DNA of 23,121 bases, taken from the NCBI GenBank assembly GCA_036676985.1, contig JAKFBU010000013.1, positions 1 through 23,121 on the forward strand, given 5' to 3'. Under the pieces are notes generated by a model. It searched no databases and had not been told where the DNA came from. It saw nothing but the letters and a program-made list of their open reading frames with translations. The translations under genes were made by a program, and so were the position numbers. The DNA comes from Candidatus Sericytochromatia bacterium. Lineage in GTDB: Bacteria; Cyanobacteriota; Sericytochromatia; S15B-MN24; UBA4093. Shown piece by piece: positions 1 through 23,121 of the stretch. Positions within the stretch are counted from its first letter, which is position 1. Each line of letters starts with the position of its first letter.

Positions 1-303
1 GTTGGCAGCCTGGACCGACAGCTCGCGCATACGCTGCAGGATGCTGGTGGTCTCGACGAGGGCGCCCTCGGCGGTCTGCAGGAGCGAGATGCTGTCCTGC
101 GACATCCGGGAGGCCGTCTGGAGACCGTTCACCTGCGAGCGCATCTTCTCGGCGATCGCCAGACCCGCGGCATCATCCGCAGCGCCGTTGATCCGCAATC
201 CCGAGGAGAGACGCTGCAACGACTTGCTGAGGGCAGTGTCGTTCATCGTCAGCTGACGGTGGGCGTTCATCGCCCCGACGTTGGTGTTGATCCGAAGACC
301 CAT
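1..303 (-). CDS. fliC: Flagellin, N-terminal 101 codons (runs off the window edge)
   Basis: Not in the ORF track; translated by hand from the ATG at 303: [101 protein letters not shown]. This is the classic flagellin N-terminal domain. Shine-Dalgarno AAGGAGG lies at 311-317. Confidence 0.98.
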
Positions 304-326
304 GAGTTTACCTCCTTAGTAGGGAA

Positions 327-348
327 GAGAGAACCTCCGTGTTCTCCC
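327..348 (-). promoter_or_regulatory. Putative CsrA/RsmA-binding hairpin in the flagellin 5' UTR
   Basis: mRNA reads GGGAGAAC-ACGGAG-GUUCUCUC, a stem with ANGGA in the loop. A second AAGGA overlaps the Shine-Dalgarno sequence. Confidence 0.65.
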
Positions 349-386
349 ACACTGACGGGCGCTGAATCGCCCTGCTTCCACGCTTT

Positions 387-413
387 GTTTCGGCCGTCCT
401 GCGCCGAACTTTA
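387..413 (-). promoter_or_regulatory. Sigma28 (FliA/SigD) promoter of flagellin
   Basis: Minus strand reads TAAA(413-410)-N15-GCCGAAAC(394-387), against the consensus TAAA-N15-GCCGATAA. An AT-rich tract lies immediately upstream at 420-436. Confidence 0.88.
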
Positions 414-432
414 GATCCGAAAAAATATAGTT

Positions 433-2811
433 TTATGCTGTTGTGACCGGCATCCGCATGGCAGCGAGCCGCTGCCGAGCCAGCGAAAGCCTGGGATTCA
501 GGCTCAGTGCCATCTGGTACATGGTCCGGGCGTCCTCCTCGTTTCCTCCCTGGGCGGCGCACTCGCCGATCAGGAAGTACGTGTCGGCGTTTTCGGGCTC
601 CTCCTCCCGCGCCTTCAAGAGGAACGAGAGGGCGGCCTCATGGAGGCCCTTCTGCTGGAGCAGCCGGCCCACCGAGAAGGCGAGGCCCGCAAGATCCAGA
701 TAGAGCATGGCCCCGATGGCCCGCTCCGCGTCCGCGTAGCGCTCGGCAAGGAGTAGGTGCTCGGTGGCGAGCGTCCAGACCTCGACGGCCCGCTGGCTCG
801 CGGCGTCGGTGGGCAGCTCCGTGCTGGCGCCGTCGAGCAAGGACAGGAAGGCTTCCAGGTACCGTGCGTCCTGGCCGTACGAATCGGTCGCTTCGGCACG
901 CGCCGCTTCGGCTTGTAGCGCCTCGCGGGCCTCCGCCAGATGACCGAGTCCCATCCGGGCGATGCCCAGCTGGACGCGTAGTCCTGGCAGGTTGGGGCTC
1001 AGGGCGAGCTCTCGCTCGAGCGCTTCTTGGGCCTCCTGGTAACGCCCGATGGTGAGGGCAGCCTGGCCGATCAGGTGACCGAGTTCCGGGGTGTTCGGGG
1101 CGACCTCGTCGGCCTTGCGCCACGCGGCGAGCGCCTCTTCGTACTGGCCCGTCTTGTAGCAGACGCTGCCCAGGTTGATCCAGGCGCGCTGGTAGTTCTC
1201 GTCCGCCTCGGCGGCCTGAGTCATGTACTCGAAGGCCTTGGCGAGGTTGCCCTCGTTCAGGTGCGAGACGCCGAGATTGGTCAGGATCTCGGGATCGGGG
1301 TACCCGCACTCCTCGAGGGCGCGCTCGAACTGCTGGCGGGCCTGGGTCCACTGCTCCTGGCGGGAGTAGATGGCCCCCAGGGCGCTCGAGGTCTTGCTCG
1401 TCGGGACCGTGGGGTCGTTGCCGGCGGCAAAGACGATGCCCGCGAACTGCCGGCACTCCTCGAAGCACTTGGTCGCCTCGTCGAGCCGGTCCAGGGCCAT
1501 CAGGATCTGGCCCTTGGTGAAGCGGACGTCGGGGTAGGTGGGGTAGATGGCGATCGCCTCGTCCGCCAGTTCGAGTCCTTTCTCGTACTGCTGGGTGTTG
1601 CGGTAGTGCTCCACCAGGCAGAAGTACAGGTTGGCGTAGTAGCCGGTCGAGTGCGCGGCCTTCTGCTCCTTGAGGAGGCTCAGGGCCTTCACGTAGTTCG
1701 TCTCGGCTTCCTCGGCCCGGTTCAGGAGCTTGTAGGTCTGGCCCAGGTTGAAGTAGACGTATGCGTACTCCGGCTCGCGCTTCTGCTGCTCGAGCAGGAT
1801 GGCGAGGTTGCGCTGGAACTTGTCGCGCTGGTCGAGGTACTGGTCCAAGTAGCCGCGGTGAATGATGTGGGCCGTGCAGGCGCTCTGGGGAAGTCCCGTC
1901 CGCTCGGCAGCCATCACGATCTGCTCGTGGATGATGCCCTCGTACCGCATGTCCGGGCGGTTCTGGAAGAGGCGGAAGATGAGCGCCAGCTGGCGATGAT
2001 GGCCGGCTTTGCCCACCAGGTTCTCGATGACCAGGCTGTAGCCGATGTTCCCGTCGTTCCGGACGGCCTTGCGGACCTCGTTGTGCCACTGGGCCGGGAC
2101 CGTCTCGTCGGCGTCCAGCACCAGGATCCACTGGCCGGTGGCATGCTTGAGCGATTCGTTTCGGGCCGTGGCGAAGTCCCCGGTCCAGGCGTGGTGGAAG
2201 ATCTTGGCGCCGTAGCGCTCGGCGATCTCGATCGTGCGATCGGTCGAGCCGGTGTCCACGATGATCATCTCGGTGACCAGGTCCTTGACGCTGGCGAGGC
2301 AGTCCTCGAGGAACTCCTCCTCGTTCTTGACGATCATGCAGAGGCTGATAGTGGGCTCGACGGGCTTGGCGAGTTTGACGACGTCCTCGAGCTCCGGCGG
2401 GATCGAGTCTCCGCTCGCGCGCTGCTTGCGCACGGTCTCGAGCTGGCTCTTCTTGGCGCTGGCATGCGTGGGGTCGAGCTCGAGCACCCGGCGGAAGAAC
2501 ACCTGGGCCACCGCGTACCACTCGAGCTTGAACATGAGGACGCCCATGGAATTGAGGGCGTCTGTCGAGTAGGGGTCGAGCTCGAGCGACTGGCGCAAGG
2601 CGATTAGCGCCTTGTCGTACTTCATCTGCTGGAAGAGGATGACGCCGAGCTGGGTGAAGAGCTTGGCGTCCTTTTGATCCAATTCGAGGGCTTTGAGGAG
2701 GTTGGCGGCAGCTCCCTCGAGGTCGCCCTTATCGTAGGCACGCTGTGCGTTTGCTACGGCTTGTTCGCGCGTGAGGGCGGCCGAGACCGATTTGACGATC
2801 TTGAGAGCCAT
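433..2811 (-). CDS. TPR-GT2-TPR glycosyltransferase, probable flagellin O-glycosyltransferase
   Basis: N-terminal TPRs, a central GT-A/GT2 domain (ISLCMIVKNEE, VDTGSTD, WTGDFATARN, LVLDADE, YEGIIHEQ, HRGY) and a long C-terminal TPR array. Adjacent to flagellin. RBS AAGGAAGG. Confidence 0.9.
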   Translation of the reverse strand: MALKIVKSVSAALTREQAVANAQRAYDKGDLEGAAANLLKALELDQKDAKLFTQLGVILFQQMKYDKALIALRQSLELDPYSTDALNSMGVLMFKLEWYAVAQVFFRRVLELDPTHASAKKSQLETVRKQRASGDSIPPELEDVVKLAKPVEPTISLCMIVKNEEEFLEDCLASVKDLVTEMIIVDTGSTDRTIEIAERYGAKIFHHAWTGDFATARNESLKHATGQWILVLDADETVPAQWHNEVRKAVRNDGNIGYSLVIENLVGKAGHHRQLALIFRLFQNRPDMRYEGIIHEQIVMAAERTGLPQSACTAHIIHRGYLDQYLDQRDKFQRNLAILLEQQKREPEYAYVYFNLGQTYKLLNRAEEAETNYVKALSLLKEQKAAHSTGYYANLYFCLVEHYRNTQQYEKGLELADEAIAIYPTYPDVRFTKGQILMALDRLDEATKCFEECRQFAGIVFAAGNDPTVPTSKTSSALGAIYSRQEQWTQARQQFERALEECGYPDPEILTNLGVSHLNEGNLAKAFEYMTQAAEADENYQRAWINLGSVCYKTGQYEEALAAWRKADEVAPNTPELGHLIGQAALTIGRYQEAQEALERELALSPNLPGLRVQLGIARMGLGHLAEAREALQAEAARAEATDSYGQDARYLEAFLSLLDGASTELPTDAASQRAVEVWTLATEHLLLAERYADAERAIGAMLYLDLAGLAFSVGRLLQQKGLHEAALSFLLKAREEEPENADTYFLIGECAAQGGNEEDARTMYQMALSLNPRLSLARQRLAAMRMPVTTA

Positions 2812-2848
2812 AGGCCTTCCTTTCTGGAGCAGGCGAATCTATGGATCT

Positions 2849-2875
2849 CTATCGGCACCCTCCTGAGCGACTTTA
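2849..2875 (-). promoter_or_regulatory. Sigma28 promoter of the TPR-GT2 gene
   Basis: Minus strand reads TAAA(2875-2872)-N15-GCCGATAG(2856-2849), a near-perfect consensus in the 88-bp intergenic gap. Confidence 0.85.
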
Positions 2876-2899
2876 GGCCTGGTTTTAGGTTATGTGCGG

Positions 2900-5800
2900 T
2901 CAAACATGCACGGATTGCCCCAACGCTGCGGCCCCTTGCCACCCGTCGACGGACAGATCGTCCAGCGTGCGCTTTCCGACCTTGCCCGCTCGTTGGGCGT
3001 CCCGCTCCTCCCCATGGGTCACGATGCAGTCCACCGCGGTGTAAAGCCGGGCGAGACCCGGCAGATCCAGGGCGTCCGGAACCAGGAGGAGATCGGGGCC
3101 ATCCTCGGGATCGAGGCCCGCCTCGGCCAGGGCGCCGGCAATCCTCTCGCCGGCATCCTCGGGCGTGACGCCCTGGCTCGGATCGAGCCAGAGAACGAGG
3201 CTCACGTCCGCGTCGGCCGGGAAGGCACGCGCGTAGCTGGTGACGACCTCCTGCCAGGAGGTGGAGCCCCACTGGGGGTGATGGAGGAAGGCGTAGCGGC
3301 GTCGATCCTCGAGCGGCAACGGCATCAGCCCCGCCTGAAACGGGTCGGAGAGCGCGAAGCGAGTCGGGGTGCGCATGCCGAGGATGCGCAGGCGCTCGAG
3401 GATCCGCTCGGCCATGTGCGCCCACGTGAAGCCGGACAGGATCCGGTCGCGTGCCCGCTTGCCGACCGCTTTGGCATGCGCGGGGTCGGCCACCACCGAT
3501 TGCATCAGCGTGATCAGGGCGTCGCCATCGGGCTCGGCCCACCAGTAGCCGACGGCGCTGGGGGGGAGGGACGACGGGGGGAGGGGGACCTCGCGCGCCG
3601 GAATCAGGAAGGCGGTCTCCGAGTCGCAGAAGTCCAGGCAGGCCCCGTATCCCGTCACGATGACCGGCAGGCTCGTTGCCATGGCCTCCGCGATGGGTAG
3701 GGCGAAGCCTTCCCCGCGATAGGGGTGGACCAGGCAATGGCATGCCGCGTAGAGGCCGGCAATCTCGGCATCGCTGAGCGGATCGTCCAGGTACTCGATT
3801 TCCGGAGCCAGTGGATTGGCCTGGATCTCGGCGATGCGGTCCTTTGCCGTCTGGCCCTTGTAGAAGGACTTGCCACCGAGGTCCTTGATGACCAGGCAGA
3901 CGTCGTCGGCCGCGGTGAAGGCCTTCACGTACGCCTCCAACAGGACGTCGATGCCCTTGCGCAGGATCGTGCCTCCGACGAAGAGGAACTTGAAGCGTTT
4001 CCGGGTCGCGAGGGGGTACTTGGGGGCGTCCGGGTGCAGGCGATCGGTGTCGACCCCGTTCGGGATCACGATGACCTTGTCGGCGGGAATGCCGCTGCGC
4101 AGATAGCCGTCGCGCACGTGGCTCGTGGGCACCCAGATCTCGTCCACCTGGTGCGTCATGGGCTCGACCCACTCGTGGGGAATGCCCCCGAACTCCCAGG
4201 GCTGGATCATCGCCCAGGCCCCCTCGGCGGGCGGTTCGAACTTGGGCGGCCACTGGTGACGCACGTGGACGTCCGCCGGACCTGTCAAAGGGGCGTTGGT
4301 GCGATCGGCGATCACCTGGAGCGAGGGGTCGACCTCGGGACCGAACTCATCGGCCTCGTAGGGGACGATCGAGAGCTCGAGACCCGACTCGGCGAGGCGC
4401 CGGCAAACTTCACGGTTGATGAGCGCCAGGGAGTGGCGGACGAATTGCGAGCCCTCCCAGACGAGCCGCAGGCCCTGCCTGGCCCGCACGTCGTGGTAGT
4501 GCCCGACGAGCTCGTCCAGGTAAGCGTCGAAGCCGCGTGGCGCCTGGATGGCTCGCTGCATCCGACCGAGCAGGCCTGGGTCGCGGACGAACTGGAAGAG
4601 CGCGCTGCCCAGCCCCGGGGCGTTGCGGGGATCGACCAAGTAGCCGGTCTTGCCCTCCTCGATGAAGTCGGGAATGCCGCCGATGCGGCTGCCGATGACC
4701 GGGCAGCGGGCCGCAAGGGCCTCGGCGACCACCAGGGGGGCGCAGTCTTCCCAGATGGAGGGGATCACGACCACGTCGACGCGCTTGAGTAGCTCGGGCA
4801 GTTGCTCGACGTCGTAGCGGCCATGGAACTTGACCAACCCCTTGGCGTCGATCTCATGCAGCATGTCCTCGTAGGCCTTGGGGCCGCTGCCGAACAGGTG
4901 CCCCTCGATCTGATCCCGGCCGAAGGACTGTAGCGCCCGGACGAGGACGTGTACCCCCTTCTGGGGCAGGAGGCTGCCGATGAAGCCGACCTTCAACGGG
5001 CGATCGAGTGCACCTTCGAGGGGGCGTCGCGAGCCCGCTTTCTCCCAGAGCCATTCCACCGTTTCCGGCTGCTGCTGGAGGACGTGGATCCGCGAGGCGT
5101 CATGCCCGCTGCCGGCGTAGAGCTCCTTGACCCGGTGGGAGACGGCGAGATGCCGATCGACCCAGCGGTTGAGCATCTGCCGTCCGCTGTCCGCGCGCAA
5201 GGCGTAGCCACCCGTCTGATCGGGCCGACCCACGCAGATGGCGCACTTGCTGCCGTCTTCCGAGGGGCCGCTGCAGAGTGTCAGGTCCTCCTGGAAGAGG
5301 TACATACGCGGGCAAATGGGCCAGTAGTTGTGGGAGGTGAAGACGCTCGGCACTCCGGCCTGCTTGATCTCGGCCGCGATGCCCGTCGAGAAGTTGAGCA
5401 GGCTGTGGTAGTGGACGATGTCCGGCCGCAGCTCGGCGACCAGCTGCGCGATGATCCGCCGCATCTGGGGATCATCGGCCTCGCGCTCCGGGTGCTCCAT
5501 GTCGTAGAAGATCGCCGGGCGGTTGTAGATGGCGAAGAGCTGGACGCCCTCCTCCTCGCTCGCCTCGACGTGATAGGCGGGCTTGTCCGGTCGATTCTGG
5601 GACGGGGTGTAGATCACCGTAATCCGGTGACCCCGCCGGACGAGCGCCTTGGCGATCTGCCGCGGCAAGATGGTGCCGCCGCCTTCCTCGGCCCAGCCGT
5701 ACATGGTGAAGAGGATATGCAACGGATGATCCGCCGGGATGACCTTGGGGGCCGGCGCGCTCGCCGCGACCGTCGAGAAGGCCTCCAGGGGGCGCGCAGT

Positions 5801-8800
5801 CACCGCGACCGTGGGCGGGAGCGTCGTGAGTTGCGGCACCATGCCAAGGCCGCTGTCGATGGCCAGGGCCCAGGCCTCCTTGTCCATGACCCCTTGCGCC
5901 CACCGGCTTTGGGCCGCGGTGTACAGGTCGGGGTGGTTCAGGACGACCCGCGCCTTGATGCGTTGATCCTTGGCGCGGTCTTGACCGTAGACGCTGGCGC
6001 CGTGGATGCGATAAAAGTTGGTCGCCGCCGGCACGTGGACCCCGCGATGTCCCTGCTTGCCGCAGCGGATCCAGAAGTCCCAGTCCTCGTACCCTTCATG
6101 CGTCGGGAAGCCGCCCACGTCCTCCCATGCCTGCCGTTTGAAGAGCGTGGCCATGGTCAGGTAATTGAAGCGCTGCAGGAGCTCGAAGCTGTAGGCGGGC
6201 GGCACGTCGAAGGCCGCCGTGTTGCCGAATTTCTGGACGTTGGGATAGGCGACCGAGGCCTCCGGATGGGCTTCGAGCGCCGCCACGCAGGCGGCGAGGT
6301 AGTTCGGGGGGAGCTTGTCGTCGGCGTCGAGCGTGACGATGTAGTGGCCGCTCGCCTGTTCGATGCCGCTGTTGCGCGCGCGCAGGTGTCCGCCGTTCTG
6401 CTGCGTGTGCAGGCGGATGGGGAACGTCGGGTAGTCGGCCATGAGGGCCTGCGCGACGTCGCGCGAATCGTCGGTGCTGCCGTCATCGACGATGATGACC
6501 TCGCACGCCGGATGGGTCTGGGCGAGGACGCTCTCCACCGCCGTGCGCAGGAAGCGACCGTAGTTGTAGCAGGGGATGATGACCGAGACGCGCGGTTCGC
6601 CCGGGGGGGGCGCCTCGTGGGGAATGGTCCCCTTGGTGATCTGGAAGTACCGTAGGCCCAGCGCCTGGGCAAGGTTGCGCTCGCGCGGACAGCCCGTGTC
6701 CAGCACGGCGGTGGCCGCTCGGAAGACGGAGACCCGTGCGCTCGACGGAGCGTCGATCAGGAGCACGTCGGGAATGGCATCCGGATCGTAGCCGTGCTCG
6801 GTGAGCCAGGCCAGGATCTGCTCTTGGCGCGTTTCGGCCGCGCCTTCCGGAACCCGGATCATGAGGCACAGGTCGAGGTTGGACGCGTAGTCCGCCAGGA
6901 CCGCCGCGAGGTTCGCTTCCCAGGCCTCGGGATCCGCCACGAGCCAGCGATCCCGGGCCGCGGTGGCGACGTCCAGGGCCGGAGCCTCCCAATCGGCCTC
7001 TTCCACGGAGGGGTGGCGCAGCGGCAGCGACTCGCCGCTCCATGCGGGCGGGAGCTCCGGCCGGGTCGTCGCGGCCCGCCGCAGGGCGTCGGCGTCGGCG
7101 TCGGGCAGGACGGTGCGACCCCGCTCCTCGGCAAGGCTCATTAGCGTCCGAGTCCCCGCTTGATCGCCAAGCGGGAGGAAGGCATGGGCGCTGAGCAACT
7201 GGGCCAGGAACACGGAGTTGAACTCCGCCGGGCGCACCTGCTGGATGTCGACGCTGGGCGTCAGGGCAGGGTCGAGTCCGAGGGAGGCGACGGCCTCCTC
7301 ATAGGCTAGGGCGATCTGCTGGGTCTGGGGGTCGCTGGTGCTCAGGACGACGAGGGGGTACGGGTCTTCCGGCTGGAAGGTGGTGAGGTACGACGCCATG
7401 GCGCGCCCCAGGGCGAGCGGGTCGAGCTCGTCGCCGGTGGCCGCGATGAAGGTGGCCGCCGTGGTCTCGGCAGGGACGTTGGCCTCGCTCGGCCAGCTGA
7501 CCTGGAAGAGCTCGATTTGCCGGGGATCTTGCCCGAGCACCGTGTAGTTGGCTTGTTCGGGTTTCGGCGCGATGCGGGCGACCTCGAGGTTGCTGGCGAT
7601 CGCCGCGAGCCCGAAGCGCTCGAGGGCCTTCTGGAGCACCTCCTGCCCGGCTTGACAGTCACCGCTCATCAGCAGGCTCACCCCCAGGTTGTTGTGGGCC
7701 TCGGGGAAGTCCGGCGCCAGTTCCAGGGCCGCTTCAAACTCAGGCACCGCCAGCCCCGGATCCGGCAGCTCGGCGCGCAGCATGAGGTTGCCCAGATCTA
7801 GGTGGGCCGAGGCACGCGCCGATACCTCGTCGGCACAGAAGGCGATCTCCGGATAGAGCTCGTCGATGGCATAGCGTTCGCGCATCTCGCGCCGCATGCG
7901 CCGCGCCTCCTCGCCGAGTCGGTCGTGGCGCTTGCTGGAGGTCGAGTGGCTCTCCTCGTGGGCGCGGTACTTGAGCAGCTTGTCCGGGAGCACCGCGAAG
8001 CGGCAGCGGGCCACGGCGGCCTTTAGCCAGAACTGGAAGTCGTGGGGCCAGCCGTACTCCTGCAGGCCGATGCGACGGAGGATGGAGCGCCGGAACATGG
8101 CCGTCGGGTTGGGGACCAGACAGCACCGGAACATCTGTCGGCCGAACAGCCGACGTTCGAATACGTCGTTGGCGATGGGTCGGATGATGCTGCCGCCGAG
8201 GTCTCGCCCCTCCGCGTCGATGTAGCTCGCGTCGTGGTAGATGACCTCGAGCGACGGATCAGCGAGAAAGGCCGTGACCTGGCGCGCGATTTTCTCCGGG
8301 TGCATGAGGTCGTCGCCGTTGGCGATGGCGATCAGGTCGCCCGTCGTGGCCTCCAGGCAGCGGTTGAAGGTCTCATGCAGCCGCGCTCGACCCTTGTTCG
8401 CTTGGTATTCATACCGTACGCGCGGATCGTGCAGGTACTTCGCGACCACCTCGCGGGTGCCGTCGGTCGAGCCATCGTCGAGGATGTACAGCTCGAAGGC
8501 CGTGTGGGTCTGCTTCAAGATGGCCTGGATGGCCTCGTCGAGGTAGTGGGCGTAGTTGTAGACGTAGGCGACGATGCTGACGCTGGGCAAGGGCCGCTCT
8601 ATCGGGAGGAGGCTCGGGTGTGCCGCTAGGAAGGCATCCTCCGCATCGGTCGTGCGCTGTCTTTCGAACTCGGTGGGAGGCAGGTATAGGGGGCTCCTGC
8701 CGAGGATGCCCTCCGCAATGCGATCGAGAGAGGCATGCCGCCCGGGGGCGAGCTCTTCGACGGACTGGTAGCGAAGCTCGCCGTGCGAGAAGTTCACAAC

Positions 8801-10168
8801 CTTCACCAGCGGGAAGGGGATGCTCAGACCGAAAAAGAGTCGAAATGCAGCACGGAGGGCGCGCCGACGGTATTCATCTGACGGAGCGGTAGAGAGGAGG
8901 TTCTCCAGGAAGGCGGGATAGGACTCTTTGCTGTCGAGATCCAGGGTGAAACCCCACCCCTGGTACATGGGACGTCCTACCACTCCGACGGGGATGCCCC
9001 GGCTTACGGCCGTTTCGAGCCCCACGGTCGAATTGTAGACCAGGGTCGCGGTCGACATGTCAATGAGCGTGTAGGAACTGACGTCGTCCTTGGGCCAGAC
9101 CACCGAGACGTTGGCAGGCAACTGGGCCAGCGTGCGCTCGTAGCGCTCCATCACCCGTCCGCTGCGACCCTGCATGTGGTCCTCGTTGGGGTGAATCCGA
9201 ACGATCAGGTGGTAATCGGGATGTTCGTCAAACCAGCGGATCGTATCGGCAACCCACTCGATCATTTCGGGGTAGGGCCCGCGCCAGTCGGCGGTCGATG
9301 CCTCGGACTGCGAGCTGGTGAAGAGGGTGACGATTTTCCGCCCGCTCGGGATGCCCAGCCGGGCCCTGGTGGCCTCGATCGGCTGTGGCGGCGGTGAAAA
9401 GGCGTGCCAGCTCAGCTCTTTTCCGTAGCGACGCTGCATGATGAGCCGGTAGGCGTCCTCGAGTTCGGCCTCGAGGAGGGGAACCGCCTGCCAGCGATCG
9501 CGACACTCGTCGAGGCGGGGCCGGGCCCAGATCGCCTGATTCTCCGCAAAGGTCAGCGACTCGGGCAACAGGCCCCGCTCATGGTGGATGACGCGCAGGC
9601 CGCGTTCCCGCGCGAGCTCGTTGGCAACGCGGTGGCTGAAGAAACTACCGTTGAGCATGGCGACGCAGTCAGGCTGGAACTCGTCGAGTTGGCGCGATAG
9701 GGACCGCATGGCGAGCGCTCCGCCGAAAAGGTAGTTCCGGAAGGTCTGGGCCTGCTCGCCTGATAGCTCGCCGAAATCCGGCTGCCGGTAGTGGGCAATG
9801 AGGGAGCTCTTGCACCATTCGCCGAGGGGACGGCCGTCGAACTGCGCCGTGAAGAGATCTACATCTGCCATCCCGGCAAGCCAGGCGCTGACCTCGCGGC
9901 GGTCCTCAGGGTTTACCCGATCGCTCAGCCAGGCATGCTCGAGGTGCAAATTCTCGAAGACCCTGCGTCCGAGTGCGTGGCAGGATTGGCAGCCTTGCTC
10001 GGTGCGGGTGCTGTTTCCCCAGAAGATGTCGCAAGCTGGGAAGAAGCTGTCGCAGCCGACGAAGCGAACCTCGGCCCCCCGGTGCCGGAGGGCGTGGGCA
10101 ATGGTCGCCTCCCAGTAGGTGTGAAGGTACCAGTCACCGGAGTAGGGAGAGTAGAACAGGATCTTCAA
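2900..10168 (-). CDS. Giant multidomain glycosyltransferase (KpsS/capsule-synthesis-like + GT2 + TPR + GT2 + GT4 + GT4, plus three degenerate GT-B lobes)
   Basis: Uninterrupted ORF. Likely start is TTG at 10168 (MKILFYSPY, GAGGT 6 nt upstream); the ORF track extends it to 10189. Motifs: RIHPNE / NSTVGLE / YQGWGFTLD; ILDDGSTD..NGDD; IVDDGSTD..LDADD; QKG..SIWEDCAPLVVAEA; RKG..YRGEGFALPIAEA. Confidence 0.9.
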   Translation of the reverse strand: MKILFYSPYSGDWYLHTYWEATIAHALRHRGAEVRFVGCDSFFPACDIFWGNSTRTEQGCQSCHALGRRVFENLHLEHAWLSDRVNPEDRREVSAWLAGMADVDLFTAQFDGRPLGEWCKSSLIAHYRQPDFGELSGEQAQTFRNYLFGGALAMRSLSRQLDEFQPDCVAMLNGSFFSHRVANELARERGLRVIHHERGLLPESLTFAENQAIWARPRLDECRDRWQAVPLLEAELEDAYRLIMQRRYGKELSWHAFSPPPQPIEATRARLGIPSGRKIVTLFTSSQSEASTADWRGPYPEMIEWVADTIRWFDEHPDYHLIVRIHPNEDHMQGRSGRVMERYERTLAQLPANVSVVWPKDDVSSYTLIDMSTATLVYNSTVGLETAVSRGIPVGVVGRPMYQGWGFTLDLDSKESYPAFLENLLSTAPSDEYRRRALRAAFRLFFGLSIPFPLVKVVNFSHGELRYQSVEELAPGRHASLDRIAEGILGRSPLYLPPTEFERQRTTDAEDAFLAAHPSLLPIERPLPSVSIVAYVYNYAHYLDEAIQAILKQTHTAFELYILDDGSTDGTREVVAKYLHDPRVRYEYQANKGRARLHETFNRCLEATTGDLIAIANGDDLMHPEKIARQVTAFLADPSLEVIYHDASYIDAEGRDLGGSIIRPIANDVFERRLFGRQMFRCCLVPNPTAMFRRSILRRIGLQEYGWPHDFQFWLKAAVARCRFAVLPDKLLKYRAHEESHSTSSKRHDRLGEEARRMRREMRERYAIDELYPEIAFCADEVSARASAHLDLGNLMLRAELPDPGLAVPEFEAALELAPDFPEAHNNLGVSLLMSGDCQAGQEVLQKALERFGLAAIASNLEVARIAPKPEQANYTVLGQDPRQIELFQVSWPSEANVPAETTAATFIAATGDELDPLALGRAMASYLTTFQPEDPYPLVVLSTSDPQTQQIALAYEEAVASLGLDPALTPSVDIQQVRPAEFNSVFLAQLLSAHAFLPLGDQAGTRTLMSLAEERGRTVLPDADADALRRAATTRPELPPAWSGESLPLRHPSVEEADWEAPALDVATAARDRWLVADPEAWEANLAAVLADYASNLDLCLMIRVPEGAAETRQEQILAWLTEHGYDPDAIPDVLLIDAPSSARVSVFRAATAVLDTGCPRERNLAQALGLRYFQITKGTIPHEAPPPGEPRVSVIIPCYNYGRFLRTAVESVLAQTHPACEVIIVDDGSTDDSRDVAQALMADYPTFPIRLHTQQNGGHLRARNSGIEQASGHYIVTLDADDKLPPNYLAACVAALEAHPEASVAYPNVQKFGNTAAFDVPPAYSFELLQRFNYLTMATLFKRQAWEDVGGFPTHEGYEDWDFWIRCGKQGHRGVHVPAATNFYRIHGASVYGQDRAKDQRIKARVVLNHPDLYTAAQSRWAQGVMDKEAWALAIDSGLGMVPQLTTLPPTVAVTARPLEAFSTVAASAPAPKVIPADHPLHILFTMYGWAEEGGGTILPRQIAKALVRRGHRITVIYTPSQNRPDKPAYHVEASEEEGVQLFAIYNRPAIFYDMEHPEREADDPQMRRIIAQLVAELRPDIVHYHSLLNFSTGIAAEIKQAGVPSVFTSHNYWPICPRMYLFQEDLTLCSGPSEDGSKCAICVGRPDQTGGYALRADSGRQMLNRWVDRHLAVSHRVKELYAGSGHDASRIHVLQQQPETVEWLWEKAGSRRPLEGALDRPLKVGFIGSLLPQKGVHVLVRALQSFGRDQIEGHLFGSGPKAYEDMLHEIDAKGLVKFHGRYDVEQLPELLKRVDVVVIPSIWEDCAPLVVAEALAARCPVIGSRIGGIPDFIEEGKTGYLVDPRNAPGLGSALFQFVRDPGLLGRMQRAIQAPRGFDAYLDELVGHYHDVRARQGLRLVWEGSQFVRHSLALINREVCRRLAESGLELSIVPYEADEFGPEVDPSLQVIADRTNAPLTGPADVHVRHQWPPKFEPPAEGAWAMIQPWEFGGIPHEWVEPMTHQVDEIWVPTSHVRDGYLRSGIPADKVIVIPNGVDTDRLHPDAPKYPLATRKRFKFLFVGGTILRKGIDVLLEAYVKAFTAADDVCLVIKDLGGKSFYKGQTAKDRIAEIQANPLAPEIEYLDDPLSDAEIAGLYAACHCLVHPYRGEGFALPIAEAMATSLPVIVTGYGACLDFCDSETAFLIPAREVPLPPSSLPPSAVGYWWAEPDGDALITLMQSVVADPAHAKAVGKRARDRILSGFTWAHMAERILERLRILGMRTPTRFALSDPFQAGLMPLPLEDRRRYAFLHHPQWGSTSWQEVVTSYARAFPADADVSLVLWLDPSQGVTPEDAGERIAGALAEAGLDPEDGPDLLLVPDALDLPGLARLYTAVDCIVTHGEERDAQRAGKVGKRTLDDLSVDGWQGAAALGQSVHV

Positions 10169-10258
10169 GGGCTTACCTCGTGCTGCCAATCGCTTTCGTG
10201 CATGGTCAGGAGTTCAGGTGGTTGGCTCGAACCAGCGCTGTGCTTCCGCCAACGGGGG

Positions 10259-10933
10259 TCAAAGGATCCGACGCGCCGTCGCAAATGCCTCCGCCGCATG
10301 ACGACCTACCTTGCAGCCATGGTACAAGGCGGCGATTCTCACCGCCTCGACGGAGCGACTGTGCGGGGCCGGGCGCATCTCCGCGGCATAACATTCCAGG
10401 GCGACCACTAGCTGGTCCAGGTAGGCGGTGATATCGACGTAGGTGTCGGGCAGGAAGGGAGCGCCAATACTCGGGATGCTCCAGTCCGTGGCACTGGGCG
10501 TCTCGAAGCAGCGGATTTCCTCCACTCGCTCTCCAGGCTGGGGACGAAAGGCGGTCAAGGTCGCCTGACAGGCGATCCGGTGGTCCACGTTCAGGTCGCC
10601 CCCATGGTGGGTGTAGACAAGGTCGGGCTGGACCCGGGCCTTGGCTTGCTCGACCTTCTTCGCGATGTCGAGGAGAGGAACCGTGTCGAAGCTGTTGTCC
10701 GGAAAGGTCTCGAACCCCAGGATCGACGCACCCAGGAGGCGGGAGGCAGTCTCTGCCGCCTCCCGGCGCTCTCGAACGGCCTCCGGATTTACCGAGGTGC
10801 GAGAGCTGACCCCGTCGCCGAGGAACAACACTGAGACCGTGTCGCCCTCGGCGGCGTGTCGAGCCATCGTTCCGCCCATGCCGAGGACCTCATCATCGGG
10901 ATGGGCGGCGACGATCAAGATGTTGCGTGGCAT
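10259..10933 (-). CDS. PIG-L/LmbE family N-acetyl-sugar deacetylase
   Basis: Metal-binding motifs AHPDDE and THHGGDLNVDH, with C-terminal AEAF. Confidence 0.92.
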   Translation of the reverse strand: MPRNILIVAAHPDDEVLGMGGTMARHAAEGDTVSVLFLGDGVSSRTSVNPEAVRERREAAETASRLLGASILGFETFPDNSFDTVPLLDIAKKVEQAKARVQPDLVYTHHGGDLNVDHRIACQATLTAFRPQPGERVEEIRCFETPSATDWSIPSIGAPFLPDTYVDITAYLDQLVVALECYAAEMRPAPHSRSVEAVRIAALYHGCKVGRHAAEAFATARRIL

Positions 10934-10957
10934 GTTCTCTCGCTCTCTGGGGACGGG

Positions 10958-11680
10958 CTAAATCTGCTGCTTGAGCTGCTCGTACTTGTGGAAGACGCTG
11001 CCTTCCGCCAGGTACTTCTTCTGGCACACCGTCTCGAAGGTGGTGAAGCCATCCGTGTCGATGGAGTGGAACCACGCGTCCTCCTGCAGCTCCATCCGGT
11101 GAAGGCGTTCGAGGAATTCCTCGTTGATCCGATCCCGCGGAATGATGGCCACGCCGCTGTCGTCGCACACGGCGATCGTCCCGTCATACTTAGCCCGCAG
11201 CTCGGCCAGGAGCTCGGGGGACGGGCCGGATTCGTTCTTCACGTTGAAGCAGCCGACGGGCGTGCCGCCCTCGCTCCAGATCGCGTAGTTCTCCTTGCGC
11301 AGGGTGTGAACGTCCCGCACCAGCCCCATCATGACCACGGCGGCCACGTCCCGGTAGAGCATGAGGAACTTGGCCACCAGGGCCCCGAACACGGCGTAGT
11401 CTTTGCAGTCGATCGCGGCCACGATCAGGATCTCGCCCGGCTGGACGTCCTGGATCTGCTCGTGGAACTCCCAGTTGCTGCAGTTGTAGGCGTAGACGAG
11501 GCGTGTCGGTCCCACCCGGTGGTGTCCGTAATTCAGGGGCTGGACCTTCGGAATGGCGCCGGTCTTGCCGAGGCAGTCGGTGACCTCCGAGGTGCAGATG
11601 CGGTTGCGGCGGATGGTCTCGATCATCCGATCCTGCACAGATTGGGCAGCGATCCGTTTCTCTACGGTGGTCTCGGGCAT
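10958..11680 (-). CDS. RraA / HMG-CHA aldolase-like protein
   Basis: TSEVTDCLG, VQPGEILIV, AVFGALVA, GLVRD and AVCDDSGVAIIP fit the RraA-like fold. RBS AGGAGG. Confidence 0.8.
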   Translation of the reverse strand: MPETTVEKRIAAQSVQDRMIETIRRNRICTSEVTDCLGKTGAIPKVQPLNYGHHRVGPTRLVYAYNCSNWEFHEQIQDVQPGEILIVAAIDCKDYAVFGALVAKFLMLYRDVAAVVMMGLVRDVHTLRKENYAIWSEGGTPVGCFNVKNESGPSPELLAELRAKYDGTIAVCDDSGVAIIPRDRINEEFLERLHRMELQEDAWFHSIDTDGFTTFETVCQKKYLAEGSVFHKYEQLKQQI

Positions 11681-11688
11681 GGTGCCTC

Positions 11689-12504
11689 CTATCGGCGAGC
11701 GAGGGGTGCGGGAGAAGCGTTGAACAGCTCCAGGGCCGTCTGAGCCATGAGCTGCTCGATATCAGCAGCCGAGAAGTGGTGGGCCTCCAGGAACGCCAGG
11801 GTCTCGTCCCGGGAGTGCTGCATGGTCACGTAGGGGTGATCCGAACCGTACAGCCAGCGGTGCGCGCCGAGCTTGCGGATGGCGAAGGCGAAGTCCGTCT
11901 CGACGCTGCTGCCCCGCCAGAACGACACCGAAAAGGAGGTGTCGATGAGGAGATTCGGGGCGTCGAACGCCATGGACATCACCTCCAGGACCATGCGGCC
12001 TCCCCCGTGCAGGGCGATGAGCGGCGTCTTGACCGCTCGGGCAAGGGCACTCACCAGGCGCACGCCGCTCACGTCGAAGACCCGGAGCGTGCCGTAGCTG
12101 CAGCAGATTGCGCACCACAGGCCCCGGGCCCCCGCGTACTGGGCCACGCCGATGGCCGCGGGAAAGTCATGGTCTGCCAGGTTGAGCTCGTACGGGTGGA
12201 ACTTGATGCCGGCCATCCCGAGGGCAGCGGCCGCGTCGACTCGGTCGTAGGCGTCGGGGCGCCGGGGGTCGATCATGACCGTGGCCTTGAGGTCGGAGCG
12301 CTGGAGGCGAGCGGCCAGCGGGTGTCCCGGCTCGAGCAGGAAGTCGCTGTCGAGGAGCATGAGGTTTCCGGCTTCGATGCCGGTGGCCTGCAACTCGGAC
12401 TCGACGATACCGACGCGCTCGGGCGCGTCGAACCGCCTGAAATCCAGCTCGTTGGCAAGGTCGGGCTGGGGGGTGAGGTGGAGATTGAAGTCGACTAGGC
12501 GCAT
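11689..12504 (-). CDS. Amidohydrolase family protein (amidohydrolase_2-like TIM barrel)
   Basis: DFNLH (a variant of DxHxH), GIKFHP, LHGGG, IDTS and LYGSDHPY. Confidence 0.85.
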   Translation of the reverse strand: MRLVDFNLHLTPQPDLANELDFRRFDAPERVGIVESELQATGIEAGNLMLLDSDFLLEPGHPLAARLQRSDLKATVMIDPRRPDAYDRVDAAAALGMAGIKFHPYELNLADHDFPAAIGVAQYAGARGLWCAICCSYGTLRVFDVSGVRLVSALARAVKTPLIALHGGGRMVLEVMSMAFDAPNLLIDTSFSVSFWRGSSVETDFAFAIRKLGAHRWLYGSDHPYVTMQHSRDETLAFLEAHHFSAADIEQLMAQTALELFNASPAPLARR

Positions 12505-13145
12505 GGGGCTTTTCTCATGACGACCAGCATCTCGCGCTGGGGGATGGGGCGGTAGTCGTGGTGCAGCGAGACGAAGGGAGTCAGCTCGAAGGCCAGTTCG
12601 AGGATCTTGGCCGGCTCATAGTAGAAGACGAAGTCCTCTTTCGGGTAATCCGGCGTGAGCTCCGTGCTGAGCACGTCGAAGACCAGGGCTTCGTGGCACA
12701 GCTCGAAGGCCTTCGAGACTAGCGTCCGGGCATAGGTCCAGTTGTCCAGCTCCGACTGTTTGAAGTTGAGCAGCCCGAGCATGACGGCGACGTCGGCGGA
12801 AACCTGGTCGGGCTCCACCTGCAGCGGGCTCGCAACCAGGAAGCGCGCCTCCGGATACTTCTCGGCCGAGCGGGCGATGAAGTCGGGGTTGATGTCGAGG
12901 CCTGTGTAGGCGCTCGGCGTGAGGTTCGCCCGCTCGAGGGCCCCCAGGAGGTCGGCGAAGCCGCAGCCGATGTCCAGGACCGAGCGGCCTGCAAACGGGG
13001 TGCTCGCGAAGACCCGGGCGAATCGGTGCTCCTGCTGCTCCCGGCTGCCCCAGCCCAGGGTGCGGCAGGACTCGCCGTGGGACTGGTAGCGCTCCGAGTA
13101 GCGATGGACGGTCTGTTGATCGATGGCTTCGTAAGGGCTAGGCAT
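12495..13145 (-). CDS. Class I SAM-dependent methyltransferase
   Basis: Motif I SVLDIGCGFAD and motif II YTGLDIN. Overlaps both neighbours, suggesting translational coupling. Confidence 0.9.
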   Translation of the reverse strand: MPSPYEAIDQQTVHRYSERYQSHGESCRTLGWGSREQQEHRFARVFASTPFAGRSVLDIGCGFADLLGALERANLTPSAYTGLDINPDFIARSAEKYPEARFLVASPLQVEPDQVSADVAVMLGLLNFKQSELDNWTYARTLVSKAFELCHEALVFDVLSTELTPDYPKEDFVFYYEPAKILELAFELTPFVSLHHDYRPIPQREMLVVMRKAPCA

Positions 13146-14340
13146 AGGTCACCTTCAGGCCCTGCAGGGAGCGCTCGGCAAGCGCCTGAACCTCGGTTCG
13201 GGAGGCCCCCAGGGTGATCACGAACCCGTGACGATCGGCGTCAGTGGTGGTGGGCAGCACTTCGTCTCCGGCTCCGACGCGCAGGCGCAGGGCTGCCACT
13301 CCCTCGAGTCCGAGGACCTCTTCCTGACCTTGGATCCGCTGGATGCGTCCATGCGGGAAGACGAAGAACTTCAGGTAGGCAGCCCGGTGATCCTGCCCAC
13401 CCTTCTGTCGGTACAGGTCCTCGCCCAGCCCGAGGCTATCCATGACGAGCTGCCGGGTGACATCGATGCCCGATACGCCGGGCACGATGATCGAGGAGGT
13501 GTAGCATCCCCCGCCGCGGTTGGCGATCTCGATCAGGTAGGGATCCCCTTGCGCGTCCACCATGTACTCGGCGTGGGTGTAGCCGAAGCGGTAGCCGAGG
13601 CCGGCCACCACCCGGTCGTTGTTCTCGAGGGCTCGCTGGTAGACGGGCTCGGAGAGCTCGCCGGGGTAAAGGATGTCGATGGCCACCTGGCGATCCTTGA
13701 TCAGGGTCTTGGTGGCCAGGCTCAAGGAGCGATGGCCGCTCTCGGGAAAGCAGTAGCCGTCGACCGTGATATGCACGCCGTGGATGAAGGTCTCGACCAA
13801 GACCAGGCGCGAGTGCGAGTGGATGAGCGCCTCGTAGTAGGCCGCCCGTAGTTCCTCACGTGTATCGGCCCGGTTGACGCCGAAGCTCCCGCGGTTGTCG
13901 ACGGGCTTGAGGATGACGGGATAGCCGACACGCTCGGCGAAGCGTTCGGCCTCCGCAAGCTCCGTACATGCCTGGAAGGCGGGCTGCAGGAGGCCGGCCT
14001 CCTGGGCCCGCTGGCGTTGGAGCAGCTTGTTGGTGGCGATCTGGGCTTCGCGGAGGCGGGGCCCCGGCAGCCCGAGCTTCTCGGCGATGACCGTGCAGGC
14101 GAAGTAGGAGTAGTCGCATTGGTCGGAGACGACGGCGGCCGGCTGCAGCTTCTCGGCGAAGGCGAGCACCTCGTCCAGGTTCCGCGGGGCGATCACCTCC
14201 ACGTAATCGAGCCCGAGATCCCGCGCGTAGGAGTCGTCCGGATGAAGTCCGACCACCGGGTGCCCGAACTCCTTCGCCGTTCGGATCAGGGCCTCTTGCT
14301 CCCAGCCGAGGTTGATGACCAGGATCGGTCTAGCCGACAT
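13138..14340 (-). CDS. ATP-grasp amide ligase (L-amino-acid-ligase-like)
   Basis: TNKLLQR, GYPVILKPVDNRGSFGV, LVETFIHG, HAEY and LIEIANRGGG. Start reassigned to ATG 14340 (MSARPILV, GGAGG upstream), overlapping the synthase stop by 11 nt. Confidence 0.9.
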   Translation of the reverse strand: MSARPILVINLGWEQEALIRTAKEFGHPVVGLHPDDSYARDLGLDYVEVIAPRNLDEVLAFAEKLQPAAVVSDQCDYSYFACTVIAEKLGLPGPRLREAQIATNKLLQRQRAQEAGLLQPAFQACTELAEAERFAERVGYPVILKPVDNRGSFGVNRADTREELRAAYYEALIHSHSRLVLVETFIHGVHITVDGYCFPESGHRSLSLATKTLIKDRQVAIDILYPGELSEPVYQRALENNDRVVAGLGYRFGYTHAEYMVDAQGDPYLIEIANRGGGCYTSSIIVPGVSGIDVTRQLVMDSLGLGEDLYRQKGGQDHRAAYLKFFVFPHGRIQRIQGQEEVLGLEGVAALRLRVGAGDEVLPTTTDADRHGFVITLGASRTEVQALAERSLQGLKVTYA

Positions 14341-15370
14341 ACTCGAGATCCTCCCAAGACAGCAGGGTTCCGGCCGACATGTCGCGCCGGAGGCGGTGGC
14401 AAACCAGGTGTTCGAGCATTTCCGCGGGAATCCCACCGGCCGTGCGACGAAGCGTCAGGTGATCCCGCAGGATCCGCTCCCCCTTCGGCAGGTCGCCGCG
14501 CGCCACCCACTTGAACGAGACGTCCGCCCGGAAGGCCAGCTCGTCCGGCGTGAGCGCGGGGCGCAGCCCGTCGCCCATGCCGGCTTCGATTTCGCGGACA
14601 TGGCGGACCATCTCCCGGAACTCGGCAGGCTCGATGGCGAAGTGATGGTCGGGGCCCGGCAGGCTCCGGTCGAGCGTGAGGTGCTTCTCCAGCACGACGG
14701 CGCCGAGGGCGACGGCCGCCGGGGCGAAGTGGATGTCGTGCGTGTGGTCGGAGTAGCCGACCAGGCAGCCAAACGCCTGGCGATAGGTTTGGATCAGGCG
14801 CAAGTTGGCGCGCTGGGGCTCGGTCGGGTACTGGGAGACGCAATGCAGAAGGACGAGCTGATCGTTTCCCGCCCGGCGGCAGAGCTCGAGCGTGCGCTGG
14901 ATGTCGCCGTAGTCGGCGATGCCCGTCGACATCACGAGCGGCAGGCCGGTGGCCGCGGCTCGCGCCACCAGCTCGTCGTAGACGCCGAACTGGGCGGAGG
15001 CGATCTTGTAGGCGGGCACGCCGTGCTGACGCAACAGCTCGATGGCCTCCACGTACGTGGGCGACGAGATGAAGTGCAGCCCCCGGCGCTGGCAGTGGGC
15101 CGAGATCTCGGCGTACCAGGTTTCGGACAGCTCGATCTGGGCGAAGAACTCTCGAAACTCGGGGGTGGTCTTGTCCGGGAGGTACAGTTCGTCGAACTTC
15201 AGGGACTGGAACTTGGCCGCATCTGCTCCCGCTTCAGCGGCCGCGTCGATCAGCTCCTTGGCCAGCGCCATGTCCTGGTTATGGTTCGAGCCAATCTCCG
15301 CGATGATGTAGGTGGGTGCGCCGTTCCCGACCAGCCGATGGCCGATTTGGATCTGTTTCGCATCGTGCAT
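14330..15370 (-). CDS. pseI: NeuB/PseI/SpsE-family nonulosonic acid synthase with C-terminal SAF domain
   Basis: IIAEIGSNHN, ADAAKFQ, KIAS, MSTG, LHCVSQYP, GYSDHT and LEKHLTLDR. Start reassigned to ATG 15370 (GGAGG 9 nt upstream; 15376 is an alternative). The pseI symbol rests on genomic context with pseB/C/F/G. Confidence 0.85.
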   Translation of the reverse strand: MHDAKQIQIGHRLVGNGAPTYIIAEIGSNHNQDMALAKELIDAAAEAGADAAKFQSLKFDELYLPDKTTPEFREFFAQIELSETWYAEISAHCQRRGLHFISSPTYVEAIELLRQHGVPAYKIASAQFGVYDELVARAAATGLPLVMSTGIADYGDIQRTLELCRRAGNDQLVLLHCVSQYPTEPQRANLRLIQTYRQAFGCLVGYSDHTHDIHFAPAAVALGAVVLEKHLTLDRSLPGPDHHFAIEPAEFREMVRHVREIEAGMGDGLRPALTPDELAFRADVSFKWVARGDLPKGERILRDHLTLRRTAGGIPAEMLEHLVCHRLRRDMSAGTLLSWEDLEYVG

Positions 15371-15394
15371 ATTCATTCGCCTCCACTGGTAGTT

Positions 15395-15421
15395 ACATCG
15401 GCTTGATGAGGAGAACCTTAA
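15395..15421 (-). promoter_or_regulatory. Putative sigma28 promoter for the synthase/tailoring operon
   Basis: Minus strand reads TTAA(15421-15418)-N15-GCCGATGT(15402-15395), directly upstream of the RBS. Confidence 0.65.
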
Positions 15422-15767
15422 ACGCCCGGATGGCCATGCCGAGGCCTGAGCCAGCAAAGCCGGATCACGCCGTCGGCCTAGGTGGTCCTCACATGGGCTT
15501 CGACTGGTTTGCACCCCAACAGGATCGGCCTAAGGAAAGCGCTGTACAGTATACCGGCGCCATGCCTGATTGGAAACCTGAGCCTGCCGTCGCTCTGAGC
15601 CCAGGAGGTCTTGCCAAGAATGGGTTAGGCCTGCGTCTCGGCCGCGATGACCTCGGCCATTCGCCCGGCGCCACGACCATGCCACAAGTCGCATGGCCCG
15701 GCCCGACTCCAGGGCAGCCGTCGACATGCCTGGCGATTTGGCCCCCTTCACCGGAACGGCCGGGTCT

Positions 15768-16715
15768 CTAGGATCTCAGCCGACAAATCAGCTGAATGAC
15801 ACTCGCACGCCTCTGATGCAGGGCCACGTCATCGAAGATGCGATCCGCTTCGTCGACGACCCGCTGCAAATCAGGAGCCTGCTGGGTCAGCGTCGACAGG
15901 TCAATCCCCAATCGCTTGCAGATCGAGTGGATGAAATACCAGTTGCGGGGCATCTCATGCTGGAGCAGGACCTCGAATCCTGCCTTGGATAGTAAGCTGG
16001 CGATGCCCGTGCGGGAAAACAGGACCAGGTGATAGGGCGGCATGGTCCAGAAGAAGTCTGCCCCGAGGTGCTCGAAGAGCAGGCTGTCGACCGTAGGGAG
16101 TTCGAGGAGCAGGATCCCCTCGGGGTTCAGCAGCCGTTGAGCCTCGGTGAGGAATCGGCCAGGCTCCTTGAGGTGTTCGATGAGGGTCCACGCCGTCACG
16201 ACGTCGAACCGCTGATTCGTCACGTCGGACCAGTGGCCTTGCTGCAGGTGGCCCTGCAAGTCCAGCCGTTGCTGGCCCATTTCGATCGAGCATCGGGAAA
16301 GGTCGATCCCCGTCGCTGCGAAGCCTTCGTCGCGCATGAAGCGAACGAACACGCCGGCGCCACAGCCGACGTCCAGTAGGCTCGCCTTCGGTTGGATAAA
16401 GCCAAGTAGGGGCTTGATGCGGTGCTCGTAGAAATACGCTCGCTTGACAGGGTCGAAGTAACGTGACAGCGAGGCCTCGAGGATGCTGCGCTCCACCTCC
16501 GCCTCCGTGGCCTCGGCGGCATAGAAGTCCGCCAACGCGCTATCCGTCGGAGGGGGATTGACGAAATGCGTGCCGCAATCGAGGCACTTCGAATGGTGGA
16601 TCCCCTCGGCCGACATGAATCCCCGTTTGGAGGTCAAGGCGGAGACGAGCAGCCGGCTCGAGGTACACGCCGGGCACTGCTCGAGCATCGGATCAAATGC
16701 AAGCGTAGAATTCAT
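15768..16715 (-). CDS. Class I SAM-dependent methyltransferase with N-terminal CxxC..CxxC zinc ribbon
   Basis: CPAC and CLDC; LLDVGCGAG, GIDLS, FDVVTAWTLIEH, LNPEG and PPYHL. Start is ATG 16715 (AGGA upstream) or 16739. Confidence 0.88.
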   Translation of the reverse strand: MNSTLAFDPMLEQCPACTSSRLLVSALTSKRGFMSAEGIHHSKCLDCGTHFVNPPPTDSALADFYAAEATEAEVERSILEASLSRYFDPVKRAYFYEHRIKPLLGFIQPKASLLDVGCGAGVFVRFMRDEGFAATGIDLSRCSIEMGQQRLDLQGHLQQGHWSDVTNQRFDVVTAWTLIEHLKEPGRFLTEAQRLLNPEGILLLELPTVDSLLFEHLGADFFWTMPPYHLVLFSRTGIASLLSKAGFEVLLQHEMPRNWYFIHSICKRLGIDLSTLTQQAPDLQRVVDEADRIFDDVALHQRRASVIQLICRLRS

Positions 16716-17024
16716 GGATCTTCCTGCCTCTGCGGTCATGGGTGGAGCTGCGAGTTACTGAGTGGGTGGCGATAGCCCCTCTCGGGAAAGCATTAGCCGT
16801 CGACCGTGGTGGGACCGCCGTGGTATAGAGCGCGAACGGGCATGCTTCAGTCGACCTTATTATGTGTCGACTCCCTCAGTCATAAACCGTGCGGGCGAGC
16901 CAGTTCTGGGCCCATGGAGGCTCCCTGCGCGGCCATGACCCCTGCTTGGTAGTATCGTCAGCCCCCAGCAACACTTGAGATTTGCCGTAGAATCGAAGGG
17001 TGCTCGCAACGGAGGTGAATCCAC

Positions 17025-18179
17025 ATGCGCCCGTGGGCGAAACGAATGGACGCGATCGCGTTCTCTGCATCGGTAAATCTGGCCCAGCGGGTCCGCGACG
17101 ACAAGGCGGCGGGCCAAGAACTGTACGACTTCACGGTAGGAGAGCCTCACTGGTCACCCCCCGAGTCCGTGCTCGCGGCGGTTCATGCTGGCTTGGAGCA
17201 TGGGCATACCCGCTATTCGGACTCCCGCGGGCTGCTGCCCCTACGCGCGGAGCTGGCACGGATCCTCTCGGTGCGCGGGGTGCCCGCAGCCGAGGAGTTC
17301 GTGCTGCTCTCGCCAGGCGGCAAGCAGGCTATCTACACGGCTTGCCATGCCCTCTTGGATCCGGGTGATGAGGTCATCCTCTTTCCGCCCTGCTGGGTTA
17401 GCTATGCAGACATCATCAAGCTCGCGGGGGGAGTTCCGATCGAAGTGCCTTGCCATGCCGCCGATCGCTTTCGCCCGAGCGAGGAGGCGCTGCGCTGCGC
17501 CATCACGCCCCGGACCAAGCTCGTGATCGTCAACAACCCCGGCAACCCAACCGGTGCGGTCTGGGAGCCCGCCGTTGTTTCCATGGTGGCGCGGGTGGCT
17601 GCCGAGCACGACTTGTGGCTCCTCGATGATCTGGTCTATGAGGCTTTCAACTATTCGGGCGCACCGGTTTTGCCGATTGGGGCAACCCCCGAGGGCCGCG
17701 AGCGTACGCTTACGGTCGGCAGCTTCTCCAAATCCTACGCCATGACGGGCTTCCGAGTAGGCTACTTGAGCACGCCCGAATTCCTATTCTCACCCTGCTT
17801 GAAGGTCGTGCAGCAGACGGTTACGTGTCTGCCGGTCTTCGTACAGGAAGGAGCCTTGGCGGCTTTGCGCGCGGCCCCGAGCTTTCCGGCTCACATGGCC
17901 GACCATTACGCTCGGCTCGCCCGCGTGGTCTCGGACGAACTGGGAGAGATCGAGGCAGGGCCCCTGGAGGGGGCCTTCTACGCCTTCGTGGACGTTCGCC
18001 GAAAGGGCATGACCTCGACTGCTTTCTGCGACTGGCTCTACCAAGCGTACCGCGTGGCCTGCGTCCCCGGATCCGCGTTCGGCGAGGCCGGCGAGGGGTG
18101 GGTCCGCGTTTCCTATGCGTGCGAGGAGTCGCAGCTGCGCGAAGGCATGCGCCGCCTGGCAGCAGCCATCCGGACCTAA
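17025..18179 (+). CDS. PLP-dependent aminotransferase class I/II (aspartate aminotransferase-like)
   Basis: VGEP, GGKQA, NNPGNPTG, DLVY and SFSKSYAMTGFRVG (PLP lysine), EGWVRVSYA. RBS GGAGGTG. The only plus-strand gene in the window. Confidence 0.93.
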   Translation: MRPWAKRMDAIAFSASVNLAQRVRDDKAAGQELYDFTVGEPHWSPPESVLAAVHAGLEHGHTRYSDSRGLLPLRAELARILSVRGVPAAEEFVLLSPGGKQAIYTACHALLDPGDEVILFPPCWVSYADIIKLAGGVPIEVPCHAADRFRPSEEALRCAITPRTKLVIVNNPGNPTGAVWEPAVVSMVARVAAEHDLWLLDDLVYEAFNYSGAPVLPIGATPEGRERTLTVGSFSKSYAMTGFRVGYLSTPEFLFSPCLKVVQQTVTCLPVFVQEGALAALRAAPSFPAHMADHYARLARVVSDELGEIEAGPLEGAFYAFVDVRRKGMTSTAFCDWLYQAYRVACVPGSAFGEAGEGWVRVSYACEESQLREGMRRLAAAIRT

Positions 18180-19171
18180 CGGGAGGGAAGGGCCGCCACA
18201 AGCTCGTGGGCGATTCGGTTGGCGCCCTGTCCGTCCAGGACCGCTCGTCCGGCTGTGCCGAGGCGCTGCCGCTCTTCCGGGTCCTGCATCAAGCGGGTCA
18301 TTGCCTGCTTCAGCGAGAGGAGCCAAGCCTCGCCCTTGGCCCAACCGACTGAGATCAGGCTGCCTCGCTCCTCGAGCGAGGCCAGGTTCACCAGTTGATC
18401 TTCTCCTACGCAGAGCGCGACGGTAGGCACACCCGAGCATGCCAACTCGTAGAGCGTCTGACCGCCCGCGGTGATGGCGAGGTCAGCCGTCCGGATCCGC
18501 CGCGGCATGTCGGGCGGATGGCGGTGGAGTTGAACGTTGGGGCCGGCCGCCGGCACGCGCTGAAAAAAGGGCCCGACGATGAAGTCGATGACGAAGTCCG
18601 GGGCTTGGTGAGCGGCCCAGTCTTGCAAGGCTTCCAAGAGGCGATCGGCAATTCCCAAGAGGTCATCGCCCCCGAGCGTGACCAAGACATTGGCCGGGAG
18701 TTGCTTGTAATCTCGTGCAGGCGGTACCAGGAAGTCGGGACGCACGATCTGGTAATCGGGTCCGAGTAGCAGCCGGGTTGTCGCTCCCGTACGATAGGCG
18801 AGCTTGATGGCCCCAGGAGCCCCGTTGATGACGAGGTCAACCGGCAATTCTCGATCAGCCTTGTCGTCAAAGCAGGCGAGCACCATCCCTGAGGGTCGGC
18901 GTGCCGCAAGGGTGCAGGGGTCAAGCCGGTAGCTGTCGGCGACAAGGGCCCGGGCCCCGGCTTGTTCGGCCTCAAGCCACAGGCTCTCGGGGCTTGCCGG
19001 GCCGACCCGTACCGACATCCCCTGCTCGCTGAGAACCCCCTCGAGGCTCGGCTCGACCAGGAATACGACCTCGCGGCCCATGGCCTTAAGGCTTCGGGCC
19101 AACCCGATTCCGCGCATGGCGTGACCGAGGCCCACGCCGTGGCCTCCGTCGACGTGCAGGGCGATCGTCAT
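18176..19171 (-). CDS. pseG: PseG/SpsG-like UDP-sugar hydrolase
   Basis: DGGHGVGLGHAMR (catalytic His motif), DSY, LLLGPDY, LVTLGGDD and TAGGQTLYE, in pse context. Confidence 0.85.
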   Translation of the reverse strand: MTIALHVDGGHGVGLGHAMRGIGLARSLKAMGREVVFLVEPSLEGVLSEQGMSVRVGPASPESLWLEAEQAGARALVADSYRLDPCTLAARRPSGMVLACFDDKADRELPVDLVINGAPGAIKLAYRTGATTRLLLGPDYQIVRPDFLVPPARDYKQLPANVLVTLGGDDLLGIADRLLEALQDWAAHQAPDFVIDFIVGPFFQRVPAAGPNVQLHRHPPDMPRRIRTADLAITAGGQTLYELACSGVPTVALCVGEDQLVNLASLEERGSLISVGWAKGEAWLLSLKQAMTRLMQDPEERQRLGTAGRAVLDGQGANRIAHELVAALPSR

Positions 19172-19857
19172 GGCCCCTCCCCTCCGGGGACCCGCTCGAT
19201 CTTTAGGACATAGGTCGCGCCATTGAGCTCAAAGAAGGCGGGGTAGCGCTCATTGTCGACCACCCGGAGCAGATTGAACTGCTCGGCTAACGTCTTGGTG
19301 GGATCCAGCCGACTGTCCTGGGGGCGCCGTCGTGGGTAGTAAGTCGAGTCGCCCTTCTGCTCGCGGCCTGATGCGACTACGTCCGGATAAGTCGCTAGGA
19401 AGGCACGGCAGAGGGTGAGGGTCGTCGCAGCCTGCCGTGCGCGCAGGTCTGCCACCAACTCGGTCCCGTCGAAACGCAAGTGCTCCTGCAGATAGATACG
19501 GCCGCTATCCACGGATTCAGCCGCCTCGAAGAGGGTGACCGAGATCTCGTTCTTGCCCTCAAGGATCTGCCATGTCAGGGGGGACCAGCCCTTTCCTTGC
19601 GGTAGGGCACTCTCGTGAACGACCAGGTTGTGCCGATGGCGCTTCAGCTCAGCTGGTCGGATCAGGTGCCCGCAGCTCAGGATGAACGCGAAGTCACCGG
19701 TGGGCAAGTGTTCGGGGGTATGCGCCCAGCGAACCTGATGGCCGGCTGCGCGCAACTCGTCGATAAAGCTCGGAAGGTAGGTATTGAGCCAGGAGTCGGC
19801 ATCCGACAGAATCGTCAGGGCGAAAGGGGGCCTGCTCAAGGCATCCTGTCCCTCCAT
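19168..19857 (-). CDS. Nucleotide-sugar N-formyltransferase (PseJ-like)
   Basis: LVVHESALPQGKGWSPL, VDSGRIY, YYPRRRP and LLRVVDNERYPAFF give a formyltransferase fold. The start is uncertain (19839-19869). Confidence 0.85.
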   Translation of the reverse strand: MEGQDALSRPPFALTILSDADSWLNTYLPSFIDELRAAGHQVRWAHTPEHLPTGDFAFILSCGHLIRPAELKRHRHNLVVHESALPQGKGWSPLTWQILEGKNEISVTLFEAAESVDSGRIYLQEHLRFDGTELVADLRARQAATTLTLCRAFLATYPDVVASGREQKGDSTYYPRRRPQDSRLDPTKTLAEQFNLLRVVDNERYPAFFELNGATYVLKIERVPGGEGP

Positions 19858-19858
19858 G

Positions 19859-20596
19859 TTACTGACCATACTGCTTCTGTTCGACATGGGCGTTGAGGGA
19901 CGACCAGTCGGGATGGGCGTCCAGCAAGGCCAGGCAGTCGTTCATGTCGAACTCGGGTCGGGTCTGGTACAAGGCTGTAAGCATTCGCTCGATCAGCTCG
20001 AAGTCTTCCGGGGTGTCGACGGTCCAGCGGTGCCGGCTGAGATCCGGGTGGTGGGTGATGTGCTCGATCCGGAATCGAGCAGGCTGCCGATTGATGAAGG
20101 GGGTCACGTGCTCGCGTTGGGCGGCTTCGGTCGCCTCGATGAAGGCCTGGTCGAGGGCCTCAAAGGAGAACACCTCCGTGTCCATGCCGCGAGGGAACGA
20201 GCGGATCAAGACGTTGGAGATGTAGTTGACGTCCGGCATGCGGTCGTGGAAAGCGGCGATGATGCCGTCGATGACGGCCGGATCGATGAGCGGGCAGTCG
20301 GACGTCACCCGAACGACGACATCGGCGCCTGCATGGAGGGCGGCTCCATGGTAGCGCGAGAGTACGTCGTCCTCTGAGCCGCGAAACGAGCTCACGCCGA
20401 TTGAGTCGCAGAGCGCGACGATGGGGTCGTCGCTCACGTTGAGGGTGGTGGCGATGACCAGGCCTGCGGCGCGGGTCACACGGCGAAGACGCTCGACCAT
20501 GTACTCAAGGAGGGTCTTGTTTAAGACCCTCTTGAGAACCTTTCCCGGCAAACGGGTTGACGTCATGCGCGCTTGGACGATTATGACGGTCTTCAT
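19859..20596 (-). CDS. pseF: SpsF/PseF-type acylneuraminate cytidylyltransferase
   Basis: QARMTSTRLPGKVL, RGSEDDVLSRY, RVTSDCP, REHVT and RWTVDTPEDF. ATGA overlap with pseC. Confidence 0.85.
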   Translation of the reverse strand: MKTVIIVQARMTSTRLPGKVLKRVLNKTLLEYMVERLRRVTRAAGLVIATTLNVSDDPIVALCDSIGVSSFRGSEDDVLSRYHGAALHAGADVVVRVTSDCPLIDPAVIDGIIAAFHDRMPDVNYISNVLIRSFPRGMDTEVFSFEALDQAFIEATEAAQREHVTPFINRQPARFRIEHITHHPDLSRHRWTVDTPEDFELIERMLTALYQTRPEFDMNDCLALLDAHPDWSSLNAHVEQKQYGQ

Positions 20597-21789
20597 GGTG
20601 CGAACTGTTCCACGGTGTCTCGTATGGCGTCGATAACGTACTGGACCTCGTCGTCGCTCATTCTCGGGTAGAGTGGCAGGGAGACGACACGAGAGTAATA
20701 TGCCTCAGCATGTGGAAAGTCTCCCGGTAGGTAGCCGAAGTTCCGCGCGTAGTAAGGCTGCAGGTGGACGGGGATATAATGGACATTCACGCCCAATTGT
20801 AGGTTCTTGAGATGGTTGAAGGCCGCAAGCCGGTCGATCGTCTTGAACTGCAAGACGTAGAGGTGATATGACGAACGCGTGTTGGGAGCCTGGTAGGGGA
20901 CCACGATCTCGGCCAGTTGGCCGAACGCCTCGTCGTACCGGCGGGCGATTGCTCGCCGGCGCTCCACGAAGCTATCTAGCTTTTCAAGTTGCTTCAGCCC
21001 CAAGGCGCACTGGAAGTCCGTGAGCCGGTAGTTGTATCCCAGGTCCTGCATCTCGTAGTACCAGGGGCCGTCCTGGCGCGACAATAGCGCGGGATCTCGG
21101 GTGATTCCATGGGTTCGCAAGAGCATCAGCCGGTGGTAAAGCGCTGAGTCGTTGGTGGTGATGGCGCCGCCCTCACCCGTGGTGACATGCTTTACTGGGT
21201 GGAAGGAGAAGATCGTCATGTCGCTGTGGGCGCAGCCACCCACTCGGAACGTATTCCCGTCTATCTCGTAGGTCGCCCCGATGGCATGGGCCGCATCCTC
21301 GATGACCGTTAGGTCGTGGGCATTTGCCAGTCTGGCGATCGCGTCCATACGGCAAGGTTGGCCCGCGAAGTGCACCGGGATGATCCCCTTGGTCGAACCT
21401 GTGAGGCGTCGCTCGACCTCGCTTGGATCTAGGCAATAGGTCGCGGGATCGATATCGGCGAGCACGGGGCGGGCGCCCGTGTAGATGACACAATTGGCCG
21501 AGGCGACGAAGGTGTTGGGCGAGGTGATGATCTCGTCGCCGGGCCCGAAGTCCGCTGCAAGGGCTGCGAGGTGCAAGGCGGCCGTGCCGTTCGCGACTGC
21601 CACGGCATAGCGAGCCCCGCAGTAATCGGCGAGCGCTCGCTCGAATTGGGCGACGAGCGGGCCCTGCGTGAGCCAGTCGGATTGCAAGGACTGGACGACG
21701 GCCTGGATGTCGTCGTCATCGAGCCACTGGCGGCCGTAGGGGATAGGGGTCGCGGACGCTTGGAGCTTACTTTGTGAGGGCATAGTCAT
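20593..21789 (-). CDS. pseC: UDP-4-amino-4,6-dideoxy-N-acetyl-beta-L-altrosamine transaminase (DegT/PseC)
   Basis: IPYGRQ, WLTQGP, ANGTAALH, EDAAHAIG, FSFHPVKHVTTGEGG, LGYNYRLTDFQ and VHYIPVH. Start is 21789 or 21783. Confidence 0.93.
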   Translation of the reverse strand: MTMPSQSKLQASATPIPYGRQWLDDDDIQAVVQSLQSDWLTQGPLVAQFERALADYCGARYAVAVANGTAALHLAALAADFGPGDEIITSPNTFVASANCVIYTGARPVLADIDPATYCLDPSEVERRLTGSTKGIIPVHFAGQPCRMDAIARLANAHDLTVIEDAAHAIGATYEIDGNTFRVGGCAHSDMTIFSFHPVKHVTTGEGGAITTNDSALYHRLMLLRTHGITRDPALLSRQDGPWYYEMQDLGYNYRLTDFQCALGLKQLEKLDSFVERRRAIARRYDEAFGQLAEIVVPYQAPNTRSSYHLYVLQFKTIDRLAAFNHLKNLQLGVNVHYIPVHLQPYYARNFGYLPGDFPHAEAYYSRVVSLPLYPRMSDDEVQYVIDAIRDTVEQFAP

Positions 21790-22804
21790 CGCCAACTTTG
21801 AACGTAGGGTCGACGTGCTGCTTGATGAGGGCTCGTAGCTGCTCGACGGAAAGCCAATCGGAGTTAGTGCCACTGTTGTACTTGAAGCCGGGCTCGCAGG
21901 GCTTGCCGTTGAAGGTCTGAATGAATTCTTGGACGTCCCAAAGGGGCATCGAGGGCAGGATAACGAAGTGGTTCTTGAACTCGACCGAGCTGATGGCATC
22001 GGTTTCGGTGATCATCTCCTCGTGGAGCTTTTCACCGGGTCGGATGCCGACGTATTCCACCCTGGCGCCGGGAGCGATCGCCTCGGCGACGTCGGTGATG
22101 CGGTAGCTCGGGATCTTGGGGACGAAGATCTCGCCCCCCCAGGCACGATTGAGGGCGTCCAGCACCATTTGAACGCCGTCCTCCAGCGTGATGTTGAAGC
22201 GGGTCATGCGCTCATCGGTGATGGGGAGGACGCCGTCCGACCGCTTCTTCAGGAAGAAGGGGATCACGCTGCCACGGCTGCCCATGACGTTGCCGTAGCG
22301 AACCACCGAGAACTGGATGTCGCGTTTGCCCTTCATGTTGTTGGCTGCAACGAACAGCTTATCAGAGGCAAGCTTGGTTGCGCCATAAAGGTTGATGGGG
22401 GCGGCGGCCTTGTCCGTGCTCAGAGCGACGACCTTCTTGACATGGTTGTCAAGACAGGCCTCGATGACATTCTGGGCACCGATGATGTTGGTCTTGACCG
22501 CCTCAAAGGGATTGTACTCTGCGGCGGGCACTTGTTTAAGGGCAGCCGCATGGACGACGATGTCGATCCCTTCCATGGCGCGGTTTAGGCGTTCCTTGTC
22601 CCGCACGTCTCCGATGAAGTAGCGGATTTGTGGGAAGCGGTGGTGCGGGAACTCCTGGGCCATCTCGTACTGCTTCAGCTCGTCCCGAGAAAAGACCACC
22701 ACTCGGGTGATCTCCGGGGAGCGGGTGAGAATGGTCTGGACGAATTTCTTCCCGAAGGAGCCCGTCCCGCCGGTAACGAGAAGGGAGCGTTCTTTAAGAG
22801 TCAT
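21767..22804 (-). CDS. pseB: UDP-N-acetylglucosamine 4,6-dehydratase (inverting)
   Basis: TGGTGSFG, FSRDELKQ, HAAALKQVPAAEYNP, STDKA, YGATK, RYGNVMGSRGSV and GIRPGEKLHE. Confidence 0.96.
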   Translation of the reverse strand: MTLKERSLLVTGGTGSFGKKFVQTILTRSPEITRVVVFSRDELKQYEMAQEFPHHRFPQIRYFIGDVRDKERLNRAMEGIDIVVHAAALKQVPAAEYNPFEAVKTNIIGAQNVIEACLDNHVKKVVALSTDKAAAPINLYGATKLASDKLFVAANNMKGKRDIQFSVVRYGNVMGSRGSVIPFFLKKRSDGVLPITDERMTRFNITLEDGVQMVLDALNRAWGGEIFVPKIPSYRITDVAEAIAPGARVEYVGIRPGEKLHEEMITETDAISSVEFKNHFVILPSMPLWDVQEFIQTFNGKPCEPGFKYNSGTNSDWLSVEQLRALIKQHVDPTFKVGDDYALTK

Positions 22805-22932
22805 CGGTTGCCTCGATCGGTAGATAAGGCCCCGTCAAGGAGTGCACGATGGGGCTACGACTGCACTATTCACGAGTTGTTTCAGATCATAACGAGGCGA
22901 GCATCCCTTATGCTTGCTTGTCAGTACAGTTC

Positions 22933-22959
22933 TCATCGACCGATGGATCAAGACCTTGA
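22933..22959 (-). promoter_or_regulatory. Candidate sigma28 promoter upstream of pseB
   Basis: Minus strand reads TCAA(22959-22956)-N15-GTCGATGA(22940-22933), resembling the site upstream of the synthase. A second, weaker candidate AAAA-N15-CCCGATAG lies at 23051-23077. Confidence 0.45.
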
Positions 22960-23121
22960 GGTTTTTGTGACGGATAGTTGGTCACCTCACTATGTCCCAC
23001 TTAACAGATCGTTGCCAAGCCCCGCTTCCTGTGATAACCTGATGTCAACTCTATCGGGTGTGAGGCGGTCCAGTTTTTGGGCTACAATTCTATAAAACGG
23101 GCGCCCGGCGCTCCAGGGACT

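Follow-up and report, generated by a model that had tools for sequence, protein, structure and literature searches.

A candidate flagellin glycosylation island with a GmaR-like enzyme and a five-module glycosyltransferase in a member of Cyanobacteriota

The window, 23,121 nucleotides long, is the whole of contig C13 of genome G000, and no further contig sequence lies beyond it. The organism is a flagellated, probably non-photosynthetic member of Cyanobacteriota. One strand carries the start of a flagellin gene (its first 101 codons), a gene for a 792-aa TPR-GT2-TPR protein and a gene whose 2,429-aa product combines five glycosyltransferase (GT) modules; next come a tailoring cassette and PseB/PseC/PseG/PseI/PseF-type genes (Pfam, NCBIfam and segment scans). 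The remainder of the flagellin gene, with matches to Flagellin_N and Flagellin_C, is on contig C45, which is joined through an exact 121-bp end overlap; the joined flagellin has 276 aa, and FlaG and FliD come next on C45. Exact contig-end overlaps thus give the order FliD-FlaG-flagellin-TPR-GT2-megasynthase-tailoring-Pse genes, with all genes except the aminotransferase on one strand. The contiguity of flagellin, TPR-GT2, five-module GT, Pse-type pathway and tailoring cassette claimed in an earlier note on this DNA is therefore borne out, flagellin being represented in the window by its 5' part only. At the flagellin end lie:

1-303, minus strand: flagellin gene, 5' part, first 101 codons (Flagellin_N 107.2 bits)
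387-413, minus strand: sigma-28-like promoter upstream of flagellin, TAAA, 15 bases, GCCGAAAC (direct sequence reading)
433-2811, minus strand: 792-aa TPR-GT2-TPR protein, GmaR-like candidate flagellin-directed O-glycosyltransferase (Glycos_transf_2 at 156-285, TPR blocks on both sides)

An AAGGAGG ribosome site precedes the flagellin ATG at 303, and the promoter can be compared with the sigma-28 consensus, TAAA-N15-GCCGATAA.

The GT2 domain of the 792-aa protein has GmaR, the Listeria flagellin GlcNAc-transferase (PDB 22ao_A), as its best non-TPR solved relative (E 6.5e-34), followed by SunS. Its motifs V-D-T-G-S-T-D (185-191) and D233-A-D235 (nucleotide-binding, DXD) are invariant in nine orthologues. 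Flagellin adjoins the full-length orthologue in 9 of 10 fetched loci of relatives; among the 80 best named homologue loci, flagellin is in the flank of 40, from several phyla, and NeuB in the flank of only one. The available text of PMC13317340 gives GT2 plus TPR as a mark of flagellin glycosyltransferases, and Listeria monocytogenes GmaR, C. difficile GT1 and the predicted Clostridium FGTs share with the 792-aa protein this combination beside flagellin. Unlike these enzymes, however, the 792-aa protein has TPR on both sides of GT2; it is paired with a nonulosonate pathway, and no anti-repressor role like that of GmaR is implied.

Two types of flagellin nonulosonate transferase are known: Maf, from Campylobacter, Aeromonas, Shewanella and Magnetospirillum, and FlmG, from Caulobacter and Brevundimonas. 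The earlier note had seen no Maf- or FlmG-like gene in the window and proposed a genome-wide profile search, which extends the observation to all of G000: there are no matches to the Maf family (PF01973) or to GT41 (PF13844). The PF01973 profile matched in one relative only, G002, and gave no bacterial positives among 14 controls. For FlmG the search used GT41 as a proxy, on the presumption that the FlmG GT domain is the GT41-type match obtained in the Caulobacter control. G000 likewise has no TagB-type match (PF04464) and none to PF06002 or PF07922; the GT42 and GT52 searches matched nothing anywhere.

The giant protein (2900-10189, minus strand) combines a KpsC/KpsS-like GT-B module with two GT2 and two GT4 modules; it also has a weak TPR (814-843) and two family-less stretches:

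8600-10189, minus strand: module 1, aa 1-530, KpsC/KpsS-like GT-B, candidate CMP-nonulosonate transferase (PF05159, Capsule_synth, 47 bits, cut-off 20)
7850-8578, minus strand: module 2, GT2, aa ~538-780 (Glycos_transf_2 88 bits)
6605-7789, minus strand: aa 801-1195, weak TPR (814-843; TPR_11 23 bits, below cut-off), then a family-less stretch
5750-6604, minus strand: module 3, GT2, aa 1196-1480 (Glycos_transf_2 120 bits)
4490-5749, minus strand: module 4, GT4, aa 1481-1900 (Glycos_transf_1 92 bits, Glyco_transf_4 69 bits)
3320-4489, minus strand: module 5, GT4, aa 1901-2290 (Glycos_transf_1 56 bits)
2900-3319, minus strand: C-terminal 139 aa, no known family (no match in Pfam)

The GT parts proper of modules 3, 4 and 5 span aa 1199-1440, 1500-1880 and ~1990-2270. 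A segment of ~80 aa is common to the end of the 801-1195 stretch and the C-terminal tail (BLASTP E 2e-5). Tail homologues, 32-51% identical, occur at L160, L161, L164 and L165 and recur with GT4 genes, and module 5 homologues with 48-60% identity are found in relatives' flagellin loci. The slot upstream of TPR-GT2 is occupied in relatives by other multi-GT proteins (1,216 aa, GT2 and GT4; 1,495 and 1,138 aa; 1,857 aa, methyltransferase and two GT2), which include homologues of the GT modules of the giant protein. An independent metagenome contig (L169, GC 58%) carries, in order, a 1,993-aa megasynthase of KpsC-like and GT2 modules, TPR-GT2, flagellin, FlaG and FliD, with 61% identity in module 1 and 51% in TPR-GT2.

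Such a long frame could be an artefact of assembly or annotation, through the merging of several genes or through chimerism of the contig, in which case there would be no five-module protein. The assembly, 100% complete, consists of 79 contigs with 5.09% contamination, and two relatives, G012 and G024, encode the same modules as separate genes. However, the frame is open across 7,290 bases of 65% GC DNA, and each segment matches its GT family in frame. A recorded 2,422-aa protein (two sources) is identical across query residues 8-530 (module 1), all 11 of the long relatives tested are multi-GT fusions (1,046-2,667 aa), and L169 supplies the 1,993-aa counterpart. An artefact is thus very improbable.

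Four cysteines are invariant in module 1, and its HP motif aligns with that of KpsC. Its AF2 model (pLDDT 94.2) has KpsC structures as best fold matches (6mgb_A, Z 15.8, rmsd 4.3, 287 residues aligned; another at Z 15.7), ahead of the next unrelated GT-B (Z 12.8) and WbbB (Z 11.8); by sequence the relation to KpsC is weak (profile E 1.9e-4). KpsS1, also of PF05159, is a proven Pse5Ac7Ac transferase according to the available text of PMC12887879 and PMC4487303; module 1 is likened to it through the Pfam family and published descriptions. As far as those descriptions go, Acinetobacter baumannii KpsS1 (GT118), Gtr59/KpsS2, KpsC/KpsS (GT107) and WbbB (GT99) share with module 1 the PF05159 family, a GT-B fold nearest KpsC, the HP motif and neighbouring nonulosonate genes. 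Module 1 differs in its length (~520 aa), its invariant four-cysteine motif, its position at the N-terminus of a multi-GT fusion and its setting beside flagellin, where neither island nor flanks contain export genes. The family keeps company with nonulosonate synthesis: of 20 same-phylum loci, 11 have NeuB at a distance of no more than 10 kb, and module 1 occurs in 6 of 41 relatives, all six belonging to the 19 with a full-length NeuB. It is not flagellin-specific, because flagellin was found within 10 kb in none of the 20 loci and three genomes that carry it lack flagellin genes altogether.

That all 20 loci lie away from flagellin speaks for another possibility, in which the megasynthase and Pse genes serve a non-flagellar glycoconjugate, either a nonulosonate-capped O-antigen or capsule of the WbbB/KpsS1 kind or another glycoprotein, and lie beside flagellin by chance. 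The characterised relatives, KpsC, KpsS, KpsS1 and WbbB, all serve capsule or O-antigen rather than proteins (PMC12887879, available text), and WbbB is said to have an N-terminal ulosonate-capping module before its polymerising modules (PMC12887879 in part). The organism has the lipid A genes LpxB, LpxC and LpxD, and the homologous Pse and GT cluster of G012 and G024 stands apart from the flagellin genes, next to an IS21. However, inspection of the island and its two flanks, the extent of that search, turned up no flippase, polymerase, ABC transporter or initiating phosphotransferase, and membrane-span-like segments are absent from all 15 island proteins (highest 19-residue Kyte-Doolittle mean 1.77). 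In several relatives homologous GT4, GT2 and tail modules fill the same slot between TPR-GT2 and the sugar genes, and the megasynthase, TPR-GT2, flagellin order recurs on L169. A non-flagellar role is thus quite unlikely.

Module 1 might instead act on flagellin itself, placing the nonulosonate straight on Ser/Thr as Maf and FlmG do; the other four modules would then extend it, and TPR-GT2 would glycosylate other sites or do no more than bind flagellin as an adaptor. Maf, GT41 and TagB-type genes are lacking in the genome, and an enzyme transferring nonulosonate to flagellin is expected at the locus because G002 has a Maf-TPR gene in the equivalent island. Among the 11 long relatives of module 1, three have fused TPR blocks and one a GT41 domain, as in protein-directed enzymes. 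The flagellin of Aeromonas hydrophila AH-3 reportedly bears a heptasaccharide whose linking sugar is a Pse derivative. On the other side, all characterised PF05159, GT99 and GT107 relatives, as far as the sources available describe them, have sugar or lipid acceptors; the module 1 family occurs with NeuB in flagellin-less genomes too; in the giant protein, module 1 itself lacks TPR; and the catalytic motifs of the GmaR-like enzyme are intact, which an adaptor would not need. Direct transfer by module 1 is therefore unlikely.

The presumed donor sugar would be made by the genes farthest from flagellin, together with a synthase gene inside the tailoring cassette:

21767-22804, minus strand: PseB inverting 4,6-dehydratase (TIGR03589 527.8 bits, cut-off 407.75)
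20593-21999, minus strand: PseC aminotransferase (TIGR03588 513.1 bits, cut-off 423.5; match from residue 86)
19859-20596, minus strand: CMP-sugar cytidylyltransferase, PseF-like (CTP_transf_3 103.2 bits; Pfam match only)
19168-19887, minus strand: formyltransferase-like protein where PseH would be expected (Formyl_trans_N 37.3 bits; NF005414 61.3 bits, below cut-off)
18176-19171, minus strand: PseG-like UDP-sugar hydrolase (TIGR03590 135.4 bits, cut-off 153.55)
14330-15514, minus strand: nonulosonate synthase, NeuB/PseI type (NeuB 253 bits; PseI 246.6, cut-off 340.25, and NeuB_NnaB 278.9 bits, both below cut-off)

The true start of PseC is probably ~80 codons later than listed, since the listed frame overlaps pseB. 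The synthase is the only full-length NeuB found by a scan of the genome. The backbone is predicted to be Pse-type, not Leg, because PseB and PseC pass their cut-offs; the sugar itself may not be Pse, since the NCBIfam equivalog cut-offs are not reached by PseG, PseI or the cytidylyltransferase, and Pfam and NCBIfam detected no acetyltransferase of the PseH type among the island genes. The tailoring cassette comprises:

10259-10933, minus strand: PIG-L family de-N-acetylase (PF02585 88 bits)
10958-11680, minus strand: RraA-like, HMG/CHA-aldolase-type protein (PF03737 62.5 bits; NF006731 64.9 bits, below cut-off)
11689-12504, minus strand: Amidohydrolase_2 family protein (PF04909 56 bits)
12495-13145, minus strand: SAM methyltransferase (Methyltransf_12, Methyltransf_25)
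13138-14436, minus strand: ATP-grasp L-amino-acid-ligase-type enzyme (LAL_C2 59.5 bits, ATP-grasp_4)
15768-16739, minus strand: second SAM methyltransferase (Methyltransf_23 99.9 bits)
17025-18179, plus strand: class I/II (aspartate-type) aminotransferase, the sole plus-strand gene (Aminotran_1_2 200.9 bits)

The listed ATP-grasp start is probably too far upstream, because the frame overlaps the NeuB gene. G012 and G024 have counterparts of the PIG-L protein, 56-57% identical, in their Pse loci.

The best explanation of contig C13 is a flagellin glycosylation island, with a GmaR-like enzyme, a five-in-one GT and a modified pseudaminic-acid pathway directly upstream of flagellin. Gene content, fold, family membership and synteny are observed, and from them we infer the individual reactions, their sequence and the target. 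The best-supported reading, which we consider somewhat more probable than not overall, is a hybrid route in the cytoplasm that would prime, extend and cap a glycan directly on flagellin. The TPR-GT2-TPR protein would recognise flagellin and add a first sugar, probably HexNAc or hexose, to Ser/Thr of the 276-aa protein, and the two GT2 and two GT4 modules of the megasynthase would add further sugars. Module 1 would then use a CMP-activated donor to place a nonulosonate on a sugar acceptor as a cap or branch. The donor would be made from UDP-GlcNAc via PseB, PseC, the formyltransferase-like enzyme (which would substitute for PseH), PseG, the NeuB-type synthase and the cytidylyltransferase. More speculatively, PIG-L, the ATP-grasp ligase, the two methyltransferases, the aminotransferase, the RraA-like aldolase and the amidohydrolase could re-dress one nonulosonate amino group, perhaps with a methylated amino-acid-type acyl. 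Clostridium botulinum flagellin is said to carry legionaminic acid with an N-methyl-glutamyl group; a methylated amino-acid acyl of this kind would need a ligase and a methyltransferase, both encoded here, although in C13 the chemistry is guessed from gene content and the backbone would be Pse-type rather than Leg.

Of the hybrid route proposed in the earlier note, the three enzyme assignments are supported: the GmaR-like TPR-GT2 by its solved relative and its flagellin synteny, the extender by homologous modules in the same slot of relatives' multi-GT proteins, and the KpsS-like module by its KpsC fold, PF05159 membership and NeuB neighbours. The synteny search that the note suggested agrees, in the relatives' loci and on L169; the step order and the glycan are deduced. 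The description of the system as self-contained does not fully hold, since the island has no recognisable PseH and likewise no genes to supply the donor sugars of modules 2 to 5.

The island points to flagella being decorated with sialic-acid-like sugars by a route that uses neither Maf nor FlmG, the two enzyme types known so far. The presumed outcome is the same as theirs, a CMP-activated Pse-/Leg-type sugar on cytoplasmic flagellin with TPR repeats recognising flagellin, as far as the available sources describe it. In contrast to those systems, the genome has neither MAF_flag10 (PF01973) nor GT41-type domains, recognition and nonulosonate transfer would reside on separate proteins, and the nonulosonate would join a sugar, not Ser/Thr. 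The C. difficile type B system follows a similar logic of priming, extension and an exotic end group on flagellin, with soluble enzymes encoded beside fliC: GT1 adds GlcNAc, GT2 two rhamnoses and GT3 a sulfonated peptidyl-amido sugar (PMC5207246, available text). Here, in contrast, the steps are deduced from genes, the extenders are fused in one 2,429-aa protein and the KpsC-like module would supply the end group, a modified nonulosonate.

Contig C13, which the window spans in full, belongs to a genome of 4.68 Mb in 79 contigs (rated 100% complete, with 5.09% contamination), and its GC content varies between 58 and 70% along its length. Pfam and NCBIfam scans of 18 long ORFs identified the following genes, in order.

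1-303, minus strand: flagellin, first 101 codons
433-2811, minus strand: TPR-GT2-TPR protein, 792 aa (hereafter TPR-GT2)
2900-10189, minus strand: giant protein, 2,429 aa (hereafter megasynthase)
Minus strand: PIG-L deacetylase, RraA-like protein, amidohydrolase_2, methyltransferase, ATP-grasp enzyme of the amino-acid-ligase type
Minus strand: NeuB-type synthase, second methyltransferase
Plus strand: class I/II aminotransferase
Minus strand: PseG-like hydrolase, formyltransferase-like protein, CTP_transf_3 cytidylyltransferase, PseC, PseB

Comparison of contig ends showed that C13 opens with exactly the 121 bases that close contig C45, and that its last 123 bases match the reverse complement of an end of contig C19 without a difference; the two end sequences occur in no contig of this genome other than C45 and C19. 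C45 carries the remainder of the flagellin gene followed by FlaG, FliD, a subtilase and a Kelch protein, while C19 carries TsaE, a TsaB/D-type gene, a CNNM transporter, a second and smaller GT2-TPR gene, BamA, OmpH, LpxD, LpxC and LpxB, with FlhA 16 kb away. The overlaps therefore give an island in the order FliD, FlaG, flagellin, TPR-GT2, megasynthase, tailoring genes and Pse genes, with housekeeping genes at both borders. The assembly is broken inside the flagellin gene, in the conserved portion that codes for the N-terminus. The joined flagellin has 276 aa, including 62 Ser and Thr residues that are densest between residues 121 and 210, and its ATG is preceded by an AAGGAGG site and by a TAAA-N15-GCCGAAAC element, which we take to resemble the sigma-28 consensus.

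The longest ORFs overlap by 233 bases in one place (20593-21999 and 21767-22804) and by 107 bases in another (13138-14436 and 14330-15514). Because the family matches begin only at residue 86 of PseC and residue 68 of NeuB, the true starts of these two genes lie further downstream, and in the pseC/pseB and ATP-grasp/NeuB pairs the genes are probably directly adjacent or share a few bases, in an operon-like manner. At the right edge of the window, a 155-aa ORF (22628-23095, plus strand) matched no family, and the segment 22805-23121 is probably the promoter region of the Pse operon, ahead of tsaE on C19.

Designed TPR proteins aside, the best solved relative of TPR-GT2 is GmaR, the flagellin GlcNAc-transferase of Listeria (22ao_A; E 6.5e-34, residues 149-346), and the next is SunS (E 2.5e-22). 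TPR families match residues 20-130 and 350-790 in the Pfam scan. The nucleotide-binding motif V-D-T-G-S-T-D (residues 185-191) and the DXD motif D233-A-D235 are invariant in nine orthologs, and the GT-A site therefore looks intact at the sequence level. The gene lies 130 bp from the flagellin start. Full-length orthologs are widespread among the 41 relatives searched, and in nine of the ten loci fetched from relatives they directly adjoin one to five tandem flagellin genes, usually with FlaG and FliD next; the sole exception is G016, where no flagellin was found near the ortholog in the 20 kb fetched. Among the best 80 homologous loci in named species genomes, whose hosts include Bacillota (Paenibacillus alvei DSM 29), Vulcanimicrobiota/Eremiobacterota, Scalindua and Ignavibacteria, flagellin occurs in the flank of 40 and NeuB in that of one. 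TPR-GT2 thus belongs to a widespread flagellin-linked GT2-TPR family without a tie to nonulosonates, in agreement with a 2026 Clostridium survey that takes the combination of GT2 and TPR as a signature of flagellin glycosyltransferases (PMC13317340).

The protein resembles the GmaR-like flagellin O-glycosyltransferases in its GmaR-related GT2 domain with motifs kept, in the TPR repeats of the same protein and in its linkage to flagellin; GlcNAc transfer to flagellin Ser/Thr is a putative activity by this analogy. A complex prediction that paired residues 13-792 (9-row alignment) with the 215 flagellin residues encoded on C45 (8-row alignment) scored 0.01 against a mark of 0.32, which speaks neither for nor against an interaction. 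PADLOC returned only TPR noise for this protein, and a relation to the magnetosome protein MamA was dropped as the similarity is confined to the TPR repeats. The second GT2-TPR gene (L007:13104-14420, on C19 about 3.4 kb past the right end of the window) encodes 438 aa with 33% identity to residues 148-593 of the 792-aa protein; in the genome search, a longer 506-aa frame contained one in-frame TGA.

The megasynthase was scanned with Pfam in seven pieces, which delimited five modules.

aa 1-530: Capsule_synth (PF05159) module (hereafter module 1)
aa ~538-780: GT2
aa 1199-1440: GT2
aa 1500-1880: GT4
aa ~1990-2270: GT4

A sub-threshold TPR lies at aa 814-843. No family matched aa ~860-1195 or the C-terminal tail (aa 2291-2429), and these two stretches have a segment of ~80 residues in common (BLASTP E 2e-5). 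A 2,422-aa protein recorded in two sources is identical to the megasynthase across residues 8-530 of the latter. PADLOC assigned it to no defense family; a defense-system glycosyltransferase was rejected, as the 'GT4-conflict' Pfam matches are weaker than the ordinary GT4 matches to the same stretches. In having an N-terminal ulosonate-transferase-like module fused to polymerizing GT modules, the protein resembles the WbbB-type capped O-antigen synthases; however, it differs from the WbbB-type ABC-transporter route in that no linked ABC transporter or lipid-carrier initiating enzyme was found in the window and the adjoining contig ends.

Module 1 scores 47.0 bits against PF05159 when taken alone and 42.7 bits within the whole protein (cut-off 20), the match covering only positions 182-278 of the 310-position model. 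A search of 1.84 billion cluster representatives recovered 4,518 relatives at E<=0.001 and 621 at E<=1e-30, which are either free-standing proteins of ~520 aa or the N-termini of proteins of up to 2,667 aa; the ten family members looked up are all without a name or called 'hypothetical protein'. The closest database relatives are 1,750 and 1,959 aa long, with 59 and 56% identity. Four cysteines (C46, C53, C67 and C70) are invariant in a 46-row alignment of the module (window positions 8600-10189), as are nearly so an R-x-H-P-N motif and H333-P334. The cysteines belong to the N-terminal Rossmann half, where a low-complexity loop separates its first strands, and are probably a zinc site; no description of such a site was found for KpsC or KpsS.

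A confident alignment-based AlphaFold model of module 1 (pLDDT 94.2, pTM 0.93) gave only generic GT-B matches in a Foldseek search of the PDB (TM 0.22-0.31). A wider all-against-representatives aligner placed the beta-Kdo transferase modules of KpsC on top (6mgb_A, Z 15.8, rmsd 4.3, 287 of 321 residues aligned; 6mgd_B, Z 15.7), three units above the next family, trehalose-phosphate synthases and other GT-B enzymes (12.8), and scored the GT99 Kdo-transferase domain of WbbB (5fa0_A) at Z 11.8. The family profile reaches KpsC at E 1.9e-4, with the H-P pair aligned to the V-H-P of KpsC, and a single-sequence phmmer search of the PDB reaches KpsC only at E 0.17. Module 1 thus resembles KpsC/KpsS (GT107) and KpsS1 (GT118) in its PF05159 score above the cut-off, its KpsC-nearest GT-B fold and its HP motif, which is that of the CMP-sugar site. 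According to two published accounts (PMC12887879; PMC4487303), KpsC, KpsS and WbbB are retaining CMP-Kdo transferases, retaining transfer of Pse5Ac7Ac is proven for Acinetobacter KpsS1 (GT118), a KpsS homolog belonging to PF05159, and PF05159 genes characteristically adjoin nonulosonate synthesis modules.

The module-1 family shows this same linkage. Within the phylum it occurs in 23 of 401 genomes, and NeuB lies within ~10 kb of the family gene in 11 of the 20 neighborhoods fetched from 28 family matches outside this genome. Among the 41 relatives, all six with module 1 are among the 19 genomes that have a full-length NeuB match. The linkage to NeuB (11/20 loci; 6/6 relatives) makes a CMP-ulosonate a candidate donor of module 1. 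All 11 long members of the family that were scanned are multi-GT fusions, and the TPR blocks present in three of them and the GT41 domain in one fit protein acceptors.

The only full-length NeuB of the genome sits in the island. PseB (527.8 bits; cut-off 407.75) and PseC (513.1 bits; cut-off 423.5) both exceed their NCBIfam equivalog cut-offs, so by these sequence scores the nonulosonate backbone is assigned to the Pse type. PseG falls under its equivalog cut-off (135.4 against 153.55), as does the synthase on both models, slightly higher on the NeuB one (PseI, 246.6 against 340.25; NeuB_NnaB, 278.9 against 399.65); the cytidylyltransferase matches only Pfam CTP_transf_3. No acetyltransferase family, and hence no PseH-type enzyme, was found on any of the 18 ORFs scanned in the window. 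The formyltransferase-like gene located between pseG and pseF suggests a 7-N-formyl group; Pse5Ac7Fo is already known as a natural form. The tailoring genes (PIG-L deacetylase, ATP-grasp ligase, two methyltransferases, aspartate-type aminotransferase, RraA-like aldolase and amidohydrolase) could remove an acetyl group and add a locally made, methylated acyl group of the amino-acid type, a guess from gene content. The model for this guess is the flagellin of C. botulinum, which carries legionaminic acid with an N-methyl-glutamyl group.

The island product might be non-flagellar. Flagellin is present in none of the 20 same-phylum neighborhoods of the module-1 family, and three genomes that have the family contain no flagellin genes. 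G012 and G024 carry a homologous cluster apart from their flagellin genes and beside an IS21, consisting of PseB, PseC, a KpsC-like-GT2 fusion, GT4 with a tail domain, PseF, NeuB, PIG-L, formyltransferase, PseG and a second GT4. Transferases of the module-1 family are therefore linked to nonulosonates in general and are not flagellin enzymes in themselves. In relatives, other large multi-GT proteins occupy the slot directly upstream of the GmaR-like gene: 1,216 aa (GT2 and GT4) in G008, 365, 1,495 and 1,138 aa in G018, and 1,857 aa (a methyltransferase and two GT2) in G004. Homologs of the GT4 and tail of the megasynthase in that slot are 48-60% identical. Neither the island nor its flanks encodes a flippase, polymerase, ABC transporter or initiating transferase, and membrane-span-like segments are absent from all 15 island proteins. 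A non-flagellar product is improbable, and the island probably serves flagellin. In G012, IstA and IstB of the IS21 type directly flank the Pse and KpsC-like cluster (L048:4205-6540), which suggests that the cluster is mobile.

A 4-row alignment of the module identified one locus among metagenome contigs (L169, GC 58%), where the single module-1 sequence had found none. This independent contig, which differs in GC, encodes a 1,993-aa KpsC-like and GT2 protein whose module 1 has 61% identity and exceeds the PF05159 cut-off, followed by TPR-GT2 (51%), flagellin (84% and 76%), FlaG and FliD. Synteny, which the earlier note had proposed as a check in related genomes, bears out the pairing of TPR-GT2 with flagellin in relatives and the order megasynthase, TPR-GT2, flagellin on L169. 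With one to five tandem flagellins in relatives, a collapse of flagellin paralogs in the assembly is possible; that the five-module megasynthase is itself an assembly artefact is extremely improbable.

A search for Maf (MAF_flag10/MptE-like, PF01973) gave no match in the whole genome; the same search found one match each in G002 and G036. The G002 match is a 497-aa MptE-like Maf with C-terminal TPR repeats (L159:15724-17217), an architecture described for Shewanella Maf-1, and lies within the flagellin island of this same-family relative, where the slot upstream of the GmaR-like gene holds GT2-TPR, an AMP-binding enzyme and the Maf-TPR fusion. Within the family, nonulosonate transfer to flagellin thus belongs to the functions of this very locus. 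Searches with PF13844 (GT41), positive in a Caulobacter control with a match that presumably includes FlmG, and with PF04464, a TagB-type domain reported in Tannerella Pse/Leg transferases, also found nothing in this genome, nor did GT42 and GT52 searches, which matched none of the controls either and are therefore uninformative. The earlier note had recognized no Maf- or FlmG-like gene in the window, and this holds genome-wide within reach of the searches. FlmG is a single protein of ~600 aa in which a TPR domain at the N-terminus precedes a GT-B domain at the C-terminus (PMC7591256), whereas here the TPR protein has a GT2 domain (GT-A) and the GT-B module 1 has no TPR ahead of it. In a search for FlmG relatives across the class to which a Sphingomonadaceae MAG belongs (66 genomes), four genomes contained full-length family members; two of three weak partial matches were scanned and rejected as FlmG because they are TagB-like (PF04464) and without TPR.

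The best reading, favored by a small measure over an even chance, is a route in which the GmaR-like TPR-GT2 would prime flagellin, the fused assembly line of the megasynthase would extend the glycan, and its KpsS1-like head would add the tailored Pse-type sugar. The hybrid route of the earlier note is retained to this extent, with the GmaR-like protein and the KpsC/KpsS1-like head in its favor, while the order of the steps is evenly balanced between right and wrong. Its description of the system as self-contained was too strong, because the island encodes neither PseH nor the pathways to the donor sugars of four of the five modules. Alternatively, though this appears unlikely, module 1 might attach the nonulosonate directly to Ser/Thr. 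A preprint on flagellin pseudaminic and legionaminic acid transferases names two enzyme types only, Maf and FlmG, both of which link the sugar in this way.

In the preferred route of priming, extension and capping, the individual parts come from known families and the novelty lies in how they are combined: a candidate nonulosonate transferase of the capsule type stands at the head of a megasynthase, inside the flagellin island of a genome in which the searches found neither Maf nor FlmG. No literature linking flagellin with PF05159, Capsule_synth or GT118 was found in a search that covered sources other than subscription journals and supplementary files. We tentatively propose, with less confidence than the route itself, that the ~520-aa four-Cys KpsC-like GT-B proteins are a large, almost unannotated family of CMP-nonulosonate transferases that usually head megasynthases. 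Paired with a glycosyltransferase that bears TPRs and acts on proteins (GT2-TPR here; TPR-GT41 near a pilin gene of Nostoc-like genomes), they would assemble oligosaccharides with a nonulosonate cap straight onto proteins in the cytoplasm, a third flagellin route independent of Maf and FlmG. If true, the route of this island would be a different design, in which a GmaR-type enzyme finds the protein, a fused line builds the chain and a capsule-type (KpsS1-like) transferase adds the nonulosonate; it would account for many 'Maf-less' genomes with nonulosonate genes, give thousands of unnamed proteins a function and allow protein carriers to be glyco-engineered with compact glycan assembly lines encoded by one gene.

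On L169, a gene that lies divergently upstream of its megasynthase (L169:33-2780) encodes 915 aa, with a GSCFA domain, a PhyH (dioxygenase) domain and a copy of the tail domain; a PhyH gene is also present in the Nostoc-like nonulosonate cluster L049. L049 and two further clusters of the same phylum, L050 and L051, combine a KpsC-like protein of 904-1,864 aa with NeuB, a cytidylyltransferase, a PseG-acetyltransferase fusion and one or two TPR-GT41 proteins, in one of which the N-terminal ~140 aa resemble the C-terminal end of the KpsC-like proteins. Their genomes (G371, G069 and G305, respectively), marked as cyanobacteria because of a nearby GUN4 gene, have no flagellin genes, and L050 and L051 also hold a type IV pilin-like gene. 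These clusters may represent nonulosonate glycosylation of a non-flagellar protein.

What the first reader, a model, noticed from the sequence alone, without database searches (positions are those of the whole stretch)
2900..10168. ~2420-aa single-chain glycosyltransferase assembly line with five catalytic-looking modules
Seen, N to C: KpsS-like GT-B (~10168-8600), GT2 (~8587-7850), TPR pair (~7820-7610), two degenerate lobes (~7455-6640), GT2 (~6596-5900), GT4 (~5720-4485), GT4 (~4470-3385) and a third degenerate lobe (~3300-2900). No frameshift is present and no signal peptide or TM helix is evident. Known: GT2 enzymes invert and GT4 enzymes retain configuration; most characterised multi-GT fusions have 2-3 modules. 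Inference: the protein builds a defined oligosaccharide processively, and module order may be colinear with glycan order, with the capping transferase at the N-terminus.
Basis: partly seen in the sequence, partly recalled or inferred. Interest (0 to 1): 0.85.

Follow-up and report, generated by a model that had tools for sequence, protein, structure and literature searches.

The report
Giant five-module flagellin sugar-adding enzyme
One uninterrupted 2422-residue gene next to a flagellin gene joins five sugar-transferring enzyme domains and three leftover half-domains, and probably builds a complex sugar chain on the flagellum, so it is a real but uncharacterised variant of known multi-domain sugar transferases.

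Summary
One stop-free ORF (2900-10168, minus strand, 2422 aa) carries, N to C: a KpsC/KpsS-like GT-B domain, GT2, a short TPR, two truncated GT-B lobes, GT2, GT4, GT4 and a third truncated lobe. The metal-binding and catalytic motifs of the four classical modules are intact. An independent contig encodes an 84% identical protein of the same length, so an assembly chimera is unlikely.

The gene lies between a pseudaminic-acid (Pse) pathway and a GmaR-like TPR-GT2 gene plus a flagellin gene. The window has no transporter or lipid-carrier genes.

Best reading: a soluble flagellin-glycan builder. The N-terminal domain most likely transfers the CMP-activated Pse-type sugar. It has an HP motif aligned on KpsC, and relatives sit beside nonulosonic-acid genes in 4 of 5 foreign loci.

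Processivity, colinearity of module and glycan order, and "capping" are untested. Relatives swap whole cassettes at domain borders.

Such giants are common in sequence databases: 33 of 120 relatives have five or more modules. I found none characterised. I rate it a new variant of a known kind, of moderate interest.

The parts
2900..10168 (-). Whole gene: 2422-aa multi-module glycosyltransferase (stop codon at 2900-2902). An alternative upstream TTG lies at 10189.
   Evidence: Identical 2422-aa database record P0002 and the 84% identical 2422-aa P0003 from another contig.
8609..10168 (-). N-terminal domain, aa 1-520. GT-B fold, KpsC/KpsS-like (PF05159) C-lobe, R324-x-H326-P327 'HP' motif, H196-E197-R198 motif, four invariant Cys (39, 46, 60, 63). 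Proposed CMP-nonulosonate (Pse-type) transferase.
   Evidence: Pfam. Family of 4514 representative clusters. Alignment A1. AF2 model pLDDT 92.4. Foldseek hits are all GT-B, with KpsC TMt 0.54-0.55. Profile against KpsC E 9.7e-5 with HP aligned. Atlas: 28 of 30 hits in the PF05159 set.
7850..8587 (-). GT2 module a, aa 528-773 (DDGSTD 564-569, GDD 618-620).
   Evidence: PF00535 88 bits. Motifs and >=90% conservation of D619/D620 in 100 aligned homologous domains. Best PDB match is chondroitin synthase, 1.2e-17.
7610..7822 (-). Short TPR stretch, aa ~783-853 (about two repeats).
   Evidence: TPR_11 28.1 bits and TPR_17 24.7 bits are just above cut-off; other TPR models are below. Conserved at 31-38% identity in relatives that share the N-terminal cassette.
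7058..7462 (-). Lobe A, aa 903-1037: truncated Rossmann lobe with no catalytic motif. It always follows the N-GT-B/GT2/TPR block in relatives.
   Evidence: hmmsearch: 15 domain hits, at the same position in P0003, P0006, P0007, P0009, P0014, P0015, P0019 and P0122. hhalign against lobe B 98.2%, lobe C 98.5%, GT4b C-lobe 95.9%. AF2 pLDDT 85-94 with an alternating strand-helix pattern.
6641..7006 (-). Lobe B, aa 1055-1176: truncated GT4-type C-lobe.
   Evidence: Its profile hits lobe C (1.4e-16) and the GT4b C-lobe (1.4e-5). Pairwise z = 9.6 against lobe C. The AF2 model is poor here (pLDDT <50 over much of it).
5891..6598 (-). GT2 module b, aa 1191-1426 (DDGSTD 1228-1233, DADD 1281-1284).
   Evidence: PF00535 120 bits. 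D1283 is >=90% conserved in 168 aligned domains. Chondroitin synthase 7e-24.
4487..5719 (-). GT4 module a, aa 1484-1894 (both lobes; E1807 and E1816).
   Evidence: PF13439 69 bits plus PF00534 92 bits. E1807 and E1816 are >=90% conserved in 41 homologues. MshA-like PDB matches at 1e-13.
3368..4462 (-). GT4 module b, aa 1903-2267 (short N-lobe; E2153-x7-E2161).
   Evidence: PF00534 56 bits, GT4-conflict 40 bits. E2153 and E2161 are >=90% conserved in 160 homologues. PDB 6kih 1e-8.
2972..3295 (-). Lobe C, aa 2292-2399: truncated GT4-type C-lobe at the C-terminus.
   Evidence: Its profile hits lobe B (1.3e-12) and the GT4b C-lobe (3.6e-12). The GT4b C-lobe profile hits it at 1.7e-10.
433..2811 (-). 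Neighbouring 792-aa TPR-GT2-TPR protein of GmaR/SunS type. Proposed initiating, flagellin-directed transferase.
   Evidence: Pfam. Its GT2 domain aligns to residues 5-202 of the 204-residue GmaR crystal chain, E 4e-35, with the DxD motif (DADE) kept. SunS 3e-19.
1..303 (-). 5' part of a flagellin gene (first 101 codons; the rest lies outside the window).
   Evidence: Flagellin_N 107 bits.
387..413 (-). TAAA-N15-GCCGAAAC, resembling the sigma-28 (FliA) consensus, upstream of the flagellin start.
   Evidence: Read. The consensus is recalled, not tested.
10259..22804 (-). Upstream sugar pathway, in window order: PIG-L deacetylase, RraA-like, amidohydrolase, methyltransferase, ATP-grasp, NeuB/PseI-like, methyltransferase, aminotransferase (+ strand), PseG-like, formyltransferase-like, CMP-sugar cytidylyltransferase, PseC, PseB.
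   Evidence: Pfam and NCBIfam. PseB (528 bits vs 408) and PseC (513 vs 424) are above cut-off. PseG (135 vs 154) and PseI (247 vs 340) are below.

Best explanation
The gene encodes a soluble cytoplasmic enzyme with five active-looking glycosyltransferase modules on one chain. Together with the neighbouring GmaR-like TPR-GT2 protein, it builds a hetero-oligosaccharide on flagellin before export.

**Proposed division of labour (inferred)**
- The 792-aa GmaR-like protein recognises flagellin through its TPRs and puts the first sugar on Ser/Thr.
- The giant's two GT2 modules (inverting) and two GT4 modules (retaining) add up to four further sugars from NDP-sugars.
- The N-terminal KpsC/KpsS-like GT-B domain adds the locus-specific CMP-activated pseudaminic-acid derivative made by the upstream genes. 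This is most likely onto a sugar acceptor, so probably at or near the non-reducing end.
- The three truncated Rossmann lobes and the short TPR are non-catalytic spacers or docking elements.

**Evolution.** The protein arose by joining cassettes: [N-GT-B/GT2/TPR/lobe A] + lobe B + [GT2/GT4/GT4] + lobe C. These cassettes are exchanged as units among relatives.

**Shown:** domain content, intact motifs, homologies, neighbourhood.
**Inferred:** substrate, order of action, donor of each module.
For: **Architecture and intact motifs.**

**A real gene.** Independent 84% identical, 2422-aa relative P0003.

**Flagellar context.**
- A flagellin start lies 2.6 kb downstream on the same strand.
- The GT2 domain of the intervening gene matches the flagellin GlcNAc-transferase GmaR over the whole crystal construct, E 4e-35. 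GmaR's function is taken from passages of PMC9638930.
- PseB and PseC are above the NCBIfam cut-offs. PseG-like, NeuB/PseI-like and cytidylyltransferase genes lie upstream.
- None of the 15 neighbouring ORFs scanned has a transporter, polyprenyl-phosphate transferase, Wzx/Wzy or Maf domain.
- The giant has no TM-like segment.

**N-terminal domain as nonulosonate transferase.**
- PF05159 hit.
- The family profile aligns R-x-HP-N on the KpsC HP motif, E 9.7e-5.
- The HP motif binds CMP-Neu5Ac in sialyltransferases (PMC2169525 passages).
- The KpsC homologue KpsS1 is a proven retaining Pse transferase, GT118 (PMC12887879 passages).
- PF05159 genes sit next to nonulosonic-acid modules (PMC4487303 passages).
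- Of 5 foreign loci with an N-domain homologue that I annotated (L001, L002, L004, L005, L006), 4 carry a CMP-nonulosonate-type cytidylyltransferase nearby and 3 of those also NeuB.

**Cassette evolution.**
- P0003 is 47-65% identical over aa 1-500 but 79-99% over the rest.
- P0004 shares only aa ~1500-2422, at 85-96%.
- P0122 (1046 aa) is the free N-terminal cassette.

**Conserved partnership (indirect).** 6 of the 22 closest ~790-aa relatives of the GmaR-like protein report the same longest-contig length as a giant-GT homologue.
Against: - No glycan or expression data exist.
- Only 101 codons of the flagellin are in the window, so no Ser/Thr-rich surface domain could be inspected.
- The N-domain family is not flagellum-specific. 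L005 is a cyanobacterial plasmid cluster with ABC-transporter genes. L006 is an O-antigen cluster with Wzz and O-antigen ligase.
- L002 has no NeuB or cytidylyltransferase on its 10.8-kb contig.
- The Pfam match covers only profile positions 182-278 of 310.
- NCBIfam gives nothing for the N-domain.
- Single-sequence matches to KpsC are not significant (E 0.17).
- In Foldseek the top-ranked hits are generic GT-B enzymes (CalG3 etc.). KpsC first appears at rank 29, though with the best TMt among the rows shown.
- The catalytic nucleophile and base of the KpsC/WbbB mechanism were not located.
- PseG-like and PseI-like scores are below NCBIfam cut-offs, so the nonulosonic acid may not be Pse itself.
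- The genomic contexts of the close relatives (P0003-P0015) could not be fetched.
Confidence: 0.55

Rival explanations
1. The actors are the same but the order is reversed. The N-terminal domain is the protein O-transferase that links the Pse-type sugar directly to flagellin Ser/Thr, functionally like Maf or FlmG. The other modules and the neighbouring GT2 then extend from it.
For: - No Maf (PF01973) domain is found in the giant or in the 15 neighbouring ORFs scanned, so another enzyme must handle the CMP-sugar.
- FlmG is likewise a TPR plus GT-B enzyme that puts Pse or Leg on flagellin (PMC7591256 passages; preprint 10.1101/2022.03.25.485807 passages).
- The giant has a TPR stretch that could bind flagellin.
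- From recall, not checked here: in Aeromonas hydrophila AH-3 a Pse derivative is the linking sugar of a heptasaccharide.
Against: - The characterised PF05159-type enzymes named in the papers I read (KpsC, KpsS, WbbB GT99, KpsS1) act on lipid or sugar acceptors, not proteins.
- A dedicated GmaR-like, protein-directed GT2-TPR enzyme sits next door.
- N-domain homologues occur in a non-flagellar plasmid cluster and in an O-antigen cluster.
- The FlmG sequence was not on hand, so homology to it was not tested.
Confidence: 0.2
2. The protein makes a non-flagellar glycan, such as a capsule, exopolysaccharide, LPS side chain or the glycan of another protein. Its place beside flagellin is coincidental.
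For: - The GT2/GT4/GT4 block recurs in many giant TPR/methyltransferase/GT proteins from sources labelled Verrucomicrobiota, Desulfobacterales, Chloroflexota and others.
- N-domain homologues lie in clusters with ABC transporters (L005) or O-antigen genes (L006).
- Multi-module polymerases of capsules and O-antigens are the known precedent. The WbbB passage is in PMC12887879. Chondroitin synthase is the best PDB match of both GT2 modules.
Against: - No export, lipid-carrier priming, polymerase or ligase gene occurs among the 15 ORFs of the 23-kb window.
- The gene order Pse pathway, giant GT, GmaR-like GT, flagellin on one strand is that of a flagellin glycosylation island.
- The GmaR-like partner appears to travel with different giant GTs (6 of 22; indirect).
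Confidence: 0.15
3. Only some of the five modules are active. The protein is largely a scaffold with one to three working transferases.
For: - Three lobes are demonstrably truncated, motif-less remnants of GT4 C-lobes, so domain decay has occurred in this lineage.
- GT4b has a shortened N-lobe: Glyco_transf_4 matches only profile positions 115-170.
- The two conserved glutamates of GT4a are spaced by 8 residues, not 7.
Against: - All four classical modules keep the DxD or paired-Glu motifs, and these residues are >=90% conserved across 41-168 aligned homologous domains.
- The modules stay 87-99% identical between P0002 and P0003 while the N-domain diverged. This suggests purifying selection on all of them, though no dN/dS was computed.
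Confidence: 0.08
4. The ORF is an assembly chimera or a fusion artefact of neighbouring genes.
For: The source looks like a 23-kb metagenome-type contig. Relatives are mosaic, which mis-assembly across related strains could mimic.
Against: - P0003, from a different contig (15,039 nt), has the same length and domain order at 84% identity.
- Mosaic breakpoints fall at domain borders, and P0004 and P0005 are full-length proteins with other N-terminal halves.
- There is no frameshift or stop.
- Read mapping could not be done.
Confidence: 0.02

Closest known systems
WbbB of Raoultella terrigena / Klebsiella O12 (O-antigen polymerase-terminator)
   Same: It is one chain with an N-terminal KpsC-related ulosonic-acid transferase followed by further GT modules. 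In WbbB the GT99 domain adds a single beta-Kdo to the non-reducing end and terminates the chain (PMC12887879 passage).
   Different: WbbB has three GT modules and, from recall, a coiled-coil ruler. It uses CMP-Kdo, works on a lipid-linked O-antigen and feeds an ABC transporter. Here there are five modules plus three dead lobes, no transporter genes in the window, and a flagellin context. The donor is probably a Pse-type sugar. No coiled coil was looked for.
KpsC/KpsS (GT107), WbbB-GT99 and KpsS1 (GT118): retaining CMP-ulosonic-acid transferases, Pfam PF05159
   Same: The N-domain has a GT-B fold. Its C-lobe matches PF05159 and the HP motif aligns on KpsC. KpsS1 is a retaining Pse5Ac7Ac transferase. 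The N-domain gene also sits beside nonulosonic-acid genes, as PF05159 genes do.
   Different: - The N-domain is ~515 aa (KpsC modules are ~320 aa).
- It has an invariant Cys4 cluster in the N-lobe and an HERG motif.
- Only about a third of the Pfam profile is matched, and pairwise similarity to KpsC is insignificant.
- It forms its own large family: 614 representative clusters at E <= 1e-30, usually fused to a GT2 (20 of 37).
- Similarity to KpsS1 itself was not tested because no sequence was on hand.
GmaR of Listeria monocytogenes (flagellin O-GlcNAc transferase, GT2 + TPR) and SunS (peptide S-glycosyltransferase)
   Same: The neighbouring 792-aa protein has the same GT2 domain (E 4e-35 over the whole GmaR construct, DxD kept) joined to TPRs, and it is encoded next to flagellin.
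   Different: It has TPRs on both sides of the GT2 domain. No MogR-type antirepressor function can be inferred. The sugar it transfers is unknown. It applies to the neighbour, not the giant: the listed PDB matches of the giant's GT2a and GT2b include neither GmaR nor SunS.
Maf (PF01973) and FlmG flagellin nonulosonic-acid transferases
   Same: They serve the same biological task: putting Pse or Leg on flagellin in the cytoplasm. FlmG is TPR + GT-B with the donor specificity in the GT-B domain. The diverged N-domain of P0003 recalls FlmG domain swaps that change the donor.
   Different: No Maf domain is present. Per the paper, the FlmG GT region is aa 309-596, about half the size of the N-domain. 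Homology was not tested.
Two-module polymerases such as chondroitin polymerase K4CP (PDB 2z86/2z87)
   Same: Both GT2 modules have it as their best solved relative (1.2e-17 and 7e-24). Several GT modules sit on one chain acting on one growing glycan.
   Different: K4CP makes a repeating polymer with two modules. Here there are five unlike modules, which suggests a defined hetero-oligosaccharide or a complex repeat.

Membership tests
GT2 (GT-A fold, Pfam PF00535), modules a and b | Significant PF00535 match above the gathering score | tested here: met
   88.2 bits (module a) and 120 bits (module b) against a cut-off of 23.3.
GT2 (GT-A fold, Pfam PF00535), modules a and b | Nucleotide-binding DDGS-type motif and DxD metal motif present | tested here: met
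   DDGSTD at 564-569 and 1228-1233; GDD at 618-620 and DADD at 1281-1284. D619, D620 and D1283 are >=90% conserved in 100 and 168 aligned domains. The motif definitions are recalled.
GT4 (GT-B fold, Pfam PF13439 + PF00534), modules a and b | Both lobes matched above the gathering score | tested here: met
   Module a: PF13439 69 bits and PF00534 92 bits. Module b: PF00534 56 bits and PF13439 33.8 bits, the latter on profile positions 115-170 only, so its N-lobe is short.
GT4 (GT-B fold, Pfam PF13439 + PF00534), modules a and b | Paired glutamates of the E-x7-E motif | tested here: met
   Module b: E2153-x7-E2161. Module a: E1807 and E1816, spaced by 8 residues. All four are >=90% conserved. The motif definition is recalled.
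KpsC/KpsS-type retaining ulosonic-acid transferases (PF05159; CAZy GT107/GT99/GT118) | PF05159 match | tested here: met
   47 bits against a cut-off of 20, but only profile positions 182-278 of 310 (C-lobe). 28 of 30 Atlas neighbour clusters share the PF05159 set.
KpsC/KpsS-type retaining ulosonic-acid transferases (PF05159; CAZy GT107/GT99/GT118) | GT-B fold resembling KpsC/WbbB | tested here: inconclusive
   The model is confident (pLDDT 92.4) and all listed Foldseek hits are GT-B. KpsC has TMt 0.54-0.55, the best among the rows shown, but it ranks 29th or lower by E-value behind generic GT1-type enzymes.
KpsC/KpsS-type retaining ulosonic-acid transferases (PF05159; CAZy GT107/GT99/GT118) | HP motif (CMP-sugar binding) in register with KpsC | tested here: met
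   The family profile aligns RvHPn on KpsC KVHPD (E 9.7e-5). R324, H326 and P327 are invariant or nearly so in 30 sequences.
KpsC/KpsS-type retaining ulosonic-acid transferases (PF05159; CAZy GT107/GT99/GT118) | Asp nucleophile and Glu general base of the double-displacement mechanism | not tested
   The region holding KpsC D160 lies outside the aligned stretch. Candidates are E289 in the SSxxE stretch and E197, but no structural superposition was possible with the tools.
KpsC/KpsS-type retaining ulosonic-acid transferases (PF05159; CAZy GT107/GT99/GT118) | Uses a CMP-activated ulosonic or nonulosonic acid | not testable with these tools
   Only guilt by association: a cytidylyltransferase lies near the homologue in 4 of 5 foreign loci, plus this window.
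GmaR-type flagellin GT2-TPR transferase (neighbouring 792-aa gene) | GT2 domain homologous to GmaR, joined to TPRs, encoded with flagellin | tested here: met
   E 4e-35 over GmaR residues 5-202 of 204. TPR families score 100-166 bits. The flagellin start lies 130 nt downstream.
Maf (MAF_flag10, PF01973) flagellin nonulosonic-acid transferases | PF01973 domain | tested here: not met
   There is no PF01973 hit in the giant (E <= 0.1) or in the 15 neighbouring ORFs (E <= 0.001).
WbbB-like polymerase-terminator | N-terminal ulosonic-acid transferase followed by polymerising GT modules on one chain, with a chain-terminating function and a coiled-coil ruler | tested here: inconclusive
   The domain order is analogous. 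The terminating function cannot be tested, and a coiled coil was not searched for.

The most novel reading that the evidence does not exclude
The protein is a self-contained, template-free 'glycan assembly line'. Cassettes are exchanged at domain borders, much as NRPS/PKS modules are. The N-terminal Cys4-containing KpsC-like domain defines a large, undescribed family of CMP-nonulosonate transferases. This family sets the terminal (or linking) sialic-acid-like sugar, so swapping that one cassette (as between P0002 and P0003) re-codes the flagellar surface. The dead half-lobes act as the docking or spacing elements that hand the growing glycan, still attached to flagellin, from module to module.
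Probability: 0.2. Interest if true: 0.8.

Novelty: new variant of a known kind. Interest (0 to 1): 0.55.

Why it matters
Flagellin glycans affect filament assembly, motility, phage adsorption and immune recognition. The enzymes that build the longer flagellin glycans are mostly unassigned.

If this reading is right, three things follow:
- A single gene plus a GmaR-like partner would encode a whole multi-sugar pathway that could be reconstituted and dissected module by module.
- The ~515-aa N-terminal domain would point to a populous family of candidate pseudaminic/legionaminic-acid transferases (4514 representative clusters at E <= 0.001) for which I found no functional description. Such enzymes are sought for glyco-engineering.
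- The sharp cassette boundaries among relatives offer a natural experiment on how glycan structures diversify.

If it is only another uncharacterised multi-domain GT for a polysaccharide, the interest is modest.

Tried and rejected
- **Names and accessions of family members.** No source names or accessions were obtained.
- **The search for related loci.**
  - The 30- and 8-sequence N-domain alignments were rejected as too divergent.
  - A 4-sequence alignment worked but found only 3 loci. L001 and L003 have near-identical ORF layouts, and only L001 and L002 were Pfam-scanned.
The contigs of the close relatives P0003-P0015 could not be inspected.
- **BLASTP of the protein against itself** printed no off-diagonal hits. 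Internal repeats showed up only with Smith-Waterman plus shuffles and with profiles.
- **Circularity caveat.** The iterated lobe B and lobe C profiles include true GT4 C-lobes, so their very high hhalign scores against GT4b are partly circular. The independent evidence is the one-round hmmsearch hits and the lobe A profile of 15 sequences.
- **AF2 model of aa 890-1190.** It used only a 10-row alignment. Lobe A was confident and lobe B was not. Foldseek against PDB gave 0 matches at E <= 0.001. The best were Rossmann lobes of OGT and other GT-B enzymes at about 2e-3, which is weak.
- **Plasmid search.** tblastn with the N-domain gave 4 records. The fourth (Shinella, 33% coverage) was not examined.
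- **NCBIfam** has no model for the N-domain.
- **Sigma-70 promoter and terminator scan of 1-11000.** 0 promoters and 4 terminator-like sites, against 5.3 +/- 2.3 in shuffles, so it is uninformative.
- **Literature.** I searched 'flagellin + KpsS + nonulosonic + glycosyltransferase' (1 paper, a general review seen in the listing only), 'flagellin glycosylation/multidomain/TPR/GT2/GT4' and 'GT118/pseudaminyltransferase'. None of the listed titles or abstract openings concerned a giant flagellin GT of this kind. The Walklett 2024 KpsS1 paper itself was not in the library, and I saw only its citation.
- **Not used or not determined.** Complex prediction was not used: the chains exceed its size limit and only 101 flagellin residues are available. 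The organism was not determined. Named relatives of the 792-aa protein at 42-44% identity are labelled Sericytochromatia/cyanobacterial MAGs, which is only a lead.

Full report

Yes. The window has a single stop-free frame on the minus strand from 10189 to 2900, 2429 codons from a TTG. No other ORF exceeds 792 aa.

A database record identical to the window's protein has exactly 2422 residues (P0002). I use 10168-2900. The translation has no internal stop.

Pfam on the whole chain and on eight segments gives the following:

| Region (aa) | Pfam result |
|---|---|
| 314-414 | Capsule_synth PF05159, 47 bits (cut-off 20) |
| ~531-700 | GT2 PF00535, 88 bits |
| ~788-852 | TPR, marginal: two of nine models just above cut-off |
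| 905-1190 | nothing |
| 1195-1326 | GT2, 120 bits |
| 1496-1872 | GT4, both lobes |
| ~1990-2258 | GT4 |
| 2290-2422 | nothing |

The highest 19-residue hydropathy mean is 1.6, inside a Rossmann core, so I see no membrane segment.

**2. The three 'degenerate lobes'**

- Smith-Waterman scores against 100 shuffles link lobe B (1041-1190) to lobe C (2290-2422) at z = 9.6. They link lobe C to the C-lobe of the second GT4 at z = 5.6.
The lobe C profile hits lobe B (1.3e-12) and GT4b (3.6e-12). The GT4b C-lobe profile hits lobe C (1.7e-10).
- Lobe A (903-1037) has only 15 relatives. Its profile matches lobe B, lobe C and the GT4b C-lobe by hhalign at 98.2%, 98.5% and 95.9% probability.
- All matches cover the first ~100-120 residues of the GT4 C-lobe and stop before the paired-glutamate region. 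The lobes are therefore truncated, motif-less remnants.
- An AF2 model of aa 890-1190 from a thin 10-row alignment gives lobe A pLDDT 85-94 with an alternating strand-helix pattern. Lobe B is modelled poorly.
- Foldseek on that model is weak: 0 hits at E <= 0.001, and the best are Rossmann lobes of OGT at ~2e-3.

**3. Do the five modules look active?**

- GT2a has DDGSTD (564-569) and GDD (618-620).
- GT2b has DDGSTD (1228-1233) and DADD (1281-1284).
- GT4a has E1807 and E1816.
- GT4b has E2153-x7-E2161.
- These residues are >=90% conserved in the 41-168 homologous domains aligned.

Solved relatives are generic. Chondroitin synthase is the best match for both GT2 modules. MshA-like proteins match GT4a, and a sucrose-phosphate-synthase-like protein matches GT4b.

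**4. The N-terminal domain**

*Family.* An exhaustive HMMER search found 4514 representative clusters at E <= 0.001 and 614 at E <= 1e-30. They match over the full ~515 residues, both as free ~520-aa proteins and as fusions.

*Conserved residues.* A 30-sequence alignment shows invariant C39, C46, C60 and C63. I infer that these form a metal site. It also shows H196-E197-R198, R324-x-H326-P327 and S380.

*Fold.* AF2 gives a confident two-lobe model (pLDDT 92.4, pTM 0.91). Every listed Foldseek match is a GT-B enzyme. KpsC entries have the best target-normalised TM-scores shown (0.54-0.55) but rank behind generic GT1-type enzymes by E-value.

*KpsC link.* The family profile finds KpsC in the PDB at 9.7e-5 and puts R-v-H-P-n on KpsC K-V-H-P-D. 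The single sequence does not reach significance (0.17).

*Papers (passages read).*
- The HP motif binds CMP-Neu5Ac in bacterial sialyltransferases (PMC2169525).
- KpsC, KpsS and WbbB-GT99 are retaining CMP-Kdo transferases. The KpsC homologue KpsS1 of Acinetobacter is a retaining Pse5Ac7Ac transferase, GT118 (PMC12887879).
- PF05159 genes in Acinetobacter and other bacteria sit next to nonulosonic-acid modules (PMC4487303).

*Neighbourhoods of N-domain homologues I could reach.*

| Locus | Source | Nearby genes |
|---|---|---|
| L001 | Neomarinimicrobiota MAG | NeuB, cytidylyltransferase, PIG-L |
| L004 | Azospirillum thermophilum plasmid | neuB, acylneuraminate cytidylyltransferase, HisH/HisF-type amidotransferase set |
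| L005 | Synechococcus sp. NIES-970 plasmid | DegT, cytidylyltransferase, GT28, formyltransferase, LmbE, NeuB; the same set as this window |
| L006 | Legionella adelaidensis plasmid | cytidylyltransferase, Wzz, O-antigen ligase |
| L002 | Nitrospirales MAG | neither NeuB nor cytidylyltransferase on 10.8 kb |

So 4 of 5 loci have the cytidylyltransferase and 3 of those also NeuB.

*Partner domain.* Among 37 multi-domain family members scanned (of the 150 listed), 27 carry a GT2. In 20 of them the best GT2 stretch begins within ~80 residues after the N-domain. N-domain plus GT2 is therefore a recurrent pair.

**5. Surroundings**

All but one of the 15 neighbouring ORFs are on the minus strand. 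In transcription order they are:
- PseB (528 bits, cut-off 408) and PseC (513 bits, cut-off 424)
- a CMP-sugar cytidylyltransferase
- a formyltransferase-like protein, standing where I recall PseH acetyltransferase usually stands
- a PseG-like protein (135 bits, cut-off 154)
- a class I aminotransferase (plus strand)
- a methyltransferase
- a NeuB/PseI-like synthase (below both cut-offs)
- ATP-grasp ligase, methyltransferase, amidohydrolase, RraA-like protein and PIG-L deacetylase
- the giant
- a 792-aa TPR-GT2-TPR protein
- the first 101 codons of a flagellin

The GT2 domain of the 792-aa protein aligns with the whole crystallised GT domain of Listeria GmaR (residues 5-202 of 204, E 4e-35, DADE kept). 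It matches SunS more weakly. GmaR transfers GlcNAc to flagellin and has a TPR domain proposed to bind it (PMC9638930 passages).

The window has no transporter, lipid-carrier transferase, Wzx/Wzy, ligase or Maf domain. A TAAA-N15-GCCGAAAC box resembling the sigma-28 consensus (recalled) precedes the flagellin start.

**6. Relatives and evolution**

The word-indexed search returned 146 proteins of 1332-4239 aa.
- P0003 comes from another contig. It has the same length and order at 84% identity, which argues against a chimera.
- Identity along the chain is mosaic. P0003 is 47-65% identical over aa 1-500 and 79-99% afterwards. P0004 and P0005 share only aa ~1500-2422 at 80-96% (apart from the last ~120 residues of P0005) and have different N-terminal halves.
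- The block N-domain/GT2a/TPR/lobe A recurs at the same coordinates in P0006, P0007, P0009, P0014, P0015 and P0019. It recurs, displaced by an insertion, in P0020. It exists alone as the 1046-aa P0122.
- The block GT2b/GT4a/GT4b recurs in many other giants.
- With ad-hoc HMMs, 33 of the 120 listed relatives have five or more catalytic-looking modules, up to eight. The architecture is unusual among characterised enzymes but not in sequence space.
- The ~790-aa GmaR-like protein has many full-length relatives. Six of the 22 closest report the same longest-contig length as a giant-GT homologue (17474, 21694, 18557, 24734, 13270, 21747). This suggests, indirectly, that a conserved initiator travels with variable giants.

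**7. Mechanism**

Most likely (0.55): a cytoplasmic flagellin-glycan pathway.
- The GmaR-like enzyme primes Ser/Thr.
- The four NDP-sugar modules extend the chain, two inverting and two retaining by family rule.
- The N-domain adds the CMP-activated Pse-type sugar.

By analogy with WbbB, where the N-terminal GT99 domain caps the chain, and with KpsS1, which acts on a sugar acceptor, I favour a terminal or side-branch position. This is inference.

Rivals:
- The N-domain links the Pse-type sugar directly to flagellin, like Maf or FlmG (0.2).
- The product is a non-flagellar glycan (0.15).
- Only some modules are active (0.08).
- The ORF is an assembly artefact (0.02).

Processivity and colinearity of module and glycan order have no computational support either way.

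**8. Novelty and verdict**

My literature searches found papers on FlmG, Maf, GmaR, KpsS1 and WbbB. None described a giant flagellin-associated GT of this build or the ~515-aa Cys4 N-domain family. The library lacks most subscription journals, so this is not proof of absence.

I class the finding as a new variant of a known kind: multi-module glycosyltransferases and flagellin glycosylation islands. Interest is moderate (0.55). The most valuable leads are the N-domain family as candidate nonulosonic-acid transferases and the cassette exchange among relatives.

Noticed in passing
window 387-413 (-): TAAA-N15-GCCGAAAC lies upstream of the flagellin start codon (303) and resembles the sigma-28/FliA promoter consensus (recalled). 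Flagellin would then be transcribed separately from the glycosyltransferase genes.
   Followed up: partly
window 19168-19887 (-), and L005 4084-4782: A formyltransferase-like gene sits among the Pse genes, where I recall a PseH acetyltransferase usually stands. This hints at an N-formylated Pse-type sugar. The same gene set (DegT, cytidylyltransferase, GT28/PseG, formyltransferase, LmbE/PIG-L, NeuB) lies beside an N-domain homologue on a Synechococcus sp. NIES-970 plasmid.
   Followed up: partly
window 10958-14436 (-), 15768-16739 (-) and 17025-18179 (+): The locus holds RraA-like aldolase, amidohydrolase, two methyltransferases, an ATP-grasp ligase with an L-amino-acid-ligase C-terminal domain, and a class I aminotransferase. 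Together they suggest heavy tailoring of the sugar, for example an amino-acid amide or methylation. No known pathway was matched.
   Followed up: no
window 8609-10168 (-), aa 39, 46, 60, 63: Four cysteines are invariant in all 30 aligned family members, in a low-complexity loop of the N-lobe (model pLDDT 72-82 there). They may form a structural metal site, which I do not recall being described for KpsC, KpsS or WbbB.
   Followed up: partly
window 433-2811 (-) and relatives P0270, P0275, P0276, P0279, P0286, P0289: Six of the 22 closest ~790-aa relatives of the GmaR-like protein share their longest-contig length with different giant-GT homologues (P0061, P0048, P0014, P0046, P0055, P0009). This suggests a conserved initiator paired with variable giants.
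   Followed up: partly
window 20593-21999 (-) and 14330-15514 (-): The mechanical ORF calls for PseC and the NeuB-like gene start too far upstream. Family matches begin at residues 86 and 68, and the ORFs overlap the preceding genes by 233 and 107 nt. The true starts are probably internal.
   Followed up: no
window 4949-6655 (+), 3725-4792 (+) and 2754-4253 (-): Long ORFs of 355-568 aa overlap the giant gene: two on the opposite strand and one in another frame of the same strand. They are expected in 67-70% G+C coding DNA and are not genes.
   Followed up: no
L006 (Legionella adelaidensis plasmid NZ_LR134429.1, 2573-4204): A distant N-domain homologue (19% identity over 78% of the query), annotated as hypothetical, lies in an O-antigen-type cluster with a cytidylyltransferase, Wzz and O-antigen ligase. 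It is a candidate nonulosonic-acid transferase of an LPS pathway.
   Followed up: no

Follow-up and report, generated by a model that had tools for sequence, protein, structure and literature searches.

The window analysed here is an entire contig of 23,121 nt, and it holds a pseudaminic-acid (Pse) and flagellin locus that comprises PseB, PseC, a PseG-like protein, NeuB, a cytidylyltransferase and flagellin; all features described below lie on the minus strand. PseB (21767-22804) and PseC (20593-21999) are identified by NCBIfam equivalog models (527.8 bits against a cut-off of 407.75, and 513.1 against 423.5, respectively). A CMP-sugar cytidylyltransferase (19859-20596; CTP_transf_3, E 2.3e-29) matches KdsB-type models only in NCBIfam, all below their cut-offs, and next to it are a formyltransferase-like protein (19168-19887) and the PseG-like protein (18176-19171; 135.4 bits against a cut-off of 153.55). 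The nonulosonate synthase belongs to the NeuB/PseI family (14330..15514; PF03102, E 3e-75), and scores 247 bits with the PseI model and 279 bits with the NeuB model, each under its cut-off. Towards the other end of the contig, three consecutive genes on one strand encode a giant multi-transferase (2900..10168), a 792-aa protein with a TPR-GT2-TPR arrangement by Pfam (433..2811), and the N-terminal 101 codons of flagellin, which runs off the contig (1..303; Flagellin_N, E 8.9e-31). The TPR-GT2-TPR protein is a candidate protein-linking transferase, and has a weak match to the SunS family of peptide glycosyltransferases (92 bits against a cut-off of 350).

The region 2900-10189 translates as a single open frame of 2429 aa. 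The database copy of the protein starts seven codons further in, at TTG 10168 (2422 aa), and we consider this the likelier start because a GAGG sits 7 nt 5' of it. Residue numbers in this manuscript are counted from 10189, so that 7 must be subtracted for a start at 10168. The protein has five enzyme modules. The N-terminal one is a KpsS/KpsC-like GT-B module with a Cys4 insert (8600..10168; aa 8-530; PF05159 and AF2 model), and it is followed by a first GT2 (8090-8587), and then by a TPR region (7610-7807), a linker, a second GT2 (5891-6595), a first GT4 (4550-5683), a second GT4 (3395-4084) and a tail.

The linker (aa 860-1195) and the tail were also considered as sites of a hidden second CMP-sugar transferase, which was rejected; Pfam (E<=10) and NCBIfam (E<=1) found nothing there. 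Self-BLAST finds similarity between aa 1089-1180 and aa 2311-2407, and of both to the C-terminal half of the second GT4 (E about 2e-5 to 6e-5), and an Atlas search of the linker and tail gives only sub-0.9 leads, to GT4-type fragments. An AF2 model has low confidence (pLDDT 56.7) apart from a single well-predicted Rossmann-like sub-domain, and Foldseek returns 0 matches for this model at E<=0.001. These regions may be degenerate half-GT-B spacers.

The N-terminal module had been picked out in an earlier note as a KpsS/KpsC-type transferase, and every motif string quoted there for it is found in the translation of 8600-10168: HHERG (aa 202-206), LIVRIHPNE (aa 328-336), SSYTLID (aa 371-377), YNSTVGLE (aa 385-392), GIPV (aa 398-401) and GRPMYQGWGFTLD (aa 405-417). 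The Cys4 cluster likewise lies exactly where it had been placed, at 9980..10054. Its spacing is C46-x6-C53-x13-C67-x2-C70, and it occupies the loop that follows strand 2 in the N-terminal Rossmann domain. All four cysteines are invariant in the 20 aligned relatives (20/20; 24-40% identical). In a larger alignment of 151 rows, built from the best 150 of 3714 cluster representatives and used for all position counts below, C46 and C53 are each present in 144 rows and C67 and C70 in 147, the exceptions being gaps, except that C46 and C53 are also substituted in one or two rows. E. coli KpsS is without this insert, which we take to be a putative structural zinc site.

The relation of the module to KpsS and KpsC is supported by profile comparisons. 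With PF05159 (Capsule_synth) the score is 47 bits, above the cut-off of 20 (E 3.2e-12), which places the module in this Pfam family, with the match spanning only positions 182-278 of the 310 in the profile. In hhalign, the profile of the module's own family reaches 93% against E. coli KpsC and 91% against KpsS; the alignment to KpsS has 244 columns and spans both domains, while the similarity to KpsC is restricted to about 100 residues in the nucleotide-binding half. The family profile also finds KpsC among the PDB chains by hmmsearch (E 3.7e-6 to 9.7e-6), where the single module sequence reaches it only at E ~0.2. The note had named a lack of profile similarity to KpsS/KpsC as the result that would count against its reading, and such similarity is present in the PF05159 match, the PDB profile search and hhalign. 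Judged by the PF05159 score and by the conservation of residues across relatives, the motifs of the module exceed what chance would be expected to give.

The structure prediction that had been proposed as a check gives a confident GT-B fold (AF2, pLDDT 91.5, pTM 0.89). Every Foldseek match of this model in the PDB is a GT-B enzyme. Target-normalised TM-scores are highest for KpsC (0.47-0.56) and WbbB (0.45-0.47), while by E-value the GT1 enzymes, which use UDP- and TDP-sugars, come first (7yp6 at 6.8e-11) and KpsC enters at rank 14. Because GT1 enzymes top the E-values and no query-normalised TM-score is above 0.37, the structure shows the GT-B fold only. This result is one of the points in favor of a different explanation, that the module is a GT-B enzyme using UDP-, TDP- or GDP-sugars, or a dead scaffold, and that the nonulosonate transferase is encoded off the contig, which spans just 23 kb; the departure from the QXXXD motif described below points the same way. 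We consider this explanation improbable. Pfam and hhalign point specifically to KpsS/KpsC, and HP, which the module has, is described as the CMP motif of this enzyme superfamily (PMC12887879; PMC5420450). The near invariance of HP, E204, the acid at position 296 and E392 over the 151 rows argues against a dead domain.

The candidate catalytic positions can be compared with those of the GT99, GT107, GT118 and GT140 families, for which the criteria are a GT-B fold with two Rossmann-like domains, an HP motif and a QXXXD motif. The module has the first two. The fold is that of the AF2 model and its Foldseek matches, and H333-P334 (9188..9193), which aligns with the HP of KpsC and corresponds to the superfamily's CMP-phosphate-binding motif, is present in 150/151 rows for each residue. 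Both residues are invariant in the 20 relatives (20/20), as is E392, which is found in 148/151 rows. E392 is part of the STVGLE ... [quoted passage not shown] YAGWG of KpsC; the W of Y.GWG is not kept in the consensus of the module's family. In the N-terminal domain, E204 of the HERG motif (9572..9583) is a candidate general base on the grounds of conservation and hhalign, since 140 of the 151 rows have E here and 6 have D, and since the alignment pairs E204 with the first Glu of the FEEGY motif of E. coli KpsS.

The QXXXD motif is replaced in the module by S292-S-Q-S-E296 (SSQSE, 9302..9316), so that the acid is kept and the Gln lost. Papers on the retaining Kdo transferases call QXXXD invariant (PMC10148158; PMC12887879), and describe the Gln as binding the carboxylate and the Asp as the nucleophile. 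In the hhalign alignment E296 pairs with D237 of KpsS QVYND, and it follows the first strand of the C-terminal domain, just like the Asp of the KpsC peptide VLVVDQTFND160 (quoted in PMC10148158). We therefore regard E296 as a candidate nucleophile by its alignment with KpsS. Over the 151 rows, position 296 has E 108 times and D 42 times, and is thus acidic in 150/151; at position 292, S occurs in 100 rows and N in 41. The S295 of this module is rare in the family (2/151 rows), D being found in 99/151. With SXXXE for QXXXD, a KpsC match of ~100 residues and only 16.2 bits against a cut-off of 600 for the KpsS equivalog (NCBIfam NF050054), membership in GT107, a family that like GT118 calls for demonstrated CMP-Kdo or CMP-Pse transfer with retention of configuration, is not supported. 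The BFO_1060 Pse/Leg-transferase model (NF046086) also stays far below its cut-off (16.6 bits against 200), and matches aa 321-393 only. The best reading of the module is that of a cytoplasmic GT-B enzyme of the HP-motif ulosonate-transferase superfamily, which contains KpsS, KpsC, WbbB and KpsS1.

With 3714 cluster representatives matching it at E<=1e-30, the module is part of a large separate family, which no NCBIfam model among those searched covers. Among 149 representatives, 95 are stand-alone and 54 fused, and the family tree requires a minimum of 26 changes from one state to the other. Fused members are mostly joined to GT2 and TPR domains; of 30 extended relatives scanned, 20 have GT2 and seven have TPR, and one relative (P0096) has an N-terminal TPR fused to the module in a layout resembling FlmG. 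A tblastn search against plasmids gives four records, of which only that of Azospirillum thermophilum covers >=80% of the query (31.8% identity, annotated as hypothetical). The idea that a capsule-type enzyme was recruited to protein glycosylation by fusion is thus too simple, since the module belongs to a large family with many changes between stand-alone and fused forms.

The neighborhood sample is small: a search with a 5-sequence alignment gave at least six loci, without the window's own organism among them, and seven related loci were compared. NeuB is found in the examined flank of four of the seven (L003, L004, L005 and L008) among the matches listed, although L003 and L004 are syntenic and so count as one observation. 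The three loci with no NeuB in the flank are two on contigs too short for a verdict and one that was examined on one side only. Family members stand beside NeuB in Sericytochromatia-type lineages, Gemmatimonadaceae and Azospirillum. No flagellar gene occurs in the examined flanks of the four loci with NeuB, which would fit a locus that decorates another surface protein or a polysaccharide, with the flagellin gene a mere neighbor. We regard this as very improbable: in the window, the genes are in tandem with the flagellin gene on one strand, the Pfam-scanned ORFs have no match to transporter, polymerase or lipid-carrier transferase families, and among the related loci FlaF and FlbT adjoin the fused relative of L001 and MotA lies near L006. 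The interpretation in the earlier note stands in part. The KpsS/KpsC similarity, the GT-B fold, the Pse/flagellin locus and the presence of NeuB beside relatives from other phyla speak for it, while membership in GT107 is not supported and an origin by fusion is too simple.

The claim that this module is the only plausible CMP-sugar-using transferase in the window agrees with the domains found there, none of the others being from a known CMP-sugar family. The Maf domain (MAF_flag10/DUF115, PF01973) is absent from the giant protein at E<=1 and from the module and linker at E<=10, and also from the other window ORFs scanned (E<=0.001) and the Pfam-scanned related loci; since the window is a whole contig of 23 kb, a Maf gene may lie elsewhere in the genome. 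With no Maf domain in the ORFs scanned and a layout of the giant protein unlike that of FlmG, the module is, by homology and gene context, the best candidate for adding the sialic-acid-like sugar to a flagellar glycan. We lean towards the view that it is a CMP-pseudaminate-type transferase in a flagellin glycan assembly line, with an acceptor sugar likelier than Ser/Thr. As donor it would use the CMP-activated derivative of pseudaminic acid that the upstream genes produce, adding this nonulosonate to a flagellin glycan built by the giant protein and its TPR-GT2 neighbor.

The donor might instead be housekeeping CMP-Kdo, in which case the module would be a beta-Kdo transferase like KpsS/KpsC and would not use the nonulosonate of the locus. 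The only significant named relatives are indeed Kdo transferases, and the cytidylyltransferase matches KdsB-type NCBIfam models alone, all sub-cut-off. We nevertheless find this quite unlikely, as the window has the Pse pathway and no Kdo synthesis gene was found in it, NeuB recurs next to relatives of the module, the carboxylate-binding Gln of QXXXD is lost, and the KpsS equivalog score is far under its cut-off.

In the mechanism that we propose for pseudaminate transfer, CMP would be held by H333-P334 and the STVGLE helix. E296 would replace the Asp nucleophile of QXXXD, either forming a glycosyl-enzyme intermediate or acting as a catalytic acid/base, and E204 of HERG would deprotonate the acceptor hydroxyl. 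The Cys4 loop, particular to this family, would be a structural zinc site. As acceptor, a sugar within the growing O-glycan is likelier than a Ser/Thr residue.

It is unlikely, despite the flagellin gene two genes downstream, that the module itself is the flagellin Ser/Thr pseudaminyltransferase, a third class beside Maf and FlmG with flagellin bound by the TPR segments of the giant protein or its neighbor. The window shows no Maf domain, FlmG is reported to be confined to Caulobacterales, and in both Maf and FlmG the transferase domain has a TPR or helper-protein partner (10.1101/2023.12.03.569772), which may be compared with the TPR fused in 7/30 relatives, including the FlmG-like P0096. Against this, the giant protein has four further transferase modules, which imply an oligosaccharide, and the characterised relatives use lipid or sugar acceptors, that of KpsS1 being a capsule sugar. 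For KpsS the acceptor is given as phosphatidylglycerol, and for KpsC as Kdo (PMC12887879). For the Ser/Thr-linking step, the adjacent TPR-GT2-TPR protein would be a more conventional enzyme. It fits an initiating role better because of its weak SunS-type match and its likeness to known GT2-plus-TPR flagellin transferases.

To our knowledge, just two classes of enzyme that transfer sialic-acid-like sugars to flagellin are known, Maf and FlmG. A wider proposal, which we put forward only tentatively and hold to be rather unlikely, is that the Cys4 KpsS-like family constitutes a third class of cytoplasmic nonulosonate transferases for protein glycans, one with a wide phylogenetic spread. Where a bacterium has neither Maf nor FlmG, these would transfer Pse- or Leg-type sugars onto flagellin, to Ser/Thr directly or within an oligosaccharide made by fused enzymes, with a Glu (Asp in one subclade) in SSxDE / NxxWD replacing the QXXXD nucleophile. 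Few nonulosonate transferases of any kind are said to be characterised (PMC5420450). A literature search, with subscription journals and bioRxiv supplements outside its reach, gave no match tying a KpsS/KpsC-type enzyme to flagellin glycosylation: none for flagellin with GT118, E. coli capsules only for flagellin with GT107, and none for PF05159 with nonulosonate among those listed. If the module is a CMP-Pse or CMP-Leg transferase, it would suggest a function for thousands of genes annotated as hypothetical, offer a new enzyme scaffold for glyco-engineering, and be a natural test of whether double displacement as in KpsC and WbbB can proceed with Glu as the nucleophile and without the Gln.

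The closest known systems are E. coli KpsS and KpsC, beta-Kdo transferases that synthesize the linker of group 2 capsules (KpsC being GT107). The module shares with them the GT-B fold, HP, the S-x-x-G-x-E helix and the Y-x-G-W-G turn in the C-terminal domain, and an acidic residue at the nucleophile position, and with KpsS also the E-x-G motif of the N-terminal domain, aligned with FEEGY. [quoted passage not shown] It is also larger (~520 aa, compared with 412 aa for KpsS and ~325 aa for each KpsC module), and is found with a Pse pathway and a flagellin gene, whereas KpsS and KpsC are found in a kps capsule export locus.

KpsS1 of Acinetobacter baumannii, which works in capsule synthesis on a sugar acceptor and is compared with the module here by description, is absent from the PDB chains found by hmmsearch and from the Foldseek PDB matches listed. 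It is described as a retaining Pse5Ac7Ac transferase of GT118 that is KpsS-like and uses CMP-Pse instead of CMP-Kdo, indicating that the superfamily can handle nonulosonates (PMC12887879). The Tanf_01245/BFO_1060 family of Tannerella forsythia consists of transferases of Pse/Leg derivatives in a general O-glycosylation system, which add a terminal nonulosonate onto a protein-bound O-glycan and have HP and D/E-D/E-G motifs (PMC5420450). Their only link to the module is the sub-threshold NCBIfam match around the HP region, and, unlike the module, they contain a TagB-like domain, while a Cys4 cluster is not reported for them.

Maf and FlmG are described as cytoplasmic enzymes with a Pse/Leg donor that are associated with flagellin genes and TPR domains. 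The fold of Maf is of the GT-A type, and its domain, PF01973, was not found in the window. FlmG is set apart from the module by its described architecture, with an N-terminal TPR and a C-terminal GT-B of ~280 aa, whereas in the giant protein the GT-B module is N-terminal and the TPR lies downstream.

The KpsS/KpsC-like module occupies the N-terminal ~520 residues (8600-10168, minus strand) of a giant multi-transferase protein that is encoded in one uninterrupted frame (2900-10189, minus strand). As its start, TTG at 10168, with GAGG 7 nt upstream, is favored over 10189, and is consistent with the 2422-aa database form and with the end coordinate of the earlier note. Counted from 10189, the protein consists of the module (aa 1-530), a GT2 (aa 535-700), a short TPR stretch (aa ~795-860), a linker without domain assignment (aa 860-1195; 6605-7612, minus strand), a second GT2 (aa 1199-1433), a GT4 (aa 1503-1880), a second GT4 (aa 2036-2265) and a tail without domain assignment (aa 2266-2429; 2903-3394, minus strand). 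Rossmann-like units of ~95 aa repeat in linker and tail, and linker residues 1089-1180 are similar both to tail residues 2311-2407 and to the C-terminal half of the second GT4. The AF2 model of this region is poor (pLDDT 56.7) and had no significant match in Foldseek; the units look like degenerate half-GT-B spacers.

All motifs quoted in the earlier note are found in the translated giant ORF, and the kinship with KpsS/KpsC that it proposed is borne out by profile and compatible with the fold, although it is distant and does not extend to the QXXXD motif. PF05159 matches aa 321-421 (E 3.2e-12, 47 bits, cut-off 20), covering only profile positions 182-278 of 310. Against PDB chains, the single module sequence finds KpsC only at E ~0.2, while a profile built from 20 family members reaches it at 3.7e-6 to 9.7e-6 (WbbB, 0.7). 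Controls came from E. coli CFT073 (kpsC and kpsS): compared by hhalign, the family profile matches KpsC with 93% probability (95 columns, from HP through Y-x-G-W-G) and KpsS with 91% (244 columns, module aa 166-418 with KpsS 74-354), the latter alignment covering both Rossmann domains. Structure prediction, also proposed earlier, yields a confident model from the 20-sequence alignment (pLDDT 91.5, pTM 0.89), which Foldseek matches exclusively to GT-B enzymes in the PDB. The top E-values belong to GT1 enzymes using UDP- or TDP-sugars (7yp6, 6.8e-11) and KpsC enters at rank 14 (8fuw, 2.1e-9), whereas the highest target-normalized TM-scores are those of KpsC (6mgd 0.56, 8fux 0.53, 6mgb 0.51), with WbbB at 0.45-0.47; query-normalized scores are ≤0.37 for all matches. 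Because of the GT1 lead and these low scores, the predicted structure is a GT-B fold compatible with the KpsC/WbbB group without singling it out. NCBIfam has no model for the family; the closest scores, both far below cut-off, are those of the BFO_1060 family (16.6 bits, cut-off 200) and KpsS (16.2, cut-off 600). BFO_1060 is a T. forsythia transferase of a pseudaminic (Pse) or legionaminic acid derivative, aligned with HP and D/E-D/E-G motifs in the excerpt of PMC5420450; this match may serve as a lead only.

In excerpts of PMC12887879 and PMC10148158, the ulosonate-transferase superfamily is defined by two motifs, HP, which binds CMP, and QXXXD, which is invariant; the QXXXD Asp is the covalent nucleophile and its Gln binds the sugar carboxylate. 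The module has HP (H333-P334) but, unlike KpsS and KpsC, no QXXXD: hhalign places E296 on D237 of KpsS QVYND, and module VTLFT-S-SQS-E can be lined up by eye, gap-free, with KpsC VLVVD-Q-TFN-D160 (peptide from the PMC10148158 excerpt). Among 151 alignment rows, from the best 150 cluster representatives, position 296 is E in 108 and D in 42, position 292 is S in 100 and N in 41, and position 295 is D in 99 and W in 39, the window's own S occurring in only 2; the family thus has two types, SSxDE and NxxWD. A candidate general base is E204 of HERG (E in 140 rows, D in 6), which hhalign pairs with the first of the two E residues in FEEGY of KpsS; the same excerpts assign this role to Glu66 in KpsC and to the YE-motif Glu in KrkA and KpsS1. 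The changed nucleophile motif and the GT1 lead among the structural matches would fit a catalytically dead domain or a donor other than a CMP-sugar, but the retained HP speaks against this, and we consider either unlikely.

The Cys4 cluster maps exactly to 9980-10054, as previously described. All 20 aligned relatives share it unchanged, each Cys is kept in 144-147 of the 151 rows, and it recurs in distant relatives (alignment A4), one of them source-named LipB/KpsS family (Rhodopirellula), but is missing from E. coli KpsS. The model places it in a loop that follows strand 40-45 and precedes helix 64-80 (pLDDT 72-74), and we infer a structural zinc site. A second cluster, C-x12-C-x9-C-x2-C, is present in the first GT4 module (aa 1626-1652; 5234-5314, minus strand) and is shared by the fused relatives P0032, P0060 and P0058, so that two different GT-B modules of a single protein would each bear a putative zinc knuckle.

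Word-indexed search returned 27 relatives of 291-928 aa, many of which have no other domain and align over 92-100% of the module with 26-40% identity, and 13 longer proteins, the window's own included; these are all multi-domain, with 56-62% identity in the closest. In an exhaustive profile search, a threshold of E≤0.001 admitted 13201 cluster representatives; tightening it to E≤1e-10 left 8374, and to E≤1e-30, 3714. Among the 149 best with a near-complete module (two short or duplicate rows dropped), 95 are stand-alone and 54 fused (≥250 extra residues), the module being N-terminal in 49 of the 54. On a FastTree phylogeny these labels change at least 26 times, 15 changes being forced by well-supported branches (shuffled mean 44); fusion and fission are therefore frequent in the family's history. 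The clade that holds the window's module is well supported and comprises four fused forms. In 30 hand-picked extended representatives, Pfam finds GT2 in 20 and TPR in 7 (N-terminal to the module in one), and nothing at 1e-6 in 6. One 2405-aa relative, P0089, combines TPRs, the module and four GT2 matches with a GT41 (OGT-type) domain at aa 2188-2382. OGT-type domains are protein O-glycosyltransferases, and this one fits a protein target for such assembly-line enzymes.

Seven related loci, a small sample, include NeuB in four and flagellar genes in two. Two syntenic Sericytochromatia/Tanganyikabacteria loci (L003 and L004, counted as one observation) have a module-GT2 fusion beside a PseC-like aminotransferase, GT4 genes, a cytidylyltransferase, NeuB, formyltransferases and PIG-L. 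A Gemmatimonadaceae GT2-module fusion (L005) neighbors NeuB and a PseG-like gene. On an Azospirillum thermophilum plasmid (L008), a stand-alone 529-aa module accompanies neuB, an acylneuraminate cytidylyltransferase, an amidotransferase with HisH/HisF and a TPR protein; directly upstream of neuB lies a "surface carbohydrate biosynthesis protein" (4738-6228 of NZ_CP029359.1), which may represent another HP-motif transferase, separate from the module. The window's module has a very weak match (E 0.21, at the HP region) to TIGR04396, the NCBIfam model that carries the same name as this protein. A 1959-aa fusion with GT2 and TPR on a 7-kb Syntrophobacteraceae contig (L001) neighbors FlaF and FlbT, and a second Gemmatimonadaceae module (L006), cut by the contig end, neighbors MotA, with no NeuB within the 9.7 kb examined; the Planctomycetota locus (L002) comprises the gene sequence only, without flanks.

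The window itself, which makes up an entire contig of 23121 bases (GC 0.58-0.70, nearly all genes on the minus strand), is a flagellin glycosylation island around decorated pseudaminic acid. Scans of its ORFs identify, in transcription order (minus strand unless marked; Pfam where no score is given), PseB (21767-22804; NCBIfam 527.8 bits, cut-off 407.75), PseC (20593-21999; NCBIfam 513.1, cut-off 423.5), a CTP_transf_3 cytidylyltransferase (19859-20596), a formyltransferase-like protein (19168-19887), a PseG-like protein (18176-19171; 135.4 bits, below the cut-off of 153.55), a class I/II aminotransferase (17025-18179, plus strand), a methyltransferase (15768-16739), a NeuB-family synthase (14330-15514; PseI 247 and NeuB 279 bits, neither reaching its cut-off), an ATP-grasp ligase whose C-terminal domain is of the L-amino-acid-ligase type (13138-14436), a second methyltransferase (12495-13145), an Amidohydro_2 protein (11689-12504), an RraA/HMG-aldolase-like protein (10958-11680) and a PIG-L deacetylase (10259-10933); beyond the giant ORF follow a 792-aa TPR-GT2-TPR protein (433-2811) and the first 101 codons of a flagellin gene (1-303; Flagellin_N, E 8.9e-31). 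In this setting, and despite the matches to both KpsC and KpsS, we consider a Kdo transferase improbable, and a locus target other than flagellin very improbable.

The tailoring set within the Pse cluster (10259-14436 and 15768-18179) is unusual in combining PIG-L, RraA/HMG-aldolase-like, Amidohydro_2, ATP-grasp, two methyltransferase and aminotransferase genes, and suggests a heavily decorated nonulosonate, perhaps with an amino-acid-derived substituent. A PseH-type acetyltransferase is expected in a Pse cluster; no N-acetyltransferase family matched the window ORFs scanned with Pfam and NCBIfam. The formyltransferase-like gene, and the recurrence of formyltransferases in Sericytochromatia-type loci (L003 18357-21019; L004 20226-21017), hint at an N-formylated sugar. 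Called as longest ORFs, PseC and PseB share 233 nt (20593-21999 and 21767-22804) and the ATP-grasp and NeuB genes share 107 nt (13138-14436 and 14330-15514), and the NCBIfam PseC match starts only at aa 86, so the real starts of PseC and the ATP-grasp gene are probably further downstream.

The most economical reading, and the one to which we incline, is that of a CMP-Pse-derivative transferase in a flagellin assembly line: the module would take the locus's CMP-activated Pse derivative as donor and act alongside the other modules, five transferase modules in all, and the TPR-GT2 neighbor, which together would glycosylate the flagellin encoded immediately downstream. Its acceptor is more likely a sugar than Ser/Thr, by analogy with characterized relatives, which use lipid or sugar acceptors, and because the TPR-GT2-TPR protein, whose gene lies between the giant and flagellin genes, weakly matches the SunS-type peptide S-glycosyltransferases (92 bits, below the cut-off of 350, in its GT2 part). 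This neighbor, which presumably resembles known GT2-plus-TPR flagellin transferases, is a candidate protein-linking enzyme. Direct transfer of pseudaminic acid to flagellin by the module is a lesser possibility; no Maf domain occurs in any ORF scanned with Pfam.

Maf and FlmG are the two known flagellin nonulosonate transferase classes, as named in the parts consulted of PMC7591256 and two bioRxiv preprints, and our literature search turned up no paper that connects enzymes of the KpsS/KpsC type to glycosylation of flagellin. What is new here, as read from sequence, is a predicted HP-motif GT-B relative of the ulosonate transferases whose nucleophile motif is altered and which carries a Cys4 insert, in a protein-glycosylation context.

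Follow-up and report, generated by a model that had tools for sequence, protein, structure and literature searches.

A five-gene cassette behind a NeuB-family synthase is conserved across 12 phyla and may equip a Pse derivative with a custom N-acyl group

We found that a NeuB-family nonulosonate synthase gene in a 23,121-nucleotide stretch of DNA from a Candidatus Sericytochromatia bacterium (the whole stretch analysed, called the window below) is followed on the minus strand by genes for an ATP-grasp ligase, a methyltransferase, an Amidohydro_2 protein, an RraA-like protein and a PIG-L deacetylase, in this order. This five-gene cassette is more than a local oddity, being conserved across 12 phyla, and it very probably represents a conserved module for tailoring pseudaminic acid (Pse). 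More specifically, and with a probability of roughly 45%, the five genes and the synthase would constitute one module that diverts the ordinary Pse pathway to a derivative with a custom N-acyl group, destined for attachment to flagellin. A full-text literature search found no description of such a cassette.

Our locus set comprises 43 loci from 12 phyla with a homologue of the ATP-grasp protein, and the 21 loci with flanks of 5.5 kb or more on each side of this homologue are referred to as full loci. A co-occurrence check had been proposed with the initial annotation of the window, and it found the ATP-grasp gene accompanied by PIG-L, Amidohydro_2 and NeuB-family synthase genes in all 21. PseC is likewise present in every full locus, a PseG-like gene in 20 and PseB in 19; the cassette methyltransferase is found in 19 and missing from two. 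An aldolase of the RraA-like type is encoded in 14 full loci and one of the DmpG type (HMGL) in four, and three have neither. The gene arrangement lies far beyond chance, the same set recurring in all 21. Some observations weigh against this picture: the PIG-L gene is often several genes away from the ligase gene, in Leptospira it is found upstream of the synthase gene, and the locus L014 has chemotaxis genes after the ATP-grasp gene and no cassette within its 6.8 kb. In total, 289 ATP-grasp homologues were found, the best 120 of which show 43–64% identity. The closest relative is the locus L001.

The ATP-grasp ORF spans positions 13138–14436 (minus strand) and has an internal ATG at 14340, which matches the N-termini of 33 homologues and gives a protein of 400 aa (13138..14340). 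The synthase ORF spans 14330–15514 (minus strand) and probably begins translation at the ATG at 15376, with GGAGG in front of it (14330..15376, 348 aa). With these two starts, overlaps of 11, 8 and 10 nt are seen at the synthase/ATP-grasp, ATP-grasp/methyltransferase and methyltransferase/amidohydrolase junctions, followed by gaps of 8 nt between the amidohydrolase and RraA-like genes and 24 nt between the RraA-like and PIG-L genes. These junctions agree exactly with the initial annotation, which had described five genes with overlaps of 8–11 nt and gaps of 8–24 nt. No terminator-like site was found on the minus strand within the cassette, and all five proteins exceed their Pfam gathering cut-offs. 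The synthase (Pfam NeuB, 253.7 bits) belongs to a non-canonical clade, with scores of 279.6 and 247.3 on the NeuB and PseI models, whose cut-offs are 399.65 and 340.25, respectively; all 26 cassette-linked synthases, including this one, fall below both cut-offs.

The cassette lies in a flagellin glycosylation locus, which also encodes PseB, PseC and a flagellin and has two sigma-28-like promoters. PseB, the inverting 4,6-dehydratase (21767..22804, minus strand; TIGR03589, 527.8 bits), and the aminotransferase PseC (20593..21786, minus strand; TIGR03588, 513.9 bits) score above their cut-offs of 407.75 and 423.5, respectively. The 5' part of the flagellin gene (1..303, minus strand; Flagellin_N, E 8.9e-31) runs off the window, and one sigma-28-like motif lies at 390–413. 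The other motif, at 2852–2875, lies upstream of a gene for a TPR-GT2-TPR protein (433..2811, minus strand; 792 aa; Pfam domains). A multi-domain glycosyltransferase of 2429 aa (2900..10189, minus strand) consists of a Capsule_synth-like N-terminus, two GT2 and two GT4 domains and TPR; in L013, a homologue of its N-terminal 520 aa (30% identity, 529 aa) immediately follows the cassette, and weaker homologues occur in L001, L034, L036 and L042. The PseG-like UDP-sugar hydrolase (18176..19171, minus strand; 331 aa) scores 135.4 bits on TIGR03590, below the cut-off of 153.55, and the cytidylyltransferase (19859..20596, minus strand; 245 aa; Pfam CTP_transf_3) showed no match to the PseF equivalog at E up to 0.01. 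In place of PseH, there is a formyltransferase-like protein (19168..19887, minus strand; 239 aa; Formyl_trans_N, 37.3 bits), which has homologues in L001, L016 and L020; a tblastn search of the window detected no GNAT acetyltransferase. A second methyltransferase (15768..16739, minus strand; 323 aa; Pfam Methyltransf_23) carries N-terminal Cys pairs, has homologues at 39–40% identity in both Leptospira loci and occurs in four of the 21 full loci; its membership in the cassette is uncertain.

The PIG-L/LmbE-family deacetylase (10259..10933, minus strand; 224 aa; Pfam PIG-L, 88.2 bits against a cut-off of 28.2) retains the metal and base residues, and H11, D13 and D14 (in AHPDDE), D117 and H118 are invariant among 28 sequences. 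Since the hexose C2 ends up at position C5 in the nonulosonate, a deacetylase is needed for the N5 acetyl only. The ATP-grasp protein is a predicted carboxylate-amine ligase of the L-amino-acid-ligase type, matching Pfam ATP-grasp_4 (46.2 bits against 27) and LAL_C2 (59.8 against 29.4), and the L-amino acid ligase BL00235 (3vot, 4e-18) is its top match in the PDB. Every full locus has a second N-acylating enzyme, which is a PseH-like GNAT in 17 and a formyltransferase in four, never both together. As one of these is always kept for the other amine, the ligase would provide a further acylation, for which an amine must first be freed. All ten GNATs tested have PseH as their best NCBIfam match, and only two of the ten reach its cut-off, so some GNATs might modify the acyl unit rather than the sugar. 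L001 and L036 have a canonical PseG (259.7 and 186.9 bits, respectively), and therefore the UDP-sugar may still be di-N-acylated at the PseG step. We put deacetylation and subsequent ATP-grasp re-acylation of the same amine at about even odds. Alternatively, the ATP-grasp enzyme might amidate a carboxylate of the sugar or the acyl chain with an amine or amino acid, much as ATP-grasp amidoligases decorate glucuronic acid in capsules, and the amine exposed by PIG-L would stay free or be formylated. ATP-grasp enzymes do join any carboxylate with any amine, and the formyltransferase in the window would suit this explanation. However, the mutual exclusion of GNAT and formyltransferase is consistent with one PseH-type role rather than with a second re-acylation, and the cytidylyltransferase step requires an intact C1 carboxylate region; we consider such an amidation improbable.

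The class I SAM methyltransferase (12495..13145, minus strand; 216 aa; Methyltransf_12, 39.2 bits against a cut-off of 30) has R15, Y16, R19, R41 and a DxGCG motif as invariant features. In L039, it is fused to the ATP-grasp protein in one ORF of 630 aa with both Pfam domains. Whether the acyl unit is its substrate is, in our estimate, an evenly balanced question. The top PDB matches of the methyltransferase profile include several amine N-methyltransferases (phosphoethanolamine N-methyltransferase, BamL/BpumL), matched over the Rossmann core only. Together with the L-amino-acid-ligase type of the ligase, these matches could mean that deacetylation and ligation do take place but that an ordinary cellular amino acid, for instance Glu or Ala, is attached and then N-methylated. 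The aldolase and the amidohydrolase would in this case have a different function, perhaps in oxaloacetate decarboxylation or a separate modification. There is a precedent in the N-methyl-glutamyl legionaminic acid reported for Clostridium botulinum flagellin (quoted in bioRxiv 10.1101/2020.06.03.131540), and the aldolase is absent from the flanks of three full loci (L029, L031 and L040) and from the 9.4 kb of the short locus L024. On the other hand, 18 of the 21 full loci retain an aldolase within the cassette, with either of two unrelated folds and repeatedly exchanged, which is hard to explain if the enzyme is irrelevant to the product, and the amidohydrolase is present in all 21. We consider an ordinary amino acid rather unlikely.

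The RraA-like protein (10958..11680, minus strand; 240 aa; Pfam RraA-like, 62.5 bits against a cut-off of 24.5) is a putative class II pyruvate aldolase. It scores 64.9 on the CHA aldolase equivalog, far below the cut-off of 179, and its best PDB match is the HMG/CHA aldolase 3noj (E 5e-15), to which its Arg-Asp pair aligns; R122 and D123 are shared by all 18 sequences compared. Counting against the scheme, the proteins of the window and L001 have Ala at a second-shell metal site (aligned to Asp102 of 3noj), where 16 of 18 relatives have Asp or Glu. RraA-like and HMGL genes occur in 21 and 10 loci, respectively, and together in none of 42. The HMGL gene lies directly behind the ATP-grasp gene in L015 and L016 and between the amidohydrolase and PIG-L genes in, for example, L017 and L035, the latter slot being that of the RraA-like gene in the window and L001. 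The HMGL protein of L035 passes the cut-off of the 4-hydroxy-2-oxovalerate aldolase subfamily (298.8 against 229). The ATP-grasp tree requires at least four RraA/HMGL changes, with the RraA-like gene replaced at least three times independently. This exchange for an unrelated DmpG-type pyruvate aldolase in ten loci, sometimes in the same slot and never with both present, strengthens the earlier proposal that the aldolase is a member of the pathway. The idea that the acyl donor comes from a pyruvate aldol product has, in our view, a one-in-two chance of being correct. Alternatively, the aldolase might act on the sugar skeleton, either in C4 epimerisation (retro-aldol/aldol) or in nonulosonate salvage or cleavage, and the ATP-grasp and PIG-L proteins would edit the amine independently. 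The nonulosonate is itself a 4-hydroxy-2-oxo acid, such acids are cleaved by both aldolase types according to the family descriptions, and the aldolase gene often adjoins the synthase and ligase genes. However, a PEP-dependent NeuB-family synthase is already present in all 21 full loci, the substrates known for HMG/CHA and DmpG aldolases are small, and the methyltransferase fused to the ligase would be left without a role. We regard a role in the sugar skeleton as improbable, too.

The Amidohydro_2 (TIM-barrel hydrolase) subfamily protein (11689..12504, minus strand; 271 aa) scores 56 bits in Pfam against a cut-off of 26.4, over profile positions 86–288 only. It had no NCBIfam match, its sequence matched nothing in the PDB at E up to 0.1, and the best PDB match of its profile is the uncharacterised 3cjp (1.5e-8). 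H166 and D222 are invariant, the N-terminal motif is DFNxH, the usual HxH having lost its first His, and the close relatives include no characterised member. The acid is a possible, rather doubtful, substrate, and the earlier idea that this enzyme cyclises or edits the acyl group is a guess. The initial annotation had also assigned a possible part in acid synthesis to the class I aminotransferase (17025..18179, plus strand, opposite to the cassette; 384 aa; Aminotran_1_2, 200.9 bits). This assignment was not sustained: such a gene is found in only six of the 21 full loci, and L001 has none within 10 kb. The cassette-linked aminotransferases are 35–52% identical to one another and the window protein is 25–33% identical to them, and it is not clear that it is their orthologue.

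The deacetylate-and-religate reading is partly supported: PIG-L accompanies the ATP-grasp gene in all full loci, an extra acylation is indicated, the aldolase behaves as a pathway member and the flagellin context is borne out by the Flagellin_N match and the two sigma-28-like motifs. These comparative-genomic patterns lend support to a predicted scheme with an aldolase-built acid. Going by equivalog family membership only, PseB and PseC would produce UDP-4-amino-4,6-dideoxy-AltNAc. The formyltransferase-like enzyme, standing in for PseH, would cap the new 4-amine (N7 of Pse). PIG-L would remove the GlcNAc-derived acetyl from the 2-amine (N5), which the LAL-type ATP-grasp enzyme would re-acylate with a carboxylic acid via an acyl-phosphate. 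This acid may be made on site, with the RraA-like class II aldolase joining pyruvate to an aldehyde or keto acid; the 2-oxo group of the resulting 4-hydroxy-2-oxo acid would then be aminated or reduced, and the methyltransferase would N- or O-methylate the acyl unit. Least certain is the Amidohydro_2 protein, which might use this small acid as its substrate, in the manner of a lactonase, hydratase or ester hydrolase. The altered sugar would be handled by the non-canonical NeuB-family synthase, the PseG-like hydrolase and the cytidylyltransferase, and the editing could take place on the UDP-sugar, the free hexose or the nonulosonate. The identity of the acid, the amidohydrolase role and the order of the steps are inferences, and no support was found for the 4-hydroxy-4-methylglutamate-like unit suggested in the initial annotation.

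Parts of this scheme resemble known systems. In mycothiol and bacillithiol synthesis, the PIG-L enzymes MshB and BshB deacetylate a GlcNAc-derived sugar, and an amino acid is then ligated to the freed amine. The best NCBIfam matches of the window PIG-L protein are BshB1, BshB2, MshB and Mca, although none of the scores comes near its cut-off (BshB1, the top match, reaches 60 bits, with a cut-off of 182.5); moreover, the ligases of those pathways are not ATP-grasp enzymes, and the sugar in the window belongs to a nonulosonate pathway. In protocatechuate 4,5-cleavage, LigI and LigJ (Amidohydro_2) and LigK (an RraA-like HMG/CHA aldolase) take adjacent 4-hydroxy-2-oxo-acid or lactone intermediates. 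The same two families are paired in the cassette, and 3noj, the structure closest to the RraA-like protein, is a Pseudomonas HMG/CHA aldolase; the window proteins, however, fall below equivalog cut-offs or have no NCBIfam match, their metal sites are altered, and their context is biosynthetic, in contrast to aromatic catabolism. The sfmABCDE operon of Shewanella oneidensis is needed for flagellin modification, and the glycan consists of a mono-acetylated 274-Da nonulosonate and an extra, variably methylated moiety of 236–264 Da (PMC3765264). By its description there, the operon combines a NeuB-domain protein, a C–C bond former, a methyltransferase and an ATP-grasp ligase, like the cassette; unlike in the cassette, the C–C bond former is a TPP (IlvB-like) enzyme with an SDR reductase, and this description names no PIG-L, RraA/DmpG aldolase or Amidohydro_2 protein (PMC3765264). 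Treponema denticola flagellin carries a 2-methoxy-4,5,6-trihydroxyhexanoyl Pse (PMC13439194). This glycan and that of C. botulinum both require a ligase and a methyltransferase, a likeness of chemical analogy only. The carbon pattern of the Treponema acyl chain would be that of a reduced, O-methylated aldol product of pyruvate and glyceraldehyde.

We found the cassette on the minus strand, directly behind the NeuB-family synthase gene, and its five ORFs have the families and spacing that the initial annotation had given them, as judged by ORF coordinates and Pfam. They encode an ATP-grasp ligase, a methyltransferase, an Amidohydro_2 protein, an RraA-like protein and a PIG-L deacetylase. From the synthase onwards, successive genes overlap by 11, 8 and 10 nt and are then separated by 8 and 24 nt. 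For the ATP-grasp protein, a start at 14340 agrees with the aligned N-termini of 33 homologues. All five proteins pass their Pfam gathering scores. In NCBIfam they all stay below the equivalog cut-offs, and for the amidohydrolase nothing matches at all.

Among 8000 scored candidates, 289 ATP-grasp homologues were found at E-values up to 1e-3; the best 120 of these are 43–64% identical to the window protein over nearly the full length and carry generic names only. A scan of one genome per species, with an alignment of 34 ATP-grasp sequences as the query, gave 118 pattern matches, from which 43 ATP-grasp loci (L001–L043) were confirmed. These loci span 12 phyla: Pseudomonadota, Planctomycetota, Campylobacterota, Thermodesulfobacteriota, Bacteroidota, Cyanobacteriota, Minisyncoccota (Paceibacterota), Spirochaetota, Verrucomicrobiota, Acidobacteriota, Elusimicrobiota and Bacillota. 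The window proteins and additional locus proteins were mapped onto all loci by tblastn, and co-occurrence was calculated from the 21 loci in which the ATP-grasp gene is flanked by 5.5 kb or more on each side (the full loci), leaving out the other 22, which are truncated by contig ends. Cultured bacteria that carry the cassette include Rubritalea marina, Nostoc sp. C117 and Anaeromicropila populeti. PIG-L, Amidohydro_2, the NeuB-family synthase and PseC are each found in 21/21 full loci, a PseG-like gene in 20, and PseB and the 216-aa methyltransferase in 19 each. The RraA-like gene is present in 14, an aldo-keto reductase in 12, a class III aminotransferase in nine, a radical-SAM/SPASM protein in seven, a class I aminotransferase in six and an HMGL-like aldolase (a DmpG-type pyruvate aldolase) in four. 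The nearest relative of the window is L001, from a gammaproteobacterial MAG (59–64% identity), which has the same gene order of synthase, ATP-grasp, methyltransferase, amidohydrolase, RraA-like and PIG-L. In a Helicobacteraceae MAG (L014:1290-4511), an ATP-grasp orthologue with 45% identity is followed by PAS and methyl-accepting chemotaxis/chemoreceptor genes, and no cassette is found within this 6.8-kb contig. A tblastn search of plasmids with the ATP-grasp protein gave only three distant matches (25–28% identity).

Several loci carry additional genes. The radical-SAM/SPASM protein adjoins the ATP-grasp gene in the Bacillota cassettes L034, L037, L038, L040, L042 and L043 (also in L005 and L007), which may point to an additional change to the acyl unit in the Bacillota versions. 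A recurring side module of a cytidylyltransferase, an aldo-keto reductase and sometimes an SDR lies beside the cassette in L013, L018, L019, L032, L034 and L037–L040, and is missing from the window. Its cytidylyltransferase is fused with the class III aminotransferase in Leptospira and with the aldo-keto reductase in L001. One in-frame stop each is found in an RraA-like ORF (L004:2741-3481) and an amidohydrolase ORF (L032:8841-9677), and could represent a pseudogene, an assembly error or recoding.

We assigned the families of the window genes with Pfam and NCBIfam. All of the genes lie on the minus strand except one, a class I aminotransferase gene (17025–18179, plus strand; Pfam). The canonical pseudaminic acid (Pse) pathway is represented by PseB (21767–22804; 527.8 bits against an equivalog cut-off of 407.75) and PseC (20593–21786; 513.9 bits against 423.5), and no window protein reaches the NCBIfam equivalog cut-off of PseH, PseG, PseI or PseF. 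The PseG-like hydrolase (18176–19171) scores 135.4 bits, below the cut-off of 153.55, the NeuB-family synthase (14330–15376) scores 247.3 bits with the PseI model, below 340.25, and the CTP_transf_3 cytidylyltransferase (19859–20596), assigned by Pfam, has no PseF match in NCBIfam. A formyltransferase-like protein (19168–19887; Pfam) occupies the place expected for PseH, and no GNAT acetyltransferase was found in the window by tblastn. The Pfam-assigned genes further include a second methyltransferase (Methyltransf_23; 15768–16739), a 2429-aa multi-glycosyltransferase (2900–10189) and a TPR-GT2 protein (433–2811). Two Cys-x-x-Cys pairs near its N-terminus give the second methyltransferase a zinc-ribbon look, and both Leptospira loci have homologues of it that are 39–40% identical. 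A flagellin gene is cut by the edge of the window, which contains its first 101 codons (1–303, start at 303; Flagellin_N, E 8.9e-31).

Two sigma-28-like motifs (TAAAG, 14 bases, GCCGA) are located in intergenic regions of the minus strand, upstream of the flagellin gene (390–413; TAAAGTTC-N11-GCCGAAAC) and of the TPR-GT2 gene (2852–2875; TAAAGTCG-N11-GCCGATAG). Both sites come from a looser pattern, the strict sigma-28 pattern having matched nothing; the expected number was 0.08, and 0/100 shuffles reached two. No sigma-28-like motif was found upstream of the synthase gene, and a scan of the window for sigma-70 promoters and terminators stayed at chance level. The PseB and PseC genes, the flagellin gene and the sigma-28-like sites thus indicate that the locus is a flagellin glycosylation island around a Pse-type sugar.

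The cassette itself is not flagellin-specific. Nonulosonic acids occur on flagellin, capsules and lipopolysaccharide, where they influence motility, phage and antibody recognition and immune evasion. Flagellin genes were found in the flanks of only the window, L006 and L041, and the cassette is also present in bacteria that are not known to be flagellated, such as Nostoc (L013). Leptospira adleri has a LIC12162-family transferase gene downstream of the cassette (L018:14363-16120; 367 bits), and the name of the NCBIfam model, o_ant_LIC12162, labels the family as O-antigen-associated. The cassette sugar of this species is therefore probably destined for lipopolysaccharide, not flagellin. The 2429-aa ORF of the window consists of a Capsule_synth-like N-terminal region, two GT2 domains, a short TPR stretch and two GT4 domains. 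In Nostoc, the gene immediately downstream of the cassette (L013:15626-17188) encodes a homologue of its residues 1–520 with 30% identity, and weaker homologues of this region occur in L001, L034, L036 and L042. The N-terminal region may be a candidate transferase for the modified sugar.

The PIG-L protein matches PF02585 with 88.2 bits (against 28.2), covering positions 1–128 of the 129 in the profile. Members of this family have an AHPDD motif with metal-binding His and Asp residues and, further on, an Asp-His pair; the corresponding H11, D13, D14, D117 and H118 are conserved without exception in 28 proteins linked to the cassette. The ATP-grasp protein scores above the cut-offs of both ATP-grasp_4 (46.2 bits) and LAL_C2 (59.8 bits), with the L-amino acid ligase BL00235 (3vot; 4e-18) as its best PDB match. 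Ligases of the L-amino-acid-ligase type join two free amino acids; for the cassette enzyme, the gene context suggests a sugar amine as its acceptor. A search for longer, fused forms, a weak negative, returned none for the amidohydrolase and only carbamoyl-phosphate synthases for the ATP-grasp protein.

An ATP-grasp enzyme in a Pse locus might be a mere replacement for PseH. We found that the small ORFs tested in the loci are all GNAT acetyltransferases (9/9), and that PseH is the best and nearly the only NCBIfam match of the GNATs in ten of ten cases, with its cut-off reached in two. A GNAT is encoded in 17/21 full loci and a formyltransferase instead in 4/21 (L001, L016, L020 and L043); no full locus has both and none has neither. 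Therefore, the amine introduced by PseC is catered for in every full locus and the ATP-grasp enzyme provides an extra acylation, and we rejected the replacement of PseH on this ground. The window is of the formyltransferase type, not the GNAT type, suggesting that its sugar may be an N7-formyl variant. Apart from this amine, the sugar has a single nitrogen, which bears the acetyl group inherited from GlcNAc, and the PIG-L protein found in every full locus is, by its family, the kind of enzyme that removes such a group.

The RraA-like protein passes its Pfam threshold (62.5 bits against 24.5) and stays below both equivalogs for LigK-type HMG/CHA aldolases (NF006731, 64.9 against 179; TIGR02798, 61.3 against 304.5). 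In an alignment with the Pseudomonas HMG/CHA aldolase 3noj (E 5e-15), R122 and D123 of the window protein fall on the catalytic Arg123 and the metal-binding Asp124. Both residues, together with an ExQED motif close to the C-terminal end, are invariant in 18/18 RraA-like proteins. The position of Asp102 in 3noj, a second-shell residue, is occupied by Ala in the window and L001 and by Asp or Glu in the other 16/18.

In loci without an RraA-like gene, an HMGL-like protein is encoded within the cassette. Among the 42 loci with a usable ATP-grasp match, 21 have the RraA-like gene, 10 have the HMGL-like gene and none has both. The HMGL-like protein of L035 (298.8) scores above the cut-off of 229 for the 4-hydroxy-2-oxovalerate aldolase subfamily, and that of L016 (167.4) scores below it. 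The HMGL-like gene directly follows the ATP-grasp gene in L015 and L016, and lies between the amidohydrolase and PIG-L genes, which is the RraA-like position in the window and L001, in L017, L022, L025, L027, L028, L030 and L035. On an ATP-grasp tree of 38 proteins (the window and 37 loci; L007, L010, L021, L026, L033 and L041 were excluded as truncated or mis-picked), the RraA/HMGL state requires at least four changes. The two folds are unrelated and have only metal-dependent pyruvate-enolate chemistry in common. Because two unrelated folds repeatedly replaced each other, the pattern argues for a pyruvate aldol (or oxaloacetate decarboxylase) step as a member of the pathway.

In a Lachnospiraceae locus (L039:9998-11890), the ATP-grasp protein and a methyltransferase of the 216-aa type form a single 630-aa ORF with both Pfam domains, and this fusion ties methylation to the substrate or the product of the ligase. 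Apparent fusions in L027 and L032 were discarded as frame artefacts on the basis of the tblastn match coordinates. Many SAM enzymes match the methyltransferase profile, but within the Rossmann core only; the top matches include several amine N-methyltransferases, and a putative amine N-methylation by the cassette enzyme is a lead and no more. The amidohydrolase matches PF04909 with 56 bits (against 26.4) over profile positions 86–288 of 289 only. The usual metal motif of the Amidohydro_2 family is an N-terminal HxH with a later His and Asp. In the cassette protein the N-terminal motif is DFNxH, with Asn in place of the first His, and H166 and D222 are invariant. No PDB relative was found by sequence at E-values up to 0.1, and the family profile matched uncharacterised amidohydrolases only (3cjp, 1.5e-8), apart from weak matches to decarboxylases and lactonases that belong to the same Pfam family. 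This subfamily is sharply bounded, with 191 representatives at E-values up to 1e-30 among 1.84 billion, all of about 250–285 aa, and the protein-atlas clusters of the Leptospira homologue are named just ‘amidohydrolase family protein’.

The synthase of the window and 25/25 cassette-linked synthases tested score below both the PseI and NeuB cut-offs, with the higher score for the NeuB model, in keeping with a clade that has adapted to a modified substrate. A systematic divergence of PseG was rejected, since the PseG-like proteins pass the cut-off in 2/6 loci tested, L001 included. The class I aminotransferase of the window is 25–33% identical to the cassette-linked ones, which are 35–52% identical among themselves in eight loci; its putative membership in the cassette follows from position alone.

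We propose that an acid-building sub-module supplies a sugar-editing sub-module. In the former, a pyruvate aldolase would act first, the 2-oxo group would then be aminated or reduced, and methylation would follow; the Amidohydro_2 protein would be a lactonase, hydratase or ester hydrolase for that small acid. In the latter, PIG-L would liberate the future N5 amine, which the ATP-grasp enzyme would re-acylate. We infer these individual steps from family membership, residue conservation and gene co-occurrence. The boldest joint reading is that of a widespread, uncharacterised nonulosonate branch in at least 12 phyla, in which a class II pyruvate aldolase of either fold would yield a 4-hydroxy-2-oxo acid that, after amination or reduction and methylation, would be placed on N5 of Pse in a mycothiol-like deacetylate-then-ligate manner by an ATP-grasp enzyme of the L-amino-acid-ligase type; the target would be flagellin here and probably lipopolysaccharide or other glycans elsewhere. 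This reading is tentative, and we give it roughly one chance in three. The initial annotation had predicted that the cassette deacetylates the sugar and religates an unusual acyl group. This logic and the involvement of an aldolase gained comparative support; the acid named there, the link to the aminotransferase and the role of the amidohydrolase did not. We would class the cassette as a widespread new form of nonulosonate N-acyl tailoring.

N-acyl groups are the chief source of nonulosonic acid diversity, and we know of no genes for most of the exotic ones. If the joint reading is true, the pathway would yield gamma-hydroxy-acyl pseudaminic acids as a new class, and the cassette would offer the genetic explanation still lacking for exotic acyl groups on flagellin, for example those of Treponema denticola and Shewanella. 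A portable module of six to seven genes whose chemical logic is clear would allow such sugars to be predicted from genomes, and its deacetylase and ligase could serve to make modified pseudaminic acids. Such a module would also account for a recurrent block of ‘hypothetical’ genes in the glycosylation islands of Campylobacterota, Leptospira, cyanobacteria, planctomycetes and gut Lachnospiraceae.

No account of the cassette gene set was found in the full-text literature searched. The deacetylate-then-ligate logic resembles mycothiol and bacillithiol synthesis, in which deacetylation is followed by ligation of an amino acid, and LigI/LigJ/LigK offer a parallel to the combination of Amidohydro_2 and an RraA-like aldolase. 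The nearest genetic precedent is sfmABCDE of Shewanella oneidensis, which encodes a NeuB-domain protein, a TPP enzyme, an SDR reductase, a methyltransferase and an ATP-grasp protein, and is needed for a 274-Da nonulosonate with a methylated moiety of 236–264 Da (PMC3765264). By gene families, the window shares with this operon the synthase, methyltransferase and ATP-grasp protein, but lacks the TPP enzyme and SDR by Pfam. A phase-variation catalogue of Campylobacter fetus gives an ATP-grasp protein and a methyltransferase at a distance of two locus tags (PMC6321876). The nearest chemical precedents, by analogy, are the N-methyl-glutamyl legionaminic acid of Clostridium botulinum (bioRxiv 10.1101/2020.06.03.131540) and the 2-methoxy-4,5,6-trihydroxyhexanoyl Pse of T. 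denticola (PMC13439194). In our own reading, the skeleton of the Treponema acyl chain is that of a pyruvate–glyceraldehyde aldol product.
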